DNA of 58,523 nucleotides, the filler included, from Stramenopiles sp. TOSAG23-6 (taxonomy: Eukaryota), in assembly GCA_900128565.1 (NCBI GenBank). It is 2 parts of 2 records of this genome, joined end to end, with 100 filler letters (N's around TTAATTAATTAA, not from the genome) between each part and the next. Parts side by side here need not be neighbours in the genome. Positions count along the whole stretch, not along the records: positions 1 to 29,221 come from LT635974.1; 1 more part is not named here. The stretch is one strand, 5' to 3'. The notes beneath the pieces are model-generated. The model searched no databases, was not told the origin of the DNA, and saw only the letters and a list, made by a program, of their open reading frames with translations. A program made the position numbers and the translations under genes. Positions within the stretch are counted from its first letter, which is position 1; every line of letters starts with the position of its first letter. Of the stretch, positions 1-58,523 are shown in pieces.

Positions 1-3000
1 GGTATGAAAGAGAAATAAAAGAAGAAATTTTAGAACCGCAATCGAAACTGCAACATGTTTCAAGTGGATTTGCAAAACAGGTCAATCGTAGCTCCGCGAC
101 TCCATCGGACCTTCCACAACTTCAAATGCGATCTTCTACACGAAATGGAGGCATGGGAATTTGGGATATGCATGAAAATTCGATAAAGTCAATGTATAAA
201 GAATCCTTTAATTTGAGAATATCAAAAAATAGTATATCAATTTCTGAACATAGAATTCCTCTTTCTTATTCAAGAAATTCAACAATGATATATCATCATC
301 CTATGGATGCCCCATCCCATTCAAAAACAGCCAAAAGCAAAAATATTCCAAACAACAAAAAGCAAATTACAGAAATGCAGTAGAAAAGTTTGTCGATATA
401 GTTTCGCAAAGACAACAAAATCCACTGGCTACTTTTCTTCGAAGTAGCAACTCATATGAAACAAATGATATGTATCGTAGAAATAGACCGAAAACTGTTG
501 GTAAAAGTCTGCAGAATTATGGAATGCGAGATTGCGAATCTCAAGGAATTGGAAGTGCTCTATCACAAAGTTCTGAAATTCATGTATTAGATCTCAGTGG
601 AAACCATTTTACTAATAAAGGAGTTTCGGCAATTCTTTCGGCGGGTCTTGAAACAAATACTTCTTTGGTCGAATTAGACTTTTCAGGAAGTAGAATGGGT
701 TCAAAAGGTGCCGATGCCCTCTTCCAATACATTTGTCGACCAGAATGTCGCATGTATGTTTTATTTTTTTTTTCAATTTTGATTTTATTTTTCGTACGCA
801 ATTTTATCCCTAACGATTTTTTTTTGAAATATTTTTCCAAAATACATAGAAGTTCTCAATATATCAAAAAATAATCTAGGCGACAGTGCTATATCATCAA
901 TCTGTGAAGCTTTGGATCGCAACAAATATCAAAACACGTCTCTCATTACACTAGATATATCACACAACGGAGCAGGCAATAAAACTGCGACAGTTCTTGC
1001 AAGAGTTCTCGGTATGAGCACAAGTACAATTCAAGATCTGAATTTGAGTTGGAGTCATATAAGAGGAAGTGCATTTGTTTCACTTATTATGTCTATTATG
1101 AAAAATAATTCTTTGAAATCACTTGATGTGTCTTGGAACATTCTTGGAAACGGGGGTGCCCATGCAAAACTTCCCAGTAATAGTGCAAAAGTTTTAAGCC
1201 AACTGTTCCTTTTTAATAAATGTCTAACACATCTCAACCTTGCAAACTGTAGATTAAATAAGACTGATGTCGTTGAAATTGCAAAGGGTTTAAAAAAAAA
1301 TGAAACTATCTTTGGTTTACATTTTGAAGGAAACTCTGGCTATGTTGATGGCAATGGATTCTTGAAGCCATCAGAATCGCAAGGATATAAAGGTACTGCT
1401 ATAGAAGTTGCGCCTAGTCGTCTGAATGAAGTCGCTTACGCAAAGCAAAATTTTAATGGTGGAGCTCATTCGAATCATCCACAAATACAGAATCTCTCGG
1501 GACAAATTATGAGACAATATGGCAGCTGTTTTATACCTTCCAAAACGACAGAAAAATAACATTGATACTCACACGGATAAGGATTCGCTTCATCCAGAAG
1601 AGTTCAGCGAACCTCATGATAAAACAAACTCAAGTGCATCTGGAAGTTTCCAACCAATGCAGCTAAAAGAGAAATATTTTAACAATCTTCCAGTTTGTAG
1701 AGCATACAATTTTGGAATTTGTACGGCTCAAGCGTTTAACATGTGTAATAATGCACATGTTTGTTGGGTTTGTCAGAAACCACACTCTTGTAAGTCTCAG
1801 GCGCGATGTCGTATGAAAGTGTCATTACCTAAAAAGTCAAGATTAAGTTGTCCATGTTGGATATGTGATGAATGGTCAGCATATGAATTTCGATGGACTC
1901 CTGGTATTTCAGGTGACATTTTTGACGAAACAGATGTATGGGTACATCTTTCTATTGATGATTGGAAACCGGCAGTGCTTCATGCTGATTACGGTAAATT
2001 AAGCACTATTAGAATGATTCCAAAAGGTGTTCAGGTGGAGTATGTACGTTTCAATTTTTTTTTCAATTTCAAATTTGTTTTTTTTTCGTACCCAATTTTG
2101 TACCTAACGAGTTCTTTTTATACTACATTTTTGAAATATTTTTTCACAATACATTATTTTACTTCTAGTAAACGAGGGCCGTTTACTGCATCGGATCAAA
2201 ATTTAGGTGTATGTGGAACGCAAACATTCCCTTTGGCACTTTTAAATTATGTATACGTAATAGCTGATGATATTGTAAAAAGTGTGAAGAATGAATTCAA
2301 CGACGAAGAATCTTCTGATAGCGATGTAGAAAGTGAAGACTCCCAGAAAATAGCATTACTTTCAAAATATAAACCACGACAAGAACCTCCAAGTAAAAAA
2401 CTCCAACAACAGAGAATTAATGTTTGGTCTCCGAATTCTTCTGTCTGGATTTGGCGTCCAATATCATGTGATTCGCGGAGTTTTTATACAACTCACTTCG
2501 TATTGGACTTCTCTTGTGAAACGGAATGGAATAGAATGAAATGTCGCCCAGGGCTTTTTAGATTAGTGAAACGCATTAATGGAGAACGAGAGATGAATCT
2601 TCTTAGTCTTGCACTTCGAGAACATTTTGTTGTGCTTTGTAGAATATTTAATTTTTTATGTGCAATATCGAGTTCAGCACAGGATAGTAATCCATTTCAA
2701 TTATATTTTAATGTATTCTTTCGTGTCGTTTGTTGTACATGGAAACTCAATATGAAAAGGGAAGTGATATTGGATTTGTGGAAACTTACCACAGAGAATG
2801 AACATATTGAAAACAAACTACAAACAGAGAAATCTTTACCAGTTAAACAAAAGACAATGACCCGTTCGGAGTTTTTTGAACTAATTATTCGCATCATTGC
2901 ACAAAAGCTAATTCGAGCAAGGGTTGTAGATAGATTGTCAAAAGGAGTTGGTGTACTCCTCAAAGACTTTTTGATCCCAAATTTAAAGCTTCATCCTCTA

Positions 3001-5177
3001 GGTAACTATATCATGAAAGATCAAAAGGAATGGCGCCACAGAGAGTTATATAGAAAAGTTATTGACCAAACATTTCGCTTACACTTGATACAACTTCTTA
3101 ACATATTTAGATTTTGGGCGAAACGTGATATTGCATCAGATGAAAACTTACGAAAGATGACAATGGATGAGTTCTGTAGTTTTTGTCAATGCATTGGCTT
3201 TGTTGAAGATACAGTAAACAGAAAAGAGGAGTACATTCTTTCAAAAGAACAAATTAAACTGATATTTATAGATTCACGTATGATACTGATTGATACAGAA
3301 TGTGAGGGAACTGTGGGATTAGCATTTGTTGATTTTCTTGAGGCATTGTTGCGTCTTTGTGCACAGCCTGAATTAAAAACAGTCTTACATAATCCTGAAG
3401 TAGAAAATGAAATTGTGGTTAAAGTAAAAGCTTCAGAGGCAAACAAAAACGAAATGGAACATAAGAGGAAAGATACAGATAGAGAGTATGGTTTCAAAGA
3501 CAAAGCAAAGCATGGAAATCGTGATAGTTCAGTTGCTGTTGTTCCGAATCAAGAAGTTGCTAACAGCAATTCAAGTGTAGTTGACCCATTTGAGTCCCCA
3601 TCAAAGTCAAATGAGGTATCTGATTCCTCTTCTAGTACTATTTCAAGCACGGCATCTGAGTCTGAAGATATTGAACCGTCATTATCTCTAGAATTAAAAC
3701 TGCTTTTGTCAATTATATTTAAACGTATGCCGATTGCACTGAAACGACTAGTAGAACAGAAAAAGATGAAAGAAAAACACAGTATAAATCTACGCAAATA
3801 CTCAAAACTTAACTATGCATCAACTTCAGTTCAATTTAATACTCGTGTAAGTATATTTTCAAAGAAAGCTGGTTACGACGAATCATTTAAAAACATTGAA
3901 TTACCTGCTTGGCAAACGTGGATGTCACAAATAATGATTTACGACCCATCTTTACTTGATATTTTTCTAGAGAGACTAAAATTAAGTCCCTCGAAGAATT
4001 GTACAAAAGAGCGACTGCATCATCAGATGTCTGATGTGAATTGGTTATTTGATGTATCTAACGGTATGAGTAAAAATTTACAACGTGATTTGATCAATGA
4101 AGCGTGTGAAGTATTAGGTACAAATGGGGTTTTCAAAAGTAACATTTTACTGTCCTATCTTTCGTATTTTCGACCGAATCCTACAAAAAACAAATTTTGA
4201 TATTCGTGACAGTATTTTTTGGTAAGCGCATTCAAACTTGTTCAGCACATGCAGCATTTAATACAAATAAAGTATTTGAAGAAGCTTTCCAATCAGAGTT
4301 TGATTTAATAATTGGAAACTTTACTGAAATTTTAAAAGACGAAAAGGAAAAAGACGATTTAAAAAACACAATGTCTAAGTTATACAAGCAATTTGTGTTT
4401 TTTTTTAATGTCGTCTGCATTTTTTTGTAAACAATCCGGTTCAATTTCTCATGCAGGATTTAGTAATTTAATACACGACATTAAAATGGAAGACATTGCC
4501 GAGGATATTTGTGACTTTGATGGTATTTTTAAAGAAAATGTTGAATTAAATAGAAATCCTTCAACGCAGCAAAAATTAAATTTGGGTCTGAATCGATTTC
4601 AATTCTTAGCTGCTATGATCAAAGTTGGATTGAAAATATTTTATGATTCGAATTCAAGTCCTGGTGAAGCAATTGTCGTTTTTTATAACAAGCATATTTT
4701 ACCTTTTGTGAAAAAAAAAAAGAAGAGCCTTTTGACATTTAGATCTTATTTAGACCGAGAAACATTTCGCCGGCGATTTCTCTACGCCTCAGCAGCACCA
4801 GCTATATTTTTGCGTTCCAAATCCGAAATATTAAAGGAAATATTTTTGAAATGTAATAAAACCAAAGCAAACACAAAAAACACAAAAGTAATAAGAAATC
4901 AAATGATAAAATGTCATGGGAAGCTTGGGAAATATTTGTAAATTATGCAAATATTAATAATTTATCGCATATACCAATTCGAATAGCATTCAATCATTCA
5001 CATATGTTTCAAGTGAAAAAAATATTCCAAGAAAGTTTCTTAACATTTGAGGAATTTCTGGAAGCTATCTCAAGACTAGCTCATATGACTGGCCAAAAAC
5101 GTCGACCGCTTGTATTGAACATTAAGGATCTGTGGACAGATGATGTACTCAACAATATTCTTGACAAACTTTCATGA
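1..5177 (+). CDS. Large RI-like leucine-rich-repeat protein with Cys-rich region and EF-hand-like C-terminal modules; 5'-partial, two non-canonical introns, several apparent frameshifts
   Basis: LRR motifs (LDLSGNHF, LDISHNGAG, LNLSWSHI, LNLANCRL), then CPCWICDEW..FRWTPGISG and FVDFLEALLR / FEEFLEAISRLA. Pieces 126-383, 470-874, 912-1559, 1519-4200, 4197-4430, 4393-4941 and 4911-5177 join through introns 754-847 and 2044-2154 and 1-nt shifts, mostly in A/T runs. Confidence 0.7.
754..847 (+). other. Non-canonical family intron (GT...AT, 94 nt)
   Basis: cgc at|GTATGTTT...CGTACGCAATTTTATCCCTAAC...CAAAATACAT|a gaa; removal gives the LRR CRIEVLNISKNNLGD in frame with ORF 912. Confidence 0.85.
2044..2154 (+). 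other. Non-canonical family intron (GT...AT, 111 nt, in frame, no stop)
   Basis: gag tat|GTACGTTTC...TTGTACCTAAC...CACAATACAT|tat ttt; removal gives VQVEYYFTS and deletes an out-of-place Phe-rich insert. Confidence 0.8.
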
Positions 5178-5404
5178 AATCGTTGAGTTGTTGATTCAGT
5201 TTCATCAAACAATGTTTCCAAGGTAAATGATGGATTTCAATAAAAAACTAACATAAATTATGATAAATAATAATGATATTGATAGCTTCAAAGATATATT
5301 TAATTACAACTTTTATTCACAGTATGACTTTTTTACGACAACTAATTACTCTTATTTGTTCTTGTGTAGAAAAACACGAAACAACTTCTAGAGAAAAAAA
5401 AAAG

Positions 5405-6091
5405 TCAACAGCATGAAGAATCTTTTTTACCATCCGTCAGTTGTACACTGGAATTACCTTGTTTATTCGAAGAACTATTGCTATTGTTTGACTGAGAAAA
5501 CCCCGTATTTGGCTTATCAGGCACCTTGGGTGCTTTCTTTATTTGGTTATGCACAACTTCTTCTGCGAGTCGTTGGAAAGCAACTTTTACTCCTTGATCA
5601 GTCTTCGCACTCACCTCAAAATGTTGACAACCATATGACTTTGCAAGTTTCATCGCTTCCTTTAAAGTCACTTGTCGCTGACTTGATAAATCACTTTTGT
5701 TCCCAACTATTAAAATTTGTGGATCAGTTTCCACGTTATCTTTAATCTGCTGCATCCAGTGCGTAATATTAGTGAATGTTTCACGATTAGTTATGTCATA
5801 TACCATGAGAACACCTTGTGAACCACGGTAAAACTGTGTGGTCAGCGTTCGAAATCGCTCCTGTCCAGCAGTATCCCATATTCTCAATTTTACTCTCTTT
5901 CCATCTATTTGGAGGGTCTTATTACGGAAGTCTATTCCAATAGTCGAGATAAACACGTCATGGAAGTCATCTTCTACATACTGAGTCAGCAAACTTGATT
6001 TTCCGACCCCCGAGTCTCCCAACAAAAGAAGTTTCAGTAAAGTATCAAATGTATCCCGCCGACTACCTCTACGCTTCGAACCACTACTCAT
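5405..6091 (-). CDS. RAB8: Rab8/Sec4/RabE-like small GTPase
   Basis: GDSGVGKS, FISTIGIDF, WDTAGQERFRT, GNKSD, EVSAK, C-terminal CC prenylation motif. Confidence 0.9.
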   Translation of the reverse strand: MSSGSKRRGSRRDTFDTLLKLLLLGDSGVGKSSLLTQYVEDDFHDVFISTIGIDFRNKTLQIDGKRVKLRIWDTAGQERFRTLTTQFYRGSQGVLMVYDITNRETFTNITHWMQQIKDNVETDPQILIVGNKSDLSSQRQVTLKEAMKLAKSYGCQHFEVSAKTDQGVKVAFQRLAEEVVHNQIKKAPKVPDKPNTGFSQSNNSNSSSNKQGNSSVQLTDGKKDSSCC

Positions 6092-6194
6092 TGGTGAATT
6101 AAATTATGAAAATAGACAATGCAACGGAGATAAAAAATCACCTCAGTTGCTTGCTCTCCAGGGAGGAAAGGAAAAGTCGGTACGTTAAATATCA

Positions 6195-6209
6195 AAACCC
6201 TAACCCTAA
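6195..6209 (-). promoter_or_regulatory. Telomere-like box (TTAGGGTTAGGGTTT on the sense strand) about 105 nt upstream of the Rab gene
   Basis: AAACCCTAACCCTAA on +; the same motif recurs upstream of four other genes. Confidence 0.5.
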
Positions 6210-6266
6210 TTGGATATTTATTGTAATTCAAAAATAAATTTGAGATTTGAGATTAGTACTGTATGG

Positions 6267-7709
6267 TCAGAGTAACATCGGATGCAGGAATGACTGGATT
6301 ATTTTGTTAGTCTCTTCTTCCTTTTCTTCAGCAATTATCCTACGTTTTTCTTTCATTTGTTTTGCTTGAATATGAAATGATATTTTGCATTGCTCTCTAT
6401 ATTTTTCCATCGCTTCAGTCGCTCTACGATTTGACTCACGATGTTCTTCTTTTTNTTTTTTAACTATTTCTTCTAGACTAAGTAAATTATTATTATATTT
6501 TGTATTATTTTGTATTCTGTCATTGTCATTTGTTACATCTTGGGAATTTAATTCATTAAAATTTTGTATTGCCATCCTATTCAGTCTTTTTCGATCTAAT
6601 TTGTTCTTAATAATTTGAAATGCCTCAAAAACACATCTCCCGCGTTTACCATGAAAATATAAAATAATTTTTCTTAATTGCAAAGCATTTGATTGTTCCA
6701 TACTATCAATAGAATTTGTACTATTATCTACATTGAAAATATGAGCCACATCAACTAAATAACCACCATCAATTAATTCACGCAATTTCAAATTTAAACG
6801 TTGTTGCCTTTGTTGAATTGCTCGATTTCGTTTTAGTGCTTGAGCGTCAGCAATAGTTCGCGAAATGGCATTCATCTTTTTACGTAGTTTTTGAGAATTT
6901 TGCTTTGTTTCTCTCCGAGTTTTTACTTTTTGCATCGCTTTCGCTACCGAGGCTTGTCCTGGTGTTAGTCCAGATCTTGGGTTACGAGGATATGTAGGCC
7001 ATAACCAACGTTGATCCCTCACCACTTTAGGTGAGAAATGCTGAAAAGCTACGACATTTCTATAAATAGTTCTTGATTTTTCGGCGGCTCGCAACGCTTT
7101 TACCCGGCGCCAAGCATCAGTAAGTTTTTCTTCATAATTACGAGTTGATGTGGTTGGGAAAATATTCCGTATCTTTTGAAAGGAACCCTGTACTCCTACA
7201 CGAATTTTTGTATTTTTTGGAAATTGGCCCAACTGTTGCCAAGCTTTAACTTCTTCTGCCTCTACAGGACCATTGATAGCGTTAGTGCTTGAATTTCTGT
7301 AAAATATAATATTTGCATCATTATATTTACTCCGCGAAATTTTTGAAATAACCACATGGGACTTAATCCGTGGTAGTGTTGACGAGAGTGTATGATTGTG
7401 TGTATTCAGAGTATTAGGAACTGGAAATAAAAAAGATGACTTCTTTTCTAACCTTCGTTCTAATCGTTCTTTCATTGATATCTCATGTGGCCCAAAGTGT
7501 GAAGGACCATAGGAATAGACTGTCTGCGATGGCGACACGCTGCCTTTTTTGTTTCCGCATATAGAGTGTAGTTTTTGTAATAGGCGCTTGTCTTTAAAAT
7601 ACTTTTTTCGTCCGTGAGGAGTCAGCACTTTAGTTTTTTCACTGTGTCTTGCAGTCATCATTCTTGAGTCAGTAGTACGGTCTTGGAAGGACACTCTTAC
7701 TGCATTCAT
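6267..7709 (-). CDS. Hypothetical basic coiled-coil protein with a GYF-like segment
   Basis: 480-aa ORF; FYRNSSTNAINGPVEAEEVKAWQQLGQF resembles a GYF domain. Confidence 0.65.
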   Translation of the reverse strand: MNAVRVSFQDRTTDSRMMTARHSEKTKVLTPHGRKKYFKDKRLLQKLHSICGNKKGSVSPSQTVYSYGPSHFGPHEISMKERLERRLEKKSSFLFPVPNTLNTHNHTLSSTLPRIKSHVVISKISRSKYNDANIIFYRNSSTNAINGPVEAEEVKAWQQLGQFPKNTKIRVGVQGSFQKIRNIFPTTSTRNYEEKLTDAWRRVKALRAAEKSRTIYRNVVAFQHFSPKVVRDQRWLWPTYPRNPRSGLTPGQASVAKAMQKVKTRRETKQNSQKLRKKMNAISRTIADAQALKRNRAIQQRQQRLNLKLRELIDGGYLVDVAHIFNVDNSTNSIDSMEQSNALQLRKIILYFHGKRGRCVFEAFQIIKNKLDRKRLNRMAIQNFNELNSQDVTNDNDRIQNNTKYNNNLLSLEEIVKKXKEEHRESNRRATEAMEKYREQCKISFHIQAKQMKEKRRIIAEEKEEETNKIIQSFLHPMLL

Positions 7710-8062
7710 TATTCAGCTACTTTCGTGCCTATCAAGGCGAAAATATGCATAGAATCATCTAACAAAGCGGTCTAGCTTTGTTTCATTCTTGAAGTCTTTG
7801 ATTTGACTACACAACGATTGTGCAAGTACACTTGTGGACTACTAAGACTACTAGCTACTAGTAGTAGTACATACTGGTACCATAGCTACCATATAGGAGG
7901 AGACAGTCGATTTTTGACAGTTTCTCAAAAACCGTCAAAAACCGCCGGTCGCGTCTCCGACGCAATCAAATTGAGAAAATGTTCTACTCACAAATAATGA
8001 AGAAATAACTACATCTTTTTATAAATATAATACTTCGCTGGCGAAAAATTTGTTCAACTTTT

Positions 8063-11000
8063 TCACGCTGTAGATTTAGGTCTGTCCCATGTCATTTCTT
8101 TGGTTACCTTGTTATAGAATATAGTTTTCTGAGTAGCTTCATCAGTATAACTAACCCAATCTTCAGGTAAATCATTTAAATTACTTTCACTTGCATTACA
8201 GTGACCACTTTCACCTTCACAAATATCACTTGGTTGAATTTCCTCCGGATTCAATGAAATTTCAATACTGAGGGAGCCTGTTGCATCACCATCAACAAAT
8301 ATATTAGGCCCGTGTTTAGAATTCCGTGTTTTCATACCGCTTTTTGATCGTCCATGTTCCATTATAGCTTTTGCAATTTCCGTTCCTAGAACTTGGTGAA
8401 TATATCTTCTTAATGGTCTTGCGCCATACATCGGTTCATATGCTTGCTCTACAATAGTATCAATACCATTGTCCGATACAGTCAAATTAGCTCTGTTCCC
8501 TATATTAATATCGAATTGATTCACAAGTATTCGAGTGATCTCTGTTAATTGGGGCATCGATAAAGAAGCAAATATAATAATATCATCCAAACGATTCAAA
8601 AATTCAGGTCGAAAGTGTTGTTTGACTTCTTTCATCACAGACTTTTTAGCCATATTTAAACTTTGTTTGTTCTTTGAATCCGTGTACACATCTGCAAGAA
8701 ACTGACTGCCCAAATTAGATGTCATAATGATGTATGTATTGCTGAAATCTACAGTAACACCTTTTCCATCTGTTAAACGTCCATCATCGAGAACTTGAAG
8801 GAAGGAAGTCAACACAATTTGATGAGCTTTTTCAATTTCATCGAGAAGAACAACACAATATGGTTTTCTCCTTACAGCTTCGGTAAGTTGACCACCGCTA
8901 TCATGTCCGATATATCCCGGAGGACTTCCAATCATTCTTGCAACGGAATGTTTCTCCGAATATTCACTCATATCTAATCGAACAATTGCATTTTCATCAT
9001 CAAATAATTGTTCTGCTAATGCTTTTGCAAGTTCTGTTTTTCCCACACCCGTAGGACCGAGAAAAAGAAATGACCCAGATGGTTGATTTTCGGCACCAAT
9101 ACCAGCACGACTTCTTAATACTGCATTCGTCACAGCATCAATTGCGTCATTTTGACCAATGATTCTCTCATGTAACTTATTACCTAAACTAAGGATACGA
9201 CTCTTTTCGCCTTCACTAAGCTTTGACAATGGAATCCCTGTAGTTTGACTAACAACTTCTGCAATATGCTCAGGTGCAATTACATCAGTTAAAAGAACAG
9301 CGGCATCATGATGTTTTCGATACTCTTCTATTGTTTTTATTATTTCTGCCCGTCGTAATTCTAATTTTGGTTTCACTGTATGAAGTAACCGTGATACTTC
9401 GTCAACATCTGTATTTGCTTCATTTTCTAAAGCTGATAGATTACTATTAAGGTCGTCAATATCCTGCTGAACCTTGTGAAGAGAATCCATCCTCTCCTTT
9501 TCTTCGGCAAGTCTGCTTCTCATATCTTGCAACTCGTCTCTAGTAGCAGATAGCTCAATGTCAACAATTTCTAATCTCTGAACAATTGGTGATTCACCAT
9601 CCAAATTTTCATCTCCTCCTAATCCAAACCAGGATACAAATGTGGCAAATGTTGAACCATTTGCTGTACGTTCGATATCACGCTGCAAAGATCTTTGTTC
9701 TACAGCAAGTTGCATGTATTTTCTCTCTAGATCCTCCAACTGCTCCGGTTGACTATCTAATTGAACTCTTATTTTTGCACATGCTTCATCAATTAAATCA
9801 ATTGCTTTATCAGGATTAAATCGGTGAGATATGTATCTATCTGATAATCGAGCAGCAATTCGTAATGTCTCATCCAAGATACGGACCCCATGGTGTGCTT
9901 CATACCTTTCACGCAAACCTCGAAGGATAGCAATGGTGTTTTCAACATTCGGTTCTTCTATAAGAACTTTTTGAAATCGACGTTCAAATGCCTTGTCTTT
10001 TTCAATATATTTTCTATACTCATCAGTAGTTGTAGCACCAATCACACGGAGAGATCTTGCAAGTGCAGGCTTTAATAAATTTGCACCATCCATCGATGAA
10101 CCACCACCTGAACCAATCAAACTATGAATTTCATCAATAAATAAAATTACATGTGAAGATCTCTCAGCCTCTGCAATAACTGACTTTAATCTGGCTTCAA
10201 ATTGACCCCTCGCACTTGCACCAGCTATCAGCGCGGCCAAATCTAGCGAATATATGTGAACACCAAGTAAAGAATGTGGTATGTATTGTGAAAAATATTT
10301 AAAAAAAAATCCCGTTAGGTACGGAATTTCGTACGAAAAAAAAAAAAAAAAAAGATATGAAAACGTACACCATTCCAGAAACAATCCGCTGAGCTAATCC
10401 TTCAGCGACAGATGTCTTTCCTACTCCAGGGTCCCCAATAAAAACAGGATTATTCTTTTTTCGTCTGGATAAAATTTGTACTGCACGACGAATTTCCATG
10501 TATTGTGAAAAAATACTCAAAAACAATTGTTAGGTACAAAATTTCGTATGAAAAAAAGATGAAATAAATAATGAAAATGTACATGTCTCTCCCTATGACA
10601 GGATCTAACTCCCCAGCTTCAGCTTTTGCTACAAGATCTAATGCGTACGTTTCTAACGCAAAAAAATCTTCATCCGCAGTAGATCCACCACTTTTCTTAC
10701 TAGAACGATCACGACTATAACCTTTATTATTTCGATGTTTTTGATTTCGTTCATTTTTGGACGTATTCGTTTGACCTCGACTTTTTCGAACTTTGTTAAC
10801 TTGTTTAATGACAGAATTTGCCGTGAGAAGACCTGTTTTCTTTAGTAAAGCTGCGACATCTTTATCCTTTAAAACTGCAACAATAAGATTGTAATGTGTA
10901 TAATATATCAAAATAAAAAAAATGATTATTAAGGTACAAAAGATTACGTCACTGTAGTATTATTTTTAAAAAATATTCCGTATTGGTCAAGTCCAATATG

Positions 11001-11399
11001 AGTTTCATCAGTTTCTAATCGTTCTTTATTAGCCAGACGGAGTACGGCAGATAGTTCGTGTGTTTGACCAAGTTCAAGTGGTGCAGGCGACTGACGAGGT
11101 AATGCAGAAACTTTCCTCCCAAGTTCAACCAAAAAGTTTGAAATGGTTTTACGGACCTTCATTGCTGTTGGGTTTCCACTGATTGACTTTTTCAGGAGCC
11201 TTTGACCAAAAGATCCTTGATCTTCAAATAATGCTCTAGCTAAGTGCATCTGAGAACATGCAGGATTCTTACGTTTTCTAGCAGTTTCTTCTGCTTTCTG
11301 ATATACCTCTAAAGCTTTGTTTGTAAGCTCAAGTTGCCCATTGACAGAGGAATTCAGCGAAAACAGACAAAAAGTTAAAAGTATGCAACGTATAAACAT
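8063..11399 (-). CDS. clpB: ClpB/Hsp100 AAA+ chaperone with N-terminal signal peptide and C-terminal WW domain; 4 exons (11399-10984, 10888-10583, 10497-10369, 10280-8063)
   Basis: [64 protein letters not shown] motif [10 protein letters not shown]...[14 protein letters not shown]. Confidence 0.92.
10281..10368 (-). other. Non-canonical family intron (GT...AT, 88 nt)
   Basis: gga atg gt|GTACGTTTTC...CACAATACAT|a cca restores [15 protein letters not shown] (ClpB consensus GDVPESL). Confidence 0.9.
10498..10582 (-). other. Non-canonical family intron (GT...AT, 85 nt)
   Basis: gac at|GTACATTTTC...CACAATACAT|g gaa restores [12 protein letters not shown] (consensus DPVIGRDEEIRR). Confidence 0.92.
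10889..10983 (-). other. Divergent non-canonical family intron (AT...AA, 95 nt)
   Basis: gac ca|ATACGG...TTTTGTACCTTAAT...CACATTACAA|t ctt restores the Clp-N motif HIGLDHLIVAVL. Confidence 0.75.
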
Positions 11400-11585
11400 T
11401 TGCGTTCTTCAGTGGGCTTTGACGGTCCGTGTTTAGATATTTATCGGGAAACAGAGTTGTTCCTTTTCCTTATAATGGTTTGATGAAAAGAATGTGAAAA
11501 GTTTCTTTTTTATCGAATCTTTTTGTCGTGTCGTCAGCAGGCAGGATGTTCGGATTTGTCGGATATATTAATTTTCAAACATTGG

Positions 11586-11600
11586 AAACCCCCAACCCTA
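11586..11600 (-). promoter_or_regulatory. Degenerate telomere-like box upstream of clpB
   Basis: AAACCCCCAACCCTA on +, about 190 nt upstream of ATG 11399. Confidence 0.35.
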
Positions 11601-11739
11601 GTACATAATTTATATTTTCATCAATGTGATGTATTTCATTCTCTCGTATAACAACTAATTTATCTAATGCGATTTTATTTTAAAAAGAAAGCAAGAAATT
11701 TTAAAATAATATATATATGATGACGCGCTGCGATTCTAT

Positions 11740-14700
11740 CTACACAACAACATTTTCACCATCTTGCATATTTACAGAATTCTCTTCACTCCGTCGTCTA
11801 AAAGAGAGTTTTCTTAATTTTTCCTTTGAGCAACATTTCTTAATAGACGTTGAATGCATTGAAATCACAGCAATAATATGAAAAAGTATACATGTCACTG
11901 CAAGCAAGAGCATCGTCATTTCGCACCATTTCGGTATAGCATCTGTTTCTTTTTCACGAGGTACAAAAGAGAGTGCGAGTATTACATGTATTGTGAAGAA
12001 ATATTCGGGAAAAAATCGTTAGGCCTAATTTTCATAATAAAAAAAAACAAAAATTCATGATGAAAACGTACAATCATCTCTACTGATGTGCACCCGGAAA
12101 GGAAATTATCATGCCAACTTCCTAACGGTCGCCATAGAATGTAACAGAATAATTCAATGGCAAATAAAGCAATAAGAACAATTGCCTGAACTTTGCTATC
12201 ATCCTCATCCTTGAATTTTCCAATACAAATACCGCGAAATAATTGTAATGGGAGTAGAACAATAACCAAGAAAAATACAGCACCACGAGATCCTGACATA
12301 TCTTCAAATAATGGTCCCCATTTAGCGACATATCCCTTATTTCCATCCCCATCAGCATCTTTCCACTCTTTTTCGTCTTTATCCCATACTGCTCTTGCAC
12401 CCTGTTCGTTATAAACTTCTTTATAAATCTTATACGTAGCTATCATCATAAAACCGATTATATATACTACAATAAAACCAAAAACTGCAGCTACTATAAA
12501 AAACGAAACTTTACCATTGACCAAATTTGCCGTTGCTGCTTCTCCCAATCCTTGGAAAACAATCAATAGAACTAGAACTTCATACCTGGGAAATTTACTT
12601 TCTGTTATCCTTTCATTTACGATTTTTCCTGCAGACTTTCGTAAAAGTGTCTTACCATCAGGGCCAATTAATCTTTTCTCAGAATTCGGGAGGTAGATTG
12701 CAATGCGTTCACCAAGAGACACTCTTCGCAATGCCACCTTTTTATTCTCTTCATTTTTTCTAAAGCTTTCATCACATCGATGCTTACCAGATATATCCAT
12801 ACCTAATTCATACATTGAGCTTCTTTTTTTCCTGATTCCTGTCATTTCGATATCTACGTCCCCAGGTGTAACGCTTGTTAATGAAGGTGTAGTATCGTCC
12901 ATTTTTAATTGGACGGTACCAGTATCTTGCCCATCATTGCCAACACTTTGATGGTCTCTCATCCGAGTCAGTTTTCCACGTTGTTTGTTGCTTTGGCGAG
13001 GAGAAAGAAGTAAATCCATACTATTCTTAGGAGAAAGGAGTGAGTCCTTATTAGTAGCTTTAGCTCTAGCTACAGGCGATACAGTTCTAATCATGCTATT
13101 CTTCCGTAATGCAGCAATTGGTGACGAAAGATTTAATTCGTTAGACGAAATAACAATAGCATCATCAAACTCTTCTTCTTCCGGCTTCTTCTTTTCACAA
13201 CAAAATATTTCTCTATATTTAGGAACTCGTTTATCAAAGAAGCATCCAATCACAATGATGTGAATTACAGCTACAGCGATACATAAAAATACAGCCCATG
13301 TTACATTTGCAGAAAATACTTCCAAATGGAACTCTTGTAAAGCTCTCGCATAATTAACAGAACTGAGAACGACTGTTGTATCCACTTTATCTGCAGTCAG
13401 AATAGTATGTTCATTCTCATCTTCCGTTTTTGATACATCAGTATCTTTTTTTTTGAGTCGTCGTCTTCTTGATTGTAAAGAATAGAGTTCATTTTGTTTT
13501 ACTTTTGATTCATTCTTTGCTGCTTCTTGGGCCTCTTTCCATGTCAACATTGCTTTTTCATCATCACACAGCCATAAATCTCCAGTGTCTGTTTTGAATG
13601 ATACAGTACTACCAAGTATCATTAATATAAAAGCTATCAATAGTAATGATATGCCAAAAGCTACCTTTCGAAAACTTCGCCTTGGTTGAATCGTAAGTTC
13701 CTCCACGCCATCACCATCCTTTAATGCAACACTCTGTAAACGCTTAGTAAACCAATCCCTCTTTTTACGTCGTAATCCATCAACTACAAATAATATTCCT
13801 ACAGGTATAAAGAATAAGACAGAATAAATAAAGAACCAACTTTCAAGCTTAAACCAACACCAAATTGGACGGATGCCTCGCAAGTTAGCCCATCGAACTT
13901 GATCCGCAAACCCAGATAATGTTGGAGCCCAATGCATCTGAGATACATTTGACAATAGTGACAAAGTTTGAACGTTAAATATTAATAGCCAGACAGCATT
14001 TCCAGCCATGCCTGAACCACCACCTCCTGCAGCAGCATTACTTCCTCCAGACATAAAAGCAGTGGGAGCACTAGCTACTCCTGCTGCTGCACCGCCACTA
14101 GCACCTGCAATACTAGCAGCAACTGTGCCAACTACGACTGTTGCTGCTACGCAAGTCGTCGTTGTCTCCCCCAAAGCTTCTACAGTCGTAGGTTCCAATA
14201 CAGGTTCCGGTTCATCTTTATTCTTAATAGTATATTTTTGATTAAATAGTATAGGATCTAGCGCAGGCGTATTCTTGCTTTCATTGCATGTTTTCCCTGT
14301 CCATCCAATCTCGCAAGTACAGGAACCATCATTAGCAACGATACCTTTATTACTACAAGTTTCTTTGTTACTATATTGACAATTCAATCCAGCATATGTT
14401 GCTGCGCAATTCTGACACGAAGCACCAGCATATTTTGTTGTACATGTGCACGTTCCTAAATTATCCACATTACCACGATTATTACAAGTAATAGCGTCTG
14501 TAAATTGACAATATTCTCCTTTGCCAACAGCATTACATTTACAAGTACCTTTATCATTTTTAACTGTCACGACGCCATTACCATTGCATGTGCCCTTATT
14601 ACTGAATTGGCATTTTGTTCCAAAATATCCATTACCACAGGTAGAGCAAGAGTTGTTACCTTTCCAAGCATCTACACATTCACATGTAGCAACGTCAAGT

Positions 14701-17084
14701 GCATCAACTTTGACATCTCCTTGATCATTGCAAGTTTTAGAACGCGAGTATTGACAATTTTTACCAGATAAACCATTTGTACATGTAGAACAATTGGCGC
14801 TTCCTTTCCAGTCGTTATCGCATGTACATACTCCCTTTGCACATGTGCCATGTCCACTACAGTTATTGCCATTGCATGGATCTGGTGAAGCATTTTTACA
14901 TACTAATCCATTATTACTTGTCTTTCCAGAAGGACATGCCGAGCAACTGCCTTTTCCCACATCAGGTTGAACTTTACCAACGGTACAAGCTTGGCATCCT
15001 GAAGCAGGAACTGCCCCAGTATGATGCGTACCTGCATTACAAAAACAGTCAGTCAGAGCTGTAGAACCCGTTTGCGTTGTTGTCTTTCCTGTAGGGCATA
15101 ATAAACATTTTACAGATGAATTAGATACCTCTGTTTTGTATTTTGCTAATGCACACTTTTCGAAGTTTCCTGCATTATTTTTGAAATATCCCGGTGCTGC
15201 TAGACAATCAGTTGGGAGAACAGTTCCTTTTGCTTTTGTAGTAGAGTTTGCTGGACAAGTACTACACGCCAATTTGCTACCGCTAGTTGGTTGATATGAT
15301 CCTAGTGCACATATAGCGCAACCACCGTTTCTAGGACATGTATTCGTTGCACCATATCCTTGACCACATGAACCACAACCCACAACTATCCCATTATGGA
15401 GAAAATGTGAAGTGACGTTATCAACGTTTTTCGACACCAAATATTTCTTTGTATTGGTATTCAGAAATATTGCTTCATTCTTATAAATAGGAATCAACGT
15501 TTTATTTCCATCACAAGTAATTTTGAAACTTTGAGCGCTCGCAATTGTACAGATTTCATTGCCGAATGCATTGTACACTTTGACTCCAGCCTTAAATCCA
15601 TGAGATGTTGGAGTCGAACCACTGTCATGAGTAAATGATGATAATCCAGCAGGTTGATAGGTTGCACCTTGAATATAAACAGGTTCGCCAGAATAAATAC
15701 AATCTTTTGTATCATCTTGGGTCTTGCTGCCCGTTTGAGCAGTGCAATTTTTACATGAGACATTGTCACTGTTTCCTTTGCCGTCACATGTGTCTGATTT
15801 ATATTGCACTTTAGTGCAAGTCGTACATTTCAGTGCTATATATTATGGGAAAATATATCAAAGTAGAAATTCGTTAGGTGGAAATTTTTCTACGAGAAAA
15901 ATAAATTTGAAATTCATGATGAAAACGTATATACCTCTATTATTCACATAGAATCCTTGTTTAGCTTGAGCACAAGGTTGATGGTCTTGTGGCTCTCTTC
16001 TTTTGAAAATCATTGCACCAGATGGAATAGCAACTGCAGTACCTGTACCAAAGGTAAGCTGATTCGAGGATTTCCCAGTAATTCGAGGCAAATCGGAACC
16101 ATCGACCAAGTAAGGGATTTGCTTTAGGTGTATTACTTGCGCTACGTTAGTAACACCTGCAGGAAGGTTCACCCGCATTGACTTTGTACCTTTTGGATAA
16201 GCTTGATATGCAGTAAGACCTGTGCCCTTAATATCGACACATGGCTTTGTATTTGTTGCCACAGCATCTACAGCACAATTAGGCTGAGATTGACACTTTG
16301 CACAAGCACCAGCTCCATTAGAAGTATGATAACCTGCGTTGCACTCACAGTATGGTAAACCTCCACTAGTTATTGTCCATAGAGGGTGATCAATCCAATC
16401 ATCAACCTTCGTCGGAGTGTCCAAGCAACATCTACATCCCCAACCTGGAGTCGACTGAGAAACCATAGTCAAACCAGAAAAACTTCCGGAATATGTTTTA
16501 CAAGAATTATTTGTTTTCATATAGTCATAACACTTCTTTTTCACACAGTCCCAATTACAACTACCAGAAACTGCATAAGTACTTGAGCCGTAACCGTGAC
16601 TATACTCACCTCCCTTGACACCAGTCGTGGGATGCGTTTCACATTCTCTTCCATCGTTGGTCGCTGGTAATGTTTTACAAGCCCCATGGCCATTGCAAGG
16701 GTTTCCAGCACCTCCAGCGCAAGTGGCTTCACATTGAAATCCGGCATAACCAGTGTTGCACACACAACTACCACTAACTTCAGAGCCATGCCCATTACAT
16801 TTTGGTGGTCCTTGTTGCTGATCACACTTAGTGAAATCACTGGGGCAAGCACCAGCGCCATTATTATTTGGTTTAATACAATAATAACCAAAATTTTGAT
16901 CAGCGTTTTTCCGGACACAAAGTTTGGCATCTGAGGCACTTGAACCATTATTAAATCTCCCGGATATGCCGTTTTTGAGGGAGCCGTTACCACTGTACGA
17001 AGCGCTACATTTTTTTGAACATGCTGCAGCATCTACTCCTGAAAATAAACTTAAAAGTGTTATAGTAAGGAATAACTGAACCAT
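11740..17084 (-). CDS. Large surface protein: signal peptide, EGF-like and TNFR/ephrin-receptor-like Cys repeats, multi-pass TRP-like transmembrane region; 3 exons (17084-15931, 15837-12072, 11985-11740)
   Basis: MVQLFLTITLLSLFSGVDA signal peptide; CNGHG..C.C..GY.G..C repeats; multiple hydrophobic helices with KWGPLFEDM; last exon VILALSFVP...ENVVV* is open only after intron removal. Confidence 0.8.
11986..12071 (-). other. Non-canonical family intron (GT...AT, 86 nt)
   Basis: atg att|GTACGTTTTC...GGCCTAACG...CACAATACAT|gta ata gives the TM helix SVEMIVILALSFV. Confidence 0.85.
15838..15930 (-). other. Non-canonical family intron (AT...AT, 93 nt)
   Basis: ggt at|ATACGTTTTC...CCACCTAACG...CATAATATAT|a gca joins ORFs 15858-17108 and 11982-15809 (GFYVNNRGIALKCTTC). 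Confidence 0.8.
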
Positions 17085-17381
17085 GGCGTATTTGAATCCC
17101 GATTTCAAGAAGATTGCGTGTACATAAATACGTGTGTTCGTTCGTTCCTACGGATATAGGCTAGGAACAAAAAGCGAAGATTCAAAGATTCGATCTGATC
17201 CTTTTTTGATGGACACGTTGAACTCCTCGCTTATAAAAAAAATCAGATTTCGTGTTTTATTAGCCGGTGCAAATGACTCGCGGTGTTCTGCTGACTGTTT
17301 TTCTTTACTGTATATTTCAAGAACAGTATTCAGGGAATATTATTAAACAAGAAACTGAATCGACTGAATTGATTTAAAAGA

Positions 17382-18269
17382 ATGGATATGGTGAATGTAT
17401 TTTCCGCTTTGGATGTATCAAAGAAGAAAAAAAATAAAAAGAAAGCGAAAAAGTCCGTAAAGAAGAATAAGGTTGTTGAAGCCGCGAAGCTTGAAGAAAA
17501 CTCGATTACAGGTAGTCCTATTTTTGCCCCGTCTGCTCTTCCTGAGTTTGGTGCTGGAGGAGCATTGGCATGGGCAGATGAAGATAATTCCGAAGATGAG
17601 GATGGATTTAGTTTTGGTAGTAGTATGCCGCCAATGATGCCCGTTCTTCCACCGATAGCTGGTGCGGAACCTGCTGAGGAAGAAGATGAGGAAGAAGTAG
17701 AGAGCGAAGAGGAAGAAGAAGAAGTAGAGAGCGAAGAAGAAGAAGAAGAAGATGATACAGTGGAGAATACAGTCGGTATGGGAATTACCGCGCGCGCACC
17801 TACAGCGAAGAAAGTGATTGTTCGGCAGATATCTAAGAAGGCACAGAAGAAAGCATCTAACGCAGAGTTGGACGCAATTCTTGCTGAATTTGCAACACCA
17901 GCCGTACCAGAGGTCGAGTCAAAACCAACAAAAGAACAGGAAAACACAGAGGATAATCATGTAGATAATGACGACGAAGATCTTGCGTTACTTGGAATAG
18001 TTTTGGGGGGTGGTAAAAAGAAAACGAATAAGAAAAAGAAAAAGAACAAAAACAAGAAAAAGAACAAAACCAACCCTTCTACACAAGTTCCACTCAAGTC
18101 CAACCAAGCGCCAAATGATATCAAAGATGTTAAAACCTTTTTGGCAAATAAATTAAAGAAAAAGCCATCTAAATCATCTTTGAGGATGAAAGCAGCAGCT
18201 GAAAAGAAGAAGAAGAAAACTAAAGTCAAAGATAAAAGTCACTACAATCAAACACCTCAAGGTAGATAA
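17382..18269 (+). CDS. Low-complexity acidic/Lys-rich hypothetical protein
   Basis: 295-aa ATG ORF with poly-E and poly-K tracts and W-AD-E-D and ELDAILAEF motifs. Confidence 0.7.
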   Translation: MDMVNVFSALDVSKKKKNKKKAKKSVKKNKVVEAAKLEENSITGSPIFAPSALPEFGAGGALAWADEDNSEDEDGFSFGSSMPPMMPVLPPIAGAEPAEEEDEEEVESEEEEEEVESEEEEEEDDTVENTVGMGITARAPTAKKVIVRQISKKAQKKASNAELDAILAEFATPAVPEVESKPTKEQENTEDNHVDNDDEDLALLGIVLGGGKKKTNKKKKKNKNKKKNKTNPSTQVPLKSNQAPNDIKDVKTFLANKLKKKPSKSSLRMKAAAEKKKKKTKVKDKSHYNQTPQGR

Positions 18270-18430
18270 TGTTGTCAAGGGTTTTAAAGTCTTCATTGAA
18301 TGACAACACACAATAGTTGCTTTTCCTATAATTACTATTATTCACTTTATTTGGACTTATAATAATAAATTCAGAAATTAGGTTTATATCACAAACCTTT
18401 AAAGCCTTTAAAGCCTTTAAAGTGTAGCAT

Positions 18431-21400
18431 TTATGTTTTGACTTCATCGGGTTTTGCTAATTTGACTATTATATTTTCGTCTTGTTTTGAATTCTGTGTC
18501 ATGGAAATTGAGTTTTGAAGAATTACTTTTTTAACTCTTTTTGATTTACTTTTCCTTCTGACCACTCCGCGTTTTTTTCGACTTTTGTGTTTTTGCTGTT
18601 GACTTGAGGCATACATTTCTTCTAACAATGTCTTCAATTTACCTGGTTCAAATAAATCCTCCCCAGCCAAGTCAGAGTATAAATACCGAAGGCGTTCTCC
18701 TCTAAAGCCAAGTCTATGTGCAGCAATTTCAAACATTGATCCATAATCGGATGATCTTAATGAGATTGGCATTCTTGAAAGATATCCAAAACGAATGGAA
18801 TCATTAGGAAGAACCTTGCTGCCAGTATTAGTTGAGGAACGGCCACCAATAATTCTATTGCGTTTAGACCGGATTCTCCGTTTTGCCAAGTCTTGTAATT
18901 GGTACAAAGCCATTGACTCTTTCTTTGTATTGATATTATTGTAATTAAATTTTGCGCGACTAAACGGTCCGATGACGAGAGGTGGCTTTCTAGATTTTGG
19001 TCCTTTTAGTTTCTTTTGTTTCACACGAGGCAGACATTTTTCATTCTTTGAATTGTTACTAAGCTTTTCTAAATTATCCATTCCTTTTGTTTCTTTTGTT
19101 TCTTTTGATACATTTGGTACTTTTTGACACTTTAATTTGCGCTTTTGAGTAAGCTTTAACTTTGACTTACTTCGACGAGATTTTGTTATCCCAGCGAAAG
19201 AACTTCCAGTTAACTTATGTATTTGCTCTTGCTCAAAATGTCTTTTTCTATTCTTGCTATTACAGGATGTTGAATTTATATCAGGTGACATTACTAAATC
19301 TGGTAGATTCATTAAAAATCTCTCTAGACGAATATCGTTCATGGTAATCCTGCCCACTGTTTGATCATCAACATTGCCATTGTTGATACGTCGTTTCAAT
19401 GCACGCATTTGAGCTATTAATTCTAAATCAAAATTTGACGCACCACGGGCAAACCATTTCTCTTCGAGAAGGTTAAGCATTTGACGCGCTTCCTTGTAGC
19501 CTTGCTTTTCGCGCTCATTATCTCGTAAACGCCGTCTACCATATTTGTCAATATAATATTTCGATTTTTTCCGTACTCTCGCCTGTTTGGCCAATTTTCG
19601 TTTTCGTTTCCGAATCTTTTGGTGCGAGATTACTGCTTCGGTGTAATAGCCATACGCAACGTGTGCAGATATGCCAGCTTCTGATGCTGCATCCATAGCA
19701 ACTTCTGTTGAAAGTGCTACAACAGACGCAAGCTTTTCTTCATTTGTCTTCATTCCCATTCGGACTCGCATTGCAGCTTTTTCATATTTTTTTCTCTTCG
19801 CTGATAAAAGACGTTTGCGCTTCTCTTCATGCTTCTTCAATTCTGCAACTCTTGTGGTGCGTTTTCTCTCGATTTCGCGATCTTCAGACATGAGAAGAAT
19901 TTTAACTTGACCAACAACTGAAGCACATGTGACGTTTGGTATAAATATTGTCCTTTTCTCAAATGTGAGTATATTGAGTACGTATATCGAAACACCTCTA
20001 ATACCTTGATTTGATGTTTTGGGTGTATTGTAATTTTTTGGTGCATTAGTTTTTGAAATTTGAACCATCACTAAATTTTCATTCCTAGTGTGGGATATAT
20101 TTCCCATGCCATCTATACTTGGATATCGTAAAGCAAACCGACGTGAATCATCAGTTTGTATTGGGTAAAACACTCTATGAATATTCCCTATGTTAATGTA
20201 ATTAATATTACCAGTCATTGGGTCAATCCATTTCATACCATAATATTTATCTTTAATCATTTCATATATATCTTTTCCTGTTGGCCACGATAATGTTTCG
20301 CCGTATAAATGACGCAAAATATTACTAAATTGGGTCACGGTCAATTCACCGGTAAATAATACATCCTTACTAATAGTACCAGCCACCAGACACATGTTAC
20401 TAATGCCAACATTTGATTGTGCATATTTTTCTGCTTTAATCGTAAAGTTGGCTCCGTTTAAGATACCTTCAAAAAAAAATTGTTTTGTCATTTTCAAAGT
20501 ATCTTCTCTTTTAGAACATGCAAAAGGAAATGATTCAATAAGAGCTTTATACAACGCACATGCATCAAAATCAAGTTGGCCCATTCGAGGTTGCAAACGA
20601 ATGTTTGATCGGGCTACATCAACAACAGTTTCCTTCTTGTTTTTACTGTTTTTGTATTCTATATCAAACATTTTGGCATCTGAAATTGACTTTATTATTC
20701 CTGGAATATATTTCTCATCAGTGTCGATATCTTTTGTATTAATTACAAATAATACAGGATCACCAAGTCGAATCGTATCGACAGTTGAATTGTCAACTTT
20801 ATCTCCTTTAATAGTATTGTCGTCTTCTTCAGCAAAGTCAACCAACCACATTTTAGCAAATCCTCCAACAGAAACTCGAATATGAATTTCTCCACCATCT
20901 TCTCTATTTTTATCAGGACCTTTCGTTATTTTATTACTTAATAACAATACTCTCTCTTCAGTACAAGTTTCGTGTAATAGCAAAGACTTAACAAATAACG
21001 AACCAATTGTTGCACTTCCCAAAATATCATCGCCACCAAGTAAATCCCAATCATATATATCTATCTGAATTTCAGCTATTTTACAGGAATTCCAACTACT
21101 GAATCGAATTTTAAATTCCTTGGTTTTAGGAGGATCATTAGTCCAGTCAGGATTGAGGTTTTTTTTTTTTGTAGATGATTTGAATCTTTCGCCACCACAT
21201 AATATGCTTACATATGGATCACTACTTCTCCCATCTCCTCGAGTCAAATTTATTGCACGGAGTATTTCAATAGTTACTTCACCTGGTATATCACCATTAT
21301 CATCTCTGAGTAATGCAGCGTTTTTGGCTTGCTTTAACTCTTCAGGACTAAGTGTATAATTTTTGTACTTCTTTGCATTTGCTAATGCTTGTTTCTGTTT

Positions 21401-24130
21401 ATCAGCGTGTATTATCCATGACGTACCATTCTGAAAACCTTTCAGACTTACTTTGAGATACAAAACACCACCCGGTTTGTTTTTATCTTTACCTTTTGTA
21501 TGATTAGCTAGTACGAGTGTCCGATGTTCCGACAAACTTGGATTATTGTATAGTAATGTATTCACATTTAATGAACCAAGGGAACACGTACCCATCAAAT
21601 CATTTCTCCCAATCATATCATAGTCAATTACTTCAATTTTTATATCTGTCTTTGTGCAAACATACCAACTTGAATAATTAAAAATAAATGTTTCCGAATA
21701 AATTGGATTCAATTGTTTCTTCTTTGTTACAGTTTTGAATACCTGTGTTCCGCATGTGAGTTTTACAAAAGGATCCGAACTTTTCCGATCGGCACGTGGA
21801 AGGTTTTCTGCACGAATGACTTCAACTACTACTTGGCCGGATACGTCCTTTCCTTTAAGCCGCTGAGCTGCAGCCTTAGCGGTTGACATTTCAGATAGAC
21901 TGGAAAAACCACTTACATCTAATGAAGAATTTCTTTTTTTAATAATAGTTTTATCAAAACCATGAATTGCGAGACGAAGCTTTATTTCTCCACCACTAGA
22001 TTTATTGGAATCTTTTCCTTTTGTCAAACTATTATCTAATTCTATCGATCGCTCTGTGTAAATTTTAAGTGGTGTACTTTTTTCATTAAGCGGGTCTCCA
22101 CTTATCCAATTGCCGCTATCATCTACTGTGTAATTTACAATTCGCGGCTTTATGAACTCTTCACCAGTGGATGTTTTACACAGTAAATTCCGAATTATAG
22201 TGGATGCTAATAAATCGTTACTGCCAATTAAATCCCAATCCCAAATCTTGATTTGTATTTGCGCCGACTTGCAGGACGACCAGCAATCAAAATAAAATAC
22301 AAAGTTTTCATTGAAATCTGGATTTAATGTCGTTTTCTTGGTTGCAGTTTTGAATTTTTGTGCATGATCCCCTGCTATTGGGTTTCCAGTTTCATCAAGT
22401 AATATCAATTCTACATATGGGTCACTACTTATCGCATCACCCCGACAGAGATTCCTTGCGGAAACCACCCCAACTTCAACAATGCCTGTCCCGTCACCTT
22501 TACTTTCAAATGAAGAAATTTCTGAATTGCACACATCATCCGGATTTTGGTTCCTTTTAGTGGCAGCTTCTTCCTGTTTTTCTTTTCTTATTTGAAGCCT
22601 CGCTTCTTCTATTTCCATTTTAAGTTTATTTTCTTCTGTAGGAAAACCCTCGACAGTAACTGCAACAAATATTTCTCCACCAGATGACAAATCCTTGTCT
22701 TTTCCAGTCGATGCATTTGATAACTCAAATGACCGTTCTTCTCGTATTCCTTTTACGGGTTTCATCAAAGATCCAATAGTATCGTCTTTAATAGGAGAGC
22801 CATTCACTACACCAAAATTACTTATGCCACCAACGATTTCGCCAAGTATATCGTTACTTCCTATCAAATCCCTGTTGAGTGTAAATGATTAACATTTGCA
22901 TAATTCAAAATAAATAAATGTTATAATTCAAAAATAATTCAAATCTACACAAATGTGAAGAGATTACTTACCAGTCAAATATTTGAACAAATACTTTTGC
23001 ATCTAAAAGTTCACTCCAATTTGAAAACACAAATGTAAATAATTGATTTTCCCAAATTGGATCTAGAGTTTTTTTTAGAGTATTCGTTTTAAATGTTTGT
23101 GTAACTCCTGAAGTTTCGCATGTATAGTGAAAAAATGAACCAGAAGAAAAATTGTCAGGTACGAAATTTTCTATGAAAAAAAAACAAAATTTGAAATTAT
23201 GAATGATTAAAAAAAAATCAAGATTTAAAAGTTTTTTTTGTTAGGTACAAAATTTCGTATGAACATACACGTGAGTACACAAAATGGATCACTTGAATTT
23301 TTGTCTCCGCGAGGAAGATTTGATGCACGAATTACTTCTATCTTTACAATACCTGACTCATTCAATAATTTTCGTTGAGCCGCGAGTTGAAGTTCAGCCT
23401 TGCGTTGCTTTTCAGTCTTGATACTCGTTTTTAATTTTTGAGCAGAACATTTTGTTGTTGCGACAACTTCCATATTTATTTCGTTTGGGTTTGATGAATT
23501 TATATTTTTGCTTATTTCTATTTTACTCGTTTTTTCTATCTGCTGCATTTTAATAAAATCTGATTCATATGGAAAACCAGATGTTTTGATTATCACTGAT
23601 AAGTGACCTCCACTAGAAAGCCTCTTATCCTTACCTGTTGATTTATTTTCCAAGGCAAAACTTCTATGGTCAGCATTCGGAGTAATTGGCTTATAGTCTG
23701 TAGCACTTATCATATCTCTAATTGGAGAACCTACAGGACAATCACCGAGACAGTCAATCACACACGTGCTCAACAAATCATTGCTACCAATCATATCCCA
23801 ATCATACACCAAAACATCTATTGTAGCATTTTTACATTCTTCCCAAGTGTCAAAAAAAAATACTAAGTTTTCGTTCCACACAGGTTCACACGTCTTCTTT
23901 TTCGTTGAAGTTTTCAAACTTTTCTCTCCACAATTCAATACACAGAAAGGATCTGATGACTTACTATCACCGCGGGGGAGGTTTGTGGCTGAAACGATTT
24001 CAATTTCAACTTNACCTCTACAAAAGAGACTGCCCTGTTTATCTTGAGCTAAGGAACCTCTTTCGGAGATATTTTTTTGGTGCATCTCAGACATATTGGT
24101 CTTCTCTGTGACTAGTTCAGAATGTAGCAT
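18431..24130 (-). CDS. Multi-C2-domain protein (five C2 repeats) with basic C-terminal tail; 3 exons (24130-23269, 23119-22972, 22871-18431)
   Basis: Repeated V.IEI.RA.NL.R.D..SSDP...K..LNP.W....DWD.IG.ND.LG motifs. Confidence 0.85.
22872..22971 (-). other. Canonical GT-AG spliceosomal intron (100 nt), unrelated to the family
   Basis: gac tg|GTAAGT...CTCAACAG|g gat restores DWDLIGSND. Confidence 0.9.
23120..23268 (-). other. Non-canonical family intron with duplicated core (GT...AT, 149 nt)
   Basis: acg t|GTATGTTCATACGAAATTTTGTACCTAAC...TTCATAGAAAATTTCGTACCTGAC...CACTATACAT|gc gaa restores SSDPFCVLTCETSGVTQTFKT. Confidence 0.85.
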
Positions 24131-24283
24131 GGCAAATGATCATGCCTCAAAACATATTGTTCTGTCATGTTCTATCTAAACCATTGTTTGACTTTTTACA
24201 ATGTTTTGAATCTTTCTTGAAATCTTTCTGACCAGGCCGCACAGGGACAGTTTCAAAAGACTTACGTTATAACTTATCTAGCC

Positions 24284-24298
24284 TAGGGTTAGGGTTAG
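24284..24298 (+). promoter_or_regulatory. Telomere-like box upstream of the aspartyl protease gene
   Basis: TAGGGTTAGGGTTAG about 190 nt upstream of ATG 24484. Confidence 0.5.
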
Positions 24299-24483
24299 AA
24301 AATGTCAGTAGTCAGTCAGTCGCAAAAAAAAAAAAAAAAAAAAATAATATGACATTTTCATAGAATGACATTAGAATCCTTACCTACGTTTGCTTGAGCT
24401 ATTAGTGCCCTTCGGAAAGAAGAAGTGCTTCCATTGTTTCAAAAGTGTATTACGTTTACTCTGGAAAAGGCTATTTATTTCAG

Positions 24484-26167
24484 ATGCTACAAGCACTATC
24501 GTTGATCGCGTGGTCACTTTTCTTTTGGTTTCCTTGTTATTCTAGTTTGCGACTCCCTCTCATTCATCAACCTAGAACCAGGAGAAACGTCACTTCTCTT
24601 TCACTAGGTCAAAAAGAACCTCTTCACGATGCATATCGCAGTGCTGGAGAATTTTATCTTAATATCACCATTGGGGGACAAACTGCGACACTTTTGGTAG
24701 ACACAGGCTCTTCAGACCTTGGAGTAGTTTCTACTTTACTGCCATTTGATGATATTCCTAAAAAGACAGTACCCCCATACAACCCATCAAAATCGAGGAG
24801 AATGGACTGCGAGTGGTGTCACGAGCATCGTCATCATGGATCTTCTAATAGGTGCACACATGTCAAAGGACAAAAGACCGAGAAGCAATGTACGTATCAT
24901 CAAAGCTATATTGATGGAAGTGGCTTTTCTGCCGCAGTGTACAAAGATTATTTTTCTTTTGGGTCAAATGCCCCAAGTACCTTAAGTGTTATTGGAGCAT
25001 ATTATAAGTCGAAAAATATGGATGATTCAATTACAATGGATGGAATCATTGGCATGGCAGGTCCAGGATTAACTGCAAGTGGAGCTAATTCAACTGCATT
25101 TGATGATTTGGTTGCTTCTGGTGAAGTTGAGGATGTATTTGCAATTTGTCTTGAAAATCCGACACTGAAGCGACCAAAAACTAAAGGTCAGTTATATCTT
25201 GGTTTAGATTCTGATAATACAATAACAAAACTAAGAAATAGAAAACATGTCAATGAAGTGGACAAGATTGCAGGCATTCCACTACATCAACATTTCAATG
25301 ACACAGGAACTATTTGGACCCCGCGTGTTTTGGATAGCGACTATGTACGTTTTCATTTCAATTTCGAATTTATTTTTTTTTTGGTTTTTCGTACGAAATT
25401 TTGTACCTAACAAATTTTTTAAGATTTTTTTTGAAATATTTTTTCATAATCCATTACGCTATTGGAATTCGTGATATTCTGATAAATGGAATTTCAATTC
25501 ATGTTAGTGTGAAAATTTTAAATAATGGCGGTTCGATAGTGGACACGGGTACATCAATGGTTTGGTTACCAAAGACTGCATGGTTATCCACGAAGCGTAT
25601 CTTAAAAAAATACTGCAAGACTGAAGAAACTTGTTTACCGGGAATTTGTGTATGTTTTATATGAATTTCTAATTTATTTTTTTTTCATACGAAATTTCGT
25701 ACCTAACGATTTTTGTTTTGAAATATTTTTTCACAATACGTGATTGCGAGTTACTTTCACCCTTGTCTTATAATAAATCTATTTTGTACAATAATTGTGC
25801 TACATTAACTGAAAAGGAAATTGAAAAATTTCCATTGTTCGAGTTTGAACTTGTTGGAGGTGGCCGGATACCATATACCCCACAAAAATATCTCCGCAGT
25901 GGAACGCATACGTTTTCAAAAATTGAATTTCGATTTTGTTTTCATAGATAATTTTGTACCTAACGAATTTCGAATTTCAAAAAAATATTTTTTCACAATA
26001 TACAATTTTGTGAAGGAAATGGTCCAGTGTCCTTCGCGATGGGAGGTAACGATGATGATACAAGCGGTATGATTTTGGGGGAAAGTTTTATGTTTGGAAA
26101 TATTGTTATACATGAACGACGCAATCCGCAACGAATTGGCTTTCACCCCATTAAAAATTGTCCTTAA
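24484..26167 (+). CDS. Secreted pepsin-family (A1) aspartyl protease; 4 exons (24484-25344, 25455-25649, 25742-25907, 26004-26167)
   Basis: Signal peptide; both catalytic motifs (LLVDTGSS, IVDTGTS); DGIIGM; C-terminal ILGESFM...RIGF...C*. Confidence 0.9.
25345..25454 (+). other. Non-canonical family intron (GT...AT, 110 nt)
   Basis: gac tat|GTACGTTTTC...CATAATCCAT|tac gct restores DYYAIGIRDILING. Confidence 0.9.
25650..25741 (+). other. Non-canonical family intron (GT...GT, 92 nt)
   Basis: att tgt|GTATGTTTT...TACGAAATTTCGTACCTAAC...CACAATACGT|gat tgc joins ORFs 25401 and 25718 in frame. Confidence 0.8.
25908..26003 (+). other. Non-canonical family intron (AT...AC, 96 nt)
   Basis: acg c|ATACGTTTTC...TTGTACCTAAC...CACAATATAC|aa ttt tgt opens the terminal protease exon. 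Confidence 0.85.
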
Positions 26168-26269
26168 AAAATTGCGAAAAAAATAAAAGGAACAAACCTG
26201 TTTTCCATTAAATTAAAATTTCAATTGATTTTGCATTTTGATGTGCACACGAGGCTCCGCTCCTCCGTT

Positions 26270-26293
26270 GTTAGGTACGAATTTTCGTACGAA
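26270..26293 (-). repeat. Solo intergenic copy of the intron-family core
   Basis: TTCGTACGAAAATTCGTACCTAAC on -, with no recognisable family 5' or 3' end. Confidence 0.65.
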
Positions 26294-26517
26294 TTTGAAT
26301 ACCACTCGACGTGTTTTGCGCACACAATTATCCCCTTTTGACAAGTCGAAGTTGACTTGACAACCCTTTTTTTACACACGAGGCGAAATTTATCAAAGCA
26401 ATCAATCATCGTCTATTAAATCATCTTAGACCAACACATATCTAGTAAGGGGAATTATTTAACTTGGGAACTGGGTGTAGATTCAGTTCTAAGTGGAAGC
26501 CTTCTTTCGATTGGAGT

Positions 26518-28254
26518 ATGTTAATAGGCTCTCCTCACCACCCGTCACCTTCAAGGTCCAGTCAATTACCTGGGAGTGAAACCCTTGTAGGGTTTTGGTC
26601 AAAAAATCTGAAGTCGTTAGAGCCTTTACAATGTGATGTTGTGGATAAAAAATGTGTAGACTCTTGTAGCGATAAAAGTCAGGTACGTTCAGATCTACAT
26701 CAAAACGGAGAAATTTCGTTGGGAAGCGTTAGTTCAGACAATGATGATAAGTTACGTGCAACTTCAGTTGCGTCTAGGCCTAGAATACAAATTAGAGGTC
26801 GCCCTCGTTACAGAAATAATCGTCGGCTTTGGATTCCTGGTTCAAATTTATCTAGTGGGGGCAGTCGCATGCGGAGTAGAAGTCGCAGTAAAAGTAGAAG
26901 TCAGAGTCCTTGTAACAGCCCGAAAAAAAGAAGAAGATCTGGTGCTTTCAATAGCAATACCCATTTTTCTCTATCTCCAACTATACCCAGAGATTCTCCT
27001 TCAACTGATAAGAGAAAGGCTATTCTTGAGTTTTCTGTAGTAGGTTCAGCCGATGCTCAAGGAACTCGTGCTTATATGGAGGATCGAAATGTCATAATTG
27101 ATAAGATTGAGGAAAAGACTGAGCGACCAAACATGCAGTTTGTTGGTGTGTATGATGGTCACGGAGGGGCTGCGTGCGCGGAACATACTGCCAATTTTTT
27201 ACACAGATATCTATTTGCAGAGCTTGCAAAAGAGGAGATGGTGGTTGATGATTCGACTGCTGGTCCACATAAGTGCAAGCAACCAATTGAAGATTGGACT
27301 GCGAAAGTAACTGATAATATTTCACCAAGTGATAAAATTTTGGACAAAGATAACAAAGATAACATTAATATCAAGGATATAAACAAACCTGTAAATCCAC
27401 AAAATATAGAGAGTTCTAAAAGTAATACTAGTGTAGGAGAAAATAATTTAGATAAATTGAGTGAAAAGTCCATTTCAGACATTTTGCGTGCATCTTTTCT
27501 CGCAACTGATCAAAAGTGGCTCACGAAGGCAGGAACGCACAACCCACCACTTCGTAGTGGTTCTACAGCAGTCGTAGCTCTTTTAGATCCTGGTTGGCCT
27601 TCAGAGATTAAGACAATAGACGATGCTTTTGCTTATGTTCGTAAAACTTTTCCAGAATCGGTAGAACAAAAAAATCGAGAAAAGGAGAACAGGGCTTTGA
27701 AGGAACATCCAATACAGAGAAATATTGCTCCAAGAGTATTTATCGCCCATGCTGGAGATTCAAGAGCTGTATTGTGTCGTAGTGGACGTGCGCAGAGACT
27801 AACTAAAGATCACAAGCCGAATATCCCAGCAGAGAAAGATCGAATTCTAAGGAACGGGGGGCATGTAATTTTCCTTGGATGTTGGCGTGTTGCTAGGACT
27901 GGTGCACCATCTGCGATGGCATGTAGTCGTGCAATTGGCGATTATTCTTTGAAGCGTCCATTGTTAGTTATGACTGCTGATCCTGATATTTCGTCTTTGC
28001 CACTTCAGTGCGACGATGAGTTTTTAATTATAGCAACAGATGGCCTGTGGGATGTAGTCGCTGATCAAGATGCAATTGATTTAGTACGAGAAAAAATGAA
28101 AAAAAGTACAGGTGGAAAAAAAGATGCTCAAAGTCGTTGTACTGTTGCAGCCGAAAGTTTAGTACAAACAGCTCTTGATAAAGGGTCACAAGATAATATC
28201 ACATGTGTCGTGGTTATGTTACAATGGGCAAATGAAAACGAAACAAAACAGTAA
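26518..28254 (+). CDS. PP2C/PPM-type protein phosphatase with RS-rich N-terminus
   Basis: QGTRAYMEDR, VYDGHGG, GSTAVV, AHAGDSRAVL, DHKP, SRAIGD, IATDGLWDV, GSQDNIT. Confidence 0.92.
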   Translation: MLIGSPHHPSPSRSSQLPGSETLVGFWSKNLKSLEPLQCDVVDKKCVDSCSDKSQVRSDLHQNGEISLGSVSSDNDDKLRATSVASRPRIQIRGRPRYRNNRRLWIPGSNLSSGGSRMRSRSRSKSRSQSPCNSPKKRRRSGAFNSNTHFSLSPTIPRDSPSTDKRKAILEFSVVGSADAQGTRAYMEDRNVIIDKIEEKTERPNMQFVGVYDGHGGAACAEHTANFLHRYLFAELAKEEMVVDDSTAGPHKCKQPIEDWTAKVTDNISPSDKILDKDNKDNINIKDINKPVNPQNIESSKSNTSVGENNLDKLSEKSISDILRASFLATDQKWLTKAGTHNPPLRSGSTAVVALLDPGWPSEIKTIDDAFAYVRKTFPESVEQKNREKENRALKEHPIQRNIAPRVFIAHAGDSRAVLCRSGRAQRLTKDHKPNIPAEKDRILRNGGHVIFLGCWRVARTGAPSAMACSRAIGDYSLKRPLLVMTADPDISSLPLQCDDEFLIIATDGLWDVVADQDAIDLVREKMKKSTGGKKDAQSRCTVAAESLVQTALDKGSQDNITCVVVMLQWANENETKQ

Positions 28255-28363
28255 ATAAATCGCTTCGTTGAGCGAGTGATTATAAATTTGGTGAATGTTA
28301 AAAATACAATTTATTCCAATTTATTATTTCAACTTTTGATCTTTAGTTTTGAAACTATTTATA

Positions 28364-29161
28364 TTATTTCTCTGAAAATCCTAAACTGATTACATTAAAT
28401 AGCATTACCTCTCGAATAAGTAGTTGTAATCTCCGATTTCTCACTGAAAGACATGCACAAATATATGGCATTAAATGCAACAAATGAACTTTAGATCCAT
28501 TACCATTAGCTACTAAATGCATCCTGTTTGGTAATGTCCAAACTTGACACGCCTCCACTACGATAGGATTTAACTCCAAGGATAATAGTTTCTCTAACAT
28601 AAATGTCGTAATGTTAAAACGTATGCGTTCATCATCTGCAGTAATATCAACAAAACCATTGCCAGCATAATCTTGTGATAAATGCGCAAGATAGTTTTTT
28701 ACAACTCTACAGAGAGCACCATGGAATTTTCCACTAAGCTCCGGAGTAATATCAATGGGACTATCTTTATTCGAAAATGCAAAAAGATACTTCATACACG
28801 TTTTCGCAATACCGCCTCGGAAAGATCCTTTTTCTAACAAATTAATAAACGAATCAAACGCAGATATCTTATACACCGCAATAACTTCAAGTATATTAAC
28901 AGAATGTTTCACCAGAGAGTCTATTATTTTACACTTTTTTTTCGCATGTGGTGTCACTCTATACTCTTTCATTGATGGACGAGTCGAGTTACCAGGTACT
29001 GGTTCAGAAATAATATAAAGTCCATCCTTCGAGACATTTCCAAAGAAATGAGACAGCGAAGGTTCAGTAGGGGATACACCATCAAGTGTATCCGCAGAAT
29101 ATATAAAATAGTTAGAAGCCTTTTCGTTATCAGGATTATCAAATATAAATGATTGAATATT
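28364..29161 (-). CDS. 3' exon of a large helical protein (possibly the C-terminus of a BIG/Sec7-type ARF-GEF); 5' part lies beyond the contig break
   Basis: Open frame follows a family intron 3' end; the ending HLLHLMPYICACLS...LLIREVM is only suggestive of the family. Confidence 0.5.
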   Translation of the reverse strand, partial: NIQSFIFDNPDNEKASNYFIYSADTLDGVSPTEPSLSHFFGNVSKDGLYIISEPVPGNSTRPSMKEYRVTPHAKKKCKIIDSLVKHSVNILEVIAVYKISAFDSFINLLEKGSFRGGIAKTCMKYLFAFSNKDSPIDITPELSGKFHGALCRVVKNYLAHLSQDYAGNGFVDITADDERIRFNITTFMLEKLLSLELNPIVVEACQVWTLPNRMHLVANGNGSKVHLLHLMPYICACLSVRNRRLQLLIREVMLFNVISLGFSEK

Positions 29162-29221
29162 ATATATTTTGGAAAAATATTTCAAAAAAAAATCGTTAGG
29201 TACAAAATTTCGTACGAAAAA
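29162..29221 (-). other. 3' half of family intron (...AATATAT), truncated by assembly gap
   Basis: TTTTCGTACGAAATTTTGTACCTAACGA...TGAAATATTTTTCCAAAATATAT|aat att. Confidence 0.8.
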
Positions 29222-29321
29222 NNNNNNNNNNNNNNNNNNNNNNNNNNNNNNNNNNNNNNNNNNNNTTAATTAATTAANNNNNNNNNNNNNNNNNNNNNNN
29301 NNNNNNNNNNNNNNNNNNNNN
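29222..29321. other. Artificial contig linker (N44-TTAATTAATTAA-N44)
   Basis: Symmetric N runs around an all-frame stop oligo; the flanking genes are unrelated. Confidence 0.9.
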
Positions 29322-29375
29322 AGGTACAAAATTTCGTACGAAAAAAAATCGAATTTGAAAAAAAATAAAACGTAC
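29322..29375 (-). other. 5' half of family intron (GTACGT...), truncated by assembly gap
   Basis: gac t|GTACGTTTT...TTTTCGTACGAAATTTTGTACCT; interrupts the codon expected to be the conserved helicase Trp (D-W). Confidence 0.8.
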
Positions 29376-30183
29376 AGTCCGCCGATTTTTCTTCCGCGAG
29401 AGCTTTCAGCGCACAGATGTAAATAATTTTACCACTATTATTTTTATTACAACCATAAAGTTGAATTTCATTGATTAGTGAAAGTTCAAGTATGACAGTT
29501 TTACCAGATCCAGTTGGGGCTCCAACAACAATGTTACTTGTTTTGTAGAAAATTGTCGGGGAAACAATTTGCTGCATTTTATTAAATTCAAAAGGAAAAA
29601 CAGTACTGAAATTACTGTGAATGTTTGATCTGATGTCTGTATTATTTGACAATTCATAAGATGTTTGTTGTGTTGTTTGTTTTGTATGAATGTTGGAGAC
29701 ATTTTGTTTATGATATCTATCATTTTGTTGTATACGAGTATGTTTTTGTTGTGAATGGGTGCAAAGAATATCATCGAAAGAGTTTTGTTCGTTCTGTTTT
29801 CTGTTCCTTTTATTACAGATTCTTTTACGAGATTTAGTTGCTTTCGCACGAGCAATGCAAAGTCTCAAAGTAGACCCAGATAATCCGGTCTTTCGCTTTA
29901 TACGCGGCGGTTTAGTTAAAGGCAAGATTTGCGCACTATCATTGACAGTCTCATCTACTGTATTTATTGAATTCGTCGTCGTTGTGGTTTCTAGGGGAAA
30001 GAAGTTGTGGTTTAGTCCGTGACTCTCAACTTGGGTAATTTCTTCTGTTTCAATCATTGGAAGTTCAGACGACTTTTCCAATCCTGAACAAGTTTCTGTT
30101 GAAGTAAGATTCACTTTTGTGAAATTTTCATCCATATGACGCTTTGGTCTAAAACTATTCTTAGCGAATGAAATTCGGGGCAT
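29376..30183 (-). CDS. MER3: First exon of a MER3/HFM1-like (Ski2-like) DNA helicase, 3'-truncated
   Basis: FPFEFNKMQ, NIVVGAPTGSGKTVILEL, KIIYICALKALAEEK..D. Confidence 0.7.
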
Positions 30184-30498
30184 TTTGAATACAATTGAGT
30201 GAGTGCTGATGACTAAAGAGAATTAGTCCACTGCTATATTATATTTTATTATCAAAGGCCAACAAAAGCCTACCCAATGATTTGATCATCATGTGATGTG
30301 ATGTGAGTTGACATCAAAATTTTGTTTTTTTGAAATTTTTTTAATTTTTCGTGTTTATGTTACGAATTTCTTTTATGGAAATCTAAATCAAAGTCGACAA
30401 ATTGAAATCAGAAATATACGTTTAAAGTGGCACCACGGTAGGTACCAGGTAGGTGACGTTTAAAACTTGAAAATAAAGATTGCGGACCGACGTTGAAC

Positions 30499-30511
30499 AC
30501 CCTACCCTAAC
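30499..30511 (-). promoter_or_regulatory. Degenerate telomere-like box upstream of the MER3-like gene
   Basis: ACCCTACCCTAAC on +. Confidence 0.35.
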
Positions 30512-30588
30512 TTTTATCTATTTTGCATGATAATTTGAAAATGTGAATGAAAATATTACAAATATTGAAATTTATTTTTTTTTGTTTT

Positions 30589-32511
30589 TTACTGTGTATA
30601 AATATCCTGCAACTTTTCACAGAGTTCTAGCAATCTACTCAATTCAGTCTGAGCAACTTTATAATTTTCAACTAATACTAAAGTTTGTAACACCCAATGA
30701 AGAGAATGTAAATACTTTTTAGGCTCTAATGATTCTGTGTCTTTTTTTAAGAGTCTTTGTAAAAAAATATTTTTTAAAAAAGCTTCTTTAGGCATCACTC
30801 TCGCCGAAACACCCGCCGAAACACCAATCGGAACACCCTTTTCGTGTTTAAGATCAAGACTATCCGGAAGAAGTGAAATTATATGCCCCAAAAGTGACGA
30901 GATACATTTGATTAACATACGTACATTCTGATCAAGCAATCCTTGCAAATCGCCTTCCTTTGCGCTATTTGCGCTCTCTATTATTTTAATCATTTGACTG
31001 TTGACTGTTTCTAATTCTAATTTAACTTGTTGCATTATTTTTCTAGCTTGCATTATTTTTCTAGCTCGACGGCCACGTTCAACAGCTTGAAGTTTTGTAG
31101 CAGCCTGATCTCTTTGTTGTGCGTCAGCAGCAGCCTTAATTGGTGTTGTTGGTGGCGCAGTTGTTGTTGGTTTTACTTCAGGCAGTGACTGTTGTGGTAG
31201 TTCAGGTACTTCTGTTCTTCCTTCTTCTGTTGCTTCTTCTTTTTCAAGACCACCACCAGCAGCAGCAGCAGCCTCAACATCACTAGCAGCATCAACAGCA
31301 GCATCACCTCCTCCTCCAGAAACAGCAGCAGCACCTCCTCCTACATCAGACTCATCATCACCAACGTTAGCAGCACCACCACCTGATGCGGCTTTAGTTG
31401 GTTTTGTTGGTGATGCGGCTCCAGTTGCAGCAGAAACAGCAGCAGCATCTCCTCCTCCATCAGAATCATCATCACCACCACCTGGTGCGGCTTTAGTTGG
31501 TGGTGCGGCTCCAGCTGCAGCAGCATCTCCTCCTCCACCAGGATCATTACCATTAGAAGATTGACCACCAACAGTCTCTGGTTGAGCAGTACCTACAGCA
31601 GCACCACCACCAGTACCAGTACCAGTTCCTATTCTACCACCAGAAGGAACACCATTAGGAGCAGCAGCACCACCATTAATTGGTGTTTTTGGTGGCGCAG
31701 TTGGTGCTGGTTCTGGTAGTTCAGGTAGCGGTAGTTCCGGTAGTGGCCTTTCAGTGGGGTAAAGTTTCAAATCGGAATAACGCAATCGAGTTGTAGACAA
31801 CATTTTCTCAATAAGTACTAGAGTTTTAGACAACATATTCTCATTAGAATTAATCTCTGGATACGTAGGACACGTACATCCAGCCACGCATTTCATCCCA
31901 AACCAATGGAAACCGTCTTCAAAACAACCTAAGTATTGAAAACGAACTCGACAACCTTCACACGTAACATTAGTGGCGGCGGAAATTTGTGTTTTAATCC
32001 AGGCAACTTCTTTCTGTTCTCCATTACACTTTACTATTTCACCACCGGCAAGCAATCTCCGACCTCTCACTACAGATTGTACGTCTGTTCGATGTAGCTT
32101 ATACCATACATTGTAATCTGTTTGAAAACTCTGACTCGGACCAGGAGAACGACGTTGGTGGAAAAAGGCGAAGAGGCCCATACAGGTAACTAGCCCCACA
32201 AATAGAACGGTCGCACAAACCAAGTGGATTTTAGATGTTTTATCCCATTTTTTCATTGGGCTATAGCTAGACACATTCTTATTACATGATTCCACCTCAG
32301 TGTGAGTGATGACAACTTCTGAGTTGGGGTTGTTGGATGCGTTGTCTTCAGTATTGGCTAATTTAGTGTTTGTCGTTTCAAACCCGTCTTCGAAGTTTGA
32401 CGAAGCATAATCATTCTTGTTGCGATCTGTTGACGCTTCCCCAATAATTACAGTATTTTCTTCATTATGATTGAGATCTATTGAACTCGGTTCATCATTC
32501 GGGACGCACAT
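30589..32511 (-). CDS. Single-pass membrane protein with Cys domain, Ala/Gly/Pro-rich repeats and IQ-like motif
   Basis: TM helix LVCATVLFVGLVTCMGLFAFF, RGRRLL, GGGDAAA/PTKAA repeats, AATKLQAVERGRRARK. Confidence 0.7.
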   Translation of the reverse strand: MCVPNDEPSSIDLNHNEENTVIIGEASTDRNKNDYASSNFEDGFETTNTKLANTEDNASNNPNSEVVITHTEVESCNKNVSSYSPMKKWDKTSKIHLVCATVLFVGLVTCMGLFAFFHQRRSPGPSQSFQTDYNVWYKLHRTDVQSVVRGRRLLAGGEIVKCNGEQKEVAWIKTQISAATNVTCEGCRVRFQYLGCFEDGFHWFGMKCVAGCTCPTYPEINSNENMLSKTLVLIEKMLSTTRLRYSDLKLYPTERPLPELPLPELPEPAPTAPPKTPINGGAAAPNGVPSGGRIGTGTGTGGGAAVGTAQPETVGGQSSNGNDPGGGGDAAAAGAAPPTKAAPGGGDDDSDGGGDAAAVSAATGAASPTKPTKAASGGGAANVGDDESDVGGGAAAVSGGGGDAAVDAASDVEAAAAAGGGLEKEEATEEGRTEVPELPQQSLPEVKPTTTAPPTTPIKAAADAQQRDQAATKLQAVERGRRARKIMQARKIMQQVKLELETVNSQMIKIIESANSAKEGDLQGLLDQNVRMLIKCISSLLGHIISLLPDSLDLKHEKGVPIGVSAGVSARVMPKEAFLKNIFLQRLLKKDTESLEPKKYLHSLHWVLQTLVLVENYKVAQTELSRLLELCEKLQDIYTQ

Positions 32512-32832
32512 GTTTGTACAAAATGTACACACGAGTGCGCAATTATGTTTACGTCGTGTTGATTCTTACCAAACGGTCACACAGGAAACTGCAAAAATAT
32601 GTTCAGTGCATTTTACATTTTTCAGCTATTGTGTTTTTCGTGTTTTTCGTGTTTTTTGTGTTTTTTCCTTGAGTTCTCCACTCTGTAAAAAGTTGACGCA
32701 GAGATTCTTCGGAATTCCACAACAAGTACATTTCACATTGTATTTGCATTTTACATTACTACAGTAATCGAGATTGATTTGATTCCTCTTTCACAAGAAG
32801 AAGGATACACAATTAAATCGCTTCTTTAAATA

Positions 32833-34125
32833 ATGTCGGATATACCGATTGGCAGTTTTAACTTTGTTAGCCCCTTTCCAAATGTTGCACTGTCATCTAA
32901 TTCTATGAGACTGTCCAAAGGAAAGCCAACGGTGCTTCATCTATACACTGGCTGAGGTGGATGCTGGCCTTGCGCTGCACAGATGGACGAGTGGGCTCAG
33001 CAGTATGTAGATGCTGTAGAGTTTGTTTGTGTCAGCTGTGGTGGACCAGGGTTAGCACTAGAAATGGGCCGGGAGATGAAATTGCGACACTGTACCAATG
33101 GTTTTATCGCCAGTAAGGAGAATATGCCAAAGTGGGGTCAGTTGGGTTGTTCTGGTTTTATTATTTTTGACGATCAGCTGAATGTTGTGACAAGAAAAAC
33201 TTCAGCTTATCTAGAAGTTCGAGAGAGAGCATTTGACGATGTACGTAATATAGTTGACGGACTTTTGAAAAATATGAGTTCATCAAAAGCAGAGGTAGCT
33301 GAAGATAAGGCAAGAAAAGAGTATGCACAAAACCACAAGTGCTATGTAGACAACTGGACCGCTTCTTCTTCTGCAAATAAAGCAGTGGAAATACCAAATA
33401 TTGACACTGCATCCGTAAAACAATTGAAATCGTTTATCGTAGCTTCTGGTTTATCGGTGCATGACTGTGTGAACAAGTCTGATTTGCGTGAGCGTGCTCA
33501 AATCGCCATGTCTTCGATAGAAACAACCAACGGGGGTGGTAGCAATGCAGCTGTTGATTCTAGTAGTCTTGATAAAATGAAAGCTTATTCTTTAAAAAAG
33601 GTGAAGAGTGTTAATATTTCTATACTAGATGAAGAACATCGAATTTGTGAGGATGCCGTTGATCTCCTATTGTCTCAACAAGACAAAAATGCTTTAGAAG
33701 CTGTGAAAAAATCATTTACTCAGCATTTTTCAAATGAAGAAAAACTATTGGACCAATATTTATATGACTCCGTAGTCGATATCGATGCACCTCAAAAAAA
33801 AAGGCAAAAGTCGGAAAATAATTTGTCAAATGCTTCGTTTAGTGCTTCATCGGGACAACGAAAGTCTCATTTTGCTGATCATCAGAGGATATTGCGTAAT
33901 ATTGATTTACAATTGGAGCAAGCTGAAAGTGATCTGAAGGCTAGTAAAAAATATCGTGTACCTGCAAAATTTATTGAAGAGTTATTGAATTCATGGAAAG
34001 CTCATGAAAAATATGATCAAGGGTACGCGGAGAAATTATCGAGTGCGATGCAGGGGTGTTCAAGTAATAATGAAAATAGTACAAAAAGTAGTACGAAAAA
34101 AATGGGTTGTTCAACAAAGTCTTGA
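32833..34125 (+). CDS. Putative selenoprotein: thioredoxin-like UxxC domain fused to hemerythrin-like domain (Sec at TGA 32953-32955)
   Basis: ATG 32833 is in frame with ORF 32983: ...GKPTVLHLYTG-U-GGC-WPCAAQMDEWA; C-terminal SVNISILDEEH...HFSNEE...HFADH...H..YD. Confidence 0.8.
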
Positions 34126-34136
34126 TAGATAGTGTA

Positions 34137-34258
34137 GGGATATTACCGTACAAATTCGAAATTAATTACGTATGAAATTTGCTATGAAATTTGCTATGAA
34201 ATTACGTATGAAATTTGCTAAAGGTTCAATTTCGAATTTGCCACATGGTAAATAACCC
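34137..34258. repeat. Inverted repeat enclosing four 12-bp tandem units in the selenoprotein 3' UTR
   Basis: CAAATTCGAAATT (34151-34163) / AATTTCGAATTTG (34228-34240) are perfect reverse complements; TATGAAATT(TGC/ACG) x4 inside. Confidence 0.75.
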
Positions 34259-34869
34259 TCTGAAGTCTGGACGTGTTGGCCATTTCGTTTTTTCCTCATT
34301 TTAATGTTGTAAGTATTTGTTATGATTGTGTTGTGTATGAGCGTGTAGTGTATTATTTATGATTGTAGTGCATATTATGAGAGAAAGTTGTAGTTGATTG
34401 TCTACGGAATGTGAAAAGTAGGTGATTTCGTGTTACTTTGTTGTAGAAATTTATTGAATTGATGATGAAAATTTTCTGTATTGATGATTTCAGTGCTTCA
34501 AATATTATTATATTGCATTGAAATTTGAACAGTGAAAATTTGAGTTTGTTATAAATGTTATCACTAACGAATGACATTGTGAAGTCATAATAAAAAAATG
34601 AATAACACGAAATATTATTTTTCTCTTCAAAAGGTTAACGTTATTTATAACGGTTGGGTTGGATCTACAAAATCGGTTGAACACTTGATCGAATAAATAT
34701 ACTACTACCTAGTGCTAGTAGCTATTTACGTATATTTACACATGATCTAATTCTCGTTGTAGGATAGTATATTATCACTAGATCTTGCTCGAACAGATAT
34801 ACACAACGTAACTTTTATGATGTTATCGAGTAAATAGTCATATTAATTATAATTTGTCTGGGTTAAATT

Positions 34870-36654
34870 ATGTCAAATAATAAAAGTACGAACGCAATCA
34901 CACCAGACGAAGTTCAATTCATTCAACATATGGCACAGGAATTTTCCAGAGAGAACGACGAAAATGTCAAAATCTGGAAAGCTCTTCGGCTTATTTCAAA
35001 TGAGGAAAAACTACTTCGTAAAAAGGAACAATTTCACACCACTGAGCAACTACATATGTATCAAAAGACAAGCTCTCCAGTGCAGTATCCAAAAACTCGA
35101 AGACAAAACCGTAAAAGCTGTAAAGTACCAAAAACTCAAAGTAAAAACTGTAGAGTTTCAATGCAACAAAAAGTTCCACAACCAGGTGCTAAAAATAGTG
35201 GTCATTCTAGAGTTACTATACGAAATGCAATGTACAGACCAAATAGACGATCGAAACAAAAAGATAAGAAAATCTCATCAAAAACTATAATTTATTCTAA
35301 CTTTTCTAGAACGCCCCGGTTTGAATGGCAGAAATATAATCAGCCAAAACAAAATAGTATTCCAGTATTAAGTCATATTGACATGCATAAAAAATACAAA
35401 CCGACCCCTGGACCTGGTGATTACAATGTTGCCACAGAATTTTCTCCGAATAGATTACCAAAGCCAGTTGAAAAGATCAATCATCGTCAATCTCAACAGC
35501 TATTCTCTACATCTAATACATCTAATTCTCAACTTACTTTACAAGCTGTAGCCCAGGAAGAAAAGAAACAAAACGATTTAAGTGATACATCAATATTTTC
35601 TAATGATAAGTATTCCCGACAGACTCAAAATGAAATTGATTCTTCAATCAACGCAAAAAATGTAAAAGCATTTGCTGAAAATAGTATTGTAGGGAATGCG
35701 CTTCGAATATGGAAGAGTCAAAATTGGCTAGATAAAGACAAATATCCCCATACGGGTAAATGGATTTTAGTACCCACTGAAGGTTTATTAAAGGATGTTT
35801 CTTCTAGTGTACAGAAAAATGAGGCTGATGAAGTGATACCACTTGTCGATAATGTATGTTTAATTTTTTTTCAATTTCGAATTTATTTTTCGTACGAAAT
35901 TTTGTACCTAACAAATTTTAGTGTTTTTTTTTGGAAATATTTTTCCAAAATATATACGAGCTTGGAAGAAGGTTCATCGAAAGATGACACTGTAATTTTT
36001 ATGGAGAAAAAAATGGAAGAATCACAGAAAGAAGTTTCATCGCTGAAGATGGAGATAGAAAAATTAAGACAAATTTCTGCTACAGCAATGAAAACTTCAT
36101 CAGAAAGTGTCTCAAATTTATCAGAAGAGCGCAAATCTTTAGAAAATCGATGTCAAGAGTTAGAAAAGGAATCAGAAAATCAACAAGATCAAATCATAAA
36201 ATTGAAATCATTTGAAGGTATTGTTGAGGAATTGAAAGAAACTATCAAGGTTAAGCAAAATCAGCTTGATAAGCGCGCCGTGGAACAACAGAAGCTTGAA
36301 AATTATGTGAAGCAAGCTTTAGGACATGCCAACAATACTGTTAAACAGAGTCAAATGAAGTACAAAAATTCGTTGCGAATGTTAAAACAACAATTAGAAT
36401 CAAAACAGAAGGAAATCGAATATTTTTCTACCACTTTGGATAAAGTCAAAATTTCACACAAGCGCGAGGAAAGAATGATTATGTCAGTGATATACAAGCT
36501 TGGCATGCAGATGAACAATGATATATTACATCGAAGTCCGGCATCAGGCGCTGGGCCAATGAATACTCCAACGCCCAACTCTGCTGTACCTGGGTCAGCG
36601 AAAAAACCAACATCATGGCTTGGTCAAAAAAGAATAGCGCAACGTGTTGGTTGA
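34870..36654 (+). CDS. Coiled-coil protein with SHIPPO-like PGPGDY motif and HOOK-like C-terminus; one in-frame family intron
   Basis: TPGPGDYNV; REERMIMSVIYKLG...SWLGQKR resembles the HOOK C-terminus. Confidence 0.7.
   Translation: MSNNKSTNAITPDEVQFIQHMAQEFSRENDENVKIWKALRLISNEEKLLRKKEQFHTTEQLHMYQKTSSPVQYPKTRRQNRKSCKVPKTQSKNCRVSMQQKVPQPGAKNSGHSRVTIRNAMYRPNRRSKQKDKKISSKTIIYSNFSRTPRFEWQKYNQPKQNSIPVLSHIDMHKKYKPTPGPGDYNVATEFSPNRLPKPVEKINHRQSQQLFSTSNTSNSQLTLQAVAQEEKKQNDLSDTSIFSNDKYSRQTQNEIDSSINAKNVKAFAENSIVGNALRIWKSQNWLDKDKYPHTGKWILVPTEGLLKDVSSSVQKNEADEVIPLVDNVCLIFFQFRIYFSYEILYLTNFSVFFWKYFSKIYTSLEEGSSKDDTVIFMEKKMEESQKEVSSLKMEIEKLRQISATAMKTSSESVSNLSEERKSLENRCQELEKESENQQDQIIKLKSFEGIVEELKETIKVKQNQLDKRAVEQQKLENYVKQALGHANNTVKQSQMKYKNSLRMLKQQLESKQKEIEYFSTTLDKVKISHKREERMIMSVIYKLGMQMNNDILHRSPASGAGPMNTPTPNSAVPGSAKKPTSWLGQKRIAQRVG
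35854..35955 (+). other. Non-canonical family intron (GT...AT, 102 nt, in frame, no stop)
   Basis: gat aat|GTATGTTT...TTCGTACGAAATTTTGTACCTAAC...CCAAAATATAT|acg agc. Confidence 0.8.
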
Positions 36655-36662
36655 TAATTGAA

Positions 36663-36736
36663 ATTACATTATAGAACTAATACGACAACAATGAAGTGAT
36701 TACATTATAGAACTAATACGACAACAATGAAGTGAT
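36663..36736. repeat. Perfect 36-bp tandem duplication between convergent genes
   Basis: ATTACATTATAGAACTAATACGACAACAATGAAGTG x2. Confidence 0.85.
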
Positions 36737-36879
36737 ACTATTTACATGAGACATCACACCTCTTCTTTGACAGGATAGTTTACAAAAATTCAATTAAACA
36801 CTACAATATCAAATATATTTTGTTTATAGTACTAAGCGAAAATCCTTTACTAATATATCAGAAAAGTACAATAGTTTTA

Positions 36880-38445
36880 TTAGAAGCCAAAGTGAAATCC
36901 ACCGCCTCCTCTCCCCCCTCTTCCTCCTTGCATAAACATGCTAAATAAGTCGGCTTGTGACATTCCACCCATGCCCCCTCTACCACCACCACAACAGTCA
37001 TCGTCACCACGGTCATATGCAGCTTTCTTTTGTGGGTCGCTAAGTATTGAATATGCTTCATTTATATCTTTGAAAGTTTTCTCTGCTGCAAGTTTTTCAG
37101 CTTCAGATTTACCAGCTTGCTTATCCGGATGCCACTTAATAGCCATTTTACGATACGCTTTTTTAATCTCTTTATCACTAGCACTAATACCCACACCTAA
37201 AGATTTGTAGTGGTTCTTCCGACTTGCACGTTTAAGAGCAACTTTAGCTTTTTGTAATTTTGCCTTGATATCACGGGAATCTACATCACTGCGGCTCATT
37301 GATAATACTTTTTCATAATCACGGACACACATTTCTAAATCTTCTTTACGCCCTTGCTCAAATAAAGCTGCAGCACGTCGAAGGTAGGCTTTAGTGTACG
37401 CTGGATCAAGATTAATTGCTTCATTGCAATCCAGTATAGCACGTACAAATTGACGCTGTTTTGTGAAGCAAGCAGCACGGTTGCAATAGAGTTGTGCGTT
37501 AAAAGACTTGTGTGAAGGATCAATCGTAAGACAGCGAGTATAAGCATCGATTGCTGCCATCCATGCTTGACGCTTAAACGCATCGTTGCCTTCTTTTTTA
37601 GTGCGTTCTAACAGGCGCAACCTTTTGAGGCGTACTTGTGCTTCTTTATCATCCGGGTCTCGGCGCAGAACTTGAGTGAGATGTTTCACAGCCAGGGAAA
37701 AGTTATTTTCAAAGTAAAAACAATCTGCGCGTAAATTCAAGATTATGTTGTTATTAAGACCATCACGCATAAGTTGTGTGGAATATGTAATTGCTTCTGC
37801 ATACATTTTACGTCTAACCATACATTCTAGTTTGATCAAATGAAGTTCGTTACTAGCTGAAGACCATTTCATAGCTTCTTGTACTGCAGCGTAAGCTTGA
37901 CGGTATTGTTTTGATTCTATGAGAGCTTTCGCCCGTGAAAAATACATTTTCCCCTTCTCGACATCTTTACGACCTTGTAAAGCACCGGTATGGCGGGGAT
38001 CACGAATAAGAGTGAGTGTATACTGCTTTGAAGCATTTTCGTAGTCACCTAGTTTTAAGTATGCCGTAGCTGCTCGGAGATATCCCTTGACGAATGTTTT
38101 GTCTATCTCAACCGACTTTAGGGAATCTGCTAAAGATTTTCTCACCTGATTACACTGAAGACGCGCAGCGGCACGATTGCCATAATAAGCAGGATTTTGA
38201 GGCTGTAACTTAATAGCAGCAGTGTATAAATCAATTGCAGCATAATAGTCACCAGCAGAATACTTTTCATTGCCCTGCTTCTTTAAATCCGCAGCAGTTT
38301 CCTCAGGGGAGATTTTTTCAACCACTTCCTCGTCTTCCGTTTCATCAGTGTAATAGTCACTTAACTCTTCATCAGAAAATTCAATTTTAGGCTCCGGTGG
38401 CGATGCATTTGACATCGTTGAAGCTTTTGGAGAGCTGCGGGTCAT
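36880..38445 (-). CDS. DNAJC7: DnaJ homolog subfamily C member 7 (TPR repeats + J domain)
   Basis: TPR repeats (LKKQGN..Y, YYGNRAA, LYCNRAA), J domain with KWHPDK, Gly-rich GGGFHFGF end. Confidence 0.92.
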
Positions 38446-38686
38446 AATAACTAATAATATATATGGGGTGAGGTCATTCGGGAGAGACTATTAATGGCCA
38501 CTGGTGGTGACGCGCGTGCCGACTCTTTCTAAAAACACGAAATATCTTCAGAATTCTTTTCATTTCGCGAATTCAAACAATTCAAATTTAAATTCATTTT
38601 TCCATTTTTCATTATCTTTCCTACGTGAAACGAATTTAAATTTTAAATTGTTATTCTTCTCATATTATTTGTAGTCTGTTATACAG

Positions 38687-41600
38687 ATGCTTAGCCATGA
38701 TAGTATAAAGCATAGTGAGAGTAATGTTTGGTGTGATCAGTTACGCATCAAGCTCGTGCAGCTTCAAATTATGCACGTAAAAATTAGTCATAGTGTTAGT
38801 TCTCCATCGGGAGACGCTGTAGTACAAGCTTTCGAGAAAATACGAGAGGAATATGTGAAAGATTTGACGAGGTTTGGTCTATCTCAAAGCGATATACCAG
38901 ACCTTGGTAAAATATCAGATTTATTTGGACTTGGGCTTGCTCGTAAGATTTCTGGATTGCGGTGTACTTTAAAGGAAAAGTTTCGTTTAAAAGAGCAGGA
39001 CACTGACAACAAAGCTAACAGTAATTCCTCTGACAACAAAGCTAACAGTAATTCCTCTGACAAAAAAGCTAGCAGTAATTTCTCTGACAACAAAGCTGAC
39101 AATAATTCATCTGACAAAAAAGCTACCAGTAATTTATCTGACAAAAAAGCTAGCAGTAATTTATCTGACAAAAAAGCCAGCAGTAATTCCACTTCCAAGG
39201 ATAAGGTCATTCCCGATGAAAAAGTTCAAGCAGAAACTGCAAAAACAGAAATAGATAGTACTACTAGAGTCAAACTAGACGAAACAAAAATTGAAAATGT
39301 TTCAGTAATACTCCCCAGACATGATAAATCTTCGATAATATTACCGGAAGTCGTAGTTAAAACTATTGACAATTTTGCTAACTTAAAAAGAAATGAGAAT
39401 GATATATCTAAACCTATTAAAAATATAGATGTATCTAGCAGTCGTGTAATGAGTACCGAAAAAGACACAGTACAAAGCAAAAATAATACACTTGATATAA
39501 AAGAAAAAAATGATACACTTGATATAAAAGAAAAAAATGATATACTTGATATAAAAGAAAAAAATAATACACTTGATATAAAAGAAAAAAATGATATACT
39601 TGATATAAAAGAAAAAAATGATATACTTGATATAAAAGAAAGTCCTGGTGATTCCTTTCAACTTCCTGTACCACCACTTTGGCTTGCTAGACTTTTAGCT
39701 AAACGCCAGTCTGAAAAGACTGCGAGAAATAATGAAGAAAAAAACCTGGATTTAAAGAAAAGCAGTATAAAAAATGCAAAAAATTATGGTGAGAATGAAG
39801 ATTTAAAGCAAAATAGTGACGTTGTCTATGCAAAACGTGTAGAATTCGATTGTGAAAATAAAGATTCCATGGAAGAATTTGAGTCTCAAAAAGAGCAAGT
39901 ACAAAAAATTGTCTCCGATATTGATGTAGATGACGTTCAGGTAGTGTACAAAAATGATAAACATTTAAATGATGTTATAGATAATGCTCAGGTAGTGTAC
40001 AACAATGATAAACATTTAAATGATGTTTTAGATGATGCTCAGGTAGTGTACAAAAATGTAGCGTACAAAAATGATAAACATTCAAATGATGTTATTGTAA
40101 GTTTTGCTTCTGACGAAAGTTTTGCAAAACTTTTTACTGAAATAACTGAAGTTGATCATAAAAGTGAAGGAGATGATACCAATTTACAGTCAACAAGTGA
40201 TTCTGAAGTAAGTTTGCATGAAGAAGCTATCAACCATGAAATAATGCGTGTCTTGAAATTTAGGAAAGATGCGAAGTTAGATCAGAATAAAGTAGAACCC
40301 GAGGAGCCATTCTATTTAGATACTAATAGTTCTAATAGTTCTAATAGTAGAGAAAATAAAAGTATAAATTACAATAAAAATAGGATGGTCAGCTCCCTGA
40401 GAAATGTCCATGAAAAAAACATCTTCAATGGGAAACAAGCGCAAGCTTCAATCACACAGGAAAAAAATAGAAAAGAGTCTACCATCTTAATTGATGGCGA
40501 CGCAAATTATGAGTGTACTGAACCCGTACCAAGTTCCGTACCTAACGATTTAAAAACGGTCTCAAAAGGTGTAAGCAACCTTAGTGAAGATGAAATTCCC
40601 TATGAGGAGTTATCATTTGGACTATTAGAAGAATTAGCAAGCAATGGTGATCCAACAGCGGGAAGAATCATTGCAAAAAAACGAGCAAAAAGACGTTTAC
40701 AATTAGAAAGAAAAAAGTTAACACCAAGAGAAAAAGAGAAAAATTGTATAATGAAATCGCAAAGGCCATGGGGAGTTGCACCAAAGTTTCGGAAATGTCC
40801 AAAACGATCTCCATTCATGCATATTAGTAATATTCATCATAGTGATAGTTTAAATAATCTCTCTATACAAAGTAATAGAATAAAAATCATACCTGACACG
40901 TTGAATGGATCAATTTATCGAGATGAGCCTCTTAGAAAAAGTAAACGAAAATGTCGTCATTCACAAAGTTTTAGTAAATACAAGGAGGAAATAATGCCGG
41001 ATATACCTGATGAAGTGCTTGTAGGCCAAGCTGAAAATAGAAATGTAAAAGCAGGAATGTCATTAGCAAAAAAGCGTGCACGTAAAATTCAGTTGACAGT
41101 TCAAAGAAAGAAAATGGAGGATAAAAAACAAAAAGAAGACACAAAAACACGTTTAGAGAAGCTAAAAAAAGTCACAACAAAAGCACGCCTGCAATCATCA
41201 ATGTCCTTGGAAAGCCGACGAGGGTCACCAAACGAATCATTTGCTATAAATGAATCATTCAGATTTCGGAAAAATGAAAAATGCTCAAGAAACACAAAAA
41301 ATAAAAAAAGTCAATCTGAAATTTCAAAATCTATCAAGGTGAATAGCCCAACACTCAGTGCCGAAGCTTTAGAAAATTCTCGATTGCGCGCTGCTCAAAG
41401 GATTAAAGTTGCTAGAAGAGAAAGTATGAAGTTGAAGAAACTCAAAGAAGAGCAAATTAAGCAACAAAAATTTGCAAAACGTGACCAAAGGATTGCTCTT
41501 TTTCGACAGCGACAGGCATTACAGCAGCGTGAAACTTTGAAGAAGAACTGCAAAAGCAATGATAATAGCGATGTCCTACTTAGCGCATCTATGATGAACG

Positions 41601-42019
41601 ATAGAGAGTTTGAACTTTTAGAAAAGGAAATGTCATTATTACAGTCACCAACTCCGCCGCAAACCTTTTCTGATAAAAAAAATGAAAATCAGTATTTATA
41701 TTATGACGAAGCTGAAGAAAGCGGCCAATTTGATAACAATTTGAATGAACAGACAAAAAACTCGTCAAATATTGAGATATCAGAATCTAGCCAAACAATG
41801 CAGCGAATATTACCATCGCCTCAAGAAATGAATTCAATGCGTGTGATGGATGAGATGAAAAAAACATTGATGTATTCTCCTAGAAGAAAGCAGATTTCCC
41901 CAATTGTAAACCAGAGCCCAATACCTCAACCCAGACCGAGACCTATTCCGCTGAAAAAACCAAGAGGTTTAGTTTACATCGAAAATAACAAGATTTCGGA
42001 AAGAAATACACTTACTTGA
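38687..42019 (+). CDS. Hypothetical protein with tandem repeats and coiled-coil
   Basis: 1110-aa ATG ORF; no recognisable domain. Confidence 0.7.
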   Translation: MLSHDSIKHSESNVWCDQLRIKLVQLQIMHVKISHSVSSPSGDAVVQAFEKIREEYVKDLTRFGLSQSDIPDLGKISDLFGLGLARKISGLRCTLKEKFRLKEQDTDNKANSNSSDNKANSNSSDKKASSNFSDNKADNNSSDKKATSNLSDKKASSNLSDKKASSNSTSKDKVIPDEKVQAETAKTEIDSTTRVKLDETKIENVSVILPRHDKSSIILPEVVVKTIDNFANLKRNENDISKPIKNIDVSSSRVMSTEKDTVQSKNNTLDIKEKNDTLDIKEKNDILDIKEKNNTLDIKEKNDILDIKEKNDILDIKESPGDSFQLPVPPLWLARLLAKRQSEKTARNNEEKNLDLKKSSIKNAKNYGENEDLKQNSDVVYAKRVEFDCENKDSMEEFESQKEQVQKIVSDIDVDDVQVVYKNDKHLNDVIDNAQVVYNNDKHLNDVLDDAQVVYKNVAYKNDKHSNDVIVSFASDESFAKLFTEITEVDHKSEGDDTNLQSTSDSEVSLHEEAINHEIMRVLKFRKDAKLDQNKVEPEEPFYLDTNSSNSSNSRENKSINYNKNRMVSSLRNVHEKNIFNGKQAQASITQEKNRKESTILIDGDANYECTEPVPSSVPNDLKTVSKGVSNLSEDEIPYEELSFGLLEELASNGDPTAGRIIAKKRAKRRLQLERKKLTPREKEKNCIMKSQRPWGVAPKFRKCPKRSPFMHISNIHHSDSLNNLSIQSNRIKIIPDTLNGSIYRDEPLRKSKRKCRHSQSFSKYKEEIMPDIPDEVLVGQAENRNVKAGMSLAKKRARKIQLTVQRKKMEDKKQKEDTKTRLEKLKKVTTKARLQSSMSLESRRGSPNESFAINESFRFRKNEKCSRNTKNKKSQSEISKSIKVNSPTLSAEALENSRLRAAQRIKVARRESMKLKKLKEEQIKQQKFAKRDQRIALFRQRQALQQRETLKKNCKSNDNSDVLLSASMMNDREFELLEKEMSLLQSPTPPQTFSDKKNENQYLYYDEAEESGQFDNNLNEQTKNSSNIEISESSQTMQRILPSPQEMNSMRVMDEMKKTLMYSPRRKQISPIVNQSPIPQPRPRPIPLKKPRGLVYIENNKISERNTLT
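39003..39190 (+). repeat. 27-bp coding tandem repeat (SDKKASSNL), about 7 copies
   Basis: CTGACAA(C/A)AAAGCTA.CAGTAATT... period 27. Confidence 0.85.
39479..39640 (+). repeat. 27-bp coding tandem repeat (LDIKEKNDI), about 6 copies
   Basis: CTTGATATAAAAGAAAAAAAT(G/A)ATA(C/T)A period 27. Confidence 0.85.
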
Positions 42020-42162
42020 ACAGATGATGTTAAAAGAACCCTCTATTTTAAAAAATATTGTTGCACGATTACTTTTTTATTTTAGATATAAATAAGCTTT
42101 TTATAATATACGAGAAACTTTATATGTGTATTTTAAATCAATTCAATCAGCACTAACACTTT

Positions 42163-44538
42163 TTAAAATCTCCTTCTTCGTCTTCTTCGTTTTTTTTTTC
42201 GCCTCTTTTTTTTTGCCTTGCGTTTAGCTTTTCTCTTGGTCTTCCTTGCTTTTCGTTTCTGCTTTCGGTACGTCTTCTTGGCTTTTTTGCGTTCTTTTTT
42301 TGCTGCTTTCTTCTTTCTCTTCTTCGTCTTCTTCGCCGCTTTCTTGTCTGATTTTCTCTTTCTACGATCATCCTTTTTCTGCTTGCGCAATTTTTTTCTC
42401 GCTGCTTTTCTCTCAGACTTTGGAAGCTTTCGGATCGCCTTCCTTTTCCCTTTCCTGGCTTTCCGAGCTGACTTTTTCTCTTTGCGTATATTTTTCTTGG
42501 CAGCTTTGTAATCTCTTTTTGCCTGACGTTTAGCCCGTCTTTTCTTCTTCTTTGACGCCTTTTTCTTTTTGCGTATATCTTTCTTGGCTTTTTTGAAATC
42601 TTTCCGTGCTTTGCGTTTCTCTCTCCTCTTCGTCTTCTTCGATGCTCGATTTTCCTTTCTCCTCTTTTTTTTAGATGCTCTATATACTTTTTTTGCTTTA
42701 CGCTTATCTTTTCTCTTCTTCTTCTTCGATGCTCGTTTCTCTTTTCGTCTTTTTTTCTTGGATTTTTTGTAATCTTTTTTTGCCTTTCGTTTATCTTGCC
42801 TTTTCTTCTTCTTAGATGCTCTTTTATCTTTGCGCCTTTTCTTCTTAGATGCTCTATAATCTTTTTTTGCCTGACGTTTATCTCGCTTTTTCTTTTTCCT
42901 TGCTGCTTTTTTGTCTGCTTTTCTTTGTTTGCGATCATTCTTTTTCTGCTGGCGCAATTGTTTTCTTGCTGCTTTTCTCTCAGACTTTGGAAGCTTTCGG
43001 ATTTCCTTTCTTCTATTCTTTCTGGCTTTACGATCTGCCTTTTTCTTCCCCCGTAACTCTTTCTTTTTATTTTTGTAATCTCTTTTTGCCTGACGTTTAG
43101 CCTGTCTTTTCTTCTTCTTAGATGCTCTTTTATCTTTGCGCCTTTTCTTCTTAGATGCTCTATAATCTTTTTTTGCCTGACGTTTATCCTGTCTTTTCTT
43201 CTTCTTAGATGCTCGTTTATCCTTTCTCCTCTTTCTCTTGGATTTTCTGTAAGCTTTTTTTGCCTGACGTTTATCGTATCTCTTCTTCTTCCTGGGGTTT
43301 CGATTTATCCTTTCCATTCGTTTATCCTTTCTCCTCTTTCTCCTTGCAGCGCGTCTCTGCTTGCGTTTCTCCGACTTGGACATCACTTTATTTACACCTT
43401 GTTTGACCAAAGCCTTTCCCCTTTTCACACCTTGTTTGACCAAACCCCCCAAACCCACCAAACCCCCCAAACCCATTGCTTGTTTTACACCAGATGAATC
43501 CTTGTTTTTATTATCCTCGTCACCCCAATCATCATCATCATCATCATCGTCGTCGTCGTCCCAGCTATCGTCTTCATCGTCTTCAGCTTTAGCTTCCTTA
43601 GCTTCAGATTTCGCTTCCTCGGCTTCAGATTTCGCTTCCTCAGCTTCAGATTTCGCTTCCTCGGCTTCAGCTTTCGCTTCCTCGGCTTCAGCTTTCGCTT
43701 CGTCAGCTTTGACTTTTGCTTCCTCAGCATCTTCTTTCTGTTTAGCTTCAGCTTCATCAGCATCTTCTTTCTGTTTAGCTTTAGCTTTATCAGCATCTTC
43801 TTTCTGTTTAGCTTCAGCTTTATCAGCATCTTCTTTCTGTTTAGCTTTAGCTTTATCCGCATCTTCTTTCTGTTTAGCTTTAGCTTTATCCGCATCTTCT
43901 TTCTGCTTAGCTTTTGCTTCCTCGGCTTCTTCTTTCTGTTTAGCTTTAGCTTCTTCGGCTTCTTCTTTCTGTTTAGCTTTAGCTTCTTCGGCTTCTTCTT
44001 TCTCTACAGCCTTCTCTAAAGCTTCTTCTTCTTTTTTTGCTTTTTCTGCTTCTTCCTCCTTTTTCTTTTGAGCTTCTTCCGCTTGTTCCTCATTCCTCTT
44101 TGTTTTTATTTCTTCTTCTTTTTTCTCGGTTTCTGTTGAGCTCGCGCTTTCACTAGTTTTTGAAGTTGAGGGACCGAGAAAGCACTTTTTACAGTCGTCA
44201 CCGTCTTTCATTTTTTTAATGCAGTCGCAGTCAATCTTTCCAAGGTCGTCGACAGAGAAGAAAACACCTTCACCAAACGATGGAAAGACTCCAAAACTCT
44301 CTGTTGTATGATGAGTCGCTTTATCCTCGTATGCATCACATCCATTAATCATTTGTTTTCTAGTAGGTGTGGTGTCGAAAGGAACTAACTTTTTCTCCTT
44401 TCCTTTGCCGATTAACGTAAACAATTGAATCCGCCTCTTTCGTCTCTTTCGAGACTCACGTTGGACTTTACTATCTGCATGAAATATCCTACTGAGCAAT
44501 AATATTATTATCAGCTTGGCTGGTATAAAGCCCCACAT
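42163..44538 (-). CDS. Putative secreted protein with acidic repeats followed by an about 400-aa extremely Lys/Arg-rich repetitive tail
   Basis: Hydrophobic N-terminus (LIIILLLSRIFHA), Cys motif, (AKAKQKEDADK)n, (EAEEAKS)n, (KKDYRASKKKRRKDKRASKKKKRQDKRQA)n. Confidence 0.75.
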   Translation of the reverse strand: MWGFIPAKLIIILLLSRIFHADSKVQRESRKRRKRRIQLFTLIGKGKEKKLVPFDTTPTRKQMINGCDAYEDKATHHTTESFGVFPSFGEGVFFSVDDLGKIDCDCIKKMKDGDDCKKCFLGPSTSKTSESASSTETEKKEEEIKTKRNEEQAEEAQKKKEEEAEKAKKEEEALEKAVEKEEAEEAKAKQKEEAEEAKAKQKEEAEEAKAKQKEDADKAKAKQKEDADKAKAKQKEDADKAEAKQKEDADKAKAKQKEDADEAEAKQKEDAEEAKVKADEAKAEAEEAKAEAEEAKSEAEEAKSEAEEAKSEAKEAKAEDDEDDSWDDDDDDDDDDDWGDEDNKNKDSSGVKQAMGLGGLVGLGGLVKQGVKRGKALVKQGVNKVMSKSEKRKQRRAARRKRRKDKRMERINRNPRKKKRYDKRQAKKAYRKSKRKRRKDKRASKKKKRQDKRQAKKDYRASKKKRRKDKRASKKKKRQAKRQAKRDYKNKKKELRGKKKADRKARKNRRKEIRKLPKSERKAARKQLRQQKKNDRKQRKADKKAARKKKKRDKRQAKKDYRASKKKRRKDKRASKKKKRQDKRKAKKDYKKSKKKRRKEKRASKKKKRKDKRKAKKVYRASKKKRRKENRASKKTKRREKRKARKDFKKAKKDIRKKKKASKKKKRRAKRQAKRDYKAAKKNIRKEKKSARKARKGKRKAIRKLPKSERKAARKKLRKQKKDDRRKRKSDKKAAKKTKKRKKKAAKKERKKAKKTYRKQKRKARKTKRKAKRKAKKKRRKKKRRRRRRRF

Positions 44539-44728
44539 CACTATTCTTGGCTATAACCAATAAGAAGAATGGGTGAATTTGAACGTGGGCATAGAAAAGT
44601 ATGTTGAACAGTCTGTGTTCGTTCTTCTTTCACCAAGTCAAAATTCAAATTTGAAATTTGAAAAATTTCAAAAAACTTCGTCGCGAAATGAATTTGCAAT
44701 TTATTTTTAAATATTAATACGAATTTTG

Positions 44729-46148
44729 TTACTCAAGCTTCCGTTTCTTTAACTGTTCTACATTCTCTATATCATTACTATCATTACTGTGACCATGACA
44801 ACAACCATCATCACATTTGAGCATTTTACGTGAATCTAGGTTTTGAATTTTTTTAGTCATACAGAGTTGTTGAAAAGTCGATTTTAGTTCATTTTCAGCA
44901 CACGAAATGTCACGACCAATAAAAACAATGGACGATTTCCTTTTATTATTTTCTATTTTCCAGTCGTACCCAAAACTCGCACTAATATCTTGACCTACAC
45001 CATTTACAACAAACATTCGATTCTTTGCTAATTTCGGAGAAAGTACACCACTGTCTACATTTATGATTCCTTTAGTACGAAGCAGTTTTGTTCCAATTTT
45101 TTTGTAATACTGTTTCAAACCACAAATGAAGTCCACGTGATGAGATTACAGCACCATGCGGGGTAGTTATAGTAAATGACTCAATAAAATCCTTTTTTAA
45201 AGCTTCCATATGAGACTTTGGTGATGTATTAATACAATCTTTAGACTCAAATTCAGCTGCTCTTTCAAACGCTGCAGACATGTTATGCATTCCATTATTA
45301 GTAGAAAATAACCTTTTCAGTGACAAGTCACAATAATTACATTCAATAAAGGTAATCAAAGGGTTAATTTGCATAACATGGTTCTTTATCTTATTCACAT
45401 TAGCCGAAGTTTGTGAGTCAACTTTATTCAATATTAAAAAATCAGCAAAAACGACTTGTCGCTTTTGAATCCAAATAGAAGAGTCATTTTGATATAGTTT
45501 TGAAAAATGATTATTTTTCTCAATATCCAAACCTAACTGTACATTCTTTGCATCTACAACTGTAATAACCGATTGCACATAAAATCTAGATCCTTGAATA
45601 CGCATTCGTTCAAATGTGCGTAAAATTGGCTCAGGAATTGCCAAGCCTGTAGTCTCAATAATAACATGATCAAAGTTTTGGTTGTCCATGAACAGAATTA
45701 ATTTATCCAAAACACGCTCCAATTCATTTCCAGGTGTATCTTGTGAACAACAAATACAACCATTCTTCATTACATATATTCCATCTTGTTCAATACTCGA
45801 AGTTTCAGCGACATCGTTGTTCAGGGTTAGTTTCTGACGAACTTTTAAAAGAGCATGATCTATAGAAATTTGTCCAAATTCATTCACAATTACAAGGAAT
45901 TTCTTTTTAATATCTGAAGAACCAAGAATTCGATTCAATAAAGTTGTCTTCCCTGCACCGAGAAAGCCAGTAAGTAATGTTACAGGCACATCTTTCAGAC
46001 GTTGAGACTCTTTCGATGAACAATTAGACAACTTGTTCGACTTTCTGTCAATTCGCTGCTGCTGCCAAAATTCCACCAACCAAGCAAGAGCATTTGCAAC
46101 GAACAATGAAACTAAAAGGAAACATGCAATCAGAAAATATGAAGGCAT
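44729..46148 (-). CDS. CobW/COG0523-family metallochaperone GTPase, with an apparent +1 frameshift near 45097-45103
   Basis: PVTLLTGFLGAGKTT, VNEFG, NGCICC, IETTGLA, NKVD; CobW_C LLRTKG...VFIGR is in the neighbouring frame. Confidence 0.85.
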
Positions 46149-46289
46149 ATACTAGACTAATAAACGATAGCTATTTGAACCGAGTCACAATATTGTGCAA
46201 TACTAAATTACTCATAAAAGTGTCACGTCGATTTGATTGAGAGACATGCGTCGCTGGCGCCGGCCAACCGAAACCGAACTTCGAAAAGG

Positions 46290-46301
46290 CCCCTAACCCT
46301 A
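46290..46301 (-). promoter_or_regulatory. Telomere-like box upstream of the CobW gene
   Basis: CCCCTAACCCTA on +, about 145 nt upstream of ATG 46148. Confidence 0.45.
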
Positions 46302-46413
46302 CATAGTATAATAACAAATATAGCAAATTGAAATTGAAAAGACCAGAGTCAATTTCAAATTATTATTCAATCAAACACTCATCACTTAAAAAACTGATAA
46401 AACTGATATTGTA

Positions 46414-49400
46414 TCATTTATTTACCATTTGAATAAATAGTTTTGAATTTCTAAGTGCTAATTTTGAACTGTGATTACTTGAGTCTATACTTTCCTTAAG
46501 AGTACTTTCTGATGTACAGTTGGCAGGTCTTTCCAATATTATCTGTGCAATATCAATACTTCCCCTAGATTTTTGCATTGCTTGATATATGATAGGTTGG
46601 CTAGATTTTATCAATGTATCTCTTGGACCTCGAAGTAAAGCATTTTGATTAGTCATCATTTCACATTCAGGTGAAGCATTTTTCAGAGATACCAAAAGAA
46701 GTTTCTCAAGAGCACGTTTGTGGTGAAGTTTAGCTTCTTTGAGATGATCCCTTGGAATTTCAAGTTTCTTTTCTGCGCGTTTCATTCTTTCATTGACAAG
46801 AGCTTGGCATTTTGCTACAGCAATCTCTGCCTTTACAACTTGAGCTGCAATATCTTTACATTGTTTTTCTGCATTGTTTTGTGAAGCTTTCATTGTTTCT
46901 GCAGATGTCGCATTAAAAGGTAACTGTAAATAGGCAACACATGTACGAATATTTTCTCCAGTTGTTTTTAAAATTTCATTCAAACCAGGTTGCTGAGCCA
47001 ATGCTGCATTCAATAGTATAGAATTTTCAACCATATTAAATTTAATCTGAATTGGCTGTAATAAAGTATCAATTATACTTTGTCTTTTAATTTTCTCCTG
47101 TTCAAGGCGAAGGGCGAGCTTCATCTTTATTTTAATTATTTGACTCTTAACTTTCATGATTGTATTTCGGGCTTTCTCACATTTAGTTGCAAGATTTTCT
47201 ATAAATACATCAGATATAACATTGTTTGAATGATTCAAAGTAAGAGCATCATTGGCATGCCGGTGTCTTTCTCTTGAGAGTAGTAGTTCAATTTGAAAGG
47301 ATTCATTGTTACTCAAGTTTGCAGCAAGACTGTTGCAAACTCGGCTTGAAGCTAAATTATTGGCATCCTCAAAAGAATTTTCATCAATGGTCAACAATTT
47401 TTCAATTTTCTTGAGAGATGAATATGACTGTGGTAATCCTGCAATGTGTAATATCTGTAATGCTGACACAAGTGAATGTTCACAAGTAACTGCCATTTGC
47501 TTGAGAGATTTCGTCATTTCTTGATCAGATTCAATACATTTCAATACATTAGATAGCATTTTATACGATGAAACGACATTAATTTTTGCTCTATTCATCG
47601 CTACATGAATACATTGAGGTAAACGGCTTTCATCCAAAGTTTCACGTCTATTTTTTTTTTTGCCTTCCATTTTGTCTCCACTTTGTATCATTTTTTTACT
47701 TTTCATTGATAAAGTAGGTTCCCATCCTAGAGAAATCCAACCCTGAGGACTCCACTGAATAAGTAGTCTTTTTGCAATTTCAAGATGCGTTCTTGCTGGT
47801 TGTAAATACGCCTCTTTCATCTTTGCAATAGATATATTAACTATTTTTATTCGAGTGTCTATTTTTGTTGATTCTTCAGTGATACACCTGTATGCATCAA
47901 CAGCTGCTGTGTATGCAATTGAAGCTGTGCCTTCTTCCAATATGGCACGTTTTCTTTCAGTCTTGCTAAATATATCCACCGGTACTAAAATTTTGGACGG
48001 CATCGAAAGATTTTTCCACTCGGATGCCAAAGTTGTTTCTGCTTCTACATTGGCATATTGATATTGTAGTTGAAAGAACTTTAGTTTCGAATCAACATTT
48101 TCGATACTCAGCAATTTTTGGGGGGCTTTTGATACCGCAGATTTGATCAAATCCAAGTGTAGAGGTAACCCAACAAGGCACTTGATGGAGTGGTGGGTTA
48201 TTCTTGCTAGATAAAAACACTCTTTCATTTTTGTCTTCAACTCATTCTTTGCATTTTCCGTTATTTCTAAATTACCAAAATCGATGTATTTATACTTTAA
48301 TTCTGAGTTAACTTGAATACATTTTGATTGTAAGTTATCAATTCCATTAATTGTATTTTTTGAGAAGTTCTCAATATCACAAAGAGATGTATATGCCTCT
48401 CTTAATGCAAATCTTGCACAGTGTGATGCAAATACCTTGACAGTAACTGGTTTGCTATCATTCTGTCGAGCAATAAACCCTCGATGCAATGCCTGTATTC
48501 GGGTAATGGCTTCGATATCTTTGGAATTGTCTATAGCATCATGAATACTTACAGGTGACCCAAATACTCCAATTGCATGATTTACCATATAAGCACAGAA
48601 CTCTTTAAAATCAATATACCCAGAAGAATCACTATCAATTTCATCAAACTGTTTTTTTAAATTTAAATAATCTTGCGAAGATTCTCCCTCAGTACACCCC
48701 TCTTTAGATTTTGAAGTGGTTTCACTTTTTACATTACATTTTCGTCGATTTTCTGGATTGCATTTTTGCAATTTCGATCTTTTTGAATTCAATCTTTTCC
48801 ACTTGGATCGAAATATTTCCCATGAAATTGACATATTCAACACGCTATTGTTCTCATTCTCTTTATCACTAAAAAATGCGGACCAGAGCTTTTTGAAATA
48901 AAATGCATTTTGAAGAAGTCGAGGAAATGTAAATTTCTGTAATCTATTTTCCTCAACAGTAAACTCAAATGCACTTTTTAGTATATCTATTGATGACTCA
49001 TTGTTTGTATATTCCTCGAATCCTGGTACATTAAATATGAACCGTTTAATATCATTAAATGAGCTACTATGTGCATTATCGGATGCCTCAACTAGTTTAT
49101 TCCATAATTTTTTCAATGTTCTTCTGTCTTGTAAAAGTTCCATCATTTGATTTTTCTCGCCGTCATTGCCCCGACATTCAATCACTCTACCAAGTACACA
49201 TTTTATATCCAAAGTATCATCATTATACTTGCTCCGAGAAGTATCGTGCCATGCAACTCTACCACAAAACAAAGCATCTGCATCATTTATGATTTTCTTT
49301 GCAGGATTCAAATACAATTTTGAAAGGCGAACTCTTAGAGCTGCATACTCACAAGCTCGTTGATGGAAATTAATACAATGTCTGCGTATAGAAAAAAGTG

Positions 49401-50607
49401 ATTTCCTCGACAAAACCAAAGCTTTTCGTCCTATTTGTGCAGCATATCGAACGGCATCTCGTATTTCATCACCCCACAGGCCCGAATTTGGTGGCAATCG
49501 AAGAATATCATCAATAGAACGAAATCCCTTTGTGAAAGTTACTTCCAACAATCGGCGCTCTATTTTTTTGAAAATCATATCTTCTGCTAAATTTAAAATA
49601 CTTTCCGCTGCAGCTAACTCTTTTTCGAGCAATGATGTTGATGGTATAACTTCGTGGCCTATAACCCATTGTTGTTTATGTTTTTTTAGCAATGTATGTG
49701 CCATTGAAATATCATTCCTAGCAGGTACAATAGACAAGACATCAACAGCCTGTTTTGCTGCCTGACAAGCGCTACAACATGTTTTTGAAAGTAACTGAAA
49801 ACCTTTAGCCTTTAGTGGATCTGGAGCCGAAACACCATGCACTCCTGCAAAACGACCACATCTATCTCCACCTAATAAACGATGTACTGGAAACTTCATT
49901 GCTTCCTCGGCCGCCTCTAAAGCAAAATCCCCTGCTATTATAGCAGCACGTATAACTATATATGTTGAAATATTCGTTTTAGGAAGAACATTTTTCTTAT
50001 TTATTGTTGTGGATTCTCCATCTACATTCTTTTGAAGAAATAACTTTTCATTTTGACTAACTTTGCTTTGTCTAGAAACATTTTTGTTTGATAAACGCAA
50101 ATATTCTCTAACAATTTGCATGGATTTTATCGCAGGCGTAAAAGAATTTAACCGAATGAAAGATTTCTGCAATTCTCCCTGTTTTATTCTTTCTGCGTTT
50201 GTAATACGTGAGCTATCTTTATCGTCTTTAAATACACGATGTCCATTAAAAGCAGGCGAAGCTTCAATGCTTGCCACAATGACGTCACCACGGAGCTGAT
50301 TTTTAACTGTAGACCAATTTAAAAATCCATTTCCTGGATCAAGATCACGAAATAAATCACCAACGCTTGTTGACGTTGGTGCTTTTACATCAAGAGTTTC
50401 TAAAAGAGCTCTAAAGGCTGCTAAGTCCATCCTACTACACTGGACACTAGATAGTAATTCGATGGGCAAAGATGTTCTAGCAAAAATTCGGCGTCTAAGC
50501 ATACGCCGCAAGGACGATTTATGCTTACTGCGTGTCTGCTCGGATCCCGAAAGATTAGGCAACGTAAGTCGAACTTTTTGCTTCATACGTTGCCATTTTG
50601 ACGACAT
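46414..50607 (-). CDS. Large helical protein with EF-hand and IQ motif
   Basis: FDEIDSDSSGYIDFKEF; AITRIQALHRGFIARQ. Confidence 0.75.
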   Translation of the reverse strand: MSSKWQRMKQKVRLTLPNLSGSEQTRSKHKSSLRRMLRRRIFARTSLPIELLSSVQCSRMDLAAFRALLETLDVKAPTSTSVGDLFRDLDPGNGFLNWSTVKNQLRGDVIVASIEASPAFNGHRVFKDDKDSSRITNAERIKQGELQKSFIRLNSFTPAIKSMQIVREYLRLSNKNVSRQSKVSQNEKLFLQKNVDGESTTINKKNVLPKTNISTYIVIRAAIIAGDFALEAAEEAMKFPVHRLLGGDRCGRFAGVHGVSAPDPLKAKGFQLLSKTCCSACQAAKQAVDVLSIVPARNDISMAHTLLKKHKQQWVIGHEVIPSTSLLEKELAAAESILNLAEDMIFKKIERRLLEVTFTKGFRSIDDILRLPPNSGLWGDEIRDAVRYAAQIGRKALVLSRKSLFSIRRHCINFHQRACEYAALRVRLSKLYLNPAKKIINDADALFCGRVAWHDTSRSKYNDDTLDIKCVLGRVIECRGNDGEKNQMMELLQDRRTLKKLWNKLVEASDNAHSSSFNDIKRFIFNVPGFEEYTNNESSIDILKSAFEFTVEENRLQKFTFPRLLQNAFYFKKLWSAFFSDKENENNSVLNMSISWEIFRSKWKRLNSKRSKLQKCNPENRRKCNVKSETTSKSKEGCTEGESSQDYLNLKKQFDEIDSDSSGYIDFKEFCAYMVNHAIGVFGSPVSIHDAIDNSKDIEAITRIQALHRGFIARQNDSKPVTVKVFASHCARFALREAYTSLCDIENFSKNTINGIDNLQSKCIQVNSELKYKYIDFGNLEITENAKNELKTKMKECFYLARITHHSIKCLVGLPLHLDLIKSAVSKAPQKLLSIENVDSKLKFFQLQYQYANVEAETTLASEWKNLSMPSKILVPVDIFSKTERKRAILEEGTASIAYTAAVDAYRCITEESTKIDTRIKIVNISIAKMKEAYLQPARTHLEIAKRLLIQWSPQGWISLGWEPTLSMKSKKMIQSGDKMEGKKKNRRETLDESRLPQCIHVAMNRAKINVVSSYKMLSNVLKCIESDQEMTKSLKQMAVTCEHSLVSALQILHIAGLPQSYSSLKKIEKLLTIDENSFEDANNLASSRVCNSLAANLSNNESFQIELLLSRERHRHANDALTLNHSNNVISDVFIENLATKCEKARNTIMKVKSQIIKIKMKLALRLEQEKIKRQSIIDTLLQPIQIKFNMVENSILLNAALAQQPGLNEILKTTGENIRTCVAYLQLPFNATSAETMKASQNNAEKQCKDIAAQVVKAEIAVAKCQALVNERMKRAEKKLEIPRDHLKEAKLHHKRALEKLLLVSLKNASPECEMMTNQNALLRGPRDTLIKSSQPIIYQAMQKSRGSIDIAQIILERPANCTSESTLKESIDSSNHSSKLALRNSKLFIQMVNK

Positions 50608-50852
50608 CTCACGTGCGTTTCCCTTTTACGAAAAGATCGAATATTCAAACTTTAGATACTTCTAGTAGTAGGTAAGTAACTGCTGTTGACTGGTGACTAG
50701 GCAGACTGACTGGAACAATTTTTTGTTTCGATTTGTTTTTTTTGTGAACAAAAAACAGTTTCACTTTTGCCGTTTCAACCGTTTTGAAGTGAGGACATTT
50801 TACGTAGATAGTCATTATTTCTATTGTATTATTGTCAAATACTGTAGACAGA

Positions 50853-53537
50853 ATGCCTGTTAAAGATCAAAAATCCACAAAGTCGCCAAAGACTGATGGT
50901 GTATGGTTTTGTGCTCCCTCCGGAGATGCAGGACAGAATAGTCAATGTGTAGTTGTACCAAGTCAAGACAGTGCGTACTTTTTTGGTGGGTTTAAGCAGA
51001 ATAAAGTTGAAGATTATACAATGAAAACGAAAAAATTAGATATGAAACGAATGTGTTGGATAGAAACAGATATCGCGTGTTCATTCCCAAACCGGGCTGG
51101 TGCTGCATGTGTTTCTTTCGAAAACATTGTTTACCTTTTTGGTGGAGAAAGCACGGAACTTCGTGAAACACTTGGCGACTTTTATTGTATTGATCTTTGT
51201 GCACAAAATCCCAAGTGGGAGATTGTTACCATTGATTCAAATAGTAGAATGAATACTGTAGTGAATTCAAAGCAACTTCCAAATACATCAGATACAGAGA
51301 CGATTCCAGTGGAAAACACAGGTCCAGTGGAAGAAACCTCTGATGAAAACGAGGCTTCCATTGAGAAAGACAGTGAGGAAAATAAAAATGAGAACAGTAA
51401 TGAAAGTGAGAACAGTAATGAAAGTGAGAACAGCATTGAAAATGAGAATAGCAATGAGTTAGATACAAGTGAAAACATCAATGAAATTGATACTAATACT
51501 GAACCTACTCAAGAGATTCAGCAGAAAATAATAGAAAAATCGATATCATGTTTATCTGTACTACCACCAGCGCGTAGATGGCAGTGTTCTTCACGTAGTG
51601 GTAAAAATTCATTCATAGTACACGGAGGTTTATCCGAAAATGGCGAATACTTGGATGACCTCTGGTGCTTTGACAGATCAACATGTGAGTGGACAAAAGG
51701 TTTGGGAAAAGGAACACCACCTTCTGCAAGAGCGTATCACACAGGCACATATCTATCTAATTCAGAATCAGTCGTATTCTTTGGGGGGAGAAATGAAAAA
51801 GGTCTCCTCGGTGAAATTTTTGTGTTACATCAAAATACTTGGTCAAAACCTGAATGTTCGGGAGTTGCGGCATCTCCAAGATGTTGGCATACAATGGTAC
51901 GATACAAAAGTCCTGATGAAGTAGCAGATGTTGATGAGAACAGAGATGATAATAAAGCTATTTCATGTTCTCAAGACTCTTCAAAGATTATAATCTTCGG
52001 AGGTTGTGACGCCTGTGGTTTGGCGTCACCTAGTGTCTTCACCTGGGAATTATCCAGTGGAAATTGGTCAGAATTACACACTGTTGGTAATACACCATCC
52101 TCCAGGTTAGGTCACTCATGTTTATTAGTTCCTGGTGAACACCGCACTGTTATATATGGTGGAAACGATGGAAGGGATCGTCTTGATGAAGTGTATGTAT
52201 TATCTACAAGTAAAAGTGAAGTTGAAAAGGAAACAAAACGAGCATCAGGATTTGGCGTCGTTAATTATGATAATGGAGATAGATATGAAGGATTCTTCAA
52301 ATCAGGTACGAAAGATACTCGTCATGGTCAAGGAAAAATGGTATATACTAATGGAGATCATTACGAGGGTAATTGGAATAACGGAGTTCGAGCTGGTCAG
52401 GGTACTTTGCGTTTTACAAATGGTGATAAATACGTTGGAGCGTGGAAAAATGACACAATTACTGGTCATGGATATATGCAATACTCAGAAGATCTAGGTG
52501 TGATAAGTGATAATTCAGATGATCCTGTGCGATTGATGCATTACGATGGAATGTTTTATCGAGGTGTTCTACAAGGAGAAGCTCGTGCAGAATATAGTGA
52601 TGGCTCTGTATATTTTGGCAGTTTTTCTAAAGGATTGCGATCAGGCGAAGGAACAGCAACTTACGTGTCTGGTATTGTATATAAAGGAATGTGGAAAGAT
52701 GATAATTTCCATGGTCTTGGAAGTGAAAAGAATTCCATTGGGGATAGATACTATGGCCATTTTATTAAGGGTAAGAAATGTGGTCAAGGTAAATACCAGT
52801 ATGTAGATGGTAGTGAGTACATTGGTAAATGGAATAATGATATGCGCAATGGCAAGGGTAAAATGACTTATTTCAATGGCGACGTTTACGATGGTAAATG
52901 GTTTAAAGATAAACGCGAAGGTGCTGGACAATGCTCGTTTTCTTCAGGGCATATTTACTCAGGAATGTGGAAAAATGATAAACAAGATGGTGAAGGAGAA
53001 ATAAAGTTCGTATCAGGTGCAAAATACACTGGTACATGGTTAGCTGATAAGCGTAATGGAAATGGACAAGAAACAAGCGCCACGGGTGACGTCTACATCG
53101 GCCTTTGGTACAATGATCTAAGGCACGGAAAAGGTCGTACAGTTTATTCAAATGGCGACATTCATGAAGGTGTGTATGTTCGTGGTAATGCAGGTGGAGT
53201 GGGAACATGGACTTCAGGAGATGGAAAATCTTCTTACAAAGGGCACTTTGAAGATGGAGAAAAGAGTGGCGAAGGTACTTTCAATTATGCTAATGGCGAT
53301 GTATATAAAGGTGAGTGGGCGAAAGGTGGGCGTAGCGGAACAGGTGTGATGCAGTATAAACAACCTAGTGTTGTAGGAGACAAAAGTGATGCACGGGGTA
53401 CAATTACAAATTATTCTGGTCAATGGGAAAATGACCTCCGCCACGGTATGTCTCAGTGCACATTACCAGATGGCACATCATTCAAATGTCAATGGAAAAA
53501 AGACAAGAAAATTGAACAAGCTATTTCCTGGCAATAA
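50853..53537 (+). CDS. Kelch-repeat plus MORN-repeat protein
   Basis: YLFGG/PPSARAYH/PSSRLGH Kelch repeats; many YxGxWxxDxRxGxG MORN repeats. Confidence 0.88.
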   Translation: MPVKDQKSTKSPKTDGVWFCAPSGDAGQNSQCVVVPSQDSAYFFGGFKQNKVEDYTMKTKKLDMKRMCWIETDIACSFPNRAGAACVSFENIVYLFGGESTELRETLGDFYCIDLCAQNPKWEIVTIDSNSRMNTVVNSKQLPNTSDTETIPVENTGPVEETSDENEASIEKDSEENKNENSNESENSNESENSIENENSNELDTSENINEIDTNTEPTQEIQQKIIEKSISCLSVLPPARRWQCSSRSGKNSFIVHGGLSENGEYLDDLWCFDRSTCEWTKGLGKGTPPSARAYHTGTYLSNSESVVFFGGRNEKGLLGEIFVLHQNTWSKPECSGVAASPRCWHTMVRYKSPDEVADVDENRDDNKAISCSQDSSKIIIFGGCDACGLASPSVFTWELSSGNWSELHTVGNTPSSRLGHSCLLVPGEHRTVIYGGNDGRDRLDEVYVLSTSKSEVEKETKRASGFGVVNYDNGDRYEGFFKSGTKDTRHGQGKMVYTNGDHYEGNWNNGVRAGQGTLRFTNGDKYVGAWKNDTITGHGYMQYSEDLGVISDNSDDPVRLMHYDGMFYRGVLQGEARAEYSDGSVYFGSFSKGLRSGEGTATYVSGIVYKGMWKDDNFHGLGSEKNSIGDRYYGHFIKGKKCGQGKYQYVDGSEYIGKWNNDMRNGKGKMTYFNGDVYDGKWFKDKREGAGQCSFSSGHIYSGMWKNDKQDGEGEIKFVSGAKYTGTWLADKRNGNGQETSATGDVYIGLWYNDLRHGKGRTVYSNGDIHEGVYVRGNAGGVGTWTSGDGKSSYKGHFEDGEKSGEGTFNYANGDVYKGEWAKGGRSGTGVMQYKQPSVVGDKSDARGTITNYSGQWENDLRHGMSQCTLPDGTSFKCQWKKDKKIEQAISWQ

Positions 53538-53576
53538 AATTTACTCTACTATATGTAATCCTTTTAGCAAAGTTAT

Positions 53577-56420
53577 TTATTTATGAATTGATTGTTTTGA
53601 TATCAATGTTTTTTCGAGCAAAGAAACGATTTCTTCATTTTCATCGTGTTTTGCAATCTCCAATGCTGAATCTATGGCATCTATCTTTACAATACTGCCA
53701 TACGACAAAAGTAATTGCACAACTGACAGCTGCCCTCCACTAACTGCGCTATTTAATGCTGTCACACCATCAGCGTCTGCTGCATTTAGGATACTATCCC
53801 CCGTGAGAGTCAGTACTTCTTTGATAGCTTCTATATCTCCATTGGAGCATGCACGTCTGAGATTATTTCCATGAATTTTCCACTGTTGTCGCTCAGAATC
53901 AAGAATCCTTGTTTCCTCTGCATTTTGTTTTTTCAAAACTGAACGATTTATAATATATTGGTGTCGTGATAAAAGTGACAAATCCTCAGTTGGATGATTT
54001 TCATTTTGCTGTCTTTCCTTTTCTGTTGCTTCTTCAGCGATAGTGATAAGCTGCATTACCTGGGAATCTACAGGCCCTGTTACTAAATCCCTTGGTTTTA
54101 AACCTGCTTTTGTCCGGGAAAAGCAGTTTGCACCCTGTTCTAGCAGAATTGCGACAACAGTGGAATGCCCGCTGAAGCATGCGAGATGTAATGGTGTACG
54201 ATGACTAGCGTCTATTACATCAATGTCTGTTAAACGTAAAAGGGGAGCCGATGGAAAAGCTGCTCTTGGGACAGCTAATAAGGCTACAATTTCTGCGTGT
54301 CCTTTATATGCTGCATGGTGTAAAGGTGTCCAGCCAATTTCTGGACCACCTTTAGCCTTACATTTAGGATCTGCACCTTGTTCAACCAAAAATTTGGCAA
54401 CAACAATATTTCCTTCTCTACATGCAAAATGAAGTGCTGTTTCACCAAGTCTACTTTGATCATTTACATGAATATGGGAGCTATTTAGTAATTCCTTTAC
54501 TTGATCTAAACTTCCAGTGCCACATACATGTCTAAACTTTCTTTGTTTCGATTCTTTTCTAAGCTGAACATCTTCCGTTTCGACGAGAATGCCCTTCACC
54601 TCAGGTGTTGATGCTAACTGTAGTGGTGTCATACCACCAGAATCAGTTGAATCTAATAGAAAAGGTATGATACTAGTAAATCCTCTATTCAAATTAGTAT
54701 TATATCGCATTACCTCTCCGTTTTCTGCATCGCGTGCTTCGATGTTTGCACCACTATGCAAAAGAAAACGTACAGTCTTAGCGTGGCCTCCGAGACTGGC
54801 ATGATGTAAAGGTGTACGCTTCATCGCATCGCAATAATGCACATGTGCACCCTTGGCAATAAGCATTTCTACAGCTTCCGTATGACCCATCGCCGATGCT
54901 AACAGCAGTAGTTCATTCATCTCATGTATTGTACTTTGTGCACTTATAATACTTTCTATTGTACCTCCAAAAGAAGTATGAGGGTATTCTTCGTTTCGAT
55001 GATTCTTGAATCGATCAATATGTTTTGCCGCTCTTGATATCCTTGTTTGAGTTAGTGCTGCATTCGAACCTCTAGCTATTGTTGATTGCCTAGAATATTC
55101 TAAAGGTGTGCGGCCCCTCATATCCCGTGCTTCAGTATCTGCCCCTGCTTTTATTAATGCTTGTGTGGCATGTAAGTGCCCCTTTGCAGCCGTAAAATGT
55201 AATGCTGTTCTACCTGTACTAAATACACGGGAATTGACAACAGCACCACGAGCGATAAGTGAATTAATTTGAGATGTATTTCCTATTTGTGCGGCATGGC
55301 GCAACTTCTCCTCAAGCCAACCTTCCTTCCTAGCAATCGATTTACGGTGTCGGTTATCAATGGATGTATATGGACGACGAACTTTTGTTTTTTTCCATCC
55401 TGTTGAGGATTGTTTAGATATTGGCCGCGATATATCAACTGTCCTCAACGATCCCCGTGATGACTGTCGAGAAGGTTGTCTGGATTGTGCTTTCGTTAAT
55501 TCTGAAGACTTTTCCAATGTGTTATTTTCGAGACTTTTTGTTGATCGTATTGCAGTGCCTGCGTTTGCAGCTTCTTTCATTCTCTTTCGACGCAAACGAC
55601 TAGCTTCAACTCTCCAAGGCTTGCGGAACCCAGCAATCTTCTTTGCTTGGATTTCAGTGTCAACTTCAAGTTTTTTCTTTTTTAACTTTTGTTTTTCTCT
55701 TTTACTTTTTCTTAATACCATTAATGCTTCCTGCCCATACTCTATTGCCTTTTTTTGCATGTGCATTCTTTCACTTATAGTAGTTGGAGTATATGGTCTA
55801 TTTTTGCTTTTCACAGTTTCATAGAGGTTTATATGCATATATTTTGGATATTCAGCAATTGGAAAACTGAATGGTTCTTTTAACCATTTAATTTTACTTG
55901 TACTTTTATTTTCCCTAACCCTAATTTTACTTGTACTTTTATTTTGATCATATTGGGTTGAGCTGTTTCTGCTTCTTGATGTAAATGGTCTCACATTACC
56001 TGATAAAAACTCTGTTTGAAATGAATATGAACCATTGCCTTTTGGAGATTTATTTTGTTGTACGTTTTGATTACTGCATAGACGTTGTTTCATGGCACCA
56101 TATTTTTTTGATGACCTCGCTGAGGCATTCGCAGAGTTTGGTCTATTACTTGATGCAGCGAGTCTATGAGGAACACTTTTTTTATAACCAACTTTATTTC
56201 TTTTTGTTTTTGTATTGATCTTTGTTTTATTTGAAGTATTATGTTTCTTTGAGAGATCCCCCCCGAATCGATTATTACGTATGCGAACGACTTCTTTATC
56301 TCTAAGAGCTAATTGTCCTAGGCGCTGGTTAAGAACTCGACGGCCAAGTTCGTTTTTTTTATATATTTTGATCAACTTTTTTTCACTCCAGTCATCGTAA
56401 TGAACATTTTCATTCTGCAT
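53577..56420 (-). CDS. Ankyrin-repeat protein with basic N-terminus
   Basis: GRTALHFTA, RTPLHHAS, GETALHFAC, WTPLHHAA, RTPLHLAC. Confidence 0.88.
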   Translation of the reverse strand: MQNENVHYDDWSEKKLIKIYKKNELGRRVLNQRLGQLALRDKEVVRIRNNRFGGDLSKKHNTSNKTKINTKTKRNKVGYKKSVPHRLAASSNRPNSANASARSSKKYGAMKQRLCSNQNVQQNKSPKGNGSYSFQTEFLSGNVRPFTSRSRNSSTQYDQNKSTSKIRVRENKSTSKIKWLKEPFSFPIAEYPKYMHINLYETVKSKNRPYTPTTISERMHMQKKAIEYGQEALMVLRKSKREKQKLKKKKLEVDTEIQAKKIAGFRKPWRVEASRLRRKRMKEAANAGTAIRSTKSLENNTLEKSSELTKAQSRQPSRQSSRGSLRTVDISRPISKQSSTGWKKTKVRRPYTSIDNRHRKSIARKEGWLEEKLRHAAQIGNTSQINSLIARGAVVNSRVFSTGRTALHFTAAKGHLHATQALIKAGADTEARDMRGRTPLEYSRQSTIARGSNAALTQTRISRAAKHIDRFKNHRNEEYPHTSFGGTIESIISAQSTIHEMNELLLLASAMGHTEAVEMLIAKGAHVHYCDAMKRTPLHHASLGGHAKTVRFLLHSGANIEARDAENGEVMRYNTNLNRGFTSIIPFLLDSTDSGGMTPLQLASTPEVKGILVETEDVQLRKESKQRKFRHVCGTGSLDQVKELLNSSHIHVNDQSRLGETALHFACREGNIVVAKFLVEQGADPKCKAKGGPEIGWTPLHHAAYKGHAEIVALLAVPRAAFPSAPLLRLTDIDVIDASHRTPLHLACFSGHSTVVAILLEQGANCFSRTKAGLKPRDLVTGPVDSQVMQLITIAEEATEKERQQNENHPTEDLSLLSRHQYIINRSVLKKQNAEETRILDSERQQWKIHGNNLRRACSNGDIEAIKEVLTLTGDSILNAADADGVTALNSAVSGGQLSVVQLLLSYGSIVKIDAIDSALEIAKHDENEEIVSLLEKTLISKQSIHK

Positions 56421-56680
56421 TTCAGATTATATTATCGTAATTGCATCGTCTATGCTATGTCCATATGATATGTTTTTTTTTCAGTATTTATCTTGTCAAC
56501 TATGGAAAACTATTCGCAGATGAAACTGTCAGTCATGACTGATATTTTTTTACGAGGAGGAACAAACCTGCATTTCTTAGCGCGGCCAAAAGACGACGAC
56601 GAGCGAGGTGACCGAGGTCCATTGGCCAACTCGAGCGCAATTCTTTCATTTGTGTAATAGAGTAATCTGTAGTGAACAAA

Positions 56681-58459
56681 ATGGTGATGGACCTACAGCA
56701 CCCGCGAGCCTTAGTCCGTGTGACTGGGCACAAGCGAGCGGAAGGTCGTTACTACTTTGCATATGCGCTCTTAGCATTACTGTACTCGGTGATTTTGTAC
56801 AATTGTTACATGACTGCTGGCCAGCCATACGCGAGAGCACTTGCTGAAGGTATGGATTTAGCAGTGAAAAAGGGAACTGCACCGCCCCCTATTGACTTCC
56901 ATTCAAAGGCAGTTGGTGATTTGGCTAAACGGATGGGTGGTGCTCGATCATCGCCTAAGTTTGAATTTGATATTGGGAATGATGACTGGGGTGAAGAAGA
57001 TTCTGATGAAGTCGAGAAAGTGGAAGAAACTGTATCAGATGGCAAAGTTGTAGATAACACAGAAGACACTGAAGATATAGATGATGATGATGATGATGAT
57101 GATACGAGGTCATTGCCTTCAAAGTATTTGCCTGATGTCATTCCATCGATATGTTTGTTCCTTCTGTTAACTTTGACTGCTTTATTTCCATTATTATGTC
57201 ATTGGTCTGTGGATTTCAAAGCACGTATGTTATTTTCAAACGCGACTGATATCTCCAGTGCTACACATCTATTAGTTCGACCTCATATGCATCGCGGAAA
57301 AGCATCACTTGAAAAAATATTTCGATCAAAATGCAATGGAAAACTTGGTTTTGAATTTCAAAGACAAAAATATATTTATTTATCCGCAGATGAGTTGAAG
57401 GCTCATCACAGAAGTCAAGTAGAATCGAAAGAAGAAAAGATTTCGAGTTCTTCTGATGGCATCGATGAAAATCCAAATGAAATTATAGGAAATGGTGCAG
57501 AAAATGGAGCAGTCCAACTCGTTCAGTGTGTCTGTAATGCGCCTCTTTCGTATTATGTAGATTCGGGTGGTATAGTTGGTAAAGACGTATGTTTTTTTCA
57601 CCTCATTTTTTTTTTTCGTACGAAATTTTGTACGTAACAATTATTTTTAAACAATTTCGAATTTGGTATATTTTTTCACAATACATGCTGTCAATAACGC
57701 AGAAGAAAAATTTGGTTTAAATCGAATGTCCATTACAATGCCATCATTCTTGGAATTATACCGTAATCAACTTCTCGCGCCTCTTTGTATTTTTCAATTT
57801 TTTGTCGCTTTTTTATGGCTTTTGGATGAATATTGGCAATATACTTTATTTAGTATATTTTCTATTTTTATGCTTGAAAGTACTACGACATTTCAACGTC
57901 GTCGGACAATGCAGACTCTTGCAGGTATGGCACAGAAGCCTTATCCAATCCAAGTATTTCGTCATAATATATGGAGTGAGATGACAACAGCTGAGCTACT
58001 TCCAGGTGATTTAATTTCAATTCGGGCAAAGATAAAAGAAAAAGTTCCAAAACCAATGGAGTTAATGAATCCAAAGGAAAAAGAAGAAGAATTAAAACGT
58101 CGCAAGGAAATTATGAAGCGTCGTAAGGAACAGGCCATTCGTGCTGGTGGTGTTGTTGGAGTACATTCCGATATTATACCATGTGATTGCGTTTTGATTA
58201 GTGGTAATGCAGTTGTGAATGAATCTTCTCTTACTGGAGAAAGTGTACCTCAAATGAAAGATGCGCTTCAATGCCGATCTGACTCAGATGCAAAGAGAAA
58301 TCTCGCCCCTGATGGTCGTGATCGAGTACATATCCTCTTTGCTGGCACATCATTGATTACAGCATCGCCAGGTAAAGTTGTTAGTAATGGTAAGAATACA
58401 AAAAAGACACCAATTATAACACCACCAGACGGGGGGTCTCTTTGTTATGTAATGCGCAC
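56681..58459 (+). CDS. ATP13A1: P5A-type ATPase (ATP13A1/Spf1-like), 3'-partial; exons 56681-57586 and 57687-58459
   Basis: CHWSV, FEFQRQKY; after intron removal FGLNRMSITMPSFLELY..QLLAPLCIFQFF...WLLDEYWQY, LLPGD, PCD, VNESSLTGESVPQMK, PPDGG.LCYVMRT. Confidence 0.9.
57587..57686 (+). other. Non-canonical family intron (GT...AT, 100 nt)
   Basis: aaa gac|GTATGTTT...CGTACGAAATTTTGTACGTAAC...CACAATACAT|gct gtc opens the P5A ATPase frame. Confidence 0.9.
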
Positions 58460-58523
58460 GTATGTTTTATTTTTTTTCAAATTCGTTTTTTTTTCGTACG
58501 AAATTTTGTACCTAACGATTTTT
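58460..58523 (+). other. 5' part of family intron, truncated by the window end
   Basis: cgc ac|GTATGTTTT...TTCGTACGAAATTTTGTACCTAACGA; interrupts the expected R-T-G-F motif. Confidence 0.85.

Follow-up and report, generated by a model that had tools for sequence, protein, structure and literature searches.

Non-canonical introns derived from transposons are already known from Fritillaria, Amoebophrya, euglenids and diplonemids. According to the available text of the sources cited, these and related systems include: (i) Fritillaria borealis, in which MITE-derived introns are attributed to a U2-type spliceosome, diverged U2AF paralogues are present (PMC11282704, PMC13326754), and the 5' end is non-canonical as well as the 3' end (mostly AG-AC and AG-AT), with fewer than 10% of introns obeying GT-AG, (ii) Amoebophrya, whose introners carry inverted repeats of 8-20 nt that form hairpins and direct repeats of 3-5 nt, with no common splice motif (PMC7789003), (iii) euglenids and hemistasiid diplonemids, whose introns depend on strong pairing of their ends through CAG/CTG or G/C-rich repeats, show neither a pyrimidine tract nor complementarity to U1 and, in Euglena, are released as circles (PMC12501133, PMC12621601), and (iv) the introners of Micromonas and Aureococcus, which are short units with terminal inverted repeats and target-site duplications, draw one splice site from the duplicated target and end in canonical GT-AG (PMC11282704).

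The window, the whole stretch of 58,523 nt analysed from Stramenopiles sp. TOSAG23-6, is compact and eukaryotic, and harbors a family of 16 related insertions of 85-149 nt in nine genes. A profile built from the 13 complete copies and applied to the window (nhmmer) recovers all 13 at the coordinates given below (E-values of 3e-17 to 5e-4), as well as the truncated copies (29163-29221, 29322-29359 and 58476-58522), and its matches stop at the borders of the insertions and leave out the exons, as in an introner family. The 24-nt core, with up to three mismatches, occurs 13 times in the window and not at all in 100 shuffles. All 16 copies lie on the sense strand of the host open reading frame (ORF), and the complete copies occupy phase 0 (six copies), phase 1 (two) and phase 2 (five). 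The family, its strict sense orientation and its use of all three phases, as proposed by an earlier sequence-only reading of this DNA, thus stand. The 13 copies are kin to each other, so that their conservation partly reflects recent common descent, a point that counts against the interpretation favored below.

On the plus strand, complete copies reside in an LRR gene (754-847, 94 nt, phase 2), in the ORF at 1513-4200 (2044-2154, 111 nt, in frame, stop-free and readable through), in an aspartic protease gene (25345-25454, 110 nt; 25650-25741, 92 nt; 25908-26003, 96 nt), in a HOOK-like gene (35854-35955, 102 nt, in frame and stop-free) and in a P5A ATPase gene (57587-57686, 100 nt), which also holds the 5' part of a copy that continues beyond the window end (58460-58523). 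In the 25345 copy, the 5' site occupies 25345-25350, the core spans 25388-25411 with the CTAAC motif at 25407-25411, and the 3' block ends at 25454. On the minus strand, three copies interrupt a ClpB/Hsp104 gene (10281-10368, 88 nt; 10498-10582, 85 nt; 10889-10983, 95 nt, the most diverged), two occur in an EGF/ephrin-receptor-like gene (11986-12071, 86 nt, near its 3' end; 15838-15930, 93 nt) and one in a C2-domain gene (23120-23268, 149 nt). The last is a composite with two cores, the second of which was absent from the earlier list. A solitary core without element ends, also absent from that list, lies between the protease and PP2C genes (26270-26293, minus strand). In a DEAD-box helicase gene (29162-29375, minus strand), a 3' part (29162-29221) and a 5' part (29322-29375) surround two runs of 44 N; since each has its own core, these parts represent either a composite or two copies.

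For each of the 13 complete copies, exact removal of the repeated unit yields a single open frame over 240 nt, while moving the acceptor by 1, 2, 4 or 5 nt in either direction leaves an open frame in none; what has to be taken out is thus exactly the repeated unit, as had been claimed. The ORFs that flank the copies are all intact, and protease exon 2 enters the TAXi_C profile at its second position. The P5A ATPase exon upstream of the 57587 junction lacks a relative of solved structure. In ClpB, the three junctions (among them RIVSGM-V-PHSLL for the 10281 copy and HIGLD-H-LIVAV for the 10889 copy) are free of gaps in an alignment with 10 homologues, which bears out the earlier statement that exact excision restores conserved ClpB motifs, and the numbering in solved ClpB chains runs unbroken (187|188|189 and 230|231|232 in 9ip0). 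The ClpB matches in the protein atlas fall in bacterial clusters only and have no taxonomic value.

The termini, in the register first assigned to them, are GT-AT in nine copies and AT-AT (15838), AT-AA (10889), AT-AC (25908) and GT-GT (25650, GT-AC after a 2-nt slide) in one copy each. The borders can slide by 1-5 nt with no change in product; thus, the terminal dinucleotide labels are not unique. AG is found at none of the 14 visible 3' ends in any allowed register, so the claim that the family never ends in AG holds however the borders are drawn. Three other placements were rejected: just four of the 13 copies allow AT-AC as a common register, a scheme with TG-CA termini and no duplication fails at 57587, and shifting both cuts 2 nt upstream predicts a mismatch at 12073, where an RNA contig has 0 differences.

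Apart from the missing AG, the signals are those of major-type (U2-type) introns. The 5' site is GTAYGT, with G1 in 10 of 13 copies and T2 and A3 in all 13, and 12 of 13 have a CTRAY-like branch motif (CTAAC) 32-47 nt from the 3' end, with a T-rich tail after it; the remaining copy reads GTAAC at that place. The branch motif is preserved where the adjoining palindrome has decayed: by a hand count on the alignment, approximately 38 of 221 palindrome positions deviate from consensus, compared to four of 65 CTAAC positions. At the 3' end, a conserved CACAATAC precedes an A, which occupies -2 in all but one of the 13 copies, and a single variable base. In 12 of 13 copies this last base is identical to the one just ahead of the insert (permutation p 0.013), the non-T cases a/A and c/C among them, and it looks like a target-site duplication, with repeats of 1-2 nt at the borders. 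The ends can also pair, atGTAY with RTACAT, in a stem of 5-6 bp (83% of cells paired). Signals of both transposon hallmarks, terminal inverted repeat and target-site duplication, are therefore present, each short and weak.

These features place the element near the known systems and apart from each. With Fritillaria it has in common its transposon origin, non-AG 3' ends (AC or AT) and proposed dependence on the major spliceosome (PMC11282704, PMC13326754, as far as the available text describes that system); it differs in its protist host and in having a textbook 5' site and branch motif with just the last base deviating, such that its 3' end fits a Fritillaria-type definition (non-GT 5' and non-AG 3' ends with duplicated, diverged U2AF) and its 5' end does not. 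Given these Fritillaria introns, which are transposon-derived, U2-type and non-AG, and the non-canonical repeated introns of Amoebophrya, euglenids and diplonemids, the uniqueness implied by the earlier reading was overstated. The short units of Micromonas and Aureococcus, as described in the accessible text (PMC11282704), resemble the element in supplying one splice site themselves and obtaining the other from the duplicated target, but where they end in AG, the base presumed to come from the target gives the element a non-AG end.

Evidence from RNA comes from two contigs of poly(A) metatranscriptomes. In record 8 of run X6 (564 nt), positions 185-564 match window positions 12069-12448 with 0 differences, and the alignment end at 12069 is the predicted exon edge of the 11986 copy plus three ambiguous nt. 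In record 30 of run X8 (255 nt), positions 1-191 match 26003-26193, and the end at 26003 is the predicted exon edge of the 25908 copy plus one ambiguous nt. Both contigs therefore break at predicted exon edges once slide ambiguity is counted; 184 letters of the first and 64 of the second fall outside the alignments. Among the joints listed (15 of 200), all 15 join repeat copies to each other. The element-bearing contigs in RNA runs X7 and X8 reach depths of 2780 and 4589 (bin 25119-25752) compared to single digits on exons, which could reflect retention or DNA carry-over; this depth cannot be read as retention or depletion and is counted against the favored interpretation. Window parts with no RNA cover were kept out of the evidence. 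Removal of the inserts in RNA is thus indirectly supported. Of the AG-independent splicing put forward earlier, the part that stands firmly is that AG acceptors fail to explain the reading frames, and excision from the transcript has the indirect support of these two contigs.

Searches of larger collections added little. In a collection of 5.8 billion proteins, no RNA-derived protein across the junctions matched the ClpB exon B query, the last 125 residues before intron 11986 had no match, and the first 400 residues after intron 15838, searched against shorter proteins only, had one distant match at 30%. Protease exon 2 matched just four distant loci among JGI metagenome contigs (57-59% identity over 22-23 residues). 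Two element patterns gave 0 and 0 matches in viral contigs; in prokaryote genome contigs the core pattern gave 0 matches and the 3' block pattern 13 single matches, and the element was absent by profile from the 17 loci examined there. The window gave no match when scanned for Rfam families and for tRNAs.

The interpretation favored here, with a probability of roughly 0.6, is that the inserts are a MITE-like introner and that a major-type spliceosome with tolerance for a last base other than G removes them. Since intron-like inserts that never end in AG interrupt its genes, the organism probably does not need the usual end signal for splicing. A miniature DNA-transposon-like element would have multiplied across genes in the compact genome of a marine protist, bringing its own major-type signals (GTAYGT, the CTAAC branch motif, a T-rich tract and the fixed 3' block CACAATAC). 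In the transcript, one cut would fall immediately 5' of the G of GTAYGT and the other two bases past CACAATAC, and these cuts would remove the element together with one copy of the 1-2 nt target duplication and so restore the original coding sequence. With the cut at that position and a duplicated target, the 3' site would be A plus a target-supplied base, mostly T, and not AG. The second splicing step of this lineage would then have to accept a non-G last base, with the cut point set by the conserved 3' block and possibly aided by pairing of +1 to +4 with -6 to -3. To our knowledge, a G(+1) with U(-1) combination at the second step has no precedent among major-type introns, and this weighs against the proposal, as does an AG 6-13 nt past the branch motif in four of 13 copies that would have to be skipped. 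A bolder version, offered tentatively, is that the transposon brings along a 3' splice site that needs no AG: the same inverted-repeat pairing would offer the catalytic center an overhang of 2 nt, made up of A and the base derived from the target, and the cut would be set by position with any last base.

End pairing could also act with no spliceosome at all, perhaps releasing circles, a route proposed for euglenid nonconventional, Amoebophrya and diplonemid non-canonical introns (PMC12501133, PMC7789003, PMC12621601, from the text available). Such removal is rather unlikely here, although it would account for the end stem, for cuts staggered by 2 nt relative to that stem, for the replacement of G1:C-3 by A1:T-3 in two copies and for the variable last base, as would follow from a cut placed by position and not by sequence. 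Both A1:T-3 copies may, however, belong to one subfamily and hence record one event. No consensus fold was found among the element copies, and the fold z-scores of 12 copies range from -2.0 to +1.4, mostly near 0 with two at -2.0, which argues against structure-driven removal. The element resembles Amoebophrya introners (a marine protist, repeated introns, short direct repeats at the borders, inverted ends and non-GT-AG termini), but a stem of 4-6 bp is far shorter than their inverted repeats of 8-20 nt, the direct repeat is 1-2 nt, no fold is significant and the GTAYGT and CTAAC consensus is strong (PMC7789003, available text). Similarly, the element shares non-GT-AG borders, TSD-like repeats and pairable ends with the euglenid and hemistasiid diplonemid introns, yet is AT-rich and weakly structured with well-conserved major-type signals, and the euglenid signature (5'-N3CDG ... 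CHG N5-6 | R) is missing, positions +4 to +6 being YGT and no CHG lying 5-6 nt before the end (PMC12501133, PMC12621601, available text).

The remaining alternatives are less probable still. U12-type introns tolerate several 3' end dinucleotides, and their branch site lies roughly 10-20 nt from the 3' end. A diverged minor spliceosome would suit the AT, AC and AA ends and the three A-initial copies, but is improbable: the RTATCCTT donor occurs in none of the 13 copies, as had been noted before, and the branch motif is CTAAC after TACC rather than TCCTTAAC and sits too far from the 3' end at 32-47 nt. It is equally hard to credit that nearby canonical GT-AG sites are used and altered proteins tolerated, or that the interrupted genes are decaying. 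An in-frame AG is available in three to four of 13 copies, and the public model of the ClpB locus (P0002) does use 12 GT-AG introns. However, with the consensus donor kept, the first AG past the branch motif breaks the frame in nine of 13 copies, and at 10498, where the nearest AG is in frame, its use adds six residues within DPVIGRD/EIRR; AG acceptors thus cannot explain the frames, in agreement with the earlier claim. The intact flanking ORFs speak against decay, and record 30 of X8 reaches 26003, not the AG 12 nt beyond. In P0002, nine of the 12 introns cut a continuous conserved ORF, the same six-residue insertion enters DPVIGRD/EIRR, and the model reads into the element past RIVSGM and rejoins at SVIAEAE, losing the post-junction stretch with its VP motif; both stretches are continuous in the ten homologues. 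P0002 forces GT-AG sites and damages the ClpB protein, including the Walker-A region. Least credible of all is excision from DNA in an expressed nucleus, as with the internal eliminated sequences of ciliates, which would make the RNA contigs products of insert-free DNA. The precise excision and short border repeats are compatible with this, but the borders are not bounded by TA, the sense orientation of 16 of 16 copies is not expected, metagenome DNA contigs (run X3) keep the element at two window loci (11023-12068 and 21053-23259), and long ORFs with no in-frame stop (table 11) give no hint of a ciliate-type code.

GT-AG-only gene models are wrong for an organism with these inserts, and many such errors may have entered the proteomes by which this lineage is represented in phylogenomics and ocean gene catalogues. 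If RNA data confirm removal by a tolerant major-type spliceosome, the family would add an independent example of splicing that disregards the AG rule. This example would be cleaner than the known ones, since the 5' site, branch site and pyrimidine tract are canonical and the last base alone is free. It would single out 3' splice site choice at the second step as a question in its own right, and would give an instance of a transposon that creates an intron with a last base derived from target duplication. Were the overhang version true, a lineage of free-living marine flagellates would harbor a mobile element that has found a way around the major spliceosome's AG rule, separately from tunicates and alveolates.

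A profile built from the 13 complete copies of the introner-like element recovers, in a search of the window, all 13 and the three truncated copies, in agreement with the family and coordinates proposed in the sequence-only reading. The 24-nt core of the element occurs 13 times at three or fewer mismatches, compared to none in 100 shuffles. The consensus includes: (i) a 5' end of GTAYGT followed by a T-rich stretch of variable length, (ii) a palindromic core, TTCGTACGAAATTTTGTAC, with CTAAC immediately after, and (iii) a 3' part composed of a T-rich tail, GAAATATTTTTTCACAATAC and two further bases. Two features are absent from the earlier reading: the 149-nt copy (23120-23268) holds a second core, and the intergenic space that separates protease from PP2C holds a solitary core (26270-26293, minus strand), which has the palindrome and CTAAC but no element ends. 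This solitary core may be what is left of a former copy; alternatively, the core may itself serve as a binding site. In the element pair of the DEAD-box helicase gene, two 44-N runs (29222-29265 and 29278-29321, with 12 bases between) render the element structure unreadable at the site; the pieces that flank these runs (29162-29221 and 29322-29375) have one core each and, thus, are either a composite or two copies.

The host sequence is eukaryotic nuclear and gene-dense, with a G+C content of 36% and long ORFs on either strand, and is found in seawater metagenomes and metatranscriptomes of eight studies. tRNA and Rfam scans of the window give no match. The genes named by Pfam encode an LRR protein, a Rab GTPase, a ClpB/Hsp104, an EGF/ephrin-receptor-like protein, a multi-C2 protein, an aspartic protease, PP2C, a DEAD-box helicase and HOOK-like, TPR-DnaJ, CobW, Kelch/MORN, ankyrin and P5A ATPase proteins. 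The ClpB/Hsp104 (8066-11399, minus strand) has a hydrophobic, signal-like N-terminus and a C-terminal WW domain (PF00397, residues 704-734 of the last exon). A similarly hydrophobic N-terminus is found in P0003, the closest full-length relative (54% identity). In the CobW gene, two overlapping ORFs (45072-45145, minus strand) differ in frame by one base, with the switch at or near an A7 run (~45095-45101); this split is more suggestive of a one-base error in the assembly, or of a real frameshift, than of an intron. Two other ORFs, 42163-44550 (minus strand) and 39003-40058 (plus strand), have long coding tandem repeats (periods of 21, 27, 33, 51, 87 and 174 nt), extreme strand skew and no match in Pfam.

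Excision of the repeated unit leaves exactly one open frame over 240 nt in all 13 complete copies. Shifting the acceptor by 1, 2, 4 or 5 nt in either direction leaves an open frame in none of the 13, while shifts of 3 or 6 nt keep the frame, as is necessary. For ClpB, exact excision yields a stop-free model of 1022 residues that aligns gap-free with 10 homologues at all three junctions (including RIVSGM-V-PHSLL), which upholds the earlier proposal that conserved ClpB motifs are restored; in solved ClpB chains, the residue numbers run on without a break over two of the three junctions. Exon 2 of the protease starts at position 2 of the TAXi_C profile, and the P5A ATPase junction falls in an unconserved part of the protein. 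Two copies, 2044-2154 and 35854-35955 (both plus strand), have lengths that are a multiple of three and no in-frame stop and, if retained, would add only 37 and 34 residues, respectively.

Each border slides by 1-5 nt without altering the product, and an AG end, sought in every allowed register, is found in none, as the sequence-only reading had claimed. In the register of the element alignment, nine copies have GT-AT ends, and AT-AT, AT-AA, AT-AC and GT-GT occur once each. Use of a conventional acceptor was weighed by pairing the consensus donor with the first AG past the branch motif: the frame is broken in 9 of 13 copies, the AG at 23120 is in frame but runs into a stop, and the AG is in frame and open at 10498, 25650 and 25908. 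At 10498, use of this AG would insert six residues into a conserved ClpB site (DPVIGRD/EIRR). A public protein model of the ClpB locus, P0002 from EukProt, illustrates the cost of the GT-AG assumption. A search of 1.84 billion representatives with ClpB exon D gives P0002 as best match (96% identity), and the model maps onto the locus letter for letter. It is 873 residues long, versus 1022 by exact excision, and uses 12 GT...AG introns of 24-153 nt; nine lie inside a continuous conserved ORF, and three treat the element copies wrongly. The model translates part of the 10889 element, uses an AG 18 nt inside the 10498 element that adds IIFSQY between DPVIGRD and M-EIRR, and, past RIVSGM, enters the 10281 element to rejoin at SVIAEAE, with loss of a conserved stretch that includes the VP motif.

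In 12 of 13 copies (permutation p 0.013), the removed piece ends in whatever base precedes the insert, and this holds for both non-T cases (a/A at 10889 and c/C at 25908); the last two bases both match in seven (p 0.07). An A stands at -2 in all 13 copies except 25650, for which a slide to GT-AC is possible. This pattern is read as a probable target duplication of 1-2 nt with a preference for AT; the downstream copy of the duplication would become the intron end, with A retained at -2. If the target supplies the last base, the conserved CACAATAC block would set the cut, which appears to depend neither on which base comes last nor on a constant distance from the branch motif.

All 16 copies, distributed over nine genes, are in the sense orientation of the host, and the complete copies occur in phases 0, 1 and 2 (six, two and five, respectively), as proposed earlier. 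This strand rule is predicted by selection for removal from the transcript and is unnecessary for excision at the DNA level. The splicing signals are well conserved: all 13 copies have T2 and A3, 10 have G1, and a CTRAY-type motif lies 32-47 nt upstream of the 3' end in 12, with GTAAC at the equivalent place in the thirteenth. The most diverged copies retain CTAAC while their palindrome has decayed; departures from consensus, counted by hand on the alignment, are ~38 of 221 positions for the palindrome versus 4 of 65 for CTAAC. RNAalifold, given 11 of the 13 complete copies, finds no consensus structure, and single-sequence folds of 12 copies have z-scores of -2.0 to +1.4, with only two at -2.0. 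The ends could form a short terminal stem: two exon bases and GTAY would pair with RTAC and the last two bases (83% of cells paired). Its G1:C-3 pair is A1:T-3 in two copies, which may be a single subfamily, and G:T in one; a third A-initial copy, 10889, which lies outside the stem alignment, keeps C at -3.

Region 8001-27000 was compared with contigs of three poly(A) RNA runs (X6, X7 and X8) and one DNA run (X3). Positions 185-564 of a 564-nt RNA contig (X6 record 8) align to 12069-12448 with zero differences; three bases are ambiguous at this border and, thus, a spliced transcript is expected to align exactly to 12069. A cut 2 nt upstream at both ends is rejected, as it would mismatch at 12073. 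Positions 1-191 of a 255-nt RNA contig (X8 record 30) align to 26003-26193; the alignment stops at the predicted edge, where one base is ambiguous, rather than at an in-frame AG that lies 12 nt beyond. An insert-free allele could be the source of such contigs. DNA contigs of X3 bear the element at 11023-12068 and 21053-23259. The 15 joins listed, of 200, are all between repeat copies, and none places the other 184 nt (X6 record 8) or 64 nt (X8 record 30). Element-bearing contigs are deep in X7 and X8, at depths that are not interpretable as such. Joins 25454/25649 and 25739/25649 (X3, X7 and X8) place an element 3' end directly onto an element 5' start in DNA and RNA contigs; these reflect either tandem copies at other genomic loci or, where the contigs are RNA, circular or head-to-tail molecules.

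The occurrence of repeated inserts without AG ends is real and robust, and major-type splicing with a non-AG 3' site set by position is the favored mechanism (probability about 0.6). Transposon-derived non-canonical introns are already known as a kind. These include: (i) the MITE-derived introns of Fritillaria, which have 3' ends of AC or AT, non-canonical 5' ends and a U2-type spliceosome with diverged U2AF paralogues (PMC11282704; PMC13326754), (ii) the repeated introns of Amoebophrya, with inverted repeats of 8-20 nt and direct repeats of 3-5 nt (PMC7789003), (iii) the introns of Euglena, which require a CDG...CHG signature and end pairing and are released as circles (PMC12501133), and (iv) the G/C-rich, paired intron ends of hemistasiid diplonemids (PMC12621601). 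A literature search, with supplements outside its reach, found no description of the present family. The available part of a paper on MAST-3, MAST-4 and chrysophyte single-cell genomes, with genes predicted by GeneWise, est2genome, SNAP and GAZE, does not mention splice-site types (PMC5778133), and that of a 2026 preprint on single-cell genomes of marine protists deals with introns only as proportions. Large introner surveys take annotated introns as their starting point and discard families whose splice sites are unfamiliar, except where transcripts support them (PMC12130899); a family of the present type would escape such surveys. Unlike in Fritillaria, the 5' end is canonical. The combination of canonical 5' and branch signals with a last base that probably derives from the target, and this in a new host lineage, appears to be new.

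What the first reader, a model, noticed from the sequence alone, without database searches (positions are those of the whole stretch)
10281..26003. The 3' splice dinucleotide looks like a 2-bp target-site duplication
Seen: last two exon nt versus last two intron nt in the 13 complete copies are AT/AT six times, then GT/GT, GT/AT twice, TT/AT, CA/AA, GC/AC and AC/AT. The final base matches in 12 of 13, including all three rare ends (GT/GT at 25650, C/C at 25908, A/A at 10889). Every mismatch is either at a synonymous third codon position (acG, acG, gaC) or has A at intron position -2. Inference: a DNA element RTAY...ATAY duplicated 2 bp on insertion, and the downstream copy became the acceptor, so the acceptor is set by position rather than by sequence. 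An alternative is that splicing needs the intron end to match the exon end. Protein conservation (Val in GMVP, His in DHL, Ile in the TM helix) favours the upstream copy being exonic; a 1-nt register ambiguity remains. Established: introner elements in Micromonas and Aureococcus derive splice sites from target duplications, but those give canonical ends.
Basis: partly seen in the sequence, partly recalled or inferred. Interest (0 to 1): 0.8.

Follow-up and report, generated by a model that had tools for sequence, protein, structure and literature searches.

The report
Intron family with non-AG ends
A marine protist genome carries many copies of one short intron that is cut out at an unusual ...AT end instead of the near-universal ...AG, and the few bases shared between exon end and intron end may be a scar of how the intron was inserted, though this window alone cannot prove it.

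Summary
All 13 complete copies and their dinucleotides reproduce exactly: AT/AT x6, GT/GT, GT/AT x2, TT/AT, CA/AA, GC/AC, AC/AT. Removal at xx|GTAYGT...ATAC-AT| restores the reading frame in 13 of 13. One junction is confirmed by an RNA contig and six by colinear orthologues.

These are U2-like spliceosomal introns: GTAYGT donor, TACCTAAC branch motif, U-tract and a conserved 3' block. They belong to one family spread across the genome of a MAST-3-like stramenopile. None of the 13 ends in AG.

The 2-bp target-site-duplication reading is only partly supported. Locus-specific identity is significant at the last base (12 of 13, P=0.013). It is not significant at -2 (8 of 13, P=0.31), where the intron simply has a near-fixed A. 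Adding intron +1 against exon-2 +1 strengthens the repeat (P=0.0007 on 14 copies). The signal rests on about four atypical copies and vanishes at -1 without two of them.

A family consensus without any duplication, or pairing between the donor region and the intron's 3' end, is not excluded.

I rate this a new variant of a known kind: transposon-like introns with non-canonical ends. I found no description of it in seven literature searches.

The parts
754..847 (+). intron copy (94 nt) in an LRR-protein gene; exon end AT, intron end AT
   Evidence: an AG 2 nt downstream is not frame-compatible
2044..2154 (+). intron copy (111 nt); AT/AT
10281..10368 (-). intron copy (88 nt) in ClpB; GT/AT; splits the Val codon of GMVP
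   Evidence: orthologue P0002 is colinear; no AG within reach
10498..10582 (-). intron copy (85 nt) in ClpB; AT/AT; 5-nt direct repeat across the junction
10889..10983 (-). diverged intron copy (95 nt) in ClpB; starts AT, ends AA; exon end CA; splits the His codon of DHL
   Evidence: nhmmer E=5e-4
11986..12071 (-). intron copy (86 nt) in an EGF-repeat membrane-protein gene; TT/AT; the only junction seen in RNA
   Evidence: contig of run X1 joins 11982 to 12069, skipping 86 nt, with 4 nt ambiguous
15838..15930 (-). intron copy (93 nt), same gene; starts AT, ends AT; exon end AT
23120..23268 (-). 149-nt intron with the internal block present twice, in a C2-domain gene; GT/AT
25345..25454 (+). 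intron copy (110 nt) in an aspartyl-protease gene; AT/AT
   Evidence: P0121 is colinear
25650..25741 (+). intron copy (92 nt), same gene; GT/GT
25908..26003 (+). intron copy (96 nt), same gene; starts AT, ends AC; exon end GC
   Evidence: 27 residues on each side of the comparison, no gap
35854..35955 (+). intron copy (102 nt) in a HOOK-like gene; AT/AT; an internal TTTTAG is not frame-compatible
57587..57686 (+). intron copy (100 nt) in a P5A-type ATPase gene; AC/AT, the only last-base mismatch
58460..58523 (+). 5' part of a further copy, cut by the window end; exon end AC
29322..29375 (-). 5' half of a copy that ends at the scaffold gap; exon end CT; lies in a DEAD-helicase gene
29162..29221 (-). 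3' half of a copy that begins at the scaffold gap; intron end AT; probably a different locus from the 5' half
   Evidence: (frames do not join)
26268..26293 (-). 26-nt fragment resembling the internal block, intergenic and antisense to both neighbouring genes
   Evidence: (E=0.0028)

Best explanation
The window comes from a compact, AT-rich marine eukaryote. Its nearest database proteins carry the EukProt label GSMAST32, which I read as a MAST-3 stramenopile; that reading of the label is mine.

Its genes are interrupted by one family of 85-149-nt spliceosomal-type introns. Each copy has a yeast-like donor GTAYGT (ATAC in 3 of 13). It also has a conserved internal block ending in the branch-like motif TACCTAAC, a U-rich tract and a conserved 3' block ...CACAATAC. 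Two more bases follow that block, usually AT.

Shown:
- The introns are removed exactly at xx|GTAYGT...ATAC-NN|.
- They do not use AG.
- The acceptor is at the same alignment column in every copy.
- The family occurs in many unrelated genes.

Inferred:
- The spliceosome of this lineage accepts Y-A-U (and A-C, A-A, G-U) at a position set by the 3' block rather than by an AG.
- The exon-end/intron-end likeness is mostly a family-wide consensus (AT|GT...AT|).
- On top of that consensus lies a short locus-specific direct repeat of 1-3 nt straddling the junction (exon -2, -1 and intron +1 against intron -2, -1 and exon-2 +1).
- That repeat is most simply a remnant of the insertion event: a small target duplication, or microhomology at a repaired break. 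Splicing at the downstream copy then restores the original coding sequence.

I give about 0.8 to the first part (a non-AG, position-defined, genome-wide family). I give about 0.4 to the insertion-scar part. The single confidence figure of 0.5 is for the whole statement taken together.
For: Frames join in 13 of 13 copies.

RNA. A contig from a polyA metatranscriptome skips 86 nt at 11982|12069. It is compatible with the GT..AT register and incompatible with an NN..AC register.

Orthologues. P0002 is colinear across the three ClpB junctions and P0121 across the three protease junctions. This excludes the in-frame alternative AGs at 10582, 25650 and 25908.

Acceptor choice. None of the 13 copies ends in AG. 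Three have no AG from the branch motif to 15 nt into exon 2. The distance from the branch motif to the 3' end is 32-49 nt, so the cut is fixed relative to the 3' block and not to the branch motif.

Genome-wide spread. A profile of intron read-through peptides found 25 proteins. Of these, 20 are GSMAST32 gene models carrying unrelated Pfam domains, such as kinesin motor, DEAD-box helicase, ABC transporter and a TCP-1/cpn60-type chaperonin domain. A second profile found 8 more proteins. Together, 37 core-containing segments occur in 32 of the 33 proteins.

Locus-specific repeat. Identity at -1 is 13 of 14, P=0.011. For -2,-1 it is 22 of 28, P=0.003. For -2..+1 it is 30 of 42, P=0.0007. The three A-starting introns end in C, T and A, each matching exon -1 (C, T, A). 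Two of the three also match exon-2 +1. No copy mismatches at both -2 and -1.

Exon-end bias. The exon end is AT in 6 of 15 window junctions against a background of 0.091 (P=0.0014). T is at -1 in 11 of 15 (P=0.0012).
Against: The locus-specific signal rests on few copies. Without +25908 and -10983 the -1 signal is gone, and -2..+1 gives P=0.09. The pattern was also noticed post hoc.

Position -2 alone is not significant (P=0.28-0.31). Five of the six non-A exon -2 bases face an intron A.

Peptide back-inference (my reading). In 14 pairs where both -2 bases can be read, 12 agree (11 A/A, 1 G/G) and 2 disagree (G/A, A/G). In 4 pairs where both -1 bases can be read, 3 are T/T. One (P0129) has exon T against intron A or G, though that 5' end is atypical and my parse is uncertain.

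Transposon hallmarks are missing. There is no transposase among the 32 ORFs scanned. The terminal inverted repeat is only 4 nt. No complete intergenic or antisense copy exists; all 16 genic copies are in sense orientation.

The copies are old, with pairwise identity of 47-82%. A neutral duplication would therefore have decayed, and conservation in blocks points to selection for splicing signals.

Only one junction was seen in RNA. An intron-less DNA allele present in that RNA library cannot be formally excluded.
Confidence: 0.5

Rival explanations
1. Consensus only, with no duplication. AT at the exon end would be part of the donor-site consensus or of an insertion preference. Examples are pairing with this organism's U1, or RNA-mediated spread by reverse splicing into sites that resemble spliced junctions. 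...ACAT would simply be the acceptor signal carried by the intron. The few rare-end matches would be chance.
For: Most matches are across-family: AT/AT in 7 of 14 copies, and T/T in 11 of the 13 last-base matches.

Position -2 shows no locus-specific signal.

The -1 signal disappears without two copies.

All 16 genic copies are in sense orientation. There is no complete intergenic copy, no transposase and no long inverted repeat. These are the signatures that Gozashti et al. 2022 (PMC9860276, passages read) associate with RNA-based spread, and the paper states that such patterns are ambiguous.

In read-through peptides the exon -1 base is T in 10 of 10 cases of one frame class. The exon end is AT in 5 of 6 internal cases of another class (my reading).
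Against: Nominal P values are 0.011 (-1), 0.003 (-2,-1) and 0.0007 (-2..+1) on 14 copies.

Both non-T intron ends in the window (C and A) face the same base in the exon.

The first intron base (A against G) tends to equal the first base of exon 2, in 8 of 14 copies including 2 of the 3 A-starting copies.
Confidence: 0.3
2. RNA pairing rather than identity. The last bases of the exon plus the donor (AU|GUAU) would pair with the intron's 3' end (AUAC-AU). This would bring the two splice sites together, as proposed for Amoebophrya and euglenid unconventional introns. Because AT is its own complement, pairing and identity look the same in most copies.
For: A 6-bp helix (exon -2,-1 and intron +1..+4 against intron -1..-6) is formed in 69 of 84 cells. 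Shuffles give a mean of 65.99, P=0.032.

GT/AT and GT/GT ends fit as G-U wobbles.

Intron +1 A goes with T at -3 in 2 of the 3 A-starting copies. G goes with C in 10 of 11 G-starting copies and with T (a wobble) in the other.
Against: The two exon bases against the last two intron bases pair in 23 of 28 cells, P=0.16, which is weaker than identity (P=0.003).

CA/AA pairs at neither position.

RNAalifold on 12 of the 13 copies (the double copy was left out) predicts 0 conserved pairs.

Position +4 pairs in only 6 of 14 copies.
Confidence: 0.1
3. Minor-spliceosome-like acceptor tolerance. The set of termini seen here is GT-AT, AT-AC, AT-AT and AT-AA. This is the set that U12-dependent splicing is reported to tolerate. 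The introns might therefore be handled by a transformed minor-type machinery, with the last base free. Its likeness to the exon would then be incidental.
For: Sheth et al. 2006 (PMC1557818, passages and Table 2 read) list AT-AA, AT-AT and GT-AT among non-canonical U12-type introns. They report that AT-AN and GT-AT can be spliced by that machinery.

The window has 9 GT-AT, 1 GT-GT, 1 AT-AC, 1 AT-AT and 1 AT-AA.
Against: The donor is GTAYGT and not RTATCCTT. In the alignment the fifth base is G in 12 of 13 copies.

The branch-like motif lies 32-49 nt from the 3' end. That is further than the short spacing I recall for U12-type introns.

No snRNA gene is in the window, so the machinery could not be examined.
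Confidence: 0.1

Closest known systems
[quoted passage not shown] 2C legend of Gozashti et al. 2022, PMC9860276, read)
   Same: It is one sequence family of short introns in many unrelated genes. The donor is carried by the element. The acceptor is possibly supplied by the duplicated target, and splicing restores the original message length.
   Different: Those families use canonical GY-AG ends and 3-9 bp duplications, and some have clear inverted repeats. Here the acceptor is AT, AC, AA or GT. The repeat is 1-3 nt and statistically fragile. The copies are only 47-82% alike.
Non-canonical introner elements of Amoebophrya (Farhat et al. 2021, PMC7789003, passages read)
   Same: It is a marine protist with repeated introns lacking GT-AG ends, and with short direct repeats (3-5 nt there) overlapping the exon/intron boundaries.
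   Different: Amoebophrya elements have 8-20-nt inverted repeats forming hairpins, no common terminal dinucleotides, and U1 was not detected. Here there is no conserved helix. The donor and branch motif are strongly conserved and yeast-like, and the 3' block is fixed.
Non-canonical introns of the tunicate Fritillaria borealis (review PMC11282704, passages read; Soo et al. 2026, PMC13326754, abstract read)
   Same: A U2-type system handles introns that mostly end in AC or AT. Those introns sit at species-specific positions and are thought to derive from transposons. The machinery adapted at the 3' side through divergent U2AF paralogues.
   Different: The Fritillaria donors are also non-canonical (AG-AC, AG-AT) and highly diverse. 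Here the donor is canonical-looking and the whole intron is one conserved family. The U2AF genes of this organism were not available.
U12-type introns with non-canonical termini (Sheth et al. 2006, PMC1557818, read)
   Same: The same repertoire of terminal pairs appears: GT-AT, AT-AC, AT-AT, AT-AA.
   Different: The donor and branch consensus and the branch-to-acceptor spacing do not fit.
Yeast-type U2 introns (GTATGT donor, TACTAAC branch site; recalled, from no call)
   Same: The donor hexamer is identical in the GTATGT copies, and the branch motif differs by one inserted C.
   Different: Yeast introns end in YAG. These end in YAU at a position fixed by a conserved upstream block.

Membership tests
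Introner elements (transposon-derived intron families) | Many introns of one sequence family in unrelated genes | tested here: met
   The window has 13 complete and 3 partial copies in 9-10 genes. A further 37 read-through segments occur in 32 proteins with unrelated Pfam domains.
Introner elements (transposon-derived intron families) | Target-site duplication with at least one locus-specific matching position | tested here: inconclusive
   The -1 position gives P=0.011 and -2..+1 gives P=0.0007 on 14 copies. The signal is lost without two copies.
Introner elements (transposon-derived intron families) | Terminal inverted repeats (6 nt or more in Gozashti et al. 2022) | tested here: not met
   Only GTAT/ATAC (4 nt) pairs. 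It extends to 6 nt only through the palindromic AT. Position +4 pairs in 6 of 14 copies and +5, +6 do not pair.
Introner elements (transposon-derived intron families) | Copies outside genes or an autonomous element with the same ends | tested here: inconclusive
   Only a 26-nt intergenic antisense fragment was found. No transposase domain was found in 32 ORFs. No whole genome is held.
Major (U2-type) spliceosomal introns | GT (or GC) donor with extended consensus | tested here: met
   GTAYGT-like donor in 10 of 13 copies and ATAC in 3 of 13.
Major (U2-type) spliceosomal introns | Branch-site motif followed by a pyrimidine tract | tested here: met
   A CTAAC-type motif (TACCTAAC and variants) is present in 13 of 13 copies, with T-rich sequence downstream. 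Branch usage itself was not tested.
Major (U2-type) spliceosomal introns | YAG acceptor | tested here: not met
   None of 13 copies ends in AG. The alternatives are excluded by frame, by orthologues or by RNA.
Minor (U12-type) introns | RTATCCTT donor | tested here: not met
   Bases +5 and +6 are G, T and not C, C.
Minor (U12-type) introns | Branch site close to the acceptor | tested here: not met
   The distance is 32-49 nt. The expected short distance is recalled and comes from no call.
Amoebophrya- or euglenid-type unconventional introns | Inverted repeats or a helix joining the intron ends | tested here: not met
   RNAalifold finds 0 pairs on 12 copies. A 4-6-bp terminal pairing is possible.
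Ciliate-type internal eliminated sequences / Tc1-mariner insertions (TA...TA) | TA at both ends with one TA kept after removal | tested here: not met
   Keeping one TA would break the frame at the ClpB junctions (sequence, frames). Removal is also seen in RNA.

The most novel reading that the evidence does not exclude
In this MAST-3-like lineage most or all introns would descend from a single mobile element. That element carries its own donor and branch site and duplicates 2-3 target bases on insertion. The spliceosome would have shifted from reading AG to cutting at a fixed place after a conserved CACAAUAC block. Whatever base pair the duplication left there then serves as acceptor. This would be a living example of the old idea that the symmetry between exon end and intron end (AG|GT...AG| elsewhere, AT|GT...AT| here) is a scar of insertion and not a demand of the splicing machinery.
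Probability: 0.25. Interest if true: 0.85.

Novelty: new variant of a known kind. Interest (0 to 1): 0.68.

Why it matters
Almost all eukaryotic introns end in AG. Genomes where another ending is the rule are very few (Fritillaria, Amoebophrya, euglenids and diplonemids). Each has taught something about how flexible the spliceosome is.

Here the donor and branch signals stay textbook-like and only the acceptor has changed. That isolates the question of how a 3' splice site can be chosen without AG.

The case also offers a test of whether the likeness of exon end and intron end comes from insertion or from the machinery.

There is a practical point too. The public gene models nearest to this window read straight into these introns (P0001; 20 GSMAST32 models). 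Protein sets for this group of abundant ocean protists are therefore probably corrupted at every intron.

Tried and rejected
Data sources that gave nothing or little:
- Whole genome: none is held.
- Scans for the internal block. Viral contigs gave 0 loci. Metagenome contigs gave 4 loci, of which only L003 holds a real copy. Genome contigs gave 1 locus, in a Bacteroidales MAG, which I take as chance.
- Rfam and tRNA scans of the window found nothing.

Read laying:
- All listed joints other than 11982|12069 link different intron copies, or have short sides (21-37 nt). I read them as cross-mapping of the repeat.
- Parts without cover say nothing.

Models rejected:
- TA-bounded excision or a TA duplication: it would break the frame.
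- The NN-GTAYG...ATAC (AT-AC-like) register: rejected by the RNA joint and by the conserved Val and His.
- Canonical AG acceptors.
- A conserved hairpin.

Ideas not borne out:
- I suspected the A-starting copies form a subfamily. Overall pairwise identity does not set them apart: 73% to each other and 73-75% to 25650.
- Back-inferring end nucleotides from read-through peptides gave many copies but few informative pairs. The commonest last codon (His) does not tell T from C, and models that start at the ATG made by AT|G are biased towards AT.

Other:
- Papers on kinetoplastid single-cell genomes proved irrelevant.
- The frame change in the CobW gene (44729-46151) has no intron copy. I take it for a 1-nt indel near an A-run.

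Full report
**What is there.** The window is AT-rich (32-42% G+C) and densely packed with long ORFs on both strands. They encode ordinary eukaryotic proteins:
- ClpB/Hsp104 with a C-terminal WW domain
- an EGF/ephrin-receptor-like membrane protein
- C2-domain proteins
- a pepsin-type protease
- PP2C, Rab, a DnaJ-TPR protein, CobW, Kelch-MORN and ankyrin proteins
- a P5A-type ATPase

The ORFs are interrupted by a repeated insert of 85-149 nt. A profile built from 13 copies finds those 13 and three partial copies. Two of the partial copies abut the scaffold gap at 29222-29321 and one is cut by the window end. The profile also finds one 26-nt intergenic fragment. All 16 genic copies lie in the sense orientation of the gene they interrupt.

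**Are they introns, and where are the ends?**
- Each copy starts with GTAYGT (ATAC in three copies).
- Each has a conserved internal block ending in TACCTAAC, a T-rich tract and a conserved 3' block ...CACAATAC followed by two bases.
- The closest relative's ClpB (P0002, 69% identical) runs without a gap through all three ClpB junctions. It conserves the residues made by the junction codons at two of them (10368 and 10983); at the third the alignment is colinear but the junction residue differs.
- The relative's protease (P0121) is colinear across all three protease junctions, with equal residue counts.
- One junction is seen in RNA. A 564-nt contig from a polyA seawater metatranscriptome (run X1) covers 11799-11982 and 12069-12448 and skips 86 nt, with 4 ambiguous bases. 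This fits the GT...AT register and four neighbouring registers. It excludes the register in which the two variable bases would belong to the intron's 5' end.

**The acceptor is not AG.** None of the 13 copies ends in AG.
- At 754 and 15930 an AG lies 2 nt further on but is out of frame.
- At 25345 and 35854 an AG lies inside the intron at an ordinary distance from the branch-like motif but is out of frame.
- The in-frame AGs at 10582, 25650 and 25908 are excluded by the colinear orthologues.
- At 57587, 12071 and 10368 there is no AG at all from the branch-like motif to 15 nt into exon 2.
- The distance from the branch-like motif to the cut is 32-49 nt, while the cut is always at the same column after the 3' block.

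No conserved RNA helix is predicted (12 of 13 copies given, 0 pairs).

**Whose genome, and how widespread?**
- The best protein match to the ClpB exon is EukProt GSMAST32.ASY1.ANO1.1583.1 (P0001). It maps onto the window and is evidently the same gene.
- Its model runs into all three introns and skips part of an exon.
- I read the label as a MAST-3 stramenopile single-cell assembly. That reading is mine.
- A profile of intron read-through peptides recovered 25 proteins. Twenty are GSMAST32 models of unrelated genes. A second profile, run against representative proteins, gave 8 more.
- Together, 37 segments with the translated internal block occur in 32 of these 33 proteins. They match the window only through the intron.
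- The family is therefore genome-wide, and the public gene models do not recognise it.
- In the RNA libraries the intron bins collect hundreds to thousands of summed contig depth against single digits for most exon bins. This fits many copies but is not a copy number.

**The target-duplication idea.**
- Shuffling 3' ends among copies gives P=0.0126 for the last base (12 of 13), P=0.31 for -2 (8 of 13) and P=0.07 for the dinucleotide (7 of 13).
- With the L003 copy added (14 copies), -2 and -1 together give 22 of 28, P=0.0032.
- The comparison can be extended across the junction, setting intron +1 against exon-2 +1. That position matches in 8 of 14, P=0.11 alone. The three positions -2..+1 give 30 of 42, P=0.0007.
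- The repeat, if real, is thus a 1-3-nt unit straddling the donor site, not a clean exon-side dinucleotide.
- It depends on few copies. Without +25908 the -1 P is 0.076, and without -10983 it is 0.15. Without both, nothing is left at -1 and -2..+1 gives 0.09.
- Intron -2 is A in 12 of 13 window copies. By my back-reading of the peptides it is A in 21 of 25 further copies. Exon -2 varies (A 7, G 4, T 1, C 1). So -2 looks like part of the intron's own signal.
- In the peptide-derived pairs, -2 agrees in 12 of 14 (11 A/A, 1 G/G) and disagrees in 2. Position -1 is T/T in 3 of 4, with one uncertain mismatch (P0129).
- These peptide data add little. The commonest final codon does not tell T from C, and six models start at the ATG that AT|G creates.

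**Alternatives.**
- Because AT is self-complementary, identity and base-pairing between the donor region and the intron's 3' end are confounded. A 6-bp helix is formed in 69 of 84 cells (P=0.032). The two exon bases against the last two intron bases pair in 23 of 28 (P=0.16), which is weaker than identity.
- The exon end is strongly non-random whatever the cause: AT in 6 of 15 against a background of 0.091, and T at -1 in 11 of 15. A donor consensus that extends into the exon, or an insertion preference, would produce most of the pattern without any duplication. Gozashti et al. 2022 make this caveat for AGgy...ag families (PMC9860276, Methods passage).
- Classical transposon hallmarks are missing. 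There is no transposase in the window, inverted termini of only 4 nt, and no full intergenic or antisense copy.
- The copies are 47-82% alike and conserved in blocks, so this is not a recent burst.
- The set of termini (GT-AT, AT-AC, AT-AT, AT-AA) is the one reported as tolerated by the minor spliceosome (PMC1557818). Donor, branch motif and spacing do not fit that class.

**Comparison with what is known.**
- Transposon-like introns that carry the donor and borrow the acceptor from a duplication are described, but with canonical ends (PMC9860276).
- Amoebophrya has repeated non-canonical introns with 3-5-nt direct repeats over the boundaries, but with hairpins and no common ends (PMC7789003).
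- Fritillaria borealis has mostly AG-AC and AG-AT introns and divergent U2AF paralogues that read non-canonical 3' ends (PMC11282704 passages; PMC13326754 abstract).
- The present family combines a canonical-looking donor and branch site with a Y-A-U acceptor fixed by a conserved block. I did not find that combination described.
- Searches found nothing on introns of MAST-3. The main text of the paper on MAST-3 single-cell assemblies holds 'intron' twice and 'splice' never (PMC5778133, find). Supplements were closed.

**Verdict.** The non-AG, position-defined acceptor and the exonic upstream copy are well supported. A short insertion-derived direct repeat is plausible (about 0.4) but not shown. 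A strict 2-bp duplication is not favoured, because -2 behaves as a fixed intron base.

Noticed in passing
window 29222-29321: The scaffold gap (44 N, a 12-letter stop-codon linker, 44 N) sits between two half-copies of the intron. The frames on the two sides do not join. The DEAD-helicase domain that breaks off at 29376 does not continue on the other side. The join therefore probably links two different loci whose contigs both ended in the repeat.
   Followed up: partly
window 8066-11399 (-), protein P0001: The public gene model for this ClpB reads into all three introns and drops part of an exon. Twenty other models with the same label contain translated intron sequence. The annotation of that assembly is probably wrong at every intron of this family.
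   Followed up: partly
window 8066-11399 (-): The ClpB/Hsp104 homologue starts with a hydrophobic, signal-peptide-like N-terminus and ends in a WW domain (PF00397, E=3.5e-7). The relative P0002 shares both. This is an unusual architecture for a ClpB.
   Followed up: no
window 26268-26293 (-) and 34153-34240 (-): Intergenic DNA holds a 26-nt piece like the intron's internal block. In a second spacer there are short tandem units (AAATTTCATA-type) that resemble the intron interior. These may be decayed copies, or the intron may share motifs with spacers.
   Followed up: partly
window 23120-23268 (-): This intron carries the internal block twice (TACCTAAC and TACCTGAC versions) but only one donor and one 3' block. 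That points to an internal duplication or a nested, degraded copy.
   Followed up: no
window 44729-46151 (-): The CobW N-terminal and C-terminal domains lie in different frames that overlap at 45072-45145 near an A-run, and no intron copy is present. It is probably a 1-nt indel, whether an assembly error or real.
   Followed up: partly
window 42001-44000: Base skew is very strong (AT skew -0.59, GC skew -0.33) over an ORF of about 795 codons with no Pfam match, which suggests low-complexity or repetitive coding sequence.
   Followed up: no
window 1513-1559 (+): The LRR-protein ORF ends at about 1559, while the next long ORF opens with an ATG at about 1518 in another frame. This is either overlapping genes or a frameshift.
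   Followed up: no
L003 (sense strand, about 120 nt downstream of its intron copy): A canonical-looking donor (AAG|GTAAGT) follows the family intron in this metagenome contig. Relatives may therefore also hold ordinary introns.
   Followed up: no
proteins P0133, P0129, P0126: Read-through peptides imply donor variants (GC-like in P0133, possibly GG in P0129, unclear in P0126) and one intron ending in CAA or CAG (P0129). These are inferred from amino acids only.
   Followed up: no
window 55900-55925 (+): A short CCCTAACCCTAA-like stretch lies inside the ankyrin-gene region. It resembles a telomere repeat and may be chance.
   Followed up: no
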